The notes beneath the pieces were generated by a model. That model searched no databases. It saw only the letters and a list, made by a program, of their open reading frames with translations, and was not told where the DNA came from. A DNA stretch of 53,464 nt, taken from assembly GCA_913009695.1 (NCBI GenBank), contig CAJVWV010000002.1:1-53464 (forward strand), written 5' to 3'. Below are positions 1-53,464 of this stretch, piece by piece (positions within the stretch are counted from its first letter, which is position 1; each line of letters opens with the position of its first letter). Source of the stretch: an uncultured bacterium. Its GTDB lineage: Bacteria; Patescibacteriota; Patescibacteriia; Patescibacteriales; SZUA-104. A program made the translations under genes and the position numbers.

Positions 1-285
1 ATTCTCTTCAGCTTTTTTTATTACATTTCTTAAATCAGAAACTCCGCTTGTTGTGGCTGAAAATTTAATAAAATCCGATTTAGTCTGCTTGGCAATAATA
101 TGAGCCAAAGTAGTTTTTCCGCTTCCCGGAGGTCCCCAAAAAATAATTGACGGCAAATTATCGCCCTCAATAGCTTTGCGGAGCAATTTCCCCTTGCCCA
201 CAATTTCATCTTGCCCCAAAAATTCCTTTAAATTAGCAGGCCGCATTCTATCAGCCAAAAGCGTATTTTTATTATCTTTAGTCAT
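1..285 (-). CDS. rarA: Replication-associated recombination protein A (AAA+ ATPase), 5' part only, runs off the window
   Basis: Manual translation from ATG at 285: MTKDNKNTLLADRMRPANLKEFLGQ...SIIFWGPPGSGKTTLA; LADRMRP and Walker A are typical of RarA/MgsA. Confidence 0.9.
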   Translation of the reverse strand, partial: MTKDNKNTLLADRMRPANLKEFLGQDEIVGKGKLLRKAIEGDNLPSIIFWGPPGSGKTTLAHIIAKQTKSDFIKFSATTSGVSDLRNVIKKAEEN

Positions 286-447
286 AAAAACATATTAACA
301 AGTAATTATGCAAAATACAATAAAAATCTAAATAATTCGCATGTGCCGGGTTTGTAGTTCCGACTCGCGAAGCGAAAACACAAAAAAACCGACTCATTCA
401 AGCCAGTCTTATTAATTGATCATTGTAAATTGTTAATTGTTAATTGA

Positions 448-1152
448 TTACCCGTCTCCACCAAACCTCCTCTTCCTATTAGCAAACTCTTCTAAAATTA
501 TATCAACGTCTGATGCTTCAAAGTCCGGCCAATATTTACTTAAAAATATTAACTCGCTGTATGCTCCTTCCCAAAGCTGAAATCCTGATGTGCGTTTTTC
601 GCCGGATGTGCGAACTATTATATCAGGGTCAGGCAAATTACTATTATATAAATATTTTTTAATCATTCCTTCATGCACCTGTTCCGGGTCAATTTTATTT
701 TTTATCATCTTGCGTACAGCGTCAACAATTTCAATCCTTCCGCCATAATTTAAACATAAGTTTAAGGTGCCACCTGTTCCGCTCTTTGTTTTGTCCATGG
801 CGTCAGAACAAGCGTCCGGCAAATCGCCGGGCAGTTCATCAATTCTCCCACTTATCAATATACGATAATTTTTTTCAATTGCCTTTTTGGTTTCTTCATC
901 TATTGCCTTGCGAAGTAATTTCATCAAATAATTAATCTCATCTTTAGCCCTATCCCAATTTTCAGTAGAAAAGGTATAAACTGAAACAATACTGACTCCA
1001 CGAGAAAAAAACCAGTCCACTGACTGCTTTAATTTTTCATATCCTTTTTCATGCCCTTCAAGGTTAGATAGGTTTCTCTCTTTAGACCATCGTCTATTAC
1101 CGTCAGGTATAATTCCTACGTGAACAGGAATATTTTTATTTTTGTTATCCAT
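448..1152 (-). CDS. uppS: Undecaprenyl/polyprenyl diphosphate synthase
   Basis: IPDGNRRW, FSTENWDR, NYGGR, RTSGEKRTSGF and RRFGG cis-prenyltransferase motifs. Confidence 0.95.
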   Translation of the reverse strand: MDNKNKNIPVHVGIIPDGNRRWSKERNLSNLEGHEKGYEKLKQSVDWFFSRGVSIVSVYTFSTENWDRAKDEINYLMKLLRKAIDEETKKAIEKNYRILISGRIDELPGDLPDACSDAMDKTKSGTGGTLNLCLNYGGRIEIVDAVRKMIKNKIDPEQVHEGMIKKYLYNSNLPDPDIIVRTSGEKRTSGFQLWEGAYSELIFLSKYWPDFEASDVDIILEEFANRKRRFGGDG

Positions 1153-1429
1153 AAAATTGCTTGATTATTTTAACTAACTTTATCCTCTCTTTAGTTCCAC
1201 TAATTATTCTAACATTTTTCTTAGAAATTTCAAGCTCTTGGGCCAAAAACTTAATTAATTCCTTATTAGCCACTCCCTTGGTTGGCGGAGCCGCGACGTC
1301 AATTTTAATAGTATCATCGTCCATTAAATTTTTTATTACGGTCTTACCAACACCTGGCTTTACTTTTATTTTTAAGTAAACCTCGCCTTTTTCGTTTAAT
1401 TGTTCTTTAAATTTAGTAAGCATAATCAT
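1145..1429 (-). CDS. DUF167/YggU family protein
   Basis: IKVKPG...APPTKGVANKELIKFLA...GTKERIK matches the UPF0235 pattern. Confidence 0.85.
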   Translation of the reverse strand: MIMLTKFKEQLNEKGEVYLKIKVKPGVGKTVIKNLMDDDTIKIDVAAPPTKGVANKELIKFLAQELEISKKNVRIISGTKERIKLVKIIKQFYG

Positions 1430-1436
1430 AAACCGC

Positions 1437-1778
1437 TTATTTTGTCCCGAAAAGCATATTTAATAAATAACTAACAATTGACAAAACTACGCTAAAATAC
1501 AGAGCCGGTAAAAAGCCCTCCACGCTAAACCCCTGAATAATTGTTGAAGAAAACCAGACGAGTAGCGCGTTTATTACAAAAGTAAAAAGCCCAAGGGTTA
1601 AAATGTTAATCGGAAGAGTAATAACAACCAATATTGGTTTTATTATAATATTGATTACGGCTAGAAATACAGCCAGCCACAAGGCCGCCCAGACACCGAC
1701 AACCGTTACGCCGGTTATCAGTTTAGCGGCTATTAAAATTGACGCGGCCATTATAAGCCATTTTAAAATTATTTTCAT
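1437..1778 (-). CDS. YvlD/phage-holin-4 (DUF360) family membrane protein
   Basis: Four hydrophobic segments, KPILVVITLPINILTLGLFTFVINA motif. Confidence 0.85.
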   Translation of the reverse strand: MKIILKWLIMAASILIAAKLITGVTVVGVWAALWLAVFLAVINIIIKPILVVITLPINILTLGLFTFVINALLVWFSSTIIQGFSVEGFLPALYFSVVLSIVSYLLNMLFGTK

Positions 1779-1789
1779 ATAGTTTAATA

Positions 1790-2477
1790 TTATGGATAAT
1801 CGCTATTAATAACATAGCCAGTGCCAGTCTGGTTATGAACAGTGCAACCCGTACTAGGCGGACAACACCCGGAATACATTATTTTGCCAAACCTTGCATC
1901 AATTATTGAGGTGGGCCAACCTCCTGTCCATCGGTTGCATTTGTATTTTACCGATTCCGGATGATTAGGCGTCTCTAATTGCGTCATCAACAAATAATAT
2001 TCACCATCCTCGGTTGCTCCATAGGCGTAAATTCTTGACGAACTGCTCCATGGATCGCCTCCGGAATTTATTGGGTCCCGCGGTATATTGCTTATATATG
2101 GGGTTAAGATATTTAAAAAAGAAGTGTCAGTAGAATAATCAAAACGATATGGATCATTCACATCGCCCAACACCTCGCTATCAGTGGGATATATTCCGTT
2201 GTCATCATAAAACAATGCTAACGCTTTTGAAATTTGTTTTAAATCCGCTAATCTTTTCACATCCCTCGCCTTTATTCTTGCATTATGAATTTAATTAAAC
2301 ACCCTGCGGTCTTGCCACAGTAGTTTACAGTTAGAAATACATATAAACCCCCTGTCGGTCTTGCCGCAGGGATAATTTAGTAAAATTATATAACCCCGCA
2401 GAAACTAAAAAACCAATAATAGAAATTACAACTAAAATTTCTATCATGGTAAATCCTTTTTTGTTTAAATGTATCAT
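1790..2477 (-). pseudogene. Type IV pilin / GspG-like prepilin interrupted by a 94-bp insertion
   Basis: ATG at 2477 gives MIHLNKKGFTMIEILVVISIIGFLVSAGLYNF (N-methylation motif); removing 2288-2381 joins in frame to HNARIKARDVKRLADLKQISKALALFY (ORF 1790..2260). Confidence 0.85.
2288..2381. mobile_element. Non-autonomous miniature element with two similar subterminal hairpins (IS200/IS605-derived MITE-like)
   Basis: ccctgcgg-tcttg-ccacag (about 2302-2320) and cccctgtcgg-tcttg-ccgcaggg (about 2349-2371) in the same orientation; sits exactly at the break in the pilin frame. Family assignment is inference. Confidence 0.6.
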
Positions 2478-2494
2478 ATAAATTGTTATTATAG

Positions 2495-2567
2495 TGGACC
2501 CGAGGAGACTCGAACTCCTTACCTCTACAATGCGAATGTAGCGCTCTACCAGATGAGCTACGAGCCC
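2495..2567 (-). tRNA. tRNA-Ala(CGC)
   Basis: GGGCTCGTAGCTCATCTGGTAGAGCG, anticodon arm CTACA-TTCGCAT-TGTAG, GTTCGAGTC T-loop, CGGGTCCA end; CCA not encoded. Confidence 0.95.
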
Positions 2568-2600
2568 AATTCAGGCCCACAAAGCGGTAGCTTTTATTAA

Positions 2601-3293
2601 CTACTCCACCAACTCAATACTCTCAACAACAATATCTTTGATGGGATGATCATTTTCATTTTTTTCAACCGCCTCAATTTTGTCCACTACGTCCATTCCC
2701 TCCACAATTTCGCCGAAGTTAGTATGCCTTCCGTCAAGCCATGGAGTCGCCTCGCTTGTTACTATAAAAAACTGCGAGCCATTTGTGTTAGGGCCGGAGT
2801 TAGCCATAGCCATGCTGCCACGCACAAGCTTATGATTATTTATTTCGTCTTTAAACTTATAGTCCGGTCCACCCATGCCGTCATTTGACCAATCGTCGTC
2901 TTTAGAATTCGGATCGCCTCCCTGAATCATAAAATCCTTTATCACACGATGAAATTTCGTATTATCATAAAACCCATCTTGGGCTAAATTTAAAAAATTA
3001 TTAACAGTCAAAGGTGATTCCTCTCCATACAATTTAATCTTAATGTCTCCGAAATTAGTTTTAAGTATCACACCGGAATATTCCTTGACTAAATCTTTTA
3101 ATACAATTTCTTGTCCTCCTGAATCCCGAAGCTTCGGGACTAAAGACGAATCTTTTTGCCCTTGTGCTGAGCTTGTCAAAGTATCTGCCATGTTGTTTTT
3201 TCCTGTTTCATTATTAATTTCCTGATTTGCCTGTTCATGTGCGCATCCGGAAACTAACAAAGAAAACATAATTAAAAATAATAATTTTCGCAT
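2601..3293 (-). CDS. Cyclophilin-type peptidyl-prolyl isomerase, lipoprotein
   Basis: Lipobox LVSGC; FHRVIKDFMIQGGDP, AMANSGPNTNGSQFFI, WLDGRHTNFG. Confidence 0.93.
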   Translation of the reverse strand: MRKLLFLIMFSLLVSGCAHEQANQEINNETGKNNMADTLTSSAQGQKDSSLVPKLRDSGGQEIVLKDLVKEYSGVILKTNFGDIKIKLYGEESPLTVNNFLNLAQDGFYDNTKFHRVIKDFMIQGGDPNSKDDDWSNDGMGGPDYKFKDEINNHKLVRGSMAMANSGPNTNGSQFFIVTSEATPWLDGRHTNFGEIVEGMDVVDKIEAVEKNENDHPIKDIVVESIELVE

Positions 3294-3327
3294 AATTTTT
3301 TGTTATTTGTTATTTATAAATTAAGCC

Positions 3328-4835
3328 TAACGGCACATTTCGCAACGCGCTTTCGGCGTTTAGTTTCTTAAAAACTAATTTGATTGTATAATTACTGTAT
3401 GTCAGAAGCTGTAAATACAACTAGCAGTAAATACACAATCAAACAAATCTTCAAGGACAACTGGAATGATTTTTATGATCTAAATAAAGATAATATCCGC
3501 GATACTGTTGTTGAAAATGTAGACAGGATTATGGCTTGCGGAGACAAGAATAAACTGGGCTATGGAATGTATATGTGCCCGTCATGCGGTAACAGGCATT
3601 ATGTTGCCCATACCTGCAAATCCCGCTTCTACAATTCTTGCGGAAAAGTGATGACTGACAACTGGATTAACTGGGCGCAAGACAATATGTTAAATTGTCC
3701 CTATCATCATATCATATTCAGTCCGCCTTCGGAATTATGGCTTTTTTTTCGCGGCTAACCGCGATTGCCTGCATTTGCTGTTTAAGGCGGCATCACGCGC
3801 CATTATGTCTTGGTGCGAAGAAGAAGGGTTTGTTCCGGGAGTCGTTTCAGTTATGCATACATTCGGAGCTGTTCTGGACTTTCATCCTCATATCCATATA
3901 CTGCTTACCGAGGGAGGGGTTAGCGAGAATTCCAACTTTGATTTTTTAACCTGGCAAGAATGCAATTTCTTTCCGGAAAAAGTATTGAAAGAGCGGTTTA
4001 AATATTATTTGATTAAATATTTGCGTGAATGGGCTTGTAAAAATAAATTGTCTTTACCGTTGGAAATTAAACAAATTTGGAGGAATAAACTGAATTGCGA
4101 TAATCTTTACAATGCCACGCAGGAATTATATAAAATCATCTGGTATGTTCATATCGGGAAAAAACTTGAAAACGCTGAGTTTACCACCAAGTATATCGGC
4201 AGGTATACCAAACGGCCGTGCATTTCAGGGGCCAAAATTATTGGTTACGACCGAGAAAAGAAAACCGTTTCATTCAGATACAGGGACAAACATACTAACA
4301 CGGAAAAAACAGAGACAATGCCGGTAATGGAGTTTATCGGGCGGCTAGTCAGGCATATACCGGAGAAAAACTATCGGATGATCAGGTATTACGGAATATA
4401 TGCCAATTCGGTTAAAAACGAGCTTTGGGAATTGCTTGCTTATCAGATTTCAAAACTGTTTACTTTAGCTAAATTGATTTTCGCGCCGAAACGGATTTTA
4501 AACAGTTGGCGAGACAGGGTTATGTCTTCAACCGGATGCGATCCCTTGGTCTGTAAAAAATGCAATATACAGATGGAACTGACCGAGATAGGCCACCGGA
4601 TTAGAGACGGAATATTTAAAATTTATCCTGTTTTCAATTAACAATAATTCTTTTCTAAAAACTGTTTGTAAAAACGGCAGGGCATGTTAATGGCTGAATT
4701 CGATAATATCGCCTTGCGGACAACTTTTAAAAAATAATTTGTTTGATATTTTCTTTCTTTTCTACCTAGCGACCGAAAAATCAGAAATTTTAAAATTAAA
4801 TTTTTTGTTTTTGGGGATATTCAAATTCCTTAACG
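3328..4835 (+). mobile_element. IS91-family (rolling-circle) insertion sequence, ends approximate
   Basis: Encloses the transposase; TAACG at 3328-3332 and 4831-4835, with caaattcct just before the right copy; opposite strand to both flanking genes. Confidence 0.55.
3399..4641 (+). pseudogene. IS91-family HUH/Y2 transposase split by a frameshift in a T8 run
   Basis: Zn-binding part (CPSCG...HTCKSRFYNSCG) in 3384..3758; HPHIH and KYIGRY in 3775..4641; deleting one T in 3742-3749 gives WLFFAANRDCLHLLFKAA and fuses both. Confidence 0.85.
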
Positions 4836-4840
4836 ATAAA

Positions 4841-5569
4841 TTATTTATTATTTTTTAACGGCACCTCTTTATAATAAGACGAACTAAAAATAATAAACAT
4901 CATATCTAATTGGTTAATAATAGCTTTTATAAAAATTTTTTGGTTATTAGTTAATTTTTTATTCGGAATTATGCAAAAAGCTTTTTCATTAAAATTTTCT
5001 TGATCTGATTTAAATATATCATAAAAATCCGATTTTTCTCCAACTACATCTTCATTGCTAATGTCGCATTTTAGCAAAACCGACAACCCTCTTGAACCGC
5101 AATATTCTTTTAATGTTTGAAAGTTATTAAGGTCAATAATCTTAAAAATAACCCAATCAATATCGGTAATTCCCAATATTTTATCCGCCAAAAAATGCAT
5201 TATAAGTTTAAAGTCTTTTTTGCTTTCAGGATATTTTTTTATGCCGGAAAAAATGGATCTGATTTCCTGAATCTGCACATTCACGGAACCAATATATTTA
5301 AAAGCATCTCCTAATTGTTTTTCTAGTTTATCGCTATGATGCTGTAGTTTTTGCACTTTTTTTAAATTATTTTCGGCTTCCTTTTTGTATAACCGAAAAG
5401 CTAAATACCCTAAAAACATCTGAATAATAATTAAAATAACTTCAAGATACTCCTCCTCCAGGAACAGCGTCCCGCTTTTTATTATATAAGGGGTAAGGGC
5501 TAACGAAAACAGCAATACAACAAAAATATAATAATATATTCTTTCTAATATTTTTATTTTTTGTAACAT
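4841..5569 (-). CDS. Hypothetical membrane protein (two TM helices, coiled coil, soluble domain)
   Basis: 242-aa ORF with two N-terminal hydrophobic segments; no family recognised. Confidence 0.65.
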   Translation of the reverse strand: MLQKIKILERIYYYIFVVLLFSLALTPYIIKSGTLFLEEEYLEVILIIIQMFLGYLAFRLYKKEAENNLKKVQKLQHHSDKLEKQLGDAFKYIGSVNVQIQEIRSIFSGIKKYPESKKDFKLIMHFLADKILGITDIDWVIFKIIDLNNFQTLKEYCGSRGLSVLLKCDISNEDVVGEKSDFYDIFKSDQENFNEKAFCIIPNKKLTNNQKIFIKAIINQLDMMFIIFSSSYYKEVPLKNNK

Positions 5570-5670
5570 AATTTTATATTTACAGATTTTTTATTAACAA
5601 TTTAATAATAAAATAATTTATATAATTTATATTTGGAGCATTCGGATATTATTCGTAGATTCAAATTATA

Positions 5671-7128
5671 TTATTTTACATAAAACCCCTTCTTCAACTC
5701 CTTATCATCCTCCATTTTTTTCTCCTCAATTTTCTCTTTTGCCTTTTTTCTTAATTCTTCAATTTCCATTTTGTTTAATTCTTTACTCCGCTTCTCTAAA
5801 TATTTTTTATTATTTAATTTTGGGTCTTCAATTACCTCCGAAAGCAAGACATCTAAAATCGCGCCGATTTTCGGACTTGGCTTTATTTTTAATAATGGCA
5901 TTAAATCGTCGCCGTTAATTTTTAGATTCTTAACCGAAATCGGATCCTTCTGCACTTTCTCCATCATATACTCAAGATGCCTGAGTTTATACGGCTTGGC
6001 TTTCGGTACGCCCGAACCGAGCCGGTCCGCAATCCTAATGTCAATCAAATCTTTTAAATTTTCTTTCCCAACTTTAACGATTAAACGCCTAACTGAACTG
6101 GCCGTTACTTCGTCTACATTATAGTAAAACATATGATTCTTGATTAAATTCGTAACCTTTTGTATATCCTCATTAGAAAACTTAAGACGAGTCATTATTT
6201 TTTTAGTTACTTTCGCGCCGACTATATCATGATTATAAAAAGTATAATCTCCTTTTATCATTTTTTTGGTCTGCGGTTTTGCTATATCGTGTAAAAGCGC
6301 GGCAAACCTTACCCGCCAATCATTACTCGGACAATTTTTTAAACTTAAAACCGAATGCTTAAAAACTGTATAAGTGTGGTGCTTATTCTGTCCTACGCCG
6401 ACTCCTCTTTCAAGTTCAGGCAGAATATATTGTAAAAGTTTAGTGTCGTGTAAAAGCATTATTCCTTCATAAGCTCTATCTGAATCTAAAATTTTTATAA
6501 GCTCGTCTTTAACACGTTCTTTAGAAACGAATTTAATCCCGCCCGCCATTTTTGTAATTGCTCTTTGGGTCTTCGGTTCAATTTCAAATTTAAGCTGGCA
6601 AGACAGACGTATAGCGCGCATCATGCGCAAAGCATCTTCTTTAAATCTATCAACCGGCTCACCTACCGCCCGAATAATTTTCTTTTTCACATCTTTCTGT
6701 CCACCAAACAAATCAATAATTTCTATCTCCTGTTTTCTATCTCCTGTTTTTTGCCGCAAGGCAATGGCATTAATCGTAAAATCCCGCCTTTCTAAATCTT
6801 TATCTAATTTTTTTTCAAACCTAATCTCGTCCGGATGGCGCCTATCGCTATAACCTTGTTCAGACCTATAAGTTGTAATTTCAACAACATCTTCAGTCTC
6901 TTTGTCTTTATTCTTAATCGGCACCAAAACAGTACCAAAAATATTTTCATACTTTCCATCAGGCAAAACCTTTAAAATTTCTTCGGGCTTGGCGTTTGTA
7001 GTAATATCCCAGTCCTTGGGTTCTTTTTTTAACAACAAATCACGCACGCATCCACCCACAATATAAGCTTCATATCCCGCTTTCTCTAACTTTTCTATTA
7101 AATTTTCTACATAATCAGGAATTTTCAT
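5671..7128 (-). CDS. CCA tRNA nucleotidyltransferase / poly(A) polymerase family protein with HD domain
   Basis: VGGCVRDLLL, DWDITT, RRDFTINA, EDALRMMRA, LLHDIAK. Confidence 0.93.
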   Translation of the reverse strand: MKIPDYVENLIEKLEKAGYEAYIVGGCVRDLLLKKEPKDWDITTNAKPEEILKVLPDGKYENIFGTVLVPIKNKDKETEDVVEITTYRSEQGYSDRRHPDEIRFEKKLDKDLERRDFTINAIALRQKTGDRKQEIEIIDLFGGQKDVKKKIIRAVGEPVDRFKEDALRMMRAIRLSCQLKFEIEPKTQRAITKMAGGIKFVSKERVKDELIKILDSDRAYEGIMLLHDTKLLQYILPELERGVGVGQNKHHTYTVFKHSVLSLKNCPSNDWRVRFAALLHDIAKPQTKKMIKGDYTFYNHDIVGAKVTKKIMTRLKFSNEDIQKVTNLIKNHMFYYNVDEVTASSVRRLIVKVGKENLKDLIDIRIADRLGSGVPKAKPYKLRHLEYMMEKVQKDPISVKNLKINGDDLMPLLKIKPSPKIGAILDVLLSEVIEDPKLNNKKYLEKRSKELNKMEIEELRKKAKEKIEEKKMEDDKELKKGFYVK

Positions 7129-7222
7129 ACAACTTTATTATATATCATATATATAAAATAATCTACTTTAAAAGTTAAAAGAGGCGGTTGAATACATCAA
7201 CGCGCCCCTTTGAATTATGTTC

Positions 7223-7423
7223 CTACCAGAAGCTTGGCTTTGTTGTCCGGCTATCTGGTTTATATAATAGATATCTAAATCCGAACCTAAATAATAAAGC
7301 TATAACGAAAGATATTATTATCAGGTAGATATAAAAACCTATAGTATTATCTCTCCATGGTTCAGGAAATATAAGGAATAGAGTCAAGCCAATACCAAAC
7401 GTAGAAAAGATCACTTTTGTCAT
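7223..7423 (-). CDS. Small two-TM hypothetical protein
   Basis: GAGGAGG RBS, own promoter (7480-7508) and downstream hairpin (about 7177-7212). Confidence 0.65.
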   Translation of the reverse strand: MTKVIFSTFGIGLTLFLIFPEPWRDNTIGFYIYLIIISFVIALLFRFGFRYLLYKPDSRTTKPSFW

Positions 7424-7479
7424 TAAATATCCCTCCTCGGAATTTTTTGTTTTTTATATGTACGAATTGTTGTTACTTT

Positions 7480-7508
7480 ATAATACCATATTTATAAATA
7501 TATGTCAA
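7480..7508 (-). promoter_or_regulatory. Sigma70-type promoter
   Basis: TTGACA-17-TATTAT with TG upstream of -10 on the minus strand. Confidence 0.65.
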
Positions 7509-7525
7509 GGATATTATTAGATTGC

Positions 7526-7580
7526 ATTTTCATTTTAAAAGTGAACACTTTTGACCAAATTTTCATTTTAAAAGTGAACA
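7526..7580. repeat. Two copies of a 22-bp imperfect palindrome, operator-like
   Basis: attttcattttaaaagtgaaca at 7526-7547 and 7559-7580. Confidence 0.7.
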
Positions 7581-7644
7581 AAATTGAATAACTAATATTA
7601 GCTAAATACTTTAATTAATTCCTATAAAATGGTACACTATTTAT

Positions 7645-8862
7645 ATGGAAATATTTAAATTACCCAAAAAATCCCCCCTACCCCCCTTTACTAAAGGGGG
7701 CAAAATTATATTAGCTCTCGGCGCTGAATCAGCCGGCAATTTTTCGGTTTTTCCAGCTCCCCCTTTATTAAAGGGGGTTGGGGGTATTTATTTCTCCGAA
7801 GATTTTGGTGATCTTTTAGATGATAAAAATTATAAAAAATTTCAAAAAGCTGTTTTAGATTTTTTAAAAAAGAATAAACTAAAGCCGAATATAATTTTAA
7901 CCGACTTGCATCCCGAATATAAAACTACACTTTGGGGAAAGGAGTTAAGCAAAAAATTTAAGGCGAAACATATTCAAGTTCAACATCATATCGCGCATAT
8001 TTTCTCAGCAGTCGGGGAAAAAGGAACCGAGTTCCCTATAGGGAACTCGGTTCCTTTCACCGGCATAGCTCTTGACGGCACCGGCTACGGATTGGACGGC
8101 AATATATGGGGCGGAGAAATTTTCTATATCTCCCCCTTGATAAAGGGGGTTGGGGGGATTAAAAGAATTGGACACTTGGAAAATCAAACTATGATCGGAG
8201 GAGATTTAGCGATTAAAGAACCTGCTCGTATGCTATTAGCCATTCTGGCTAAAATTAAAAATTACGAATTAAAAATTAAGAATAATAAAGAATTTATTTA
8301 TAGTTTTGTTAAAAAATACTATTCTAAAAACCAATTTGAATTATTGTATAATCAGCTTGAGCAAAATTTTAACTGCGTGGAAACTTCCAGCGCCGGAAGA
8401 ATCTTAGACGCGGTTTCAGTGTTATTGGGATTTTGCGGAAATAAAAGAAACTACAAACACGAGCCGATTGATCTGCTTGAAAAAAATTCCACCAAACCAT
8501 TTGAAATAAACTCAAAACTCAAAACTCAAAACTCAAAACTTATTTTAGATACAATATATTTATTTGAATATTTAATTAAAAATTTGCATAAAAACAAACG
8601 CCGTCTCGCCGCCACGGCGCAACTTTATATCGCGCAAGGTATGTATAAAATAACTAAAAGCTATAAGCTAAAAGCTATAAGCTGTTATTTATCCGGTGGC
8701 ATCGCCAACAACAAAATCATCTCGTCATATTTAGAATCCAAAGGCGCGATTGCCAATAAAAAAGTCCCGCGCGGCGATGCGGGACTGAGTTTCGGACAAA
8801 TTATTTTTTATTTAATGGAAGAAACCATTAAAACATCAGCAACAACAGTTCCTTCTCCGTAA
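7645..8862 (+). CDS. HypF-like carbamoyltransferase, C-terminal Kae1-like domain only
   Basis: DLHPEY, VQHHIAH, LDGTGYGLDGNIWGGE, TSSAGRILDA, SGG, GDAGLSFGQ; no acylphosphatase, Zn-finger or YrdC part. Confidence 0.85.
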   Translation: MEIFKLPKKSPLPPFTKGGKIILALGAESAGNFSVFPAPPLLKGVGGIYFSEDFGDLLDDKNYKKFQKAVLDFLKKNKLKPNIILTDLHPEYKTTLWGKELSKKFKAKHIQVQHHIAHIFSAVGEKGTEFPIGNSVPFTGIALDGTGYGLDGNIWGGEIFYISPLIKGVGGIKRIGHLENQTMIGGDLAIKEPARMLLAILAKIKNYELKIKNNKEFIYSFVKKYYSKNQFELLYNQLEQNFNCVETSSAGRILDAVSVLLGFCGNKRNYKHEPIDLLEKNSTKPFEINSKLKTQNSKLILDTIYLFEYLIKNLHKNKRRLAATAQLYIAQGMYKITKSYKLKAISCYLSGGIANNKIISSYLESKGAIANKKVPRGDAGLSFGQIIFYLMEETIKTSATTVPSP

Positions 8863-9009
8863 GAAAAATACTCCTTGTTTTTTTTACTGTTATGTAACAA
8901 GTACTTTTGCTGCTGCCTTTTAATCACCTTAACATTATGGCGGAAAAACTGTAATCCATTCCATTATAACTCTTTTATAACGCCCTTCCTGCAAATCTTT
9001 AACCTTCAT
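8808..9009 (-). pseudogene. Small frameshifted ORF with strong RBS
   Basis: AAAGGAGG then ATG at 9009 (MKVKDLQEGRYKRVI); a one-base shift continues WNGLQFFRHNVKVIK...VSSIK to TAA at 8808. Confidence 0.4.
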
Positions 9010-9445
9010 AATTCCTCCTTTTCATTCTGTCTGTTAAAAAATTATAGCCAGCTTGTGATTTTACAAACAAGCAAAATAATATTCCTGAAAGAACATAAAA
9101 TCCAAAACAAATAGCTGCAACAGTCTGAAAATATTCAAAGCGAGCAAAAAATATCATAACAGGCACAAACACAGAAGCCATGCCTGCTGACATAAAAAGG
9201 GTTATTATCATCTTATAATCATCAGTGTTATATTCAATCAACTCAGCAAACGCAAACACAACCCAAAAAACAAACTTAATCATTACTTTTACCGCTGTTG
9301 CTATTTTTATCACATATTTGTTTCCGTTAATCTTCAAATATCCATAGCGCGCAACGCTAACAATCAGCCCAAGCCCGCCAAAAATAACAATGCCCCATCC
9401 TGTAATAATAATCACATCCGCAATATCACTTAAAAATTTTTCCAT
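8999..9445 (-). CDS. Hypothetical four-TM membrane protein
   Basis: 148-aa hydrophobic ORF with GAGGCG-type RBS. Confidence 0.65.
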   Translation of the reverse strand: MEKFLSDIADVIIITGWGIVIFGGLGLIVSVARYGYLKINGNKYVIKIATAVKVMIKFVFWVVFAFAELIEYNTDDYKMIITLFMSAGMASVFVPVMIFFARFEYFQTVAAICFGFYVLSGILFCLFVKSQAGYNFLTDRMKRRNYEG

Positions 9446-9533
9446 ACCGCGCCTCTCTTTCTTTTTTTAAATGAACAATTTATAATTTAAAAATTTATTC
9501 TAAATTCTAAATTCATAATTCTAAATTCTGTAA

Positions 9534-10550
9534 TTAGCATATCCTCGGAATAAGCTTCCCCTTCGGCATTTCAATCGGCCTTAAACTCCCTAAATTTGTC
9601 TTTAAAAATACGCCACTGCCTTTTTCGGCGATTCCAACCACTTTAGCATCTTTATTAAAATTTTTCAAGATCTTTAAAGCCCTATTAACATTATTACCTG
9701 AAACAGCGGCAATAAACCTTCCTTCTGACGCTAAAGAAAAAATATCAATTCCCAATAATTCCGATATGGCTGTAGTTTCTTTTTTGTATGGTAAATTATC
9801 TTCGTCTAATACTATTTTCACTTTTGACTTCTCGGCCATTTCCACTAAATTCGCGGACAGTCCGCCACGAGTCGGATCTTTACAGGCGTTTAAATATTTA
9901 CCAACTTTTTCCAATTCTTTATTCAAAGGTTTTGAGTCACTTTTAATTTTTGTTTTGTAATTAAATCTTTTAGATAAAAGCGCGACCGCGTGCTCGCCCA
10001 AATCTCCAGAAGCGATAATTACATCCCCTATTTTAATTCCATTATTAGGAATTATTTTTTTAGCTATTCCAACACCGGAGGTTGTAATTTCAATTTTATC
10101 AATCTTTCCTTTCTCGGTTACCTTTGTATCTCCGGTTACGACCGGTACGCCGGATTCTTGAGATATTTTATTTATAGAAGAAATAATTTTCATTAAATCT
10201 TTTTTTAAAAAACCCTCCTCTATTACTATGCTTAAAGAAATGCCCAAAGGCTTCGCTCCCATAACCGCTAAATCATTTATAGTACCGCACATGGCAATTT
10301 TTCCTATATCTCCTCCGGAAAAAAATATCGGATCAACAATAAAAGCATCAGTCGTGAAAACCAACCTATTGCCTCCTCTCCTTGCTAAGGAGAGAATTGA
10401 GGTGAGGTCTAAAATAGCCGCGTCATCTTCACAGTTCTGCCACTTTCCTTTGTACTTCAATATGCCACGAATATCTTTTAATAGTTCCCATGATTTATAT
10501 CCACCGCCACCATGATCTAATTCAATTGTTTGTTTTTTATCTTGATTCAT
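9534..10550 (-). CDS. hypE: Hydrogenase maturation protein HypE
   Basis: HGGGG, FTTDAF, GTINDLAVMGA, TGDTKV, DPTRGGL and C-terminal PRIC; start set at ATG 10550. Confidence 0.93.
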   Translation of the reverse strand: MNQDKKQTIELDHGGGGYKSWELLKDIRGILKYKGKWQNCEDDAAILDLTSILSLARRGGNRLVFTTDAFIVDPIFFSGGDIGKIAMCGTINDLAVMGAKPLGISLSIVIEEGFLKKDLMKIISSINKISQESGVPVVTGDTKVTEKGKIDKIEITTSGVGIAKKIIPNNGIKIGDVIIASGDLGEHAVALLSKRFNYKTKIKSDSKPLNKELEKVGKYLNACKDPTRGGLSANLVEMAEKSKVKIVLDEDNLPYKKETTAISELLGIDIFSLASEGRFIAAVSGNNVNRALKILKNFNKDAKVVGIAEKGSGVFLKTNLGSLRPIEMPKGKLIPRIC

Positions 10551-10615
10551 AATATAAAACTTAAGTCTATTAAAAATACCATAAAATATAACAATAATCA
10601 ACTAAAAACAAGCTA

Positions 10616-10644
10616 TTGACATAAATATTATAATAATGTATTAT
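10616..10644 (+). promoter_or_regulatory. Sigma70-type promoter of secE-nusG
   Basis: TTGACA-17-TATTAT. Confidence 0.6.
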
Positions 10645-10700
10645 AGTATTAAGTTAAGCAAAGCCGCCCGACAGGGCTGTTTTTTAATACAAATAAAAAT

Positions 10701-10886
10701 ATGGCAAATAAATTGACCAATTATATTAAAGGTTCAGTTGAGGAAATGAAAAAGGTAACTTGGCCGACCAAAAAAGAAACCTATAACTATACATTGCTTG
10801 TTATGGGTATTAGCGTGGCGGTTGCCGCTTTTTTAGGCGCCCTAGACTATATTTTTAACTGGGGGTTAGAGATAATCATAAAGTAG
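10701..10886 (+). CDS. secE: Preprotein translocase subunit SecE
   Basis: EMKKVTWPTKKE plus one TM helix, upstream of nusG. Confidence 0.95.
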   Translation: MANKLTNYIKGSVEEMKKVTWPTKKETYNYTLLVMGISVAVAAFLGALDYIFNWGLEIIIK

Positions 10887-10985
10887 AAAGTTATAAAGTT
10901 CATAAAGTTATAAAGAGTTCCGTTTTATACGCTCCTGCTTAATTAACCTATAACTTTACAAACTTTATAACTTTATAAACTTTTA
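10878..10985. repeat. Inverted array of 7-8-bp AAAGTTAT-type units
   Basis: aaagttataaagttcataaagttataaag ... taactttacaaactttataactttataaacttt between secE and nusG. Confidence 0.8.
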
Positions 10986-10995
10986 ACTAAAGCAT

Positions 10996-11541
10996 ATGGC
11001 TAAACAAACATTAAATCAAGGACGACGTTGGTATGTACTGCATACTTATTCCGGATATGAAGAGAATGTCTCAAATAATCTGCAACAGAGAATTGAATCC
11101 ATGGACATGGAAAATAAAATTTTCAATATACTTATACCGATTGAGAAAAAAATTAAAATAAAAAATGGAAAACGCAAGGTTGTTGAAGAAAAAATTTTTC
11201 CCGGTTACGTCTTGGTGGAAATGATTGTAAATGACGATTCATGGTATGTTGTTAGAAATACGCCAAACGTTACCGGCTTTATCGGCACGGGCACGGTTCC
11301 AACTCCGATTGCTGAAAAAGAAGTAAAAGATCTTCAGAAGCGAATGGGCGTTGAAGAGCCTAAATTTAAAATTGACGTTTCTGTCGGCTCTCCGGTTAGA
11401 ATTACTGACGGTCCGTTTAAAAATCTTGAAGGAAAAATTACTAATATTGACGAAGCTAAGGGCAAAGTTAAAGTATTGGTTTCTATGTTTGGAAGAGAAA
11501 CTCCCGTTGAATTAGACTTTTTACAAATTAAAAAAATATAA
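10996..11541 (+). CDS. nusG: Transcription termination/antitermination factor NusG
   Basis: WYVLHTYSGYE, FPGYVLVEM, VRNTPNVTGF, KOW motif DGPF. Confidence 0.97.
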   Translation: MAKQTLNQGRRWYVLHTYSGYEENVSNNLQQRIESMDMENKIFNILIPIEKKIKIKNGKRKVVEEKIFPGYVLVEMIVNDDSWYVVRNTPNVTGFIGTGTVPTPIAEKEVKDLQKRMGVEEPKFKIDVSVGSPVRITDGPFKNLEGKITNIDEAKGKVKVLVSMFGRETPVELDFLQIKKI

Positions 11542-11620
11542 TAAATATTTATCTTGTTCCCTCTTGGGTGCTTCTACAAGATAAAAATTTTATAATTTTT
11601 AATTTTATAATTTTTAAGAT

Positions 11621-12043
11621 ATGGCTAAAAAAATATTAACTAAAATAAAATTGCAAATCCCAGCCGGGCAGGCTAACCCAGCCCCTCCGGTGGGTCCTGC
11701 TTTGGGCCAACACGGCCTTAACATTCAAGAATTCTGCACGAGGTTTAATGACGCAAGTAAAGATAAAATGGGAGATATTATTCCGGTTGAAATTACTGTT
11801 TACGAGGACAGAACTTATGATTTCATAATGAAAACCCCTCCGGCCGCAGTATTAATTAAAAAAATCGGAAAATTTAAAAAAGGATCAGGAAAAGCTTTAG
11901 TTGAAAAAATCGGATCATTAACCCAAGACCAGCTTAAAGAAATCGCGGAAATTAAAATGCCTGATCTAAATACAGATGATATTGAACAAGCTAAAAAAAT
12001 TATAGCCGGTACTGCAAGACAGATGGGCGTAGAAATAAAGTAA
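11621..12043 (+). CDS. rplK: 50S ribosomal protein L11
   Basis: [24 protein letters not shown]. Confidence 0.97.
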
Positions 12044-12053
12044 TTTTTAATAA

Positions 12054-12145
12054 ACTTCTACCGACTTTTACGGGTTCGCGCGGCTTTAGTCCCGAAGCTT
12101 CGGGATTAAAACCTGCCACACCCTGAGCTAAGGCTCGGTAGAAAT
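12054..12145. repeat. Composite palindromic repeat (TTCTACCGAG family with nested CCCGAAGCTTCGGG element)
   Basis: cttctaccga...tcggtagaa ends; reverse complement resembles 30014-30058; nested 24-mer 12084-12107 is the exact reverse complement of 3122-3145. Confidence 0.75.
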
Positions 12146-12160
12146 AATTTAATAACTAAT

Positions 12161-12196
12161 TTGTGGGAGTTCCGATATTAGAACGCCTCACCACGA
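12161..12196 (+). promoter_or_regulatory. Ribosomal protein L1 autoregulatory leader
   Basis: GTGGGAG...CCTCACCAC stem with asymmetric loop directly before the rplA ATG, the usual L1 operator layout. Confidence 0.6.
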
Positions 12197-12201
12197 AAAG
12201 T

Positions 12202-12873
12202 ATGACAAAAAAAGAGACCACAATTGATTTTGACAAAACAAAATCTTATTCAATTGAAGAAGCAATTGAGTTAACAAAGAAATTATCAAAAACAAAATTT
12301 GACGGATCAGTAGAAGCGCACTTTCGCTTAGGAATTGACGCTAAAAAAGGTGAACAGCAAATAAGAACAGCAATAAGCCTTCCGCACGGAACAGGAAAAA
12401 CCGTTAAAGTCGCCGCCTTTGTTAGTCCTGACAAAGAAAAAGAAGTTAAGGCCGCTGGCGCCGATTTTGTAGGCGGAGAAGATTTAATCGCTGAAATTAA
12501 AAAATCGGAAAAAACTGATTTTCAGGTTGCTGTAGCCGAACCTCTTATGATGAGAAACTTGGCGCAAATCGCTAAAATTCTTGGAACTCGCGGATTAATG
12601 CCTTCTCCTAAAAATGAAACTGTAACTCCGAATCCTGCTAAAGCAGTCACGGAACTTAAAAAAGGAAAAGTTAGTTTTAAAAATGACGACACAGGCAATA
12701 TACACGTAGCGATTGGTAAAGTTTCGTTTGATAATAAAAAACTAGTTGAAAACTATAACATCATCAAAGAAGCAATCGTAAAAGCAAAACCATCAAGCTC
12801 AAAAGGAATTTATATTCAAAATATTTCAGTTAACGCTACAATGGGACCGGGAGTAAAGATAATAATTGAATAA
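12202..12873 (+). CDS. rplA: 50S ribosomal protein L1
   Basis: KFDGSVEAHFRLG, LPHGTGK, LGTRGLMPSPK, TMGPGVK; start set at ATG 12202. Confidence 0.96.
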   Translation: MTKKETTIDFDKTKSYSIEEAIELTKKLSKTKFDGSVEAHFRLGIDAKKGEQQIRTAISLPHGTGKTVKVAAFVSPDKEKEVKAAGADFVGGEDLIAEIKKSEKTDFQVAVAEPLMMRNLAQIAKILGTRGLMPSPKNETVTPNPAKAVTELKKGKVSFKNDDTGNIHVAIGKVSFDNKKLVENYNIIKEAIVKAKPSSSKGIYIQNISVNATMGPGVKIIIE

Positions 12874-12896
12874 CACAAAACTCATAACATAATTTC

Positions 12897-12926
12897 ACAA
12901 AAAGCCGACTTTGTCGGCTTTTTGTT
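12897..12926 (+). terminator. Intrinsic terminator
   Basis: caaaaagccgac-ttt-gtcggctttttg after rplA. Confidence 0.8.
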
Positions 12927-13061
12927 ATGTTCTTTGTTGTGTGTTCCATGTTCCATGACTCGCATTTGCTCTATCCTCTTTCATTTGCTAAAATAATAAG
13001 ACCTTAATAAATTATCCACAAATCAAAATTTTAAATTTTGATTTGTTTTTTCTCTAAAAAT

Positions 13062-13637
13062 ATGGCTAAACTCAAGGATCCGAAAATTACTAGACTTTCA
13101 TGGGATGAATTTTTTATGAATATGGCGATACTAGCCGCAAAACGCGCGGCTTGCCGATACCATGAATGCGGAGCAGTGTATGTAGATAAGTATAAACGTG
13201 TTATTTCAGTAGGCTATAATGGCCCAACTGAAGGCGATTACCATTGTATTGATGTTGGTTGTGCTAAAGTTGACGGCGATCCACAGACAAAAGAATTAAA
13301 ACGCTGTCGCGGCGCCCATGCTGAAATGAACGGAATCGCTAACGCAATTGATACAAAACGATTGCGCGGAGCAACATTATATTCCGCTACTTTCCCCTGC
13401 TATGACTGCATGAAGTCGCTAAACAATGTCGGAATAAAAGAAATTATTTATTTTGAAGAATATTTACGAATTAAAAAAAGTGGGAAAGAAACTGAAAAAG
13501 AAAACGAAGCCAGGGAATTGGCAGATAAACGTAGTATTAAAATACGCAAATATGACGGCAAAATCTATTGCAAGGTAAGTTCCACTGATAAATCGGAGGA
13601 TGGATGCGGGGACTGTTCTTGTAGCGATGAAAATTAA
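13062..13637 (+). CDS. dCMP deaminase (ComEB family)
   Basis: RLSWDEFFM, GYNG, HAEMN, PCYDC zinc motifs. Confidence 0.9.
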   Translation: MAKLKDPKITRLSWDEFFMNMAILAAKRAACRYHECGAVYVDKYKRVISVGYNGPTEGDYHCIDVGCAKVDGDPQTKELKRCRGAHAEMNGIANAIDTKRLRGATLYSATFPCYDCMKSLNNVGIKEIIYFEEYLRIKKSGKETEKENEARELADKRSIKIRKYDGKIYCKVSSTDKSEDGCGDCSCSDEN

Positions 13638-13654
13638 GATTGTTTTTAACTTTT

Positions 13655-13987
13655 TGTTATCATTCCTGCAAAGCCCTCACCCGCCATCGCTCCGCTCGGC
13701 ACCCTCTCCCGCGACAAGCCGCAGGAGAGGGATTGTATGAAAATAATATTTTATTATATATTATAATTTAATAATATTTTAGCCAAATTAAATATGTTAT
13801 TAAACATCTAAACTTTTAAACCAGTTCCCTCTCCCGCGACGCTAGGAGTGGGAGAGGGTCAGGGTGAGGGCTTGGAAGGACGGGATTAAACAAAACGAAC
13901 ATTGCTTTCTATAAACTATCGTTTAATAACAACATTATTACAAATTAACCATAGATTCCGGATAAGCTTCGCTTTCCGGAATGACAA
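13655..13987. repeat. Nested REP-like elements
   Basis: ccctcaccc...ccctctcccgcgac...ggagaggg (13674-13731) and ccctctcccgcgac...gggagagggtcagggtgaggg (13827-13870) inside tcattcctgc (13660) ... attccgga...tccggaatgaca (13955-13986). Confidence 0.7.
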
Positions 13988-13994
13988 ACAACAT

Positions 13995-14573
13995 ATGATC
14001 CTAGGAATAAAAGAACTGCATAAATTAGTTAAAGAAAAAAATTTAGTTGAAAATCTTTGCGAGCGCGAACAAAACAATCCTGAGGGTGCTGGTTTCGATT
14101 TGCGTTTAGGAGAAATTTATGAATTAGAGGGAGACGGTTTTTTAGGCGTAGAAGAACGAGATACACCAAATATAAATCTTATAGCAAAAAACGAAGAAGG
14201 TGGGGATGGAAAACCCTCCTCCGCTGAAGCTACGGCGGGCAAGGAAAATAGCTTTGTTTTTGAGCCTAGAAAATACTATTTAATTAAAACAATGGAAAAA
14301 GTAAATTTACCGACTACCTTGTCAGGAATAATTTTTCCACGCACTACCCTATTTAGATCCGGTCTAGCATTATTTAACGGCATTGTTCAGCCCGGTTACT
14401 CAGGCGAACTTACTTTTGGAATAAGCAACTTAGGAAAATCAAATATTCGCGTTTCTTTCGGAGCTCGCGTAGTTCATATTACCTTTCACGAAGTTCTTGG
14501 AGAAGGCAACCAATACCGGGGGCAATGGCAGGGCGGACGAGTAGCGACCGAGGAAAAAGAAACTCAGGTGTAA
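13995..14573 (+). CDS. dCTP deaminase / trimeric dUTPase family protein
   Basis: GAGFDLRLG, PRTTLFRSG, VQPGYSGEL, YRGQWQG; start set at ATG 13995. Confidence 0.85.
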   Translation: MILGIKELHKLVKEKNLVENLCEREQNNPEGAGFDLRLGEIYELEGDGFLGVEERDTPNINLIAKNEEGGDGKPSSAEATAGKENSFVFEPRKYYLIKTMEKVNLPTTLSGIIFPRTTLFRSGLALFNGIVQPGYSGELTFGISNLGKSNIRVSFGARVVHITFHEVLGEGNQYRGQWQGGRVATEEKETQV

Positions 14574-14748
14574 ATAATAATTTCTAATTTCTAATTCACC
14601 TAACTTCTAATAAAAACTCAAATGACAAAATCCAAATGACAAATCCCTGTCTGCCGACAGGCAGGAATGTCAAATGACTTAATATCAAAATTTAAACATT
14701 TGGATTTTTGATTTGATTTGACATTTGAGCTTTGGATTTTTTAAATAT

Positions 14749-15747
14749 ATGTCACAACACCCTGAATACCAATATCTTAATTTAGCCAAAGATATATTAA
14801 AAAACGGAAGCGATAAAAAACTTTTTTTTACTCCCGAAGTATTAGAAGAATATAAGAAAAAAGGTGAAGATCCTCCTTTTATTCGTTCTGTCTTTGGGCG
14901 CCAAATAAGATTTGACCTTTCTAAAGGGTTTCCCCTTCTAACAACTAAAAAAACTTTTTTTAGAGGAATTTTAATTGAGCTTCTTTGGTTTTTGTCAGGC
15001 AGTACAAATATTAAGCCGTTAGTTGACCAAAACGTCCGTATTTGGGACGAATGGGCATGGAAACGATACCATAAGCATTGTCTTGAGAATGATCCGAAAA
15101 ACGACTTAACGCAAGTTGAATTTATCGCTAAACTAAAAGAATTGCCAGAAGATGATGAATGGGTAAAAAAATGGGGCGATTTAATAATGGTTTACGGAAA
15201 AATGTGGCGCCGTTGGCCAGCCAGCGATGGAAGAGAAATTGACCAACTTGGCTGGGTGATAAAAGGGCTTAAAGATAAACCGTTTAGAAAATCTTACGTT
15301 GTGTCCGGCTGGAATCCTGATTTTATTTACGCCATGGCCTCAAAGGGCAACGTTAACGAAGTCCCTCCTTTCTGCCATACTACTTTTCAATTTGCAGTAA
15401 CAGACGGAAACAAGCTTAATCTCGGTCTTTATCAAAGAAGCGCTGATTTATTTCTAGGCGTTCCTTTTAATATCGCGAGCTACGCCATGCTTCTTTTAAT
15501 GGTAGCTCAAGCTACTGGTCTAGAGCCAGGAGAATTCGTTCATACTTTCGGGGACGTTCACATATACTCTAATCACTTTGACCAAATCAAAGAGCAAATC
15601 GCCAGAGAACCATTCCCATTCCCCAATTTAAAGATCAACTCTGATATAAAAAACATTGACGATTTTAAATTTGAAGATTTTGAATTAGAAAATTACGAAT
15701 CACATCCGCCGCTTAAAGGCGAAATTGCCAATATTGGAGGATACTAA
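14749..15747 (+). CDS. thyA: Thymidylate synthase
   Basis: GFPLLTTKK, ELLWFL, PPFCH, YQRSADLFLGVPFNIASY, GDVHIYSNH. Confidence 0.96.
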   Translation: MSQHPEYQYLNLAKDILKNGSDKKLFFTPEVLEEYKKKGEDPPFIRSVFGRQIRFDLSKGFPLLTTKKTFFRGILIELLWFLSGSTNIKPLVDQNVRIWDEWAWKRYHKHCLENDPKNDLTQVEFIAKLKELPEDDEWVKKWGDLIMVYGKMWRRWPASDGREIDQLGWVIKGLKDKPFRKSYVVSGWNPDFIYAMASKGNVNEVPPFCHTTFQFAVTDGNKLNLGLYQRSADLFLGVPFNIASYAMLLLMVAQATGLEPGEFVHTFGDVHIYSNHFDQIKEQIAREPFPFPNLKINSDIKNIDDFKFEDFELENYESHPPLKGEIANIGGY

Positions 15748-15857
15748 CGCGATAGTCATAAAGTTATAAAGTTCATAAAGTAAAACGGATAATAAAAAGC
15801 CCCGCAAATTCAATAAAAATTGCAAGGGCTATAGCGCATAACAATAATTGTATTTTT

Positions 15858-16007
15858 TTACCATCTGACCCCGAGAAAATGTAAAATAAAAAGTCCAGCG
15901 GCTACCAATAGCCAACTAGCTGTAATAACCCCTCTGGATTGTCCCGAACATCCATATCCCAGACCAATTCCTGCCATCAGATAAGCACTTATTTTTAAAA
16001 GTTCCAT
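15858..16007 (-). CDS. Small two-TM hypothetical protein (49 aa)
   Basis: AAGGAGG RBS before ATG 16007, TTGACT-17-TAACAT promoter, hairpin at about 15797-15831. Confidence 0.55.
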   Translation of the reverse strand: MELLKISAYLMAGIGLGYGCSGQSRGVITASWLLVAAGLFILHFLGVRW

Positions 16008-16178
16008 TATTTTTCCCTCCTTTAATTTATGAAAATATGTTACCAATAAATAATTATTTAGTCAAATGATAAAAATATATAACTTTTACTTTCTGCCACG
16101 GCGCAACAGTGGAAATTTCAAAATTATTATCAGGTTTAATAAAGACTTTATAACTTTACAAACTTTATAGACTCCGCT

Positions 16179-16676
16179 ATGGTTTCAATGATAGCTATCA
16201 CAAATAAAAACAGGGTAATCGGTTATAAAAACCGCTTGCTTTGGGATATTCCGGATGACTTAAAGCATTTTAAAAAAATAACCAAAGGGCATGTTGTTGT
16301 TATGGGAGATAAAACTTTTGAGTCATTAGGACGGCCGCTACCGAACCGCACTAATATTATTATTACAAGAGATAAAGATTATAGAGCGCCAGAATGCGTT
16401 ATTGTACATTCTTTAGAAGATGCGCTTTTACAAGGGAAAAAAGAAGAAGCTAAATTGGGCAATAAAACAGAAGAAATATTTATTATCGGCGGCGGATCAA
16501 TTTATGCTCAAATGTTGCCATTTACCGATAAGCTTTACTTAACTGTTGTTGATGATGAGCCGAAAAACGCAGATACATTTTTTCCGGATTATTCCGAGTT
16601 TAAAAATATTGTTTCAGAGTCTGTTGAATACGAACATAACGGATTAAAATATAAATTTATTGAATTAACAAAATGA
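16179..16676 (+). CDS. folA: Dihydrofolate reductase
   Basis: WDIPDDLKHFK, MGDKTFESLGRPLPNR, IIGGG, ADTFFP. Confidence 0.95.
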   Translation: MVSMIAITNKNRVIGYKNRLLWDIPDDLKHFKKITKGHVVVMGDKTFESLGRPLPNRTNIIITRDKDYRAPECVIVHSLEDALLQGKKEEAKLGNKTEEIFIIGGGSIYAQMLPFTDKLYLTVVDDEPKNADTFFPDYSEFKNIVSESVEYEHNGLKYKFIELTK

Positions 16677-17224
16677 CAAAAAAAATAATCGCCATAATCG
16701 GTCTGCCAGGATCCGGCAAGTCGTCAGCCATAAATTACTTGCAAAAAAAATTAAAATGCCCGAAAGTTTATTTCGGGGAAATTACTTTTGATGAAATGAA
16801 AAAAAGAAATTTAAAAGCAAATCAAAAAAATGAAAAAATGGTTAGGGAGAATTTAAGGAAAAAATACGGAGTTGATTATTACGCCAAAAGGGTAATTGAA
16901 AAAATAGATAGTATAAATGAAAAAATAATTCTGGTGGAAAGTTTATACAGCTGGACTGAATACCTTCTCTTTAAAGAAAAATTTAAAAATAACTTTTATA
17001 CCATTGCCGTTTATTCTTCTCCAAAAACAAGGTACGCACGGCTTAAAAATCGTCCCGAACGACCACTCACGGAAAAAGAAGCTAGGCGCCGAGATTACGC
17101 GCAGATAGAAAATCTAAAGCAGGCTGGTCCGATAGCAATGGCCGATTATACGGTTGATAATAATAGCGGATACGAAGAACTGCATATACAGATTGACAAA
17201 ACAATAGAAGGAGTACTAAAATAA
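16673..17224 (+). CDS. P-loop kinase (UPF0200 / dephospho-CoA-kinase-like NMP kinase fold)
   Basis: GLPGSGKS Walker A; RYARL...RRRDYAQIE...PIAMADY; substrate unknown. Confidence 0.75.
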   Translation: MTKKIIAIIGLPGSGKSSAINYLQKKLKCPKVYFGEITFDEMKKRNLKANQKNEKMVRENLRKKYGVDYYAKRVIEKIDSINEKIILVESLYSWTEYLLFKEKFKNNFYTIAVYSSPKTRYARLKNRPERPLTEKEARRRDYAQIENLKQAGPIAMADYTVDNNSGYEELHIQIDKTIEGVLK

Positions 17225-17280
17225 AATTATTACAATATAAATTAGGGAGGAGTGCTAAAAGCGCTCCTTTGTCGTCTAAA

Positions 17281-18465
17281 ATGTTTTTCTTTAGAAATAA
17301 AATTAAATCAAATAATCTAAATAAAAAATCCCGCCCTGCCTGCCCGCCTTCTTGGAGAGAGCGTAGTCGAAGGGGGAGGTTTATTGTTATTGACGGAACT
17401 GACGGATCCGGAAAAGCTACGCAAACAAAATTATTAGCCCAAAAATTGGAACGAACCGGTTTTGACGTTAAAATAGCCGACTTTCCACAATACGGACAAA
17501 AATCCGCGGGTTTAATTAAAGAATATTTAAATGGAAAGTACGGAGAAGCTGATACAGTTAATCCCTACCACGCTTCTATCTTTTTTGCCTGTGATCGGTA
17601 TGACGCCAGTTTTAAAATAAAAAAATGGCTTAATGAGGGTAGTATTGTAATCTCTGATCGTTACGTAACCGCTAATATGGGACATCAAGGCGGAAAAATA
17701 AAAGATTCGCTTGAACGCAAAGTTTTTTTTGAATGGCTTTATAAGCTTGAGTATGAACTTTTTGAAATACCAAAACCTGATTTAAATATAATTTTACATG
17801 TAGAAACTAACATAGCGCAAAAATTAGTAAACCACAGGGGAAACAAAAAAGATATTCATGAAAAAAATGAAAAGCACCTCGTTAACGCGGAAAAAACTTA
17901 TTTAGAAATTACTAAAACTTTTCCAAATCTTACTTTAATTAAATGCACGGAAAATGGAGAAATAATGACTCGAGACAAAATAAACGATCTTATTTTAGAA
18001 GAAGTTTTAAAATTAATTATTAATAAAGATGAGCAACCCAAGCCTCAGCTTAAAGTTAAGCGGCTAACCAACACTGCTAAAATTCCGCAAAGAGCGCGTA
18101 GCAAGGACGCGGGCATTGATATTTATGCCGACGATAATTATACTTTATTTCCGGGAGACATAGCTAAAGTTAAGACCGGGATTAAATTGCAAATTCCGGA
18201 AGGCCACGCGGGATTAATCTGGGATAAAAGCGGAATAGCCAGACAGAGAATCCACGTAATCGGAGGCGTTATTGATTCAAACTATCGCGGAGAAATTATT
18301 ATACTTATCAAAAACTTATCTGAAGATATTTTTAATATTTCTCGCGGGCAAAAAATAGCTCAAATCTTAATCCAAAAAATTGAAACGCCTAAAATAACTG
18401 AAAATTATATAAACGATGAAACGGAAAGAGGTGAAAATGAATTTGGTAATAATGGACTTTTTTAG
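17281..18465 (+). CDS. tmk: Thymidylate kinase - dUTPase fusion
   Basis: N-half IDGTDGSGKATQ, SDRY, PDL; C-half DAGIDI, DKSG, GVIDSNYRGEI, KIAQ in one frame. Confidence 0.9.
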   Translation: MFFFRNKIKSNNLNKKSRPACPPSWRERSRRGRFIVIDGTDGSGKATQTKLLAQKLERTGFDVKIADFPQYGQKSAGLIKEYLNGKYGEADTVNPYHASIFFACDRYDASFKIKKWLNEGSIVISDRYVTANMGHQGGKIKDSLERKVFFEWLYKLEYELFEIPKPDLNIILHVETNIAQKLVNHRGNKKDIHEKNEKHLVNAEKTYLEITKTFPNLTLIKCTENGEIMTRDKINDLILEEVLKLIINKDEQPKPQLKVKRLTNTAKIPQRARSKDAGIDIYADDNYTLFPGDIAKVKTGIKLQIPEGHAGLIWDKSGIARQRIHVIGGVIDSNYRGEIIILIKNLSEDIFNISRGQKIAQILIQKIETPKITENYINDETERGENEFGNNGLF

Positions 18466-18546
18466 CAATTTAAGATAAGATAAGATAAAATAAATGTTCT
18501 TTATAACAAAATACTTTCAGAAGAAGCCTAAATTTAAGGAGGAATT

Positions 18547-18792
18547 ATGGAAAATTTCGCAATTATTATCGGGGGTATTCTTGAGGCTATTACAGCTTTT
18601 TTTAAAAACCTTCATGAAGAAAAGTAGAGAAAAAAATGGGTTGGGGTATCCTCTTTTGTTCATCCTAAAACAGGAAAATCAGCAACAATCCACAAAAAGG
18701 GTAATAAATACAAATACTACAAAAATGAGTGGAGAGTTCCCGCAAGTTGGGCTCTTACTAAAAAAAGTTTAAAAGCAACAAAGGGCACTTAG
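18547..18792 (+). pseudogene. Small ORF with in-frame TAG
   Basis: AAGGAGG RBS, ATG 18547, MENFAIIIGGILEAITAFFKNLHEEK*RKKWVGVSS...KATKGT*; internal TAG at 18625-18627. Confidence 0.45.
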
Positions 18793-18907
18793 AGCATCCT
18801 TTTTTTTTCTTGCTTTTTTTAGTATCCTATGTTAAGTTGAATAAATCTTTAAGTATAATAGTTCTATAAAATATATTGCTAACATTTTACCTATAAAGGA
18901 GAATTTA

Positions 18908-19423
18908 ATGAAGAAAAGAAAAAAGGCACCAATAATTGGAAAAATTACTGTCGTGCCCGAAGGATTTGAACCGCTACTGATCAGGAAGGCATTGTTGAAT
19001 ATTAAGTTGCCTGTAATGCCTAAATTCCAACCGGAAAAAGAGTTGCAAAAATGCAAATATCGCCCCGTAGCCTTATTTAAAATTAAGGTAAAAGATCTTG
19101 TTGGGGTGCTACAAAAAACTGGTAAAGCAACAGAGGCTGACTGGTATAAAAAAAATGTCAAACAGGAAAATCTTTTCCTGGGAACAGAAGAAGTAGATAT
19201 AATAAGCGGTTTTTATAAAGTAAAGGCAACAATAGGAACGCCAGGACTGAACGGCAGAACAGCCATTGAGCTTTTTGACTCGCTAAAAAAAGCCACGGCA
19301 TTCAAGACAGCTGCATTTATGTACGCAAAAAGCTTAAAAGAAAAAATGTGCTCGGTTAGTGTTTTTAATAAATTGGGTAAATTTCTGTATTGCCACGCCA
19401 CCGAAGAAGCATGTTTATGGTAA
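18908..19423 (+). CDS. Hypothetical basic protein
   Basis: AAGGAG RBS, 171 aa, hairpin gggtgcca-caca-gatggcaccc plus T-run downstream. Confidence 0.7.
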   Translation: MKKRKKAPIIGKITVVPEGFEPLLIRKALLNIKLPVMPKFQPEKELQKCKYRPVALFKIKVKDLVGVLQKTGKATEADWYKKNVKQENLFLGTEEVDIISGFYKVKATIGTPGLNGRTAIELFDSLKKATAFKTAAFMYAKSLKEKMCSVSVFNKLGKFLYCHATEEACLW

Positions 19424-19523
19424 AGCAATATGAACTTACGGGTGCCACACAGATGGCACCCTTTTTTTCTTGCTTTTTTTAGTATTTTAAGCTAAAATAA
19501 TAAAAGAAATTATCTACAAATTT

Positions 19524-21068
19524 ATGACATACGATGTAATTATCGGCCTTGAAATACACGCCGAACTAAAAACTAAATCTAAGATGTTTTGCTCTTGCGA
19601 TAACGATGCCGAGGGAAAAGAGCCAAACACTGTTGTCTGCCCTATTTGCATGGGACATCCGGGAACTCTGCCGGTCGCCAATAAGCAGGCCATTGAATGG
19701 ACGGTTTTAACCGGCCTTGCTTTAAATTGCAAAATTAATAAACTAAGCAAATTTGATAGAAAAAATTATTTTTATCCTGACTTGCCTAAAGGTTATCAAA
19801 TTTCGCAATACGACCTACCGCTTGTTTACGGCGGACATTTAGAGATTAACGGAAAATCAGTTGACATAACAAGAATTCACCTTGAAGAAGATACTGGAAA
19901 GTTAACGCACCCATCCTTCGCTAAAGCTTCGGCGGACAAGCCAAATAACAAAAAATATTCTTTAGCCGACTATAATAGGGCCGGCACTCCGTTAATGGAG
20001 CTAGTTACCGAGCCGGTTATTAAAACGGCCGAAGAAGCAAAAAAATTCTGCCAAAAATATCAACAAATTCTTCGATATCTAAATATATCTGACGCTGACA
20101 TGGAAAAAGGACAAATGCGATGCGAAGCAAACGTCAGTGTGCAGAAAAAAGGAAAATGGAAATACGAAGACGGAGAAATTAAACCTATTGGAAATCCCGA
20201 AGTTTCGGGATTAAATCCGAAAGTAGAAATAAAAAATATTAACTCGTTTAAGGCAGTAGAAAAAGCAACCGACTTTGAAATAAAAAGACAAATTGATGCG
20301 ATTGAAGACGAAGAAAAACTCGTACAAGAAACTCGCGGTTGGAACGAAGACAAAGGAGAAACCGTAAGCCAAAGAATAAAAGAAACTTCTGCCGACTACC
20401 GATATTTTCCTGAACCCGATATACCACCTCTCAATATTGATGCAAAATGGATTAAACAAATTCAATCCCAATTAGTTGAGTTACCGACTGAAAAAAAGAA
20501 AAGATTTATTGAACAATACAGCTTAAATGATGAAGACGCGGAAATATTAGTTAGCGATAAAAATTTAGCTGATTATACTGAAAAAGTTATTACTGAATTA
20601 AGATCATGGATTGATTCAACCGGAGACGGCTGGGAAAGACAAAAAAAGAAGCTGGCAAAAGCCGCCGCTAACTGGTTAATTCATGAATTATTTAAACATT
20701 TAAGGGAAGATAATTTAAGTATTAAAGATATTAAAATTACACCGGAAAATTTCGCCGAATTAATCACCCTAGTTTATCAAGAAAAAATAAATTCTTCAGC
20801 CGGTACAAAGATTCTTGAGGTTATGCATAAAAATGGCGGTGATCCAACGCAAGTTATGGTTGAGCTTGGGCTAGAACAAATGGACAACACAAAAGAACTA
20901 GAAAATATTATTAAAAAAATATTAAAGAAAAATCAACTCCAGGTTGAAGAATATAAAAGCGGAAAAGAAAATGTTTTACAATTTTTTGTAGGTCAAGCTA
21001 TGGCCGCTACAAAGGGCAAGGCAAATCCTAAAAAAGTACAGGAATTACTTAAAAAATTGTTAAAATAA
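19524..21068 (+). CDS. gatB: Asp-tRNA(Asn)/Glu-tRNA(Gln) amidotransferase subunit B
   Basis: IGLEIHAEL, FDRKNYFYPDLPKGYQISQ, HLEEDTGK, DYRYFPEPD. Confidence 0.97.
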   Translation: MTYDVIIGLEIHAELKTKSKMFCSCDNDAEGKEPNTVVCPICMGHPGTLPVANKQAIEWTVLTGLALNCKINKLSKFDRKNYFYPDLPKGYQISQYDLPLVYGGHLEINGKSVDITRIHLEEDTGKLTHPSFAKASADKPNNKKYSLADYNRAGTPLMELVTEPVIKTAEEAKKFCQKYQQILRYLNISDADMEKGQMRCEANVSVQKKGKWKYEDGEIKPIGNPEVSGLNPKVEIKNINSFKAVEKATDFEIKRQIDAIEDEEKLVQETRGWNEDKGETVSQRIKETSADYRYFPEPDIPPLNIDAKWIKQIQSQLVELPTEKKKRFIEQYSLNDEDAEILVSDKNLADYTEKVITELRSWIDSTGDGWERQKKKLAKAAANWLIHELFKHLREDNLSIKDIKITPENFAELITLVYQEKINSSAGTKILEVMHKNGGDPTQVMVELGLEQMDNTKELENIIKKILKKNQLQVEEYKSGKENVLQFFVGQAMAATKGKANPKKVQELLKKLLK

Positions 21069-21126
21069 ATGAACTTGACTATCTTATTTCTGTAGTATAT
21101 AAAAGCACATGCTAAGAGCTGATATT

Positions 21127-22140
21127 TTACATCAGATTTTTTTTATTTTTTAAAAATTTTTTAATATATTTTTCCGCTTCAGTTTTATTTTTTACCCACT
21201 TAATTCTTTTATCTCTCTTAAACCAAGTCATTTGCCGTTTAGAGAACTGCCGAATAGCAATATATAATTTTTCAACCATCTCCTCGTAAGTCAACTTTTT
21301 ACGCAAATACAAAGAAATATATTTATATTCTAAGCCAAATTCTTCTAATCTTTTCCAACTCACCTCCCCCTTGCGCAAACGCTTAACCTCTCCAATCATA
21401 TTTTCTTTTTCCAATCTCTCTATCAATCTTTTATAAATTCTCTTTTGTAATACATCTCGGGAATAAGTAAGACCTAATAATAAAAAATCAAATTGTTTAA
21501 ATGATTGCTTTGGTTTGTGGCTATTCGTGTCTTTATTCGTGGCTATTCGTGTTTGTTCTATATAACGTATTAATCTTCGCTTATTTTTTCTATCGCTTTC
21601 ATTTAAACTTTTTGCTTTTTTAGAGTTCAACTTTTTTAGTTTTAAAAAAAGCTTATCAACAGTCATTTTTTCTAATTTTTCACGTAATTTTTTATCAGGT
21701 TTAGCGCTTGATAATTTATATTCGTCAACAATCGCCTGAATATATAATCCCGTTCCGCCGACTATAATCGGCGTTTTTCCCCGCGCCAAAATATCGTCAA
21801 TAGCCTTATACGCTAATTTTTGATATTTAGCTAAATTAAATTCTGTTTTAGGACTAATAATATCAATAAGATGGTATGGCACATTAACGACTTTTGACTT
21901 TTGCTTGCCCGCCAAAGCTTTAGTGACGGCGGGACCTTTGACTTTCGACTTAATTTTATATTCTTTTAAGTCTTTACCCGTTCCTATGTCCATGCCACGA
22001 TAAACCTGTCTTGAGTCAGCCGAAATTATCTCACCATTAAATTTATTGGCAAGCTTAACAGCCATACTTGTCTTTCCACTAGCTGTTGTTCCCAGCACAA
22101 CGACAATTTTTTTATTATTAATTCGTAATTCGTAATTCAT
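21127..22140 (-). CDS. miaA: tRNA dimethylallyltransferase
   Basis: GTTASGKT, ISADSRQVYRGMDIGTGK, VGGTGLY, KRQMTWF. Confidence 0.95.
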   Translation of the reverse strand: MNYELRINNKKIVVVLGTTASGKTSMAVKLANKFNGEIISADSRQVYRGMDIGTGKDLKEYKIKSKVKGPAVTKALAGKQKSKVVNVPYHLIDIISPKTEFNLAKYQKLAYKAIDDILARGKTPIIVGGTGLYIQAIVDEYKLSSAKPDKKLREKLEKMTVDKLFLKLKKLNSKKAKSLNESDRKNKRRLIRYIEQTRIATNKDTNSHKPKQSFKQFDFLLLGLTYSRDVLQKRIYKRLIERLEKENMIGEVKRLRKGEVSWKRLEEFGLEYKYISLYLRKKLTYEEMVEKLYIAIRQFSKRQMTWFKRDKRIKWVKNKTEAEKYIKKFLKNKKNLM

Positions 22141-22145
22141 AATTC

Positions 22146-23507
22146 TTAATTTATTATCTCGCCTTCCAATCCAAAATCTTTTGCTTTTTTTATTTTAACT
22201 TTAATAAATTCACCTAACAACGCTTCTCCATTAATCCTTACATTTTTATACGTTCTTGTTTTGCCGAACCAATCTCCCTTTTTATTTTTCCCTTCAATTA
22301 ATACATCAACTATTTTGTTTAAATATTTTTTATTTTCTTCTAAGGCTGTTTTTTTTACTATTTTCACTAACGCCTCTTCTCTTCTCTTTTTTTCTTTTTG
22401 AGTAACATCATTATCCATTTTGGCTGATATTGTGCCCGCGCGAGGGCTATATTGCGATATATAAGCTAAATAAAATTTTATTTCTTTAAGTAATCTAATT
22501 GTTTGATTAAACTGCTCTTCTGTTTCTCCCGGAAAGCCAACAATAATATCAGTCGTAATACAAACATTAGAAACCGCTTTTCTAATTTTTTTAATTAAAT
22601 TAATATAATGCTCTCTAGTATATTTTCTATTCATTTCTCTTAATATTTCGTTATCACCGGATTGTACTGGAAGATGAATATGTTCGCACACCTTTCCCGC
22701 CCCTCGGAGCTTTGGCGAAGCGGGGACGCATTCAGCCACAGCCTTAATTAATTCATCACTCATGTCTTTGGGATGGCTAGTAGAAAATCTAATCCAAAAA
22801 TCACCGGGAATATCATTTACCATCCTTAATAAATCGGGAAATTTAATTAATTTAAAATCTTCATTTTCTTTTTTATTCGTAATTCGTAATTCGTAATTCG
22901 TAATTTTTGCCCTATAGCTATTTACGTTTTGCGCAATCAAAGTAATTTCTTTATAACCCTTTTTCACTAATTTTTTAACTTCTTCCAGAATCTCTAAAGC
23001 ATCCCTGTATGTTTCTCTGCCCCGAGCATGCGGAACAACGCAATAAGCGCAAAAATTATCGCATCCATTGCCGATAGGCACAAAAGCGCTAAACTTTGAA
23101 TTATATTTAGGATTTATTGCCAAATAACCGCTCAAACTATTATTTTCGATTTTTTCTAGACCAAGTTTATATGCTAAAGAATCCAATTCCGTAATTGGCA
23201 TCCAAATATCAACATATCCATTCAACCGCCTTTGCACATCTTTTCTCTGCGATAAACATCCGGTTAAAACAATCTTTATTTTAGGATTATTTTTTTTAAG
23301 TCTATAAATTAGGCTGTAAGCTCTGTTTTCCGCTGACTGCTTAACTCCACAGGTCGTAACCACGACTAAAACCGCTTTATCTTTATTTTCAGATAAAACA
23401 TATCCATGTTTTTCCAAATAACCGGCAATTCTCTCAGAATCACTCTTGTTCATTTGGCAACCAATTGTTATAATGTGATATAATTTTTTCTTCATTATTT
23501 TATTCAT
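22146..23507 (-). CDS. miaB: tRNA-i6A37 methylthiotransferase (radical SAM)
   Basis: GCQMNKSDSE, CDNFCAYC, HLPVQSG, DIIVGFPGETEE, TRAM-like C-terminus; adjacent to miaA. Confidence 0.9.
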   Translation of the reverse strand: MNKIMKKKLYHIITIGCQMNKSDSERIAGYLEKHGYVLSENKDKAVLVVVTTCGVKQSAENRAYSLIYRLKKNNPKIKIVLTGCLSQRKDVQRRLNGYVDIWMPITELDSLAYKLGLEKIENNSLSGYLAINPKYNSKFSAFVPIGNGCDNFCAYCVVPHARGRETYRDALEILEEVKKLVKKGYKEITLIAQNVNSYRAKITNYELRITNKKENEDFKLIKFPDLLRMVNDIPGDFWIRFSTSHPKDMSDELIKAVAECVPASPKLRGAGKVCEHIHLPVQSGDNEILREMNRKYTREHYINLIKKIRKAVSNVCITTDIIVGFPGETEEQFNQTIRLLKEIKFYLAYISQYSPRAGTISAKMDNDVTQKEKKRREEALVKIVKKTALEENKKYLNKIVDVLIEGKNKKGDWFGKTRTYKNVRINGEALLGEFIKVKIKKAKDFGLEGEIIN

Positions 23508-23607
23508 TATTTAAAATTTTTTCGCCTTCCATGGCTTTAGCAGATGATGGAGCCAAGGATAACATACAAACCATATATTATCAAAAAACAATAAAAATAT
23601 CAAACCT

Positions 23608-23640
23608 AAAAGGGTTCGCTATTGCTAGCGAACCCTCTTT
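23608..23640. terminator. Intrinsic terminator-like hairpin
   Basis: agggttcgcta-ttgc-tagcgaaccct downstream of 23658..25406. Confidence 0.7.
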
Positions 23641-23657
23641 CTTGTTGTTTGTTTTTA

Positions 23658-25406
23658 TTATTCTTGAGTATTTTCATCGTCAGAAGACGTATCTCCTGCA
23701 TCATCGTCAGAAGACGTATCTCCTGCATCATCAGTTATTTCTTCTTCAGTATCAGAAACGGAATCTTCCACTATGGCATTTTCAGTATCATCAGTTACTA
23801 TTTCGCTAACCACCTCGTTTACATCATCAATTTCAGTATCTTCAGCTTCATCAATCTCCGGCAAAGAGTTTACTACTACAATCGTATCCGCCACTACTAA
23901 GGGCAGTTTGGCGTGCCTGGTGCCGCGAACACGAACTTTATCGCCAATTTGAATATCGGAAATAGCCGCGTTATTATTTGTGCCAATCACTATTTTTGTA
24001 TCTTCAGTCACATCTACTCTTATTTTCTTAACCGGCAGACGCTTAACTAAATCTTTTACTTTGACGCCGCTATGCTTAATTCGCTTTATTTTGACCTTTT
24101 TGTGCTTCACGTTTCTTACAAATTTTCCAATCTTTTTTGCCACTACTTTTTTAATTCTAGCTTTTAATGCATCTCTCAGATTAATTTGTTTTACGGTACG
24201 ATCCGTGTTTGCGCTTGCAACAGCTTGCGCGGAAACCGTTTCACCTCTTTCTTCCAATTTTTCTTTTAGCTTCTTTTTTGTAATATGCTTTAACGGAGTC
24301 CAATTAACCATTATATAGCTGCTATTTGCGTCAACGGCAGTAACAACTCCGGCATGCCCCTGGGTAGAGGTTTTCCAGATTGAATTATCCTTCACTACTT
24401 TAGCGTCAACCGTGCCGTCATCGTTAACCCGACCGACAATCCTTAATTTATCGCCTACGGAAAATTCATCTAAAGTAATTCGTCCGAAATATTTACGAAC
24501 GATTTTAGTGTCCTCGGTAATATTAACCGTTATAAGAGCTCCTTCCGTGCCTATTAAATTATTAACATCATTGGCGCGCAAACCCGGAGTTTTATCCATT
24601 CTAACCTGAATGGTGGTTGGAACAATCGTGCTGTCCAGCCGCACTAAAGTAACTACTGGCGTAAAGGTGCGAATTTTCATGAATAAATCGCTTCCCCGCC
24701 TTAAAACTATAACGATTTTAGCCAATGGCGTTTCGCCGCTCCGAGTTAGAAGACGGCCGCGAATCCTATCATTAATTTCTAGATCGTCAACAGAAGCGGG
24801 ATTTTTTAAACCAACAACAAACTTTGTATTTTCATCATAAATAAAGGTATGCTCAACATTCGCCCACTGATAAGTTATGGCCTTAGCGTCCTTGTCAATA
24901 TTGGTTATCCAGCCATTCGCACCCTTATTTGACCGAATAGCAATGGAAAGATTAACCAAAATTGTGGCTTCAATATCTTCAGTATTCTCATTTTTTTTGC
25001 CAATTACCCTAATTTGATCGCCGGGAATCCAGTTAGCCAAATTTGTGGACTGATCCCTGCGCTGGCCCAAAACAGTATCAACCGTCACATTAATGGTGTA
25101 GTCATGGTTGGTTGTGTTATCACGGACTATAATATTTGTCGGAATATCGGTTGAACCGATCTCAATCAGCATTCCGGCAAAATTGATGTCGCTTTTTTCT
25201 TCATATAATTTTGACTCGTCAGTAACTGTTGTACAGGCGAATTCATAAGAAACATCTACTTCGGCCGCTTCCATCGCCTCGGCTGATTTATAAGTGACGT
25301 TATCTACGCCACAAACTTCACCTTCAGCTTTTACTAATGGCGCCATCAAAAATGATGACATTATTAAACTAAAAGCTAAGAATGAAAACATGAATTTTTT
25401 CAACAT
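23658..25406 (-). CDS. Secreted protein with repeated OB-fold-like (DUF5666-like) modules and acidic tail
   Basis: Signal peptide; recurring T-x-I...GD-x-I/VR-V-x-G repeats; CGVDNVTY Kazal-like fragment; DDAGDTSS duplicated at the C-terminus. Confidence 0.7.
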   Translation of the reverse strand: MLKKFMFSFLAFSLIMSSFLMAPLVKAEGEVCGVDNVTYKSAEAMEAAEVDVSYEFACTTVTDESKLYEEKSDINFAGMLIEIGSTDIPTNIIVRDNTTNHDYTINVTVDTVLGQRRDQSTNLANWIPGDQIRVIGKKNENTEDIEATILVNLSIAIRSNKGANGWITNIDKDAKAITYQWANVEHTFIYDENTKFVVGLKNPASVDDLEINDRIRGRLLTRSGETPLAKIVIVLRRGSDLFMKIRTFTPVVTLVRLDSTIVPTTIQVRMDKTPGLRANDVNNLIGTEGALITVNITEDTKIVRKYFGRITLDEFSVGDKLRIVGRVNDDGTVDAKVVKDNSIWKTSTQGHAGVVTAVDANSSYIMVNWTPLKHITKKKLKEKLEERGETVSAQAVASANTDRTVKQINLRDALKARIKKVVAKKIGKFVRNVKHKKVKIKRIKHSGVKVKDLVKRLPVKKIRVDVTEDTKIVIGTNNNAAISDIQIGDKVRVRGTRHAKLPLVVADTIVVVNSLPEIDEAEDTEIDDVNEVVSEIVTDDTENAIVEDSVSDTEEEITDDAGDTSSDDDAGDTSSDDENTQE

Positions 25407-25506
25407 AATTTCTTTATTAATATTAACTTTTTGTAGACCTTAAAGTTAATATTAATTTAATTAATTATTAATATACTTTTTGACAAAAAAATTAAAGTAT
25501 CGACCT

Positions 25507-25725
25507 TTATTTATCATTATCTTTAATTAATTCATTAGGCATTATTGGTCTTATTTTGTCGACAGAAACTCCTCTGTGTCCCAAAAAATGCCTTCCGTTA
25601 TTTATTAATGCTTTAATTGTTTTTATTAAATTTTTTAATTCTTTAGTATCTCTTCTTTCAACGACCCGTTCGGCCATATAAATTTTTCTATCCAATCTAT
25701 TGAACAACGCTTTACAATCTAACAA
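25507..25725 (-). CDS. Hypothetical protein or gene remnant
   Basis: 72-aa ORF after thrS with non-ATG start; no motif. Confidence 0.3.
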   Translation of the reverse strand: MLDCKALFNRLDRKIYMAERVVERRDTKELKNLIKTIKALINNGRHFLGHRGVSVDKIRPIMPNELIKDNDK

Positions 25726-25741
25726 TTAATATATAAAGCTA

Positions 25742-27514
25742 TTATTTCCTGTTATCAATCTTTTCTATAATTTCAGCAATAAATTTACTTTTTTCAACTT
25801 CCCTGGTTTCTCTTTTGCCCCTATCTCTAATAGCTAATTTTTTTGAGCCCATTTCTTTATCACCCACTACCAACATGTAAGGCGCTTTTTCGCCAACCGC
25901 TTTCCTTATTTTATTTCCCACCGTTTCGTCATGATCATCAACTTCTACGCGAATATCGTTTTCTCTAAATTCATCCGCCAGCTTCCGGCAATAATCAATA
26001 TGCTTTTCTCCGACTGAAATAATTTTAATCTGAACAGGAGAAAGCCAGATTGGGAATGCTCCCCCATAATGCTCAATTAAAAATGCAATTACCCTTTCCA
26101 ACGCGCCTACGCTTGATCTGTGAATTACAATTGCTTTTTTATCTTTCCCCTTATTGTCTTTGTAAACTAAATTAAAACGTTCTGGCATTACAAAATCATA
26201 TTGTACTGTAAAAGCTGTATCTTCTTTTCCATATACATTTTTCATTTGTACATCAATTTTTGGTCCATAAAATGTGGCCTCACCTTCTGCCTCTAAAAAT
26301 GTAGAACTATTCTTTTGCAAAATTTCTCTTAATACTTGTTCGGCCCCATCCCACGCATTGTCGTCTTTATAATATTTTTTTTCATCTTTTCTGTCGCCCA
26401 ATGATAATCTATACCAATAATCTTCCCCCTTTTTTAAGCCGAAAACATTAGACACATACTCAATTAAATCTAACGCGCCCTTAACTTCTTCTTTGGCCTG
26501 CTTCTTATCAACGCAAATTATATGGGCATCGGCCAAACAAAAATTGCGAACCCTTATGAGTCCCGTAAGTTCTCCGGACTGCTCATATCTGTAAAGTTTA
26601 GCGATTTCCGCAATCCTCATGGGCAATTCCCTGTAGCTTCTTGGCTTGCTTAAATAAAGTTCAAAATGATGTGGACAAGACATGGGTCTGAGCATAAATT
26701 CTTCCTCGTCGATTTTAATTGGCGCATACATTGAATCTTTGTAATATGGATAATGTCCTGATTTCTTATATAAATCGATTTTTGCTATATCAGGCGTATA
26801 AACATGCTTGTAGCCCCTTTTTATTTCTTCGTCCACTATAAATTTTTCTAACTCTCTTCTTATTGTAGCTCCTTTTTCTGTCCATAAAGGCAATCCCTTG
26901 CCAACAACATCAGAAAACACAAACAAGTCCAATTCTTTCCCCAATTTCCGATGATCCCTTTTCTCCGCTTCTTCCATCATTTTTAAATATTCATCCAGCT
27001 CTTTTTTAGTCGCAAAAGCAACTCCGTAAATTCTAGTTAGCATTGGATTATTCTCACTTCCTCTCCAATATGCTCCAGCCAATTTAGTTATTTTAAAACT
27101 CCCCTTGACTATTTTTCCGGTTGACTCAATATGCGGTCCGCAGCAAAGGTCGTCAAAATTACCCAACTTATAATAACCAACTTTCTTTTCACCTTCTTTT
27201 TTTAAATCTTCAATTAATTCAACCTTATACGGCTGCTTATCTTTTTTTTCTTTCGCGATTGCATCCTTAATGCTCAACTCTGATTTTTCAAATTTCAAAT
27301 TCTGCTTTATGATATGATTCATTTTCTTTTCAATTTTTACTAAATTATCTTTACTAACTTTAATTTCTCCAAAATCAAAGTCATAATAAAACCCGTTCTC
27401 AATAGCGGGACCAATTGCAAATTTAGTGTTTGGCCACAGCTCTAAAACAGCCGCTGCCATAATATGCGACAAAGAATGCCTAATTATTTCTAAACTATTT
27501 TCTTTTTTAGTCAT
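25742..27514 (-). CDS. thrS: Threonine--tRNA ligase
   Basis: RHSLSH, GPAIENGFYYDF, RDHRKLGKEL, RPMSCPHH, FYGPKID, IHRS. Confidence 0.97.
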   Translation of the reverse strand: MTKKENSLEIIRHSLSHIMAAAVLELWPNTKFAIGPAIENGFYYDFDFGEIKVSKDNLVKIEKKMNHIIKQNLKFEKSELSIKDAIAKEKKDKQPYKVELIEDLKKEGEKKVGYYKLGNFDDLCCGPHIESTGKIVKGSFKITKLAGAYWRGSENNPMLTRIYGVAFATKKELDEYLKMMEEAEKRDHRKLGKELDLFVFSDVVGKGLPLWTEKGATIRRELEKFIVDEEIKRGYKHVYTPDIAKIDLYKKSGHYPYYKDSMYAPIKIDEEEFMLRPMSCPHHFELYLSKPRSYRELPMRIAEIAKLYRYEQSGELTGLIRVRNFCLADAHIICVDKKQAKEEVKGALDLIEYVSNVFGLKKGEDYWYRLSLGDRKDEKKYYKDDNAWDGAEQVLREILQKNSSTFLEAEGEATFYGPKIDVQMKNVYGKEDTAFTVQYDFVMPERFNLVYKDNKGKDKKAIVIHRSSVGALERVIAFLIEHYGGAFPIWLSPVQIKIISVGEKHIDYCRKLADEFRENDIRVEVDDHDETVGNKIRKAVGEKAPYMLVVGDKEMGSKKLAIRDRGKRETREVEKSKFIAEIIEKIDNRK

Positions 27515-27589
27515 ATTTTTTATATTTTAATTTATTATTTTAATTTTATAATTTAGATTTGATTTGACATTTAGCTTTTGACATTTAAA

Positions 27590-27786
27590 ATTTTAAAACC
27601 CCGCCTCAATGCATCAATAAAAATACTGATACACTAGGACGGGGTCTAAACCTCGTGGTTCCACCTAGTTTCCCATCCCCAATTTCTTAAACTCGGACTG
27701 GACACTCTTGATTTATCCTCAGACTTAGTCCCGAATACTCGGGGTGTTATGTAACATCGCGGTTGGTGGCCGCAACAATCACCTTT
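27590..27786 (-). promoter_or_regulatory. T-box riboswitch of thrS
   Basis: Minus-strand AACTAGGTGGAACCACG T-box motif, terminator ACCCCGTC...GGCGGGGTTTT, upstream hairpin GCGG-CCACCAA-CCGC containing the Thr codon ACC. Confidence 0.85.
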
Positions 27787-27792
27787 AGATAA

Positions 27793-29136
27793 TTATTTAA
27801 TTTTTATTTTAATCCTATCAATTAAATTAGGGACTTTATCAATAAACTTAGGTTGAAAGCTGACTTCATAATTCTCAATTGCCTGTTCATTCGCTAAAAA
27901 ATCATCTAACTGCTCGCGAGTTAATCCAACTATTTTTTTTCTATCTATAATACTAACTCCGCTCTTAAACGAACTCTTGCCCTCAAAGGAAACATTAATT
28001 GTAGCAATTCCTTGATTTAAATTATGGGAATCTAAATTATACGTTAAATTATTTTCATCAAAACCAATCAATTCTTTATCGCTGGCAATAACGGACATCA
28101 GTTTTTCACGAGCCATATTCTTTATTAATTCCTCATTAAAAGCGACTACTGCCACCTCTGTTGTCATTGTAACAGAAAAATCATTTTTCTCTTCACCAAC
28201 TTTCCCATCAATATCAATGCTAATAGAATTTTCATCAATATTAAATAATGTTTGGCTATAACTCTTATAGCTCTCACCAACATCTTTCTCGGCCTTTTCT
28301 AATAATCTTTTTCTTAAATCTTTAATTCCAAAATCAATATCAGACTGCGTGATATGCTTCTTCGCTTTTTGGCTATGCGTAAAAGCTTTTTTGCTTTCAG
28401 CGTAAATTTTCTCTTGCAGTCCCGCCCAAAGGCCCGGAATAGTAAACTTAGTCGGCCCCATAGCCATATCCGCTCCCGGCTTATCGGCGTAAACTTCCGC
28501 TTCAACGCTTCCGCCGGCCGGGACATTAACCGTATTCTTTAATCTAAACAACTTATTATCAGAGCTTAATAATCTTGTTGTAGCCACTAACGGCTGGCTC
28601 TTATTGTAATTATTTATAATTGTAACCGTGCCGGTCGTTTCCTCGCCTATTATTTCTTTTCCGCTTGCTGAATATATTTTTATTTCTTTAACTTCAATTT
28701 TATCAACCGCGCCGACTACCGCCCCTTGGCTGATAACTGCGACTTTATTTGGATCATTAATATCAATAATTAAATTATTGCTTATTCGTTCTTCTTTTGG
28801 AACAACTGTAATGGTCACCCCAATAAACGAAAAATAAAATATTATAGCAAGAAGACCAAGCGTTAAGACTACAAAACTAACGGCTATTTTACGATATAAA
28901 TTTAATTGAAGACCGGTTTGTTTTTTTACTTGAGGTTTGAGAGGAGCAGTAGAAACAGCTGTCTCTTTCTTTCGTTCTGTGGCAGCCTTTTCGCGAATTA
29001 TTGCCTTTTTTACTGGAGCAGAATAAATTTCATCTTCTGCCGCAGATTTTAAATCAACGCTTAAATCATCCCCAGATGATTTTCTAAGTTTATTTATTCT
29101 TACATTAACTTTTTTTCTTTTTCTCTTAGTAGCCAT
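27793..29136 (-). CDS. Single-pass membrane protein with large extracytoplasmic domain (baseplate-J-like segment)
   Basis: Basic N-terminus, one TM, GTVTIINNYNKSQPLVATTRL...VYADKPG...FTIPGL; family assignment tentative. Confidence 0.65.
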   Translation of the reverse strand: MATKRKRKKVNVRINKLRKSSGDDLSVDLKSAAEDEIYSAPVKKAIIREKAATERKKETAVSTAPLKPQVKKQTGLQLNLYRKIAVSFVVLTLGLLAIIFYFSFIGVTITVVPKEERISNNLIIDINDPNKVAVISQGAVVGAVDKIEVKEIKIYSASGKEIIGEETTGTVTIINNYNKSQPLVATTRLLSSDNKLFRLKNTVNVPAGGSVEAEVYADKPGADMAMGPTKFTIPGLWAGLQEKIYAESKKAFTHSQKAKKHITQSDIDFGIKDLRKRLLEKAEKDVGESYKSYSQTLFNIDENSISIDIDGKVGEEKNDFSVTMTTEVAVVAFNEELIKNMAREKLMSVIASDKELIGFDENNLTYNLDSHNLNQGIATINVSFEGKSSFKSGVSIIDRKKIVGLTREQLDDFLANEQAIENYEVSFQPKFIDKVPNLIDRIKIKIK

Positions 29137-29181
29137 ATTTTATTTTAATTTAAAAATTTAGCGGTGTATTGCGCGTATTTT

Positions 29182-29523
29182 TTAAGATTCCTTTAATAAC
29201 TCTAAAATATGCTTCTCAAAAATTGGCAAATCATCTTTTATTGTTTTCCATAATATATCTTCATCAACGCCAAAATATTCATGAGTCACTTTATTTCTCA
29301 TGCTTACGGCTTCACTCCACGCAATGTCAGAATTTTCTGATTTTATATTTTCTGGCATATTCTTTGATGCTTCTCCGATTATCGTTAAGTTTCTAACAAT
29401 AGCGTCAATTATTAAAGTGTTTTTACGAAATTCGTCAAAATCCATACCTGCCACATATCTCTCTATTCTCTCAATAGACTGCTTAATGTCTTCTAAATAT
29501 AATTTTGCTCCTCTTTTAGACAT
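29182..29523 (-). CDS. HEPN-domain (DUF86/HepT-like) ribonuclease toxin
   Basis: RNKVTHEYFGVD (R-x4-H-x-Y), IIGEA. Confidence 0.9.
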   Translation of the reverse strand: MSKRGAKLYLEDIKQSIERIERYVAGMDFDEFRKNTLIIDAIVRNLTIIGEASKNMPENIKSENSDIAWSEAVSMRNKVTHEYFGVDEDILWKTIKDDLPIFEKHILELLKES

Positions 29524-29806
29524 AAATAACTTCCTTAAGAATATCTTTTTTTATAGCCTGCTTAATGGCCTTTTTTGAAACTAAATCAACTTTTTTACGC
29601 AAAGTTTTGCTTAAAAAATTTTCCAACCTGATGAAATCAAAAAATCCTATGGGAGAACTGAATTCCACCAATATATCTATATCGCTTCCTTTCGCCTGTT
29701 TATCCCTAACAACAGAACCAAAAATCCCCATTTTTTTTACATGGTATTTATCTTTCAAAAAAGGAAGCTGAATATTTATTTTTTCTTTTATTTCCTGTTT
29801 GTCCAT
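29516..29806 (-). CDS. Minimal nucleotidyltransferase (MntA-like) antitoxin
   Basis: FGSVVR...SDIDILVEF, KVDLV; overlaps the HEPN start. Confidence 0.9.
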   Translation of the reverse strand: MDKQEIKEKINIQLPFLKDKYHVKKMGIFGSVVRDKQAKGSDIDILVEFSSPIGFFDFIRLENFLSKTLRKKVDLVSKKAIKQAIKKDILKEVIYV

Positions 29807-29839
29807 ATAATTTTTATATTTTAATCACGTAAGCCCCAC

Positions 29840-30062
29840 AACTTCCATCGAGTTTTAGCTCGGGTCTAGGCGGCTTTAACCGCATCTCTAATATACTTCG
29901 CCGCGGCAGAATCTCTCCGCAGAGGATTCTGCCGTTTTCCTCCGATAATACGGCTATTTTATAATGAGATGGTTACAAAAGTCTCTTTCGCAACGAAAGC
30001 TTTCCTACTCCCACTTCTACCGAGCTTTAGCTCAGGGTATAGGCGGCTTTAGCCGCCATCCA
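29840..30062. repeat. Two diverged direct copies of a palindromic repeat with an intervening hairpin
   Basis: acttccatcgagttttagctcgggtctaggcggctttaaccgc (about 29841) and acttctaccgagctttagctcagggtataggcggctttagccgcc (about 30013); cggcagaatc...gattctgccg between. Confidence 0.7.
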
Positions 30063-30082
30063 AACGAGCGTTAAAAATAAAA

Positions 30083-30586
30083 TTATTCTGGTAATTTATT
30101 TTTTATAGCTTCTATTTCAATCAACTCTTTTACCTTTTTCCTTAAACCGCAGCTTCTTGTAATATGATTTATAGTTTTTTCTTCGCCTGCCACCTCGCTA
30201 ATTAATTTTATAAGTTCGTCTGATTTAAAAACTCGCCCTTCGGATGCTTCAACTTCTATGTTATTGTTTTTAATCTTAAAATACAAATCATCCAAGCTCT
30301 GCGGCTCGCTTATGTATCGTTCGTTTCTTATTTCGTTTTTATATTTTTCAATATCTTCATCTGTCAATTCTTCTTGGGATCCTGTCTTTTCTTGATGTAG
30401 CTCTGAAGCTTTGGTTTTTATTATTTTATTCATTGTATCTACTTTCTTATCTCTTTTCTCAAATTCATACCTTTCTTGATTAGATGAGGCTTGATATATT
30501 TCATCTTTAAGTTTTTTTATTTTTTCTTCTTAATTTTGTTCGGGATTAACGTGGGTGTTCATTATGCCCAATTCTAAATTACTCAT
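30083..30586 (-). pseudogene. Charged hypothetical protein with in-frame TAA
   Basis: ATG 30586 is in frame with ORF 30083..30433; single TAA at 30530-30532 (...NPEQN*EEKIKK...). Confidence 0.5.
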
Positions 30587-30668
30587 AGTTTTGTGTGGCA
30601 AATAAATTGCCAAAATTATTAGTTAATTATTAAATGTTTCCACCACCCTTATTATAATAAATATTTAC

Positions 30669-33600
30669 CTATTTGTCCACAACCGTCACAACCCCGCCCA
30701 ACGCTCCCCTTATAGCTCCCACAAGCGAATCATTATGATTAACTCTAAAACTCGTTTCAATTATTTTATTGCCCTCGCCCTCTTTAACCTTAAAATACAC
30801 CTTACAATCGCCGGAATGCTCTACGAACATTTCTCTTAATTTATTAAGCGTAATTTCGTCAAGTTCTTTGTTGAAAATTATCTTAAGAGGCGGGTTATTA
30901 TTTATGTTCTTTTTTATGGCGTTATTAACGTTTACCGCCGGCTCAGCTTTTTTCGGAGCATAATTATTAAATTGCCCGTTTCTTCTGCCGTCAAAAACCT
31001 GAATGGCCTTAAAACGCTTTATAGAATTTTCAACATTGTCTAATGTTAATTCTACAGCCTTATTGGCTAATAATTTTATTTCCTGATCTTTATCTGAAAT
31101 TTTTCCCTGGCAAAGAACAACCTTCCCTTCCACCCATATTAATTCTGTTTCTTTTAACATCCTTGGAAAAACTAAAACTTCTATGCTCTTAACAGAGTCT
31201 TCAATTTTTACGAAAAGCATTTGTTCATTTTTGCGGGTCATAATTTTTTTTACGCCGGTAATCACGCCCGCTACGTTTACATCCTCTTTTGGCTTATCAA
31301 CTGACAATTCTGACAATGGAATAGCAACGCCGTCTAAATAATTCTTAAAATCAGTTAACGGATGCTCGGTAATATATACTCCGAGCAGTTCTTTTTCCCA
31401 TGATAAAATTTCCTGCTTCGTAGCTTTAGGCGCAGGCGCTAATTTTATTTTATGTTCAATATTTAAAACAGGCGCGCCCGCGAAAAGGCTGGTTTGTCCA
31501 TTATTTTGCGAAGCGCTAATTTCTTTACTGAATTGAAGTATGTTTTCCATGTTGCCTAAAATTTGCCCTCTTTCCGAAAATTTATCTAATGCCCCGCTCT
31601 TAGTAAGGCTTTCTAACGATTTCTTGTTTAGATCCTTATCATTAATTCTTTCCAAGAAATCAGTAATATCTTTGAATGCTCCATTTTCTTTACGTTCTTC
31701 AATAATTACCTCAGCAATATTCTCGCCAACATTTTTAATAGCTCTTAACCCGAAACGAATTGTATTAATTTTTTCTTCTTTGCCGACAACTTCATTTTTT
31801 TCCGTGCCGGTTGTAACAGCGGTAAAAGAACCAAACGACTGGTTTATATCCGGACTTTTTACTTCAATACCCATTTTACGGCACTCTTCAATTTCCACCG
31901 CTATTCTATCTATGTTTTGCTGATCCGCGGTTAATAGCGCCGCCATAAATTCTGTCGGCCAACGCGCTTTTAAATACGCGGTCTGATAACCAATAAGCGC
32001 GTAACAAGCGGCATGCGAACGGTTAAATCCGTATCCGGCGAACGGCTCAATAAATGAAAATATTTTTTCAGCCAGCATGCTATTTATTCCGTTTTTAACA
32101 CATCCGTCAATAAACTTTTCTTTTTGTTCAACTAATAATTTTACAATTTTCTTTCCCACCGCTTTACGTAAAACATCAGCCTCAGCCATAGTAAATCCGG
32201 CTAAATCACGAGCCATCTGCATGACCTGCTCCTGATAAATCGCGACCCCGTAAGTCTTTTTTAAAATCGGTTCTAATTTCTCGTGTAAATATTTTGGTTT
32301 TTTTCTGCCATGTTTTCCGGCAATATAATCAGGGATCCATTCCATCGGACCGGGCCGATACAAAGCCACCATAGCGATAATATCTTCAAAGTCGGTCGGC
32401 TTTAACTCACGCATATATCGTTTCATTCCCGAGGACTCAAACTGAAACACGCCAGTAGTCTCCCCTTTTTGAAATAACTTATACGCTCTTTTATCATCCA
32501 AAGGAATCTTATCAATATCAATTTCTATTCCTCGGGTATTTTTTATAATTCTTATCGCCGACTCAATGATGGTTAAATTTTTAAGCCCTAAAAAATCCAT
32601 TTTTAATATTCCTAAATCCTCAGTCGGATGAAGGGAGTACTGCGAAACAATACTCTTGTCTGATGATGAAGCGAACTGCAATGGAACATATTCGTTTAAC
32701 GGATCTTTTGTAATTATAACTCCGCAGGCGTGCGTTGACGCGTGTCTAGCAACGCCTTCCAGTTTTCTGGCAAAATCTATTATTTTTTTTCCCGCGTCTT
32801 CTTTGTAAATTTCCTTTAATTCGGAAACGGTTTTAAGCGCTTCATCAATCTTAGTAAACATGGGAATCATCTTAGCCAGTTTATCGCAATAATCATAAGG
32901 ATAATCCAAAACACGGCCAACGTCCCTAACCGCGGCGCGCGCCGCCATTGTTCCAAAAGTAATAATTTGCGCTACATGGTCTTTGCCGTATTTTTCTTCA
33001 ACATATCTAATAACTTCATCGCGGCGAACATCGGCAAAATCCAAATCAATATCAGGCATAGAAATACGGTCAGGGTTCAAAAACCGCTCAAATAATAAAT
33101 CATATTTAAGCGGATCTAAATTAGTAATTCCCGTTAAATAGCAAACTAAGGAACCGGCGGCTGAACCGCGTCCGGGACCAACAACAATTCCGTTATCTTT
33201 TGCCCAATTTACAAAATCAGCCACAATTAAAAAATAAGACGGCCACCCCATTTTTTTAATTACCTCAAGCTCAAAATCCAGCCTTTTTTTAACGTCTTTC
33301 ATTAGTTGATCAGAAATCCCCCTTGCCCCCTTTAATAAAGGGGGAGATTCTTGATAGCTCCCCCCTTTAGTAAAGGGGGGTTGGGGGGATTTTTGACCGT
33401 GCTCTCCATACCTTTTCTCTATCCCTTCTTCACACCATTTTCTAAGTAAGCTGTTTCCGTCTTCGCCTTTTGGCACTTCAAAATGCGGAAGCTGAATATT
33501 GCCTAACTCAATTTCTAGATTACATTTATCCGCGATTTTAATCGTATTTTCTATCGCCCCGGGCGCGTCCTTAAACGCTTCTATCATATCCCTTGCCGGA

Positions 33601-34340
33601 CGCATTGAATAATCAACTCCTGTCATATTCATACGGTCGCGGTCATCCATTTTCTTTTTGTTTTGTAAACAAAGCAAAACGTCCTGCGCTTCATCATCTT
33701 CTTTTTTTAAATAATGGATGTCATTAGTCGCGACGAGTGGTACATTTAGTTCACGCGAAAATTCAATTAATTTTTTATTAACCTGATCCTGACCTTCTAG
33801 GTCGGCGTGATCTTGAAGTTCTAAATAAAAATTATCCTGGCCAAAAAGTTTATTATATTCTAAAATTCTTTTTTTAGCTTTCTCTTCTTTTCCGGACAAA
33901 ATTAGATGCGGAATTTCTCCGCCTAGGCAGGCAGTAAGACCAATAAGACCCTTGCTATATTTTTCTAAAACTTTCCAGTCAATTCTCGGTTTATAATAAT
34001 AACCCTCTAGGTGCGCTATGCCGGTAAGCTTAATTAAATTATTATAACCTTCCTTGTCGCGGGCTAAAAGTATTAGATGGTGATAATTAGATTCATCGGC
34101 TTTAGACACTTTGTCATGCCTTGAGTTCGGCGCTAAATAAGCCTCAACTCCTATAATCGGTTTTATATCGGCTTTTTTGCATTTTTGAAAAAACTCTATC
34201 GCTCCATACATAACTCCATGATCAGTTAACGCCAAGGCCGACGCGCCGTCTTCTTTCGCCGCATTAATAAGATCGTCAATTTTGGCGAGCCCGTCTAATA
34301 AGGAATAATGCGAATGTGTATGCAAATGCACGAATTTCAT
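30669..34340 (-). CDS. dnaE: DNA polymerase III alpha subunit
   Basis: HLHTHSHYSLLDG PHP domain, GPGRGSAAGS, MPDIDLDF, KMDFLGL, GYGFNRSHA. Confidence 0.98.
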   Translation of the reverse strand: MKFVHLHTHSHYSLLDGLAKIDDLINAAKEDGASALALTDHGVMYGAIEFFQKCKKADIKPIIGVEAYLAPNSRHDKVSKADESNYHHLILLARDKEGYNNLIKLTGIAHLEGYYYKPRIDWKVLEKYSKGLIGLTACLGGEIPHLILSGKEEKAKKRILEYNKLFGQDNFYLELQDHADLEGQDQVNKKLIEFSRELNVPLVATNDIHYLKKEDDEAQDVLLCLQNKKKMDDRDRMNMTGVDYSMRPARDMIEAFKDAPGAIENTIKIADKCNLEIELGNIQLPHFEVPKGEDGNSLLRKWCEEGIEKRYGEHGQKSPQPPFTKGGSYQESPPLLKGARGISDQLMKDVKKRLDFELEVIKKMGWPSYFLIVADFVNWAKDNGIVVGPGRGSAAGSLVCYLTGITNLDPLKYDLLFERFLNPDRISMPDIDLDFADVRRDEVIRYVEEKYGKDHVAQIITFGTMAARAAVRDVGRVLDYPYDYCDKLAKMIPMFTKIDEALKTVSELKEIYKEDAGKKIIDFARKLEGVARHASTHACGVIITKDPLNEYVPLQFASSSDKSIVSQYSLHPTEDLGILKMDFLGLKNLTIIESAIRIIKNTRGIEIDIDKIPLDDKRAYKLFQKGETTGVFQFESSGMKRYMRELKPTDFEDIIAMVALYRPGPMEWIPDYIAGKHGRKKPKYLHEKLEPILKKTYGVAIYQEQVMQMARDLAGFTMAEADVLRKAVGKKIVKLLVEQKEKFIDGCVKNGINSMLAEKIFSFIEPFAGYGFNRSHAACYALIGYQTAYLKARWPTEFMAALLTADQQNIDRIAVEIEECRKMGIEVKSPDINQSFGSFTAVTTGTEKNEVVGKEEKINTIRFGLRAIKNVGENIAEVIIEERKENGAFKDITDFLERINDKDLNKKSLESLTKSGALDKFSERGQILGNMENILQFSKEISASQNNGQTSLFAGAPVLNIEHKIKLAPAPKATKQEILSWEKELLGVYITEHPLTDFKNYLDGVAIPLSELSVDKPKEDVNVAGVITGVKKIMTRKNEQMLFVKIEDSVKSIEVLVFPRMLKETELIWVEGKVVLCQGKISDKDQEIKLLANKAVELTLDNVENSIKRFKAIQVFDGRRNGQFNNYAPKKAEPAVNVNNAIKKNINNNPPLKIIFNKELDEITLNKLREMFVEHSGDCKVYFKVKEGEGNKIIETSFRVNHNDSLVGAIRGALGGVVTVVDK

Positions 34341-34416
34341 AATTTATGTAGGATTACCCCGTTTAATTTGAGCGAAACGAAAATTATTTCGGGGTGAACA
34401 AATTTCATAATAATTA

Positions 34417-34453
34417 CCCCCTCTCCTTACTAAGGAGAGGGTTGGGGTGAGGT
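34417..34453. repeat. CCTCTCCTT-ACT-AAGGAGAGG palindromic repeat
   Basis: 34420-34452 matches the in-frame copy in hypE (10375-10407) at 29/33. Confidence 0.8.
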
Positions 34454-34498
34454 TATTTATACCTTTATAATATACCATTTTTATATAAATTGGCAAAC

Positions 34499-34925
34499 AA
34501 AAAAGAGAGGTAAACAAATGGTCGTTTATCGCTCTCTTTTTTAACGGCTTGAGTTTCAATTGGCATCCGCCAACCTAAAAAACTTCTTTTTATATATTAA
34601 ATTTAGAGTGCAAAATGGCGGCTATCTGGATAACCAGTGAATCCACAAATAAACAAATTAATAAAAAAAATAAAACTTATTTAATTGCGGCATTAGCCGC
34701 CATACTACCCTCTAAATTTTATAGAACTTTCCTTTCTAAAATCATCATAAGATAGTGTTCTGTGAATTATTGCCAGCCATATTTAGCGATAAAAGCTAAT
34801 AAGGCTTGACATCCATGCGGATGATGATCTTAGAACGGAACCTCTTGTGAACATTGTGAATGTATTCACAAGAGGTAGTGGGGACGGCTGACGTTAGTAT
34901 TATGTATATGCCAGCCGCCACCAAA
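34499..34925 (-). ncRNA. Candidate structured RNA / long structured 3' region ending in a terminator
   Basis: Five stems visible by eye; mismatches resolve as G-U pairs on the minus strand; no known family recognised. Confidence 0.55.
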
Positions 34926-34930
34926 ACAAA

Positions 34931-35044
34931 TTAAAAGGAGAAATGGGATACAACAACCTTAAAAAAGACTATTGCACAGATTATTATTATGGTGATACAG
35001 TATGTTCTATTTTTAAAACATTCTCTGATTTCTTCCATAATCAT
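34931..35044 (-). CDS. 37-aa hydrophobic peptide
   Basis: AAAGGAG RBS; MIMEEIRECFKNRTYCITIIIICAIVFFKVVVSHFSF; below the ORF-track size cutoff. Confidence 0.55.
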   Translation of the reverse strand: MIMEEIRECFKNRTYCITIIIICAIVFFKVVVSHFSF

Positions 35045-35107
35045 TTTGTCCCGCTCCTTTGTTTTGTACAGATTTGGAATGTACTATCGTCCTAAGAACG
35101 ATATATT

Positions 35108-35136
35108 AGTATACCACACTTCATAAATCATGTCAA
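35108..35136 (-). promoter_or_regulatory. Near-consensus sigma70 promoter
   Basis: TTGACA-17-TATACT with extended -10 TG. Confidence 0.75.
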
Positions 35137-35251
35137 GGATTTAATAATATATTCTACTTTTATAGCTAAAATTAGCCAAAAAATATATAAAATATAAAAA
35201 AGCTGAGCTTCCATCTGAAAACTCAGCTTCTTAATAATTCCTTATTACTCT

Positions 35252-36136
35252 TTACTTATTACTTTTAACTTTGTCCGTCATTTCTCCTAATTCTTCATCG
35301 CTATAAAAATCAATAATAATTTGTCCACCTTTTCTTTTTCTTTTTATCTCAACTTTTGTGCCGAAATATTCCCTAAAGGCAAATTCTTTGTCTTTGTCCT
35401 TGTAATTAATTTTTACTTTGGCTTGTTTCGTTCCGCCCATGCGCCGCGCTTCCAGCGTTGCATCTTCAACCGACATCTTATTAGCAAGCAACTTTCTAAA
35501 TAAAGTCATCTGCTTAACCTCGGTATCTAATCCGGATAAGATCTTCGCGTGACCCTCGGAAATTCTTCCTTCAATTAAGGCCATCTGTATTTCTTCAGGT
35601 AAATTCAATATACGCAAAATATTCGTTACGGACGAACGCGACTTTCCCACCCTTTTAGCAACCGCTTCCTGATTTAAATTAAATTCATCAATAAGTTTCC
35701 GATAAGCCAACGCAGTTTCAATAGGATTTAAATCTTCCCTTTGTAAATTTTCAATCAAAGCCACTTCAAGTTTTTCTTGGGCAGAGGCGTCTCGAATTAT
35801 AACCGGAACTTTTTCTAATCCAATTATCTTTGCTGATCTAAGGCGACGCTCTCCGGCAATAAGTTCATATCTCCCTTCTTTTTCAGTTACAACCAAAGGC
35901 TGTATTATACCGTATCGCTTTATTGACTCTACTAATTCGTCCATCTGATGCCCGGCAAAACTTGTTCTTGGCTGCATTGGATTAATATTAATTTTTGCAG
36001 GGCTTATCTTTAATATCTTGTCTTTGTCAGCGTCAGAAGTAATATTAATAACCGCTTCGCCTGACGAGTCTGTTGCTTCTTTATTTACTTTTTGCGGAAT
36101 AAGAGAACTAAGTCCCCTTCCAAGTCCGTTGGTCAT
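35252..36136 (-). CDS. parB: Chromosome partitioning protein ParB
   Basis: GLGRGLSSLI, NPMQPR, IAGERRLR, ENLQREDL, HTH GKSRSSVTN. Confidence 0.95.
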   Translation of the reverse strand: MTNGLGRGLSSLIPQKVNKEATDSSGEAVINITSDADKDKILKISPAKININPMQPRTSFAGHQMDELVESIKRYGIIQPLVVTEKEGRYELIAGERRLRSAKIIGLEKVPVIIRDASAQEKLEVALIENLQREDLNPIETALAYRKLIDEFNLNQEAVAKRVGKSRSSVTNILRILNLPEEIQMALIEGRISEGHAKILSGLDTEVKQMTLFRKLLANKMSVEDATLEARRMGGTKQAKVKINYKDKDKEFAFREYFGTKVEIKRKRKGGQIIIDFYSDEELGEMTDKVKSNK

Positions 36137-36140
36137 ATGT

Positions 36141-36242
36141 TTAAATTTTCAATTTCTAATTTTCAATTTTCAAACAATTACTAATTAAATAATTAATAAA
36201 TTAAAAATTGTTTGAAAATTGAAAATTGAAAATTAATTAATT
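36141..36242. repeat. Inverted heptamer array (AATTTTC / GAAAATT)
   Basis: aattttcaatttctaattttcaattttcaaacaatt ... aattgtttgaaaattgaaaattgaaaatt between parA and parB. Confidence 0.8.
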
Positions 36243-36251
36243 TTATAAGTG

Positions 36252-37025
36252 TTATGCCTTACGCGTTTCTAAATCCACCACTTCCCTAGCAAGACGTTCA
36301 TACGCTTTTCCTCCTTTTGACTTTGGATCATAATGCAGTATTGAACGGCCATAACTCGGAGCTTCGGCCAGTCTTACGCTTCTTGGAATTACTGAACGAA
36401 AAACCCGGTTGGGAAAATATTGGTACAATTCATTCATAACCGATTCGGACAACCTATTTCTTTTATCAAACATAGTTATAACCGCACCCATTATTCCAAG
36501 TTCCGGCTTTAAATTGGATTGCACTAATCCAATCGTATTTAAAAGCTGACCCAAACCTTCCAGGGCATAATATTCGCTCTGAATCGGAATTAATATTTCG
36601 TCAGCTGCTACTAAACTATTTATCGTTAATAGTCCCAAAGAAGGTGGACCGTCAATTATAATATAATCGTATTCATCTCTAACACTCTCTAGAATTTTTG
36701 ATAATTTATATTCTCTGTCTTCCATGCCAACCATTTCAATGCCGGCACCAGCTATGGATATTGTGGCAGGAGCGACCTTATATCCGTCCTGTATGGTTCG
36801 TTTTATTACTTCGTATATTGGTTTTGTTCCGATAATCGCTTCATATACTCCATGTTCTAAATTCTTATGATCTATTCCAAGACCTGATGTGGCGTTAGCC
36901 TGCGGGTCTATATCCACTAGTAAAACATGCATACCCAAATTAGCCAGATAAGCGCCTAAATTAACAGCGGTAGTGGTTTTTCCAACACCGCCCTTTTGAT
37001 TGACTACAGCAATTATTTTTCCCAT
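36252..37025 (-). CDS. parA: Chromosome partitioning ATPase ParA/Soj
   Basis: NQKGGVGKTTT, DIDPQANAT, DGPPSLG, RLAEAPSYG. Confidence 0.95.
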   Translation of the reverse strand: MGKIIAVVNQKGGVGKTTTAVNLGAYLANLGMHVLLVDIDPQANATSGLGIDHKNLEHGVYEAIIGTKPIYEVIKRTIQDGYKVAPATISIAGAGIEMVGMEDREYKLSKILESVRDEYDYIIIDGPPSLGLLTINSLVAADEILIPIQSEYYALEGLGQLLNTIGLVQSNLKPELGIMGAVITMFDKRNRLSESVMNELYQYFPNRVFRSVIPRSVRLAEAPSYGRSILHYDPKSKGGKAYERLAREVVDLETRKA

Positions 37026-37056
37026 AATAAATATATTATAACTTATTTTCTCTTCT

Positions 37057-37085
37057 TTGACAATTTAAGAAACTTAAACTATAAT
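37057..37085 (+). promoter_or_regulatory. Consensus sigma70 promoter of tRNA-Leu
   Basis: TTGACA-17-TATAAT. Confidence 0.8.
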
Positions 37086-37120
37086 AAAATCGCAAGCCTA
37101 AAAGGCTTTTTTTATATTTT

Positions 37121-37204
37121 GCCTCGGTGGCGGAACTGGTAGACGCGCGGGATTCAAAATCCCGTAGTAGTAATACTGTGAGAGTTCGATTCTCTCCCGA
37201 GGCA
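37121..37204 (+). tRNA. tRNA-Leu(CAA)
   Basis: GCCTCGG acceptor pairs with CCGAGGC; anticodon arm CGGGA-TTCAAAA-TCCCG; long variable arm; GTTCGATTC. Confidence 0.95.
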
Positions 37205-37515
37205 CAGAGCGGAAAAATTTAATTTTAAAGGGAATAAAAAAATAAATACAAGGGGGGGGCAAAGCCCCTCTGACCCCAAAAAAGAGGACGAAAAAAAAGG
37301 AACATCAATTTAAAAACGCTTTAAAGCGAGCGGGGCGAGCAAAAAACAACACGACAAAACGAGGGGGCGAAATGTTTTCTCTTTGCTATTTGTTTTCTCT
37401 TTGTTTAATAAATTCGCCATCCGCCCCGACCACCGCCCCGAAAAACGAAAAACAAAAAACCCGAGCAAGTCGGGATTTTCGTTTTCTTTTGGATTAAAAC
37501 TATTACTTCTTCTTC

Positions 37516-38793
37516 TTATCTTATCGCTCCGCTATAAGCTATCGCCCTTACCACATCCCATGCCGTGGCTTTTTTCGGACTGTATCCGTAAATATCCTTA
37601 AAGATTTTAATTGCCGCTTTTTCACTATTAAGATTTCTTTGAGCAGGCCTTAAGCCGTAGGCCATAACAGTAATCGCGGCATCATCATGCGGATTAGATA
37701 TGTTCGGGCTTCGCAAATAAACTATTTTAAAATTAATATTCGCCCTGTCCTCCGCTTTTTCGCTTGTCTTGCTCGGCCAGCGGCCATTGGCGATTTTAAT
37801 TATGTCGCTCCAGTCGGACGCGCTTGTCGGCGCTTTGCCGAACGCCGCCCTAAAACTGTTAACCGCTCCGCCTCGTTCTCCGGCTCCCAATATTTTCGTG
37901 GCTGGCGTGCCGTAAGTAATAAAATTGTTAATGGCGTTGCGCTCTTGGGCGGTAATTCCGAGGCCGGAAATAATTTTAGCCGTGATAGTTTTGCTAAAAT
38001 TTATTTCAGCGGTTAGATCTCTTTTTGCGCCGATTTGAGCGACAACTTGGCTGACATCGCCGGTCGCGATAGTTTCAGCGTCAGAAGACATTTGTTCTAA
38101 AGTCGTTTCACTCGTGGAATCAATAGCTGGCTCGCCATGCGATTCAATAATAGTTTCCGAAGCGGTTGTTTCCGGCTCCGTGGATTCCGGCTCTTCTTCC
38201 GTGATGTCCTCAATAATCAATTCCCCTGTAATCGGATCATAAGTTTGAAAAGTTGTCGGCGGAGGTGGAGTGGACGGAATGGACACTGAACCGCTGCTTG
38301 ATTGCACGCAGGTAGCACTCGCTCCTGAACCTGACAATTCATATCCGGAATCGCAGGTCGCGGCTCCGCAGGTCGGGAAAGAATTGTAAGTCGCGGCATT
38401 ATCTAAAGCCGTGCATAGTGAAGTGCAGTCAGTCGTTGCTGACGGCTCTATGGTATATGTTCCGGCGGTTGTCGGGACGGTGACATAACTTGTGCCCGGC
38501 GTTGAGTTTTCCGCGCAAGCCAAGTTAGTTCCGCCTTGCGTAACCTTAATTGATTTAACCGACGAGTCGGACGAGCCGACTTTAAAAGTTCCAGGATTTG
38601 TAACGGTAAAAGTTCCGCTGTTAAAAATCCAGCTTTCGGCCGTGGAGCCGTTCATTATCAGCATATCGGCTGTTCCGGCTCCGAAAGTTACGCTGTCAAC
38701 AGTAATATTTCCGTCAGCCGTAAAGTCGTTTGTAGCGGCTTGAGCGGGCAGAATTATGGACAAAGCCAAAAAAATTATAATAAATTTTCGCAT
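37516..38793 (-). CDS. Secreted/surface protein, Thr/Ser/Cys-rich, with helical C-terminal domain
   Basis: Signal peptide, Cys pairs, PSTPPPP and acidic linker; higher GC than neighbours. Confidence 0.75.
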   Translation of the reverse strand: MRKFIIIFLALSIILPAQAATNDFTADGNITVDSVTFGAGTADMLIMNGSTAESWIFNSGTFTVTNPGTFKVGSSDSSVKSIKVTQGGTNLACAENSTPGTSYVTVPTTAGTYTIEPSATTDCTSLCTALDNAATYNSFPTCGAATCDSGYELSGSGASATCVQSSSGSVSIPSTPPPPTTFQTYDPITGELIIEDITEEEPESTEPETTASETIIESHGEPAIDSTSETTLEQMSSDAETIATGDVSQVVAQIGAKRDLTAEINFSKTITAKIISGLGITAQERNAINNFITYGTPATKILGAGERGGAVNSFRAAFGKAPTSASDWSDIIKIANGRWPSKTSEKAEDRANINFKIVYLRSPNISNPHDDAAITVMAYGLRPAQRNLNSEKAAIKIFKDIYGYSPKKATAWDVVRAIAYSGAIR

Positions 38794-38899
38794 AATTTTT
38801 GTGTCTATTTAATTATTTTTTATTCTGCCCGACTTTAGTCGGCTTTTTAAAATTACTCACTAAAGTGAGGCGGAAATAAATATCGGAATTACTTTAAGA

Positions 38900-40255
38900 T
38901 TAATTAGAAGGGCAAGCCACGGTCGCGGAGTTGATTACTCCGTCCAAAATATAAATTTCACTGCAGCCGGCTCCGTCAGAGTCTTCCAATATAATCCTGC
39001 CGCCACTGCCTGCTGTTTCGCTGATAATTGAAACAGTGGATGTGGCTATGTCGTGGACTTCTAATTTAGTCGCTGGCGTAGATGTGCCAACGCCAACATT
39101 AGCGTTAAAAGATAAAATATTATTATCAAATTCTCCGTAGATTAAGGTTGAAGAAGCAGAGGTTTCTGAATTAGATATATAAAGTTTATTTGTTGACGAT
39201 GCGTTATATCCTGCTCTATATCCTAAAAAAACATTTCCTGAACCTGAATTATTATTGTATCCCGCATTATTGCCAATAAAAGTATTATTATCTCCTGATG
39301 TATGCTGGTACCCAGCACCACCGCCCAAAAATGCATTGCTTGAACCTGATATATTTGAATAACCCGCAGTAGTACCAATAAAAGTATTTGATGATCCTAA
39401 TGTGTTATATAAACCGGCCGAAGATCCAAAAAAATCATTATAACTTCCGCTAATATTATTATTTCCAGCGCTCTCGCCGACAAATGTGTTGAGTTGCCCA
39501 CTTGTTGTATTTGTCCCTGACTGATAACCTAAAAATGAATTTCCTCCGCCAGATATACTTAATGACCCTGAATCATCCCCAACGAAAATATTATTTCGCG
39601 TAGTTGAAGCAAATAAAATTGTTTCTCCATTAATTTTATAAGTACTGCTTAAATCAATATTAACATTTCCATTCACATCTAATTTATATTGAGGAGTTGT
39701 TGTGCCTATACCTATATCACCAGAACTATTAACAATAAATCTGTCCCCGTCCCCACTACCACCGTTTGATACCATAAATGTTCCGTTCACTTCAAGGGTT
39801 GCGTCTGGACTACTATCCTTTATTCCGATATTGCTTGTGCTAGTTAAGATTAATAAATCTTCAGTGGCATTAGCAATAGATAATAAATCGCTTAACCCAC
39901 TATTATTATTGATTGTCCATCCGGAAGATGTGGTAGAGGCCAATCTGATTCTGGACACTCCGTTTAATCCAGATTTGATATATAACTCTGTATCGCCACT
40001 ACTTTCAAATTTCGATGTTGATCCGCCACTTTTATAAAGGTGAAAATCTGAATCTGGAGTTATCGTGCCTATGCCCACTCTGTTGTTCGTTGAATCCACA
40101 TAAAGCGTATTAGTGTCAACCGTTAAATCGCCAGTGGTAGAGATATTGGCGCCGATCGTTGATGCGGCGTAAATAATTCCCGCGCAGGCAAGCGTGGAAA
40201 AAATTGAAGTTATCAATACTTTCAGTATTGTTTTTGATTTTAAAAATTTTCCCAT
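38900..40255 (-). CDS. Fibre/adhesin-like surface protein
   Basis: N-terminal TM/signal; repeated GIGTTTP-type and N-x-F-x-G-x-x-AG units; start set at ATG 40255. Confidence 0.7.
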   Translation of the reverse strand: MGKFLKSKTILKVLITSIFSTLACAGIIYAASTIGANISTTGDLTVDTNTLYVDSTNNRVGIGTITPDSDFHLYKSGGSTSKFESSGDTELYIKSGLNGVSRIRLASTTSSGWTINNNSGLSDLLSIANATEDLLILTSTSNIGIKDSSPDATLEVNGTFMVSNGGSGDGDRFIVNSSGDIGIGTTTPQYKLDVNGNVNIDLSSTYKINGETILFASTTRNNIFVGDDSGSLSISGGGNSFLGYQSGTNTTSGQLNTFVGESAGNNNISGSYNDFFGSSAGLYNTLGSSNTFIGTTAGYSNISGSSNAFLGGGAGYQHTSGDNNTFIGNNAGYNNNSGSGNVFLGYRAGYNASSTNKLYISNSETSASSTLIYGEFDNNILSFNANVGVGTSTPATKLEVHDIATSTVSIISETAGSGGRIILEDSDGAGCSEIYILDGVINSATVACPSN

Positions 40256-40423
40256 AAATTTTTTATTATCCACCCTATTAATATTTTAATCTGCCTTTGA
40301 TTAAATTATTAGACAGAGCGAATTTTAAGTTGTTATTAAAATTATAAAAATAAAAAGCCAGCCAATTCAAAAATCAGCTAGCTTAAAAAAATAAATTCTG
40401 TTGAATTTGTAATTATCATAAAA

Positions 40424-40600
40424 CCTTGGTTGGATTTCGTTTTATGGCGGAGACGCACAAAACTCCCCGCTAGTCGGTGGTTTCCCACCCATAACCCTTT
40501 CGAGCTATGACCAACCAAGGCAATCTAGACGAGGAGTCTAATGCCTTGGTTGGTATTCAAAACCATGCCTTGAAAATAAAAAATTTCCAAGGGTTAGGTT
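40424..40600 (-). promoter_or_regulatory. Candidate structured 5' leader with alternative pairings
   Basis: CCAACCAAGG in three places; two GAAA-loop hairpins on the minus strand; upstream of the adhesin-like gene. Confidence 0.5.
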
Positions 40601-40676
40601 ATTTTCTGTTACTCAATTGTTGATTATACAATAACACAAAAAATTTTAACGCGCAAGGATTTTAATTTGCGAAAAT

Positions 40677-40718
40677 AAAAAACCCCTGCTCTATGGTTTT
40701 ACCATAAAGCAGGGGTTG
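40677..40718 (-). terminator. Intrinsic terminator after the NYN gene
   Basis: aacccctgct-c-tatgg...ccata-a-agcaggggtt with A-run on the left. Confidence 0.75.
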
Positions 40719-40746
40719 TGAAACCGGTTAGAATTTTATTTTATGG

Positions 40747-41298
40747 CTAAATAAACGATTTATGGATAAACTTTTCAATGTCGTCTTTTATTAATAGCCG
40801 TGATAAATTTGAATTTTTTTGAAGGCCAAAACTTGGACAATGTGAAAATCCAACATACTCAACTTCTTTTCCTAAATATTTTATATGTTTAATCGCCGGA
40901 ATTAAATCCGTATCTGAAGAAATTAATATTGCCGTGTCATATCTATTTTCATACGCGCCGATAAGCATATCAATCGCCAGCTTTACATCAACGCTTTTTT
41001 CATGAAATTTTCCGTTATTATCCATAAGGTAACCTTGCTTTACGCAAAAATTTTATTTTTCTAAATTACTAAAAAGTTTTTGTTGGTTTTTTCTCATACT
41101 CATGGCTTTGCTATTATTGCCTTTAACCCTTACGGCTCCAACATAATAACGATACGAAACCACTACCCTGCCTCTGGCTAAAAAATCACTAAATTCTTTG
41201 TAATCAAAATAAATTGAATTCTCAACCTTTAAATCTTTAAGCTTGTAATATAAATTACTGCCGTCTATATAAACTGCGATTTTGTTGATTTTATCCAT
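40747..41298 (-). pseudogene. NYN-domain (PIN-like) protein with in-frame TAA
   Basis: YIDGSNLY in 41053..41298 and EKSVDVKLAIDM, SSDTDL in 40747..41025; same frame, 27 nt apart. Confidence 0.85.
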
Positions 41299-41482
41299 AT
41301 TTACAAAAACCCACCGTGCCTCCTTGCGGAGACAGGGTGGGTGGTGTTAGCGCAAATAAACCATTGCGACCATAGACACTATTTCAGAGGTAAAAATATT
41401 ATAGCAGAAACAATAACTATGTCAATACTTATCCACAGTATAATAATTATAGCATAAATAGTGGAAAAATCAAGGGCACGGT

Positions 41483-42142
41483 TTATTTTATAACCAAACT
41501 TTCCAATTTTTTCGCTTCGCTGATAAAATAATCCTGCCAAACTTTATTGTTTATTTTTTTCTTCATAATCGGATAATCTTTAACTGATTCGGCTAAAATC
41601 AACTGGCTGCCCAATTGCAGGGGGTCAATATGAAAATCAAATTTAATTTTCGCTTTTTTAACCAGCTCGCTGATTGTCCAGCCGGTTTTCTTGATTATAA
41701 AATATAAATCAATAAAATCTCTTGAACGCGGATTTTGGTAAATAGTAAAAATTTTATTTACCGCGATATCCAATAAACTGTCAATATCCAGTCCGTCTTT
41801 TTTAAGGGATTTGTTTATTCTGGGAAAAGGATAATAAGTGAACTCAGTTTTTATAATATCGTTTTTCAGATGAATAAAAAATAAATTGCGGTTAAAACTC
41901 TGTTCAAAATCAATTTTTTTAATTCCTAATTTTATTTTGTTTTTTTTAAAAAAAACGCTTATTGCTTGCGCGTCAAATTCATTTTCCGAAAAAAAATCCA
42001 AATCCTCGGAAAAGCGATGCTTAAGATAAAATTCGGCCAGAGCCGTGCCGCCGGAAAGATAAAAAAACCGGCAGATCTTTCGGTCCCGGCTGACAGCGCT
42101 TAACACTTTATTTTGGTTGCGGCTTAAAATTGTTTGGGCCAT
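41483..42142 (-). CDS. AbiEii/AbiGii-family nucleotidyltransferase toxin
   Basis: LSGGTALAEFYLKHRFSEDLDFF, NK...RSRDFIDLY. Confidence 0.9.
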   Translation of the reverse strand: MAQTILSRNQNKVLSAVSRDRKICRFFYLSGGTALAEFYLKHRFSEDLDFFSENEFDAQAISVFFKKNKIKLGIKKIDFEQSFNRNLFFIHLKNDIIKTEFTYYPFPRINKSLKKDGLDIDSLLDIAVNKIFTIYQNPRSRDFIDLYFIIKKTGWTISELVKKAKIKFDFHIDPLQLGSQLILAESVKDYPIMKKKINNKVWQDYFISEAKKLESLVIK

Positions 42143-42147
42143 AAAAA

Positions 42148-42351
42148 TTATTTGTTTTTAAACCCTAAAAGCATAGAAAGAAATTTTTTTCTTTTCGCGT
42201 CTAAATTAAGAAACGGCCAGTATTTTTTTAATTGCCGGCGGTTGAGTTTTCCGCCATTCAAACCAAAATTAACCATTTGCTCCAAGCGCCAAATAGCGTA
42301 TTTATTTTTATCTTTTTTTAATTCAGCCGTGTCCACTGACCAATTATACAT
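42148..42351 (-). CDS. Small putative antitoxin partner
   Basis: MYNWSVD...WRLEQMVNFG directly upstream of the AbiEii gene. Confidence 0.7.
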   Translation of the reverse strand: MYNWSVDTAELKKDKNKYAIWRLEQMVNFGLNGGKLNRRQLKKYWPFLNLDAKRKKFLSMLLGFKNK

Positions 42352-43084
42352 ACTTACAGTATAGCATAAATATTGAAAAAATCAAGGACAAATAGTCAAA
42401 ATAGCCTAAAGTCTTGAAAAATTCAATGACTTCATATATACTAAAATCAAAGTTAAATATTGATTTTATTTCGGTTGCCCCGCCATCGCCCCCCCCTGCC
42501 GAAGCGGGGAGGAATAAATATGGCTCTAAAAAGATTTTTAAATCTTTTTTAAATATTTTGCCGTTAAGGTTTGCCTTTAAAGAAAAAAAACAGAAAAATT
42601 TTCTTTTCCTTAAATTTAAAAAAGGGGGGGGACAATAAAAAAATAATGTAGAGAAAATTTTTCTGTTTTTTCTTTTTAAATTGATATTTCCTTTTACCAT
42701 CCTTTTCCGCCGAATACTTCGGCGGAATTAAAAGATAAAAGCTCGCAAGGCGAGCTTCCGAATTAAAAATCTTCGTTTGGATTTTCTTCAAAATGAGTTC
42801 GGAGTTTTTTCAGGACAAGGCACATAAAAACTCTGTTTTAAAAAAGCAGAGTTTTTGGTTTAAAAATTTGACCTTTTTTCAGTTTTATACTAATATAAAA
42901 CCAGAAAATCCAATAAATGGAGATCAAGCTGAGGAGGAGCTTGGTTTTTTGTGCCCTTTATAAATTAATAACATCTGAAAAAAGAGAAGAGAATAATAGC
43001 TTGGCTTTTTTCGTACCTTAAAACAATAAATATTTAGATAGACAAAAATGTAAACCTGAAAAAATTTTGTAAAGGAGAAAAAAC

Positions 43085-43594
43085 ATGAACGACGTAAGAG
43101 TAATTCTTGGAAGTGAATCAGACGGCAACAATGCCAATATAATATTGAAGGTATTGCGTGATGTTGCTGTGAAATATGGTGTCTCAGTTGCTTCTTGCCA
43201 CAGGAACTCTGGCGGAAGGTTTGAAAAATTTACTAAAGACATAAAGGAGAAGATTATTGTGTTTATTGGCGGAATGTCCTTAGCTGCACCGGGATTAATT
43301 GAATCTATTCTCAGAAACACAAACAATCATGACTATATTGTTTTCGGCGTACCGACTGATAAGCCTGCACGAAGTGCAATTGAAGATCTCCCAATGGGAA
43401 CCGCAATAATTACCTCCGGCCTTAACGAGACAAGCTTAGAACACAGCTTAACAAACAGCGCTTTAGCAATTGCTAAATTAGCTGCGATACTGGGTAATAA
43501 AGAAGTTTTCGAGGGACTTGCTTACTGGCATAAGGAAATCAAAGATGAAAAACCTCTTGTGCCGGAAGTAAAACTAACAGAAGGCTTAATGTAA
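43085..43594 (+). CDS. purE: Divergent PurE-family (AIR carboxylase/N5-CAIR mutase) protein
   Basis: ILGSESD, VASCHRN, VFGVP, DLPMG, NSALAIAK; upstream of purC. Confidence 0.75.
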   Translation: MNDVRVILGSESDGNNANIILKVLRDVAVKYGVSVASCHRNSGGRFEKFTKDIKEKIIVFIGGMSLAAPGLIESILRNTNNHDYIVFGVPTDKPARSAIEDLPMGTAIITSGLNETSLEHSLTNSALAIAKLAAILGNKEVFEGLAYWHKEIKDEKPLVPEVKLTEGLM

Positions 43595-43634
43595 AGACAA
43601 AATAAACTGAACTATAGAAAAGGAGGATAAATAA

Positions 43635-44645
43635 ATGGCTAAAATTCCTAAGAACGTAAAAAACGCAGCTTTAATTCCATCTCTAATGGAATATCTTTTT
43701 TCACAAGGCAAAGTGAGGGACACATACAAGTTGCCTTTCGGCGAGAAGTTCCTTTTGCTGTTGCTCGCTTCTGACAGACTGTCAATCTTTGATTTCGTTT
43801 TGAACGCGCTTGTGCCCCGTAAAGGAGAGGTACTGACGGCCTTGACGCATTTCTGGCTTACCAAGATATTCCCAGAATTACCAAATCACCTTAAAAAATC
43901 AGGCATGTTTCCTGGGGGAAACTATGCGCTTGATTACAAAGAAACATTTAGTGACATCCCCCTGGAAAGATGTTTAGCAGTAAATAGTGTAAATATTCCT
44001 GATTACGAGATGATATACAGGCACCATATAGGGGGGTCTGTTTTCAAGAAATACCAGGAGACAGGAATGGCCGGAGGACAAAAGCTTGAAAAAGGTCTGC
44101 CAAAATGGAGCGCTTTATCAAAGCCGCTTTTTACACCCTCTACTAAAGCTGATGAGGGTCATGATATTAACATTGACGCTGAAGTATATCTGAAAGCTAT
44201 GGGCGCCAAGGGGAAAGCAGCAGTAGAAATGTTCGAAACTATCTACACGGCGGCTTATAACTACGCTAAAAAGAGGGGCATCCTAATATTGGATACAAAG
44301 TTTGAAGGAGATGAAGTTATTGCCGATGAAGTAATTACTCCTGATTCAAGCAGATTTACGACGATTGACGACTGGGAAAAGGCAATGACCGAAGGAAGAG
44401 ATCCAATATTTTACGACAAAGAACCTGTACGCCAGTGGGGCAAAGCCATTGAGACTCCTTTCGGGTCTACTGGCATACATAAGCTTGATCCGGAAAACGC
44501 TGATCATGTTAAGTTCGTTCACGAACTAGAGGTTCCAGCAGAGATTATAGAAGAAACCACAAACAGATATCTGGACATTTTCCAGAAAATAACTGACAGC
44601 GACCTTGATGATTACCAGAAAAATAATCAACTGAAAGTAGCATAA
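43635..44645 (+). CDS. purC: SAICAR synthetase
   Basis: QGKVRDTY, SDRLSIFD, FTPSTKADEGHDINI, DTKFE, ADEVITPDSSRF, DKEPVRQW. Confidence 0.93.
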   Translation: MAKIPKNVKNAALIPSLMEYLFSQGKVRDTYKLPFGEKFLLLLLASDRLSIFDFVLNALVPRKGEVLTALTHFWLTKIFPELPNHLKKSGMFPGGNYALDYKETFSDIPLERCLAVNSVNIPDYEMIYRHHIGGSVFKKYQETGMAGGQKLEKGLPKWSALSKPLFTPSTKADEGHDINIDAEVYLKAMGAKGKAAVEMFETIYTAAYNYAKKRGILILDTKFEGDEVIADEVITPDSSRFTTIDDWEKAMTEGRDPIFYDKEPVRQWGKAIETPFGSTGIHKLDPENADHVKFVHELEVPAEIIEETTNRYLDIFQKITDSDLDDYQKNNQLKVA

Positions 44646-44653
44646 ATCAAAAC

Positions 44654-44687
44654 ACCCCCTGAGCATACCACTCAGGGGGATTTTTTA
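44654..44687 (+). terminator. Intrinsic terminator after purC
   Basis: ccccctgag-catacca-ctcaggggg followed by a T-run. Confidence 0.8.
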
Positions 44688-44705
44688 TACTTAAAAATTT
44701 ATTTT

Positions 44706-45752
44706 TTATTTTCTATTCTCAGCCTCTTTGCCGTCAAAAATATCTTTTACAAAAACCGAAATGGCTGTTGCTACCGGGATTGATAAAATCGCTCCAATTA
44801 CACCGGCTATTTTAAATCCCATGAGAAGCACCGCAATGCTAATAATCGGATTTAGTCCTACGGCTTTTTGCATTATTTTCGGAACCAAGATATTATTTTC
44901 AACTAATTGGATAATATAATATAACGCGGCAACGAATATAGCGAGCATTGGAGCTTGCGTAAAAGCCAAAAACACAGCCGGAATCGCGGCTAAAATCGGA
45001 CCTAAATACGGAATAAATTCTGTTAAGCCGGCGATTAAAGCAAGAACTAAGGCGTACTCAATTCCTAAAATAGAAAGTCCCGCGTATGTTAAAATAAAAA
45101 TAATTAAACTTAAAATAAGCTGCCCCCTTAACCACATGCCGATTTTCTTTTGCATGCGATTTATAAGCTGCATTATATATGGCTGATGCTGAACCGGCGC
45201 GATAGAAAAAATTAATTTCTTTATCGCGTTTTCTTCAACTATCATGTAAAAAGTTAAAACCAAAACTAAGAAAAAAGAAAATATTCCGCCGAAAATTCCG
45301 GTGACTGTTGAAAATACGCCAGTTGCGGCAGTTTGTAAATTTGAGCTTATTGTGCCTAGACTTTCTTTCACGCTATCCAATACTCCATGCTGAACTGTAT
45401 AATCTCTAAAAGCGGAAAAACCAACCATTATCTTGTCTAAAATTTTCGGAAAATTAGAAGCTAACTCCCCCACTTCTTTTACTATTGGAGGAATAATTAA
45501 ATAAATAACCGAACTAAGCACAATAAAAAAAACTAAATAAATAAATAAAACCCCTAATGCCCTTGGAATTTTCCTTTTCTGCATCCAGTCAACCCAAGGG
45601 TCAACCGCGCTGGCTAAAATAAGCGCCACAAAAAGAACCGCTAAAATATCTTTAATTAAAAACAAAAAATAAAGTATTAAAAAAATTACAATTACTTTAA
45701 GTATTGTGGCGGTAGTAATATTTATATTTATTGGCCTGTTTTTTAGTTCCAT
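44706..45752 (-). CDS. AI-2E family transporter
   Basis: WLRGQL, IPYLGP, QLVENNILVPKIM, GLNP, LSIP. Confidence 0.9.
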   Translation of the reverse strand: MELKNRPININITTATILKVIVIFLILYFLFLIKDILAVLFVALILASAVDPWVDWMQKRKIPRALGVLFIYLVFFIVLSSVIYLIIPPIVKEVGELASNFPKILDKIMVGFSAFRDYTVQHGVLDSVKESLGTISSNLQTAATGVFSTVTGIFGGIFSFFLVLVLTFYMIVEENAIKKLIFSIAPVQHQPYIMQLINRMQKKIGMWLRGQLILSLIIFILTYAGLSILGIEYALVLALIAGLTEFIPYLGPILAAIPAVFLAFTQAPMLAIFVAALYYIIQLVENNILVPKIMQKAVGLNPIISIAVLLMGFKIAGVIGAILSIPVATAISVFVKDIFDGKEAENRK

Positions 45753-46093
45753 ATTGTTAGTTAATTAGTTATTATCAACATGGGGTCGGGAAACCCAACA
45801 TCTATCTCTATTATAAAATATTTTGTAAATTAAGGCAACAACAGTTAAATCCCCATCTACTCAACTCCCCCTCCTGACTAGGAGGGAGCTAGGGTGGCAA
45901 GCAATAAAAAACCCTAGTTGATAAATCAACCAGGGCTGTGAAAGGTAAAAAGTTTAGCTTCAGGACGACGATAATTCTGTCGCCCTGAAGCCAGGGGGCT
46001 CAGGAGAATCAATTTCTCCTCAACAGAGAAAGCCCGCGCGCGGATATATAGTATCTCGGACTCCCTCTCTGAAAATGAGAATTATTCTTACTA

Positions 46094-46396
46094 TTAGACA
46101 GCCCATTGACCAAGCGCATCCTGAACCAATTGAAGCGCAGTCTTTGTTGTTCCCAGTGGTGTTACCGCAGATAAACGCGGTGATACCAAAGTAGAGCCGT
46201 CAGAGCTCATGATCTTTACCAGTGTCTCTGATTGCAACCTACCTATCATATCGCTAACTGCTAACACCCTTACTTTTTCACCTTTGTGAAGAGCCTCAAA
46301 ACTATCTCCTTCCAAGGGAATGTAGCTATCCCCAAAATTAATAAGATTGTTTGTGTTATCTGCTGCGCTTTCTACTTCACGTTCTGTGTTCTGCAT
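46094..46396 (-). CDS. Hypothetical protein
   Basis: AAAGGA RBS, 100 aa, promoter at about 46572-46600. Confidence 0.6.
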   Translation of the reverse strand: MQNTEREVESAADNTNNLINFGDSYIPLEGDSFEALHKGEKVRVLAVSDMIGRLQSETLVKIMSSDGSTLVSPRLSAVTPLGTTKTALQLVQDALGQWAV

Positions 46397-46571
46397 GAGT
46401 ATTATCCTTTGTTATAAAATTCCAATTGATAACTGTTAATACAGCCATCCCCCTGCTTTTAACTGTTACGTCTATTGTCTCCTTTCTTTTTTTATTGTTA
46501 TATAATGAGCGTGCTTGTTTTAAAAACCTCCTTTTTATTAATATTTTCTCTGAAGCGAGAAAACTCTAATA

Positions 46572-46614
46572 ATCATAACAGACGCCTTGACGCTTGTCAA
46601 GAATATGATATAGT
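46572..46614. promoter_or_regulatory. Overlapping divergent promoters
   Basis: Palindrome CTTGAC-GCTT-GTCAAG (46586-46601) provides TTGACA-17-TATGAT (minus) and TTGACG-16-TATAGT (plus). Confidence 0.6.
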
Positions 46615-46676
46615 AATAGTAATATTACATAAAAAAACAGCTTCACATAAATTAAACAGTAACAGGGAGAGCAACA

Positions 46677-46958
46677 ATGAGATCTTTAAAAAAACAGAAA
46701 AAAGAAAAAGAAGAAAAGCTTATATTGCCACCAATCTTCAAATCCATGCACATTTTTAATGGACCACTAACGCCTCTGGCCGCATACCTTCTTTCTGACG
46801 AAAAAGTAAAACTGCTGGTAGGCTGCGTGAATCCGTTCGACAGGAAAAAATATTGCATAGATGAGGTGCAGCGCCAGAAAGGGCTGGTTGAGATGGGGGC
46901 TATTAACCCATGCCAAGCTACGTGCAATGAATGCCAATTTACAGTGACATACAACTAA
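46677..46958 (+). CDS. Hypothetical Cys-containing protein
   Basis: GGGAG RBS; C-x8-C and C-x3-C-x2-C; 3' end duplicated by the IS insertion. Confidence 0.55.
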   Translation: MRSLKKQKKEKEEKLILPPIFKSMHIFNGPLTPLAAYLLSDEKVKLLVGCVNPFDRKKYCIDEVQRQKGLVEMGAINPCQATCNECQFTVTYN

Positions 46959-46991
46959 CAACGGCAAAAAAACAACAACCGCACTATCCTT
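46897..46991 (+). repeat. 95-bp target-site duplication, left copy
   Basis: Identical to 48627-48721. Confidence 0.92.
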
Positions 46992-48626
46992 CTTGACTTC
47001 AAACTTGGGTCACCCTAAGCAGTTCTGATTGAGTTTCGCTTAGATCAGCAAAAATAGTTTCTAATTTTCCGGATTCAGGTAATGTGACAGTTATTTCGTA
47101 AATAGTATCCAATAATTCAATAGCTTGGGTTACGCTCAAATTATTTTTGTTTATTTCCAATAATCTCTCTAGCTCTTTGTAAATTATATAAGCCACAAAG
47201 GATAAACAAATATGAGCTTCAATTCTTTCTTTTTTGTAATGGAATATCGGTCTGATTCTTAAATCATTCTTTGAGATTCGAAAAGCTTTTTCAATCTTCC
47301 AGAGATTTTTGTAATTTTCAATAACCTCATCATTGCTTAAATTCGTATTGGTAATGTATCCCTTCAGTCCGTCCCATTTTTCATCATCTTTTACTTTGCT
47401 TTCATCAAGTTCAACTTCAACTTTACTTTTTATTTTTAAAAATTTATTATATCCTCGATTATTAATTTGGTCTTTAGTTAATTTTCCGGAACTAATTCTG
47501 ATCTTTAATTTTTTTAAACCTTTCTCTCGATTATACTTATCTTTTTTAGCTCTGCTCTTTGAAAATGAAATAATCAAATTATCCTCGTCTTTATTAACTA
47601 AAACAGTTTCTCCGTTTTTTAAATTCTTGGATTTTTCAATAATTTCTTTCTTTTGTTTTTCTGATACATTTTTAATTCTGGCTCCGAGAATAAATTTATA
47701 TTTCTTTGCTTTTAGTTCTTTAATATTGCCGTCGGACAGCAAGCCTGAATCAGCTACCACAATGGGCTGAGAAAACCCGTATTTGCCCTGTAATCGCTTA
47801 ATTATCGGCAACATGGTTTTACCTTCAAACGTATTTCCCTCAAAAATATCATAGCCGATCGGATAGCCGTTTTCTCCAACCAACAAACCCAACATAATTT
47901 GCGGTTTTTGAAATTTACCATCCTTGCTAAAGCCTATTTTTCTCAAATCATCCTCCTCTTTGGCCTCAAAATATATTGTAGTCATGTCATAGAAAACAAC
48001 CGTGATGTTTTTTAAAATTCTCTTGGTGTAATTATATGATATTTGCTCAATTTTGGTTTTGTATTGTTTATGCAGTCTGTCTAAAAAATTGTAGATGGTT
48101 TGAGATGTGATATCCAGTTCATTATTATTTTTCCAATACTCCGTAGTTTTTAGTTTGCTTGCCGGATTCACAATACGCGAAATTACAAGTTTTTTAAAAA
48201 GTTTTTCTTTGATTTTATTAAATCCGATTGAATCAAATATATTTCCTAAAACTAAATTTGGGCCGACAACTTTTATCTTAATGGAACTGACATCTTGCAG
48301 GGAATGTAAAAATTCAGCATCACTTTTTGTATGTCCAAAATCAAAGGTTGTTTGCGCTTGTAGTTTAGGTATTTCCAGATGCGCCTTATTTACCAAAAAA
48401 TCAATGTTTTTTTCTTCTTTGGCGGTACCCATCGATTTAATCAGCTTATTTTTTCCAGCTATTTTTTGAATTATTTGGATACTAACAGACCCTGATTGAT
48501 TTTTCTTTTTTCGTATAAACATGCCATTATTTTATCATGGGTCACCCGGAAAGAAAAGTAAAATGGCTAATTAAAAAGGTTTTTTTGATTTTTTAAGTAA
48601 AATTTTTAGTGGGGTTTGAAGTCAAG
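46992..48626 (-). mobile_element. IS1634-family insertion sequence (1635 bp)
   Basis: 13-bp terminal inverted repeats CTTGACTTCAAAC / GTTTGAAGTCAAG, flanked by 95-bp direct repeats. Confidence 0.9.
46999..48522 (-). CDS. IS1634-family DDE transposase
   Basis: FYDMTTIYFE, GFSKDGK, VVADSGL, YKNLWKIEKAFRISK, LRIRPIFH. Confidence 0.93.
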   Translation of the reverse strand: MFIRKKKNQSGSVSIQIIQKIAGKNKLIKSMGTAKEEKNIDFLVNKAHLEIPKLQAQTTFDFGHTKSDAEFLHSLQDVSSIKIKVVGPNLVLGNIFDSIGFNKIKEKLFKKLVISRIVNPASKLKTTEYWKNNNELDITSQTIYNFLDRLHKQYKTKIEQISYNYTKRILKNITVVFYDMTTIYFEAKEEDDLRKIGFSKDGKFQKPQIMLGLLVGENGYPIGYDIFEGNTFEGKTMLPIIKRLQGKYGFSQPIVVADSGLLSDGNIKELKAKKYKFILGARIKNVSEKQKKEIIEKSKNLKNGETVLVNKDEDNLIISFSKSRAKKDKYNREKGLKKLKIRISSGKLTKDQINNRGYNKFLKIKSKVEVELDESKVKDDEKWDGLKGYITNTNLSNDEVIENYKNLWKIEKAFRISKNDLRIRPIFHYKKERIEAHICLSFVAYIIYKELERLLEINKNNLSVTQAIELLDTIYEITVTLPESGKLETIFADLSETQSELLRVTQV

Positions 48627-48721
48627 GGGCTATTAACCCATGCCAAGCTACGTGCAATGAATGCCAATTTACAGTGACATACAACTAACAACGGCAAAAA
48701 AACAACAACCGCACTATCCTT
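48627..48721 (+). repeat. 95-bp target-site duplication, right copy
   Basis: Identical to 46897-46991; continues into the intact hairpin accgcactatcc-ttcg-ggataatgcggt. Confidence 0.92.
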
Positions 48722-48750
48722 CGGGATAATGCGGTCTTTTTTTATAAAAA

Positions 48751-49053
48751 TTATTCAAAATTACGATCCTGTATGGGTAGTAATAATTCAAAATTATCCC
48801 CTTCTTCTTCTAATACTTTTTTATAAAAATCACAAGTTAAGCAAGTATGAGTTTTTTTTGCAAAACTTCCTTGTACTTCTCCTTCACAAAAAGTTCCAGC
48901 CACTGCCCAGCAAACTCTACCTTGATATTTTCCATGATTAAAATCATCGCCGTCGCCTGAAAGCGATGCCGGACAAACTCCAAGCTTTTCCGTTTTGTCG
49001 CCCCCCTGCTGTCTTCCGCATTTTTTAAATTCCCAGCAATTTTGTTTTTTCAT
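48751..49053 (-). CDS. Small Cys-rich protein with two CW motifs
   Basis: NCWEFKKCGR, CPA, GRVCWAVAGTFC, CLTCDFY; start set at ATG 49053. Confidence 0.8.
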   Translation of the reverse strand: MKKQNCWEFKKCGRQQGGDKTEKLGVCPASLSGDGDDFNHGKYQGRVCWAVAGTFCEGEVQGSFAKKTHTCLTCDFYKKVLEEEGDNFELLLPIQDRNFE

Positions 49054-49123
49054 ATTATTTTCCTTTAAAAAATACCTATTTATATTATGGCAAATACAAT
49101 GAAATAAAAAAAATCCAGTCAAC

Positions 49124-49777
49124 CTAAATTCCCTCTGCCCTAAATATTATTCTTGGCGTACGAAGAATTATTTTAATATCATTAAGCACTACGCGCCACG
49201 AAGAATTATTAATAATATAATTAATATACTCGGTTTCAATTTTTATATGGCTTTCTTTAGACAAGCCCTTTGAGGCTTGGGCGCCCCCGGTCAATCCCGC
49301 CTTAATAACAGTCTTAGTCGTAACGCCCTGATACAATAGTTTTTTATAAACTTCCGAGTTTACCGGCCTTGGTCCAACCATGCTCATATCGCCTTTTAAC
49401 ACATTAAATAATTGCGGCAGCTCATCTAAATAAATTTTCTGTATTATGTTGCCTATTAGCGTCAAGCTCTTATGGTCATGCTCCAAAATTTTTGTATGAA
49501 TAAACAAATTTTTATTTTTCATTTTGGTTATCACTCTTGGCTTAAAAATATTAAATTTAATAAAATTAAAAAGTTCGCCCTGGGAAACTCTTTTTTCAAC
49601 GTAAAGCAGCGGGGCGAATATTTTTCCACGTAAAACATGTTCTATAAAAATCGTAACTGAAAATAATACAAATACCGGCGAAAATATCATTAACAAAAAT
49701 AAAGAAAAAATTATATCAAATAATCTTTTTAATTTTGGAATGGGAATCTTTTTATTTAAACTATTATTTTCTTGCAT
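49124..49777 (-). CDS. Bacterial sugar transferase (monotopic phosphoglycosyl transferase)
   Basis: KRLFDI, LDELPQLFNVLKGDMSMVGPRP, GLTG. Confidence 0.9.
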   Translation of the reverse strand: MQENNSLNKKIPIPKLKRLFDIIFSLFLLMIFSPVFVLFSVTIFIEHVLRGKIFAPLLYVEKRVSQGELFNFIKFNIFKPRVITKMKNKNLFIHTKILEHDHKSLTLIGNIIQKIYLDELPQLFNVLKGDMSMVGPRPVNSEVYKKLLYQGVTTKTVIKAGLTGGAQASKGLSKESHIKIETEYINYIINNSSWRVVLNDIKIILRTPRIIFRAEGI

Positions 49778-49782
49778 AAAAT

Positions 49783-50706
49783 TTATTCTGGCTTAACCAC
49801 AATCATTGTCTTTTCTTGCTTTTTTATTAGCTCGTGATAACCGGTTGAATAATCGCGTATAGCGTTATATAAAACGTCTTCAGAATATCGATAACTTTCT
49901 CCTCTTTTTGTTCCTGGATCGTTCGTTATAAATTCTTTTTTCTCTTCGTCATATCCAATAACAACTATCATGTGCCTAACTGGCCCTGGCGGGGTATAAT
50001 ATAAATTATTTAATTTTTGACCGTCCATTGGAAGAATTATAATATTTCCGTTAGCGAGTTCAAAAATAATGTCATTAATATTAATATCTAATTTAACTTT
50101 TGCGTTCTCATATTTAAAATAACCTTGAATAATTCTTTTGACAGTATCTTCAGCCGAAGCATCCCGATATTCACCGAAATTTTCCTTTTGATAATCTGAA
50201 GCGGCTACTATCTCGTTCTTAGCTTTAGCCTGATTTAACTTTTCTCCTCTTGCCCATGAAACCGCCATAAGCGACGCAGCTTCTTCACAGCCGTCCTGAT
50301 GCACCGGATCATTCCATTCGGCGTAAGGCGCTTGCGGCGTAAACGGAACATTGAATAATATATCAAGCATTTCTAATTCATTATTAATTTCTAAAGACTC
50401 GTCGTTGCCCCGTTCTTTTTCTTGTTCTAAATTAAGGCTCTCGCTTTCATCAGTCTGAACCGTATCAACTAATTGTTCATCTATTTTTGTAATATCGCTC
50501 TGTTCATCTTCTTTGAAACTATCAATTTCAATAATAACATTTTCGTTTTCGTTAGCAACAAAAACTCTTTCGCTTATAGACACTAAATAGAATGCCAAGC
50601 TAAGCGATATTAAAAATAAGATAAATATTATTTTTAATTTTAAACTCATAGTTAAATTTATAAAAATAATAAAAACCGCTTTCAAAACGGCCTTTAATAA
50701 TAACAA
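49783..50706 (-). CDS. Membrane-anchored C39-like cysteine peptidase
   Basis: VPFTPQAP, GCEEAAS, HMIVVIGY, ITNDPG; start may be the later ATG (MSLKLK). Confidence 0.8.
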   Translation of the reverse strand: MLLLKAVLKAVFIIFINLTMSLKLKIIFILFLISLSLAFYLVSISERVFVANENENVIIEIDSFKEDEQSDITKIDEQLVDTVQTDESESLNLEQEKERGNDESLEINNELEMLDILFNVPFTPQAPYAEWNDPVHQDGCEEAASLMAVSWARGEKLNQAKAKNEIVAASDYQKENFGEYRDASAEDTVKRIIQGYFKYENAKVKLDININDIIFELANGNIIILPMDGQKLNNLYYTPPGPVRHMIVVIGYDEEKKEFITNDPGTKRGESYRYSEDVLYNAIRDYSTGYHELIKKQEKTMIVVKPE

Positions 50707-50797
50707 TCCATAAAATTATAAACCTAATTTTTCCTTATGCAATATTTTTAGCATTGCCAAGCCATCTATAATTGTCACTAAAATATTAAGATCATGA

Positions 50798-51844
50798 TTA
50801 TAATATTATTAACTCACGCAAAATATAATACATACTTAAAAATATGCTTATGGCGATTATAAACGAGAAAAAACTCACTATGAACGCCTTAAGCCCGTCT
50901 TTTGAAAATAATGATTTAAGATTAGCGTTAAGACCTATCGCCGCCATGGCAATGCTCCATAAGTATGTTAGCGCCGGTTTAAAAATCGGATTTAATATTT
51001 TCGCTAATTCAGGTAAAAAACTGAATGCCACGCCAGCCCCTAAAAATACCCACAAATACCATGGAATATAAAATCTTTTCCTGGCAAAACTGGCAAACAT
51101 CGGAATAAGAAGTAATAATCCGATATATCTTACGGCATTGACTGAAAGAGCTAATGGCATCAAGACATCAACGTTGGCGCCATTAACAGGAATATTGGCA
51201 ACGGCCGCCTTTACAAACCCCGTAAACTGCAAAAGAGCGCCAGCCATTATACTATAATCCAGTCCTGTCATTTTTAATATTGCCGCTAAGAAAGGCAATA
51301 AAACAAACAAACCAATTAAAGCTGAAATAAAAATAGGAATTAAGCTATTTGAAACATCATCGGGTTCGGCGTCAATCGCGTCAGAAGTAATAGCTATAGC
51401 GGAAGCGCCACAAATAGAAGAGCCGGCAGCGATTAAATACATTGTTTTTTCATTAATATTAAGCAATGTAGATAATAAAAATACAGAGGTTAAATAAGCT
51501 ATAAATACAATCAAAACTATAAAAATGAAAGTGGGATTTACAGAAGCAAATTTAATAAAATTTAAATTAACGGCGCCATAAAGAATAACGCCAATAGGTA
51601 TAAATAATAAAGGAGTCAATCTGAAGCCTGAAATAAATTTGTCGTCAAATTTAACAAAAGACCTTAAAACTATACCTATAACTAACGCAACCAATAAAGG
51701 GTCTAATATCGGGGACCCAAAAAACTCTTTAATTAATACGGCAGTTGAGCCGACAACAGCAGCTACCAATATACCTTTCCAATTTTGTTTTAATGTATTA
51801 ATGCTTACCATATTTATTATTTTGAGTTGCTCCTTTTTCCCCAT
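50798..51844 (-). CDS. YeiH/putative sulfate exporter family membrane protein
   Basis: GSSICGASAIA, AMAAIGL, about ten TM segments. Confidence 0.85.
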   Translation of the reverse strand: MGKKEQLKIINMVSINTLKQNWKGILVAAVVGSTAVLIKEFFGSPILDPLLVALVIGIVLRSFVKFDDKFISGFRLTPLLFIPIGVILYGAVNLNFIKFASVNPTFIFIVLIVFIAYLTSVFLLSTLLNINEKTMYLIAAGSSICGASAIAITSDAIDAEPDDVSNSLIPIFISALIGLFVLLPFLAAILKMTGLDYSIMAGALLQFTGFVKAAVANIPVNGANVDVLMPLALSVNAVRYIGLLLLIPMFASFARKRFYIPWYLWVFLGAGVAFSFLPELAKILNPIFKPALTYLWSIAMAAIGLNANLKSLFSKDGLKAFIVSFFSFIIAISIFLSMYYILRELIIL

Positions 51845-51977
51845 AGCCTAGCGTTTTATTTTATTGATTATTGTTTCATGCTACTCCAAAAGTTTCTGAA
51901 TAAAAAAATAATAATTTATGCTTTTATTATAACATATTTTTATATACTTAGATAAATTACCGCGTCACGTAAAAACT

Positions 51978-52373
51978 CTATAAATTTAAAATATTTTTAA
52001 CCTTATTTCCAAATTCATTAATAGACATGTCCGCTTTTACGAAAAAATCTTTCACGCCCAATTCCTTAGCTTTTTCTTTATCGTCGTCAGTGCAAAGATT
52101 AGAACAAACAACAACAGGGGTTTTATCGCCCGCCTCATTTAATTCCTTCATAACCATAAATCCGTCTTTTTTAGGAAGTATTAAATCAAGTAATATTAAA
52201 TCAAATTTTTCTTTAGACATAATTTCTAAAGCATCTTCACCGGTATAGGCAAGCTTTACTTCAAAACCAGATTTTTTTAATTCAACCTCTATGGCCCTAG
52301 ATAATTGCTTCTCGTCCTCCACAATAAGAATTCTTCTTGCCACGCTATGGCGGTGGTTTTTATTTTGTATCAT
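51978..52373 (-). CDS. Stand-alone response regulator receiver
   Basis: ILIVEDE, LLDLILPKKDG, FFVK. Confidence 0.9.
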   Translation of the reverse strand: MIQNKNHRHSVARRILIVEDEKQLSRAIEVELKKSGFEVKLAYTGEDALEIMSKEKFDLILLDLILPKKDGFMVMKELNEAGDKTPVVVCSNLCTDDDKEKAKELGVKDFFVKADMSINEFGNKVKNILNL

Positions 52374-52385
52374 ATCTAAATAATT

Positions 52386-52631
52386 TTAAATATTTTTAAT
52401 TTCTTCTAATTTTTGAATTCTATTAAGCTTTTTAATTCGAACTTCTTCTTTGGCGGCGTTTGACCTGTTTTTAAATCTTTTTGAATAAATTAGCTTAACA
52501 GGTCGCCTGGCGGAAGTGTATTTCGCGCCTAACTTAGAATAGTTATGCTCAACAACCCTTCGTTTTAAATCAGTAGTAATCCCCGTATACAAAGTTTTAT
52601 CAGCGCACTTAAGAATATATAAATAATACAT
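52386..52631 (-). CDS. GIY-YIG nuclease family protein (UPF0213)
   Basis: YILKCADKTLYTGITTDLKRRVVEHN, GAKYT, RPVKL. Confidence 0.9.
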   Translation of the reverse strand: MYYLYILKCADKTLYTGITTDLKRRVVEHNYSKLGAKYTSARRPVKLIYSKRFKNRSNAAKEEVRIKKLNRIQKLEEIKNI

Positions 52632-52709
52632 GAATCAATTAACAATTATTAATTATCCCGCTTTTAGCGGGGTCCCGACTAGGGCGGTGGCAAATTAACA
52701 ATGAATTTA

Positions 52710-53264
52710 TTACTTTACCCTTCTCCTATAAAAGTCGGCTAAAAAGATATTCTTTGTAAAGGATCCTGCCGGAATACCCACTAAAACAATCCACATAACT
52801 AAAAAGATAATGCCTATCAAAAAACTTTTAAGTAATGCCATAATATAATCTCCAAAATTATCAAAAACAGATTTCAATATTTTGAATTCAAATAAAGAAC
52901 CAACAGTTTCCTTGTTCATGAAATTTATGCTTAATATCGGAATTACAAGAATAGCAATAAGGAAATTAACTAATTCTGCTAATCCTGAATCTACCCTGTC
53001 TAGAATAGTAGTAGTTATGCCATATGCGACTAAGAAAGGAATAGATTTTATAAACATCATAAATCCTAACTCTAAATCACTTGAAAATTTAAAGGCAGGC
53101 AACTCTTTAAACTCGCCCCTGCTAAACTCTTTAATAATTCTAACGCCATATCCTCCTAGGGCAAACCAACCAATAATGGGTAATAAAACCCATAAAATAT
53201 TCAACATACCCTTTGGTCGGTTAAAGGGATACTTAAACGCTGTGTTAAAATCTAATGTTTGCAT
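52710..53264 (-). CDS. DUF4013-like membrane protein
   Basis: AFKYPF, PIIGWFALGGY, LPAF and several TM helices. Confidence 0.7.
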   Translation of the reverse strand: MQTLDFNTAFKYPFNRPKGMLNILWVLLPIIGWFALGGYGVRIIKEFSRGEFKELPAFKFSSDLELGFMMFIKSIPFLVAYGITTTILDRVDSGLAELVNFLIAILVIPILSINFMNKETVGSLFEFKILKSVFDNFGDYIMALLKSFLIGIIFLVMWIVLVGIPAGSFTKNIFLADFYRRRVK

Positions 53265-53272
53265 AATTTTTC

Positions 53273-53464
53273 CTTGCCCCTCGTAGCCTTGGCGTAGTGG
53301 GGCTTGCCCCTCGTAGCCTTGGCGTAGTGGGGCTTGTCCCTCGTAGCCTTGGCGTAGTGGGGCTTGTCCCTCGTAGCCTTGGCGTAGTGGGGCTTGTCCC
53401 TCGTAGCCTTGGCGTAGTGGGGCTTGTCCCTCGTAGCCTTGGCGTAGTGGGGCTTGTCCCTCGT
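53273..53464. repeat. Tandem array of a 30-bp imperfect palindrome, at least 6.4 copies, runs off the window
   Basis: cttgYccctcgtagccttggcgtagtgggg head to tail; first two units C, later units T; no spacers. Confidence 0.95.

What the first reader, a model, noticed from the sequence alone, without database searches (positions are those of the whole stretch)
3122..33394. Several families of palindromic repeats inserted in frame into conserved proteins
Seen: GC-rich hairpins sit inside coding frames and add extra peptides: cyclophilin SLVPKLRDS (3122-3145), HypF (several), HypE LTSILSLARRGG (10375-10407), dcd PSSAEATAGK (14214-14243), tmk RPACPPSWRERSRRG (about 17328-17378), GatB PSFAKASADK (19911-19940) and NPEVSGL (20193-20212), MiaA PAVTKALAGK (21904-21933), MiaB PASPKLRGAG (22696-22725), DnaE KSPQPPFTKGG...SPPLLKGARGI (33314-33394). 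The same DNA families occur outside genes (12084-12107, 27725-27744, 34420-34452, 53273-53464) and are read in different frames, so the shared unit is DNA, not peptide. Established: Rickettsia palindromic elements are a precedent for coding-inserted repeats. Inference: multiple selfish short elements are colonising the loops of essential proteins at high density, with an unknown mobiliser.
Basis: partly seen in the sequence, partly recalled or inferred. Interest (0 to 1): 0.8.

Follow-up and report, generated by a model that had tools for sequence, protein, structure and literature searches.

The report
Hairpin repeats inserted inside protein genes
Short GC-rich hairpin DNA repeats are scattered through this very small bacterial genome, and many sit in frame inside essential genes, adding small loops to the proteins; this oddity is known from Rickettsia and a few other bacteria and is seen here in a candidate-phyla (Falkowbacteria-like) bacterium.

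Summary
11 of the 12 claimed coding inserts are real repeat copies. They lie at sites that are empty in at least one close orthologue where that could be judged. The tmk item is a unique GC-rich stretch with no hairpin, at or before the N-terminus.

The genome (0.94 Mb, about 35% GC) holds several families that shuffled controls never produce:
- F_A: 30 nt, 30 copies.
- F1: about 33 nt, 36-48 copies.
- F2: about 33 nt, 13-16 copies.
- F_B: hairpin of about 20 nt.

F_A, F1 and F2 lie in long ORFs about as often as chance placement predicts (70-85%). Each shows a strong orientation and frame bias in this genome. Three measurable F_A inserts are exactly +30 nt.

The genome also has seven matches to Y1 (RAYT/IS200) transposases. 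Three types of these genes are flanked by their own hairpin families, which are mostly extragenic. F_A, F1 and F2 have no adjacent transposase.

The F_A 22-nt core occurs in 53 of 101 genomes of the order and 24 of 301 of the phylum.

Verdict: these are REP/RPE-like elements, a new variant of a known kind. The mobiliser of the intragenic families is still unidentified.

The parts
3122..3145 (.). F_B hairpin (TCCCGAAGCTTCGGGA core) inside the cyclophilin gene (2601-3293, minus strand), in the N-terminal linker
   Evidence: D17, I21; z -2.6
7667..7700 (-). F1 copy in the HypF C-terminal-domain gene (7645-8862, +), read as KSPLPPFTKGG
   Evidence: (I4)
7757..7789 (+). F1 copy in the HypF-like gene, read as PAPPLLKGVGGI; +7 aa against G015 and G001
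   Evidence: (D15, I11)
8132..8160 (+). F1 copy in the HypF-like gene that replaces an ancestral segment of similar length (+1 aa)
   Evidence: (D15)
10375..10407 (+). F2 copy in the HypE-like gene (9534-10601, minus), read as LTSILSLARRG; the site is empty in G015 and holds a different palindrome in G001
   Evidence: z -3.4
12084..12107 (.). F_B copy between the L11 and L1 ribosomal protein genes
   Evidence: (D17, I21)
13665..13875 (.). Two composite GC-rich hairpins (CCCTCTCCC...GGGAGAGGG plus CCCTCACCC/GGGTGAGGG arms) in the intergenic region before dcd
14214..14243 (+). F_A copy (30 nt) in dcd, read as PSSAEATAGK; exactly +30 nt against G002
17328..17378 (+). GC-rich stretch at or before the N-terminus of the tmk-dut ORF; not a member of any repeat family
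   Evidence: z +1.0
19911..19940 (+). F_A copy in GatB (residues 130-139, PSFAKASADK); +30 nt; the same site is filled in 5 of 70 orthologues
20193..20212 (.). F_B hairpin in GatB (residues 224-230, NPEVSGL); 15 nt replace 6 nt
   Evidence: z -3.35
21904..21933 (-). F_A copy in MiaA (21127-22140, minus), read as PAVTKALAGK, in a region variable in all relatives
22696..22725 (-). F_A2 (stem variant of F_A) in MiaB, read in another frame as PASPKLRGAG; exactly +30 nt against 5 relatives
27725..27744 (.). F_B-like hairpin in an intergenic region
29904..29934 (.). F3 hairpin (CGGCAGAATC...GATTCTGCCG), the family that flanks a RAYT gene on contig C8; intergenic
33314..33394 (.). Inverted doublet of two F1 copies (REPIN-like, 81 nt) in DnaE (30669-34340, minus); extra ~24 aa absent from 5 relatives
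   Evidence: I4, I11; -27.6 kcal/mol, z -5.4
34420..34452 (+). F2 copy just upstream of dnaE, intergenic
   Evidence: z -3.8
53273..53464 (-). Tandem array of at least 6.4 units of the 30-nt F_A2 element, running off the contig end, upstream of a DUF4013 gene
   Evidence: (D1)

Best explanation
The window carries copies of at least four families of short GC-rich palindromic DNA repeats: F_A/F_A2 (30 nt), F1 (about 33 nt, also found as inverted doublets), F2 (about 33 nt) and F_B (hairpin of about 20 nt). They are dispersed through a 0.94-Mb, AT-rich, Falkowbacteria-like (Patescibacteria) genome.

I read them as REP/RPE-like elements that are copied as DNA to new sites. About three quarters of this genome is long ORFs, so most copies land in genes. 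The copies we see are the survivors: they keep the reading frame, contain no stop codon, and encode short Pro/Gly/Ser/Ala/Lys-rich peptides in loops or linkers of otherwise conserved proteins.

Shown:
- Repeat families exist that chance does not produce.
- The same families occur in genes and between genes.
- Orthologous sites are empty in close relatives.
- Three F_A insertions are exactly +30 nt.
- The F_A stem covaries.
- The F_A core is conserved at the DNA level across the order and phylum.
- Several RAYT-type HUH tyrosine-transposase genes are present, each flanked by its own hairpin family.

Inferred:
- F_A, F1 and F2 are mobilised, or once were. I put about 35% on a RAYT-like single-strand DNA enzyme acting in trans.
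- The orientation and frame bias is the imprint of purifying selection, possibly together with a strand-specific insertion step.
For: Families and chance:
- 30, 12, 48 and 16 copies of F_A, F_A2, F1 core and F2 core, against 0 each in a shuffled genome.
- 589 GC-rich perfect hairpins against 87 in a shuffle.

The repeated unit is DNA:
- 9 of 30 F_A, 9 of 36 F1 and 2 of 13 F2 copies lie outside ORFs of at least 150 aa.
- F_A stem covariation gives 224 of 300 Watson-Crick cells, against a shuffle mean of 200.6 (sd 4.3, maximum 215 in 2000 shuffles).
- In 81 metagenome copies, position 1 pairs with position 26 as C-G 43 times, T-A 33 times and otherwise 5 times.
- Elsewhere the same element is read in other frames or in none. 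Of 46 copies in 11 other genomes of the phylum: 15 same orientation frame 0, 5 same frame 2, 10 opposite frame 2, 2 opposite frame 0, 1 opposite frame 1, and 13 in no ORF. 80 metagenome copies show a similar spread.
- F1-like sites in four other genomes (36 pattern hits; both strands of a few palindromes were each counted): 13 same orientation, 8 opposite, 15 in no ORF.

Empty versus filled sites. Of the window's inserts, only GatB site 1 is shared with a same-family relative (G001).

Loops: in the GatB model (mean pLDDT 82.8), insert 1 (residues 130-139) lies between strands 111-128 and 147-149, where 10-residue pLDDT means are 53-62. Insert 2 (residues 224-230) lies between strands 218-221 and 234-239.

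Folding: F1, F2 and F_B copies fold with z -2.5 to -3.8, and the DnaE doublet with z -5.4.

Enzymes:
- PF01797 gives 7 matches in the genome, 5 over the cut-off.
- The NCBIfam model 'REP-associated tyrosine transposase' scores 110.7 bits (cut-off 80) for C13:15041-15580 and 78.7 for C8:2115-2735.
- These genes are flanked by their own hairpin families: F3 with a CGTC tag, a GTAG-tagged family, and F8 with an F_B-like hairpin.

Spread:
- F_A core in 53 of 101 genomes of the order and 24 of 301 of the phylum, reversed-pattern controls 0.
- F1 core is patchy, in 18 of 101 genomes, with bursts of 48, 33 and 32 copies.

Precedent: intragenic REPs, including one in DnaE, are reported in PMC3733652 (passages read).
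Against: - No transposase lies next to F_A, F1 or F2 in this 80%-complete assembly. None of the 29 Y1 loci fetched from relatives has flanking hairpins of these families; the pattern scan found only one F2-tail match, in L169.
- F_A, F1 and F2 lack the GTAG/CGTC tag.
- They are not extragenic, unlike the RAYT-flanking families in the same genome: F3 1 of 20, GTAG family 0 of 16, F8 6 of 31 in ORFs.
- Four relatives hold F_A, and G056 and G057 hold F1, without any PF01797 match. G057 (97% complete) has 13 F_A and 12 F1 copies.
- No target-site duplication or conserved target was seen, and some copies replace sequence rather than insert.
- The window's own F_A copies fold no better than shuffles (z -1.5 to +0.25).
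- The bias of 20 of 21 copies in one frame, when 4 of 6 frames are open, is stronger than selection against stop codons alone explains.
- Intergenic copies tend to share the majority orientation (11 of 14).
- No polymorphic empty allele was seen in the public contigs that could be laid. Those are contigs, which cannot show absence.
Confidence: 0.65

Rival explanations
1. There is no dedicated mobiliser. F_A, F1 and F2 spread by copy-choice: replication template switching, or short-patch gene conversion between copies primed by microhomology. GC-rich hairpins stall forks in an AT-rich genome, and that favours such events.
For: - Some copies replace ancestral sequence of similar length instead of adding to it (HypF site 3 and GatB site 2).
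- There is no target-site duplication and no conserved 5' target.
- About half of 80 metagenome copies are followed by CCNG/CCCGCC, which repeats the element's own first bases. The recurrently filled GatB site reads CAC CCN.
- No transposase is adjacent.
- Some genomes hold F_A and F1 but have no Y1 match.
Against: - Three F_A insertions are exact 30-nt units with clean edges, and the conserved block is exactly 30 columns. This looks like a defined cut-and-join unit.
- Presence of F_A goes with presence of Y1 transposases in 60 relatives (25 with and 4 without, against 15 and 16; Fisher p 0.0025). This is not corrected for kinship.
- Near-identical cores in distant genomes need either transfer or strong constraint.
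Confidence: 0.25
2. The sequences are kept by the host for a nucleic-acid function, such as a protein-binding site, an RNA or DNA structure, or an uptake signal. The peptides are a by-product.
For: - The 22-nt F_A core is conserved across the order and phylum, where host proteins are only 50-80% identical.
- The stem covaries.
- Orientation relative to transcription is biased even for intergenic copies (11 of 14).
Against: - Copy numbers are low and patchy: 0 to 19 F_A per genome, absent from 48 of 101 genomes of the order, and F1 in only 18 of 101.
- Sites are not conserved between close relatives.
- Density is far below the roughly one per kb that I recall for uptake sequences.
- Orientation preference differs between genomes for F1.
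Confidence: 0.08
3. The unit is a peptide: a selected P-S-x-A-K-A-S-A-G-K-type linker or tag motif. DNA similarity follows from codon preference.
For: - In G000, 20 of 21 intragenic F_A copies use one frame.
- At GatB site 1, five genomes keep a P-x-x-A-K-x-S-A-x-K-like peptide while the DNA has diverged. The G015 copy has lost most of the hairpin.
Against: - 9 of 30 copies lie outside long ORFs.
- Other genomes read the same DNA as LPAEALAKAG or PPSLKLRRA.
- Amino acids change so as to keep the stem: CCATCC/GGATGG, CCCTCC/GGAGGG, TCCGCC/GGCGGA, TCCACC/GGTGGA.
- An identical 22-mer recurs at synonymous positions across a phylum.
Confidence: 0.04
4. It is an assembly or amplification artefact. 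The assembly is poorly trimmed, with sequencing adapters at contig ends.
For: The 13-mer read here as an Illumina adapter (name from recall) stands at 40 places, all within about 180 bases of contig ends. Contigs break at the repeats.
Against: - The inserts keep long conserved genes in frame.
- A 2683-nt contig of run X1 spans the GatB site 2 and MiaA copies and ends inside the MiaB copy (20045-22727), with 2 differences. That run may be the source sample.
- The same families occur in dozens of independent genomes and in at least 120 metagenome contigs.
- There is no adapter sequence in the window.
Confidence: 0.01

Closest known systems
Rickettsia palindromic elements (RPEs)
   Same: Both are palindromic repeats found between genes and, in frame, inside conserved genes whose orthologues lack them. 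The added peptides sit in tolerated regions. Both occur in a small, AT-rich, host-dependent genome. The precedent is cited in PMC3733652 (passages read).
   Different: The units here are 20-33 nt (81 nt as a doublet). The classic RPE-1 is about 100-150 bp by my recall. The sequences are unrelated and the phylum differs. One family (F_A) is shared across a whole phylum rather than one genus.
Intragenic GTAG/CGTC-tagged REPs (Di Nocera et al. 2013, PMC3733652)
   Same: Both are REP-sized hairpins of 20-40 nt, found as singles and dimers inside known genes, often genes of replication and repair and including DnaE. They encode 20-30 aa as dimers, and N-terminal cases may be non-coding (passages read). 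The DnaE doublet and the doubtful tmk case here match this picture.
   Different: In that paper most REPs are extragenic. Here F_A, F1 and F2 are 70-85% intragenic, carry no GTAG/CGTC tag and have no flanking RAYT. The paper's supplementary table of intragenic REPs could not be seen.
REP/REPIN-RAYT systems
   Same: The genome has RAYT-type Y1 transposase genes flanked by their own hairpins in inverted arrangement. F3 carries a CGTC tag and a second family carries GTAG. Both are mostly extragenic and occur as doublets. F1 also forms REPIN-like inverted doublets.
   Different: RAYTs are described as typically single-copy (abstracts listed). Here there are 5-7 matches of at least four types in 0.94 Mb. 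The families that invade genes are not the ones that flank the RAYTs.
Mobile GC clusters of yeast mitochondrial DNA (recalled; no paper read here)
   Same: Both are short GC-rich palindromes spreading in a very AT-rich genome, sometimes within coding sequence.
   Different: Those are in an organelle, the sequences are unrelated, and the mechanism there is also unsettled. This is a resemblance from memory only.

Membership tests
REP/REPIN-RAYT | Short (20-40 nt) imperfect palindrome in many dispersed copies | tested here: met
   F_A 30, F1 36-48, F2 13-16 and F_B-type 36 copies, against 0 in shuffles for the four patterns tested. Hairpin folds for F1, F2 and F_B give z -2.5 to -3.8.
REP/REPIN-RAYT | Conserved GTAG or CGTC tetranucleotide at the foot of the hairpin | tested here: not met
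   The F_A, F1 and F2 consensus blocks carry no such tag at either end. The tag is met only by F3 (CGTC in most copies) and by the family around the C13 RAYT (GTAG).
REP/REPIN-RAYT | A RAYT gene flanked by copies of the family | tested here: not met
   Not met for F_A, F1 or F2: none flanks any of the 7 Y1 matches. One F_A array lies about 440 nt from the C13 gene. Met for F3 (C8, C4), for F8 with an F_B-like hairpin (C6, C4) and for the GTAG family (C13). The assembly is 79.7% complete, so a missing gene is possible.
REP/REPIN-RAYT | Predominantly extragenic location | tested here: not met
   F_A 21 of 30, F1 27 of 36 and F2 11 of 13 lie inside ORFs of at least 150 aa, which cover 75.5% of the genome. 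F3 is 1 of 20 and the GTAG family 0 of 16. The ORFs are my own greedy calls, not a curated annotation.
REP/REPIN-RAYT | Inverted doublets (REPINs) as the larger unit | tested here: met
   The F1 doublet in DnaE (81 nt) folds at -27.6 kcal/mol, z -5.4. Further close F1 pairs stand on C1, C3, C8, C13 and C34. GTAG-family doublets stand beside the C13 RAYT.
Rickettsia palindromic elements | In-frame presence in conserved ORFs whose orthologues lack the segment | tested here: met
   GatB, MiaB, dcd, DnaE, HypE and HypF against up to 11 orthologues.
Rickettsia palindromic elements | Sequence membership in the RPE-1 to RPE-8 consensus families, and length of roughly 100-150 bp for RPE-1 | not tested
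The units here are 20-33 nt, which by my recall does not fit RPE-1. The organism belongs to another phylum.
MITE derived from a DDE insertion sequence | Terminal inverted repeats matching an IS in the genome, and target-site duplication | tested here: not met
   The three exact +30-nt F_A insertions show no consistent duplication. The only DDE transposase seen (window 46999-48522) has ends reading TTGACTTCAAAC, unrelated to any family.
DNA uptake sequences | One short motif at about one copy per kb, in both orientations | tested here: not met
   There are several unrelated motifs, each with 13-48 copies in 939 kb, and they are absent from many relatives. The density criterion is recalled.
CRISPR array | Repeats separated by unique spacers | tested here: not met
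   The array at 53273-53464 is head-to-tail 30-nt units with no spacers (D1).

The most novel reading that the evidence does not exclude
F_A is a 'coding-adapted' element. It is a defined 30-nt (10-codon) hairpin module, open in four of six frames, that inserts as an exact in-frame cassette into protein loops. Its core is kept nearly identical across the whole Patescibacteria phylum and perhaps beyond: an exact 22-mer also stands in a 70%-GC contig beside a Pseudomonadota-like transporter gene. It would be spread by a mechanism that is not the classical REP-RAYT one, either an unrecognised single-strand DNA enzyme or hairpin-driven copy-choice. On this reading it would be a widespread natural generator of small loop insertions in essential proteins of ultra-small bacteria.
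Probability: 0.2. Interest if true: 0.8.

Novelty: new variant of a known kind. Interest (0 to 1): 0.6.

Why it matters
- Candidate-phyla bacteria are known for odd insertions in rRNA genes and for divergent proteins. This finding gives a concrete, testable source for many small protein insertions: short hairpin repeats that turn over between close relatives.
- One tiny genome offers a natural comparison. Its classical RAYT-flanked REP families stay between genes, while its orphan families sit mostly inside genes. That makes it a good place to ask what decides whether a repeat can live in coding sequence.
- It is also a practical warning. These elements break assemblies, inflate apparent protein divergence and can mislead alignments and trees of marker genes such as GatB and DnaE.
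- I found nothing on this in the searchable literature. That rests on four searches: searches returned no paper on the subject, and one search returned none at all.

Tried and rejected
- Public reads: three DNA runs of one study hold the stretch, as Logan contigs only, and no RNA holder is listed. When laid on 13900-33500 they showed no joint that skips an insert. Contigs end at the repeats (22869-22907, 29905-29934, 33314-33394). Contigs cannot show absence, so this says nothing about polymorphism or expression.
- Rfam at gathering thresholds found only LOOT RNA and two tRNAs in the window, and no family for the repeats.
- Mobiliser hunt:
  - Multi-copy proteins of the genome are pilus or secretion components, response regulators, Bro-N and AAA proteins, not transposases.
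  - The window's DDE transposase has unrelated ends.
  - Y1 loci of relatives carry their own hairpins, none of them F_A, F1 or F2.
  - A thrice-repeated block next to F1 in G069 proved to be a repeated 5' gene fragment, not a mobile gene.
  - TnpB and other transposase families were not searched.
- Vectors: the F_A 22-mer has 1 exact match in 2.9 million viral contigs. A 30-nt copy has no match in 72,556 plasmids.
- Cross-phylum spread rests on one high-GC contig and an automatic look-alike search. It is a lead only.
- Tree of GatB site 1: two scripts failed to label the filled rows because of my own threshold slip. One search gave 5 changes on a quick tree, with at least 2 forced by well-supported branches, and all 5 filled rows inside one 26-row clade. 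The one-clade test did not finish. Whether the site was hit repeatedly or filled once and lost often stays open.
- Length as a multiple of three holds firmly only for F_A (30 nt). F1 and F2 block edges are fuzzy, so I dropped that claim for them.
- Supplementary tables of PMC3733652 (the list of intragenic REPs) are closed and may bear on how unusual the intragenic share is.

Full report
**What the window is.** The window is contig C2 of a 939,234-base, 43-contig assembly that is 79.7% complete. GC content is 0.31-0.41. GatB relatives at 79-80% identity are titled Candidatus Falkowbacteria or Patescibacteria, so this is a candidate-phyla bacterium with a genome of about 1 Mb. The ORF at 5671-7128 is a CCA/poly(A) polymerase-type enzyme, not HypF.

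- F_A (CCNCCNNNCGCNNAAGCNNNGGCGGNCAAG, up to 3 mismatches): 30 matches.
- F_A2, its stem variant: 12 matches.
- F1 core: 48 matches.
- F2 core: 16 matches.

57 of 649 ORFs of at least 150 aa carry at least one copy. The ORFs are my own greedy calls. The F_A2 count includes the six tandem units at the window's end, which are probably not coding.

**Empty versus filled sites.** I compared orthologues from two same-family genomes (G001, G002) and three same-order genomes (G015, G027, G006), plus more for GatB.
- GatB site 1 is an exact +30 nt. It is also filled in G001 and G015, and empty in G002 and eight others.
- GatB site 2 replaces 6 nt by 15 nt, in G000 only.
- MiaB is an exact +30 nt, in G000 only of six.
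- dcd is an exact +30 nt against G002.
- DnaE carries an 81-nt inverted F1 doublet (about 24 extra aa), in G000 only of six.
- HypE has +9 aa against G015. G001 carries a different palindrome with a 12-bp stem in the same loop.
- HypF has three F1 copies, one of which replaces a segment of equal size.
- The cyclophilin copy is in the variable N-terminal linker.
- The MiaA copy is in a region that differs in every relative.
- The tmk element fails. It has no other copy and no fold (z +1.0), and it lies before the conserved start region.

An AlphaFold model of GatB (mean pLDDT 82.8) puts both inserts in loops between strands, with lowered confidence.

**DNA or peptide?** In this genome the families are strikingly non-random relative to genes.

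| Family | Copies in ORFs of at least 150 aa | Orientation split | Commonest reading |
|---|---|---|---|
| F_A | 21 of 30 | 21 to 0 | 20 of 21 read P-S-x-A-K-A-S-A-G/D-K |
| F1 | 27 of 36 | 23 to 4 | 19 read KSPQPPFTKGG |
| F2 | 11 of 13 | 10 to 1 | spread over three frames |

By my hand arithmetic on these counts, the two-sided binomial p values for orientation are about 1e-6, 3e-4 and 0.012.

The unit is nevertheless DNA, for these reasons:
- A quarter of the copies lie outside long ORFs.
- The F_A stem covaries. Watson-Crick cells number 224 of 300, against a shuffle mean of 200.6 (sd 4.3) and a maximum of 215 in 2000 shuffles. Arm pairs include CCATCC/GGATGG, CCCTCC/GGAGGG, TCCGCC/GGCGGA and TCCACC/GGTGGA.
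- In 81 metagenome copies, positions 1 and 26 read C-G 43 times, T-A 33 times and otherwise 5 times. This may also reflect two subfamilies.
- Other genomes read the same DNA differently. Of 46 F_A copies from 11 genomes elsewhere in the phylum: 15 same orientation frame 0, 5 same frame 2, 10 opposite frame 2, 2 opposite frame 0, 1 opposite frame 1, and 13 in no ORF. 80 metagenome copies behave likewise.
- F1 in four other genomes is 13 same orientation, 8 opposite and 15 in no ORF (both strands of a few palindromes were each counted).

Intergenic copies with co-directional neighbours mostly share the majority orientation (11 of 14). This hints at a strand-specific step or an RNA-level effect, which I cannot separate.

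**Distribution.**
- The F_A 22-nt core (up to 2 mismatches) occurs in 53 of 101 genomes of the order, at 1-19 copies, with G000 the highest.
- With up to 1 mismatch it occurs in 24 of 301 genomes sampled across the phylum.
- As an exact 22-mer it occurs in at least 120 metagenome contigs with GC from 0.31 to 0.70.
- Reversed-pattern controls are 0 in every genome of the order and phylum searches.
- One 70%-GC contig carries it beside a transporter gene whose look-alikes are mostly Pseudomonadota. This is a lead only.
- It has 1 match in viral contigs and none in plasmids.
- The F1 core is patchy, in 18 of 101 genomes, with bursts of 48 (G000), 33, 32, 16 and 12 copies in different families of the order.
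- In 540 kb of relatives' GatB loci the families are rare: F_A 2, F1 1, F2 3.
- Of the window's inserts, only GatB site 1 is shared with a same-family relative, so most copies are young or easily lost.
- GatB site 1 is filled in 5 of 70 orthologues, all within one well-supported 26-row clade. A quick tree needs 5 changes, and at least 2 are forced by strongly supported branches.

**Candidate enzymes.** PF01797 (Y1_Tnp) gives 7 matches in the genome, 5 over the cut-off. It matches in 41 of 61 genomes of the order. NCBI's 'REP-associated tyrosine transposase' model scores 110.7 bits (cut-off 80) for C13:15041-15580 and 78.7 for C8:2115-2735. Three further ORFs score 39-57. The genes have these neighbours:
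- The C8 gene and its truncated copy on C4 are flanked by F3 hairpins, mostly CGTC-tagged. One F3 copy sits in frame inside the C8 gene itself.
- The C13 gene is flanked by GTAG-tagged hairpins in inverted doublets.
- The decayed genes on C6 and C4 are flanked by a composite (F8) whose hairpin differs from F_B by one loop base.

These RAYT-flanking families are mostly extragenic: F3 1 of 20, GTAG family 0 of 16, F8 6 of 31 and F_B-type 8 of 36 in ORFs. This is what classical REPs do. F_A, F1 and F2 behave otherwise. They have no tag and no adjacent transposase, and their share in ORFs matches what the coding fraction (75.5%) predicts for unbiased placement. Across 60 relatives, F_A presence goes with Y1 presence (25 with and 4 without, against 15 and 16; Fisher p 0.0025, uncorrected for kinship). 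Yet G057 has 13 F_A and 12 F1 copies and no Y1 match.

**Mechanism.** Shown: these are dispersed DNA repeats with hairpin potential, with turnover at orthologous sites and with reading frames kept. Inferred: copies arise by a cut-and-join or copy-choice process, and only those that keep the frame and encode benign loop peptides persist. The clean 30-nt unit favours a defined enzymatic step (exact +30 in three of three measurable cases, and a conserved block of exactly 30 columns). Several findings favour microhomology-guided copying instead: replacement-type copies, the lack of target duplication, and the frequent CCNG/CCCGCC after the element, which echoes its own start. I rate a RAYT-like enzyme acting in trans at about one in three.

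**Comparison with the known.** In-frame palindromic repeats are established for Rickettsia RPEs. Intragenic GTAG/CGTC REPs, often in replication and repair genes including DnaE, are reported for several species in PMC3733652 (passages read; supplements closed). REPIN-RAYT biology is well described (abstracts listed). I found nothing on such elements in candidate-phyla bacteria and no paper that holds the F_A sequence or its peptide. These searches cover the held library only. The finding is therefore a new variant of a known kind. Its new points are:
- It occurs in a phylum where this has not been described.
- Classical RAYT-flanked extragenic REPs and orphan, mostly intragenic families coexist in one 0.94-Mb genome.
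- The 30-nt module is conserved phylum-wide.
- The frame and orientation bias is strong and lineage-specific.

Noticed in passing
G000 contig ends (for example C1:54745, C5:48, C7:74); none in the window: A 13-mer and longer strings that I recognise from memory as Illumina adapters stand at 40 places, all within about 180 bases of contig ends. The assembly was not adapter-trimmed.
   Followed up: partly
window 46896-48722: A 507-aa DDE_Tnp_1 transposase gene (46999-48522, minus) has ends reading TTGACTTCAAAC. It is bracketed by two perfectly identical 97-nt direct repeats (46896-46992 and 48626-48722), an unusually long duplication for an insertion sequence.
   Followed up: partly
window 22863-22907, 22109-22153, 8247-8292, 9485-9529: AT-rich 7-nt periodic repeats (AATTCGT-like) also sit in frame in MiaB (KITNYELRITNKK), at the MiaA start and in the HypF-like gene. 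Relatives have other low-complexity inserts at the same MiaB site. Word depth in run X1 rises to about 800 there, against about 10 nearby.
   Followed up: partly
G000 C8:2115-2735 and C4:19168-19530: A RAYT-like gene carries a copy of its own flanking F3 hairpin in frame (…RDSAATRMGDSAATD…). A second copy of the gene is truncated at the same place.
   Followed up: partly
L049 (G001 HypE orthologue): At the same HypE loop where G000 holds F2, G001 holds an unrelated palindrome with a perfect 12-bp stem (read SDFGEAKSDF). Some loops are therefore hit repeatedly by different elements.
   Followed up: no
G000, 13 loci (for example C1:6347-6394, C7:24929-24976): A family of nested palindromes has outer arms GAGATCCAATCTCC / GGAGATTGGATCTC enclosing variable inner hairpins. 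It lies mostly between convergent genes.
   Followed up: no
window 40476-40600 (minus): Rfam LOOT RNA match, 87 bits (gathering score 46.4).
   Followed up: no
window 23674-23727: A perfect tandem duplication of 27 nt lies inside the ORF 23658-25406.
   Followed up: no
window 12107-12143 and 30015-30051: A further 37-nt repeat (84% complementary pair) lies directly beside an F_B copy and near an F3 copy. Different families cluster together, as in BIME-like arrays.
   Followed up: no
window 17269-18465: Thymidylate kinase and dUTPase are fused in one ORF. The fusion is also present in relatives G001, G002 and G027.
   Followed up: no
L243 (metagenome contig, GC 0.70): An exact F_A 22-mer is nested between CTCTCCCCGCG and GCCGGGAGAGGG arms, upstream of an MFS transporter gene whose look-alikes are mostly Pseudomonadota. 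This may be a cross-phylum occurrence.
   Followed up: partly
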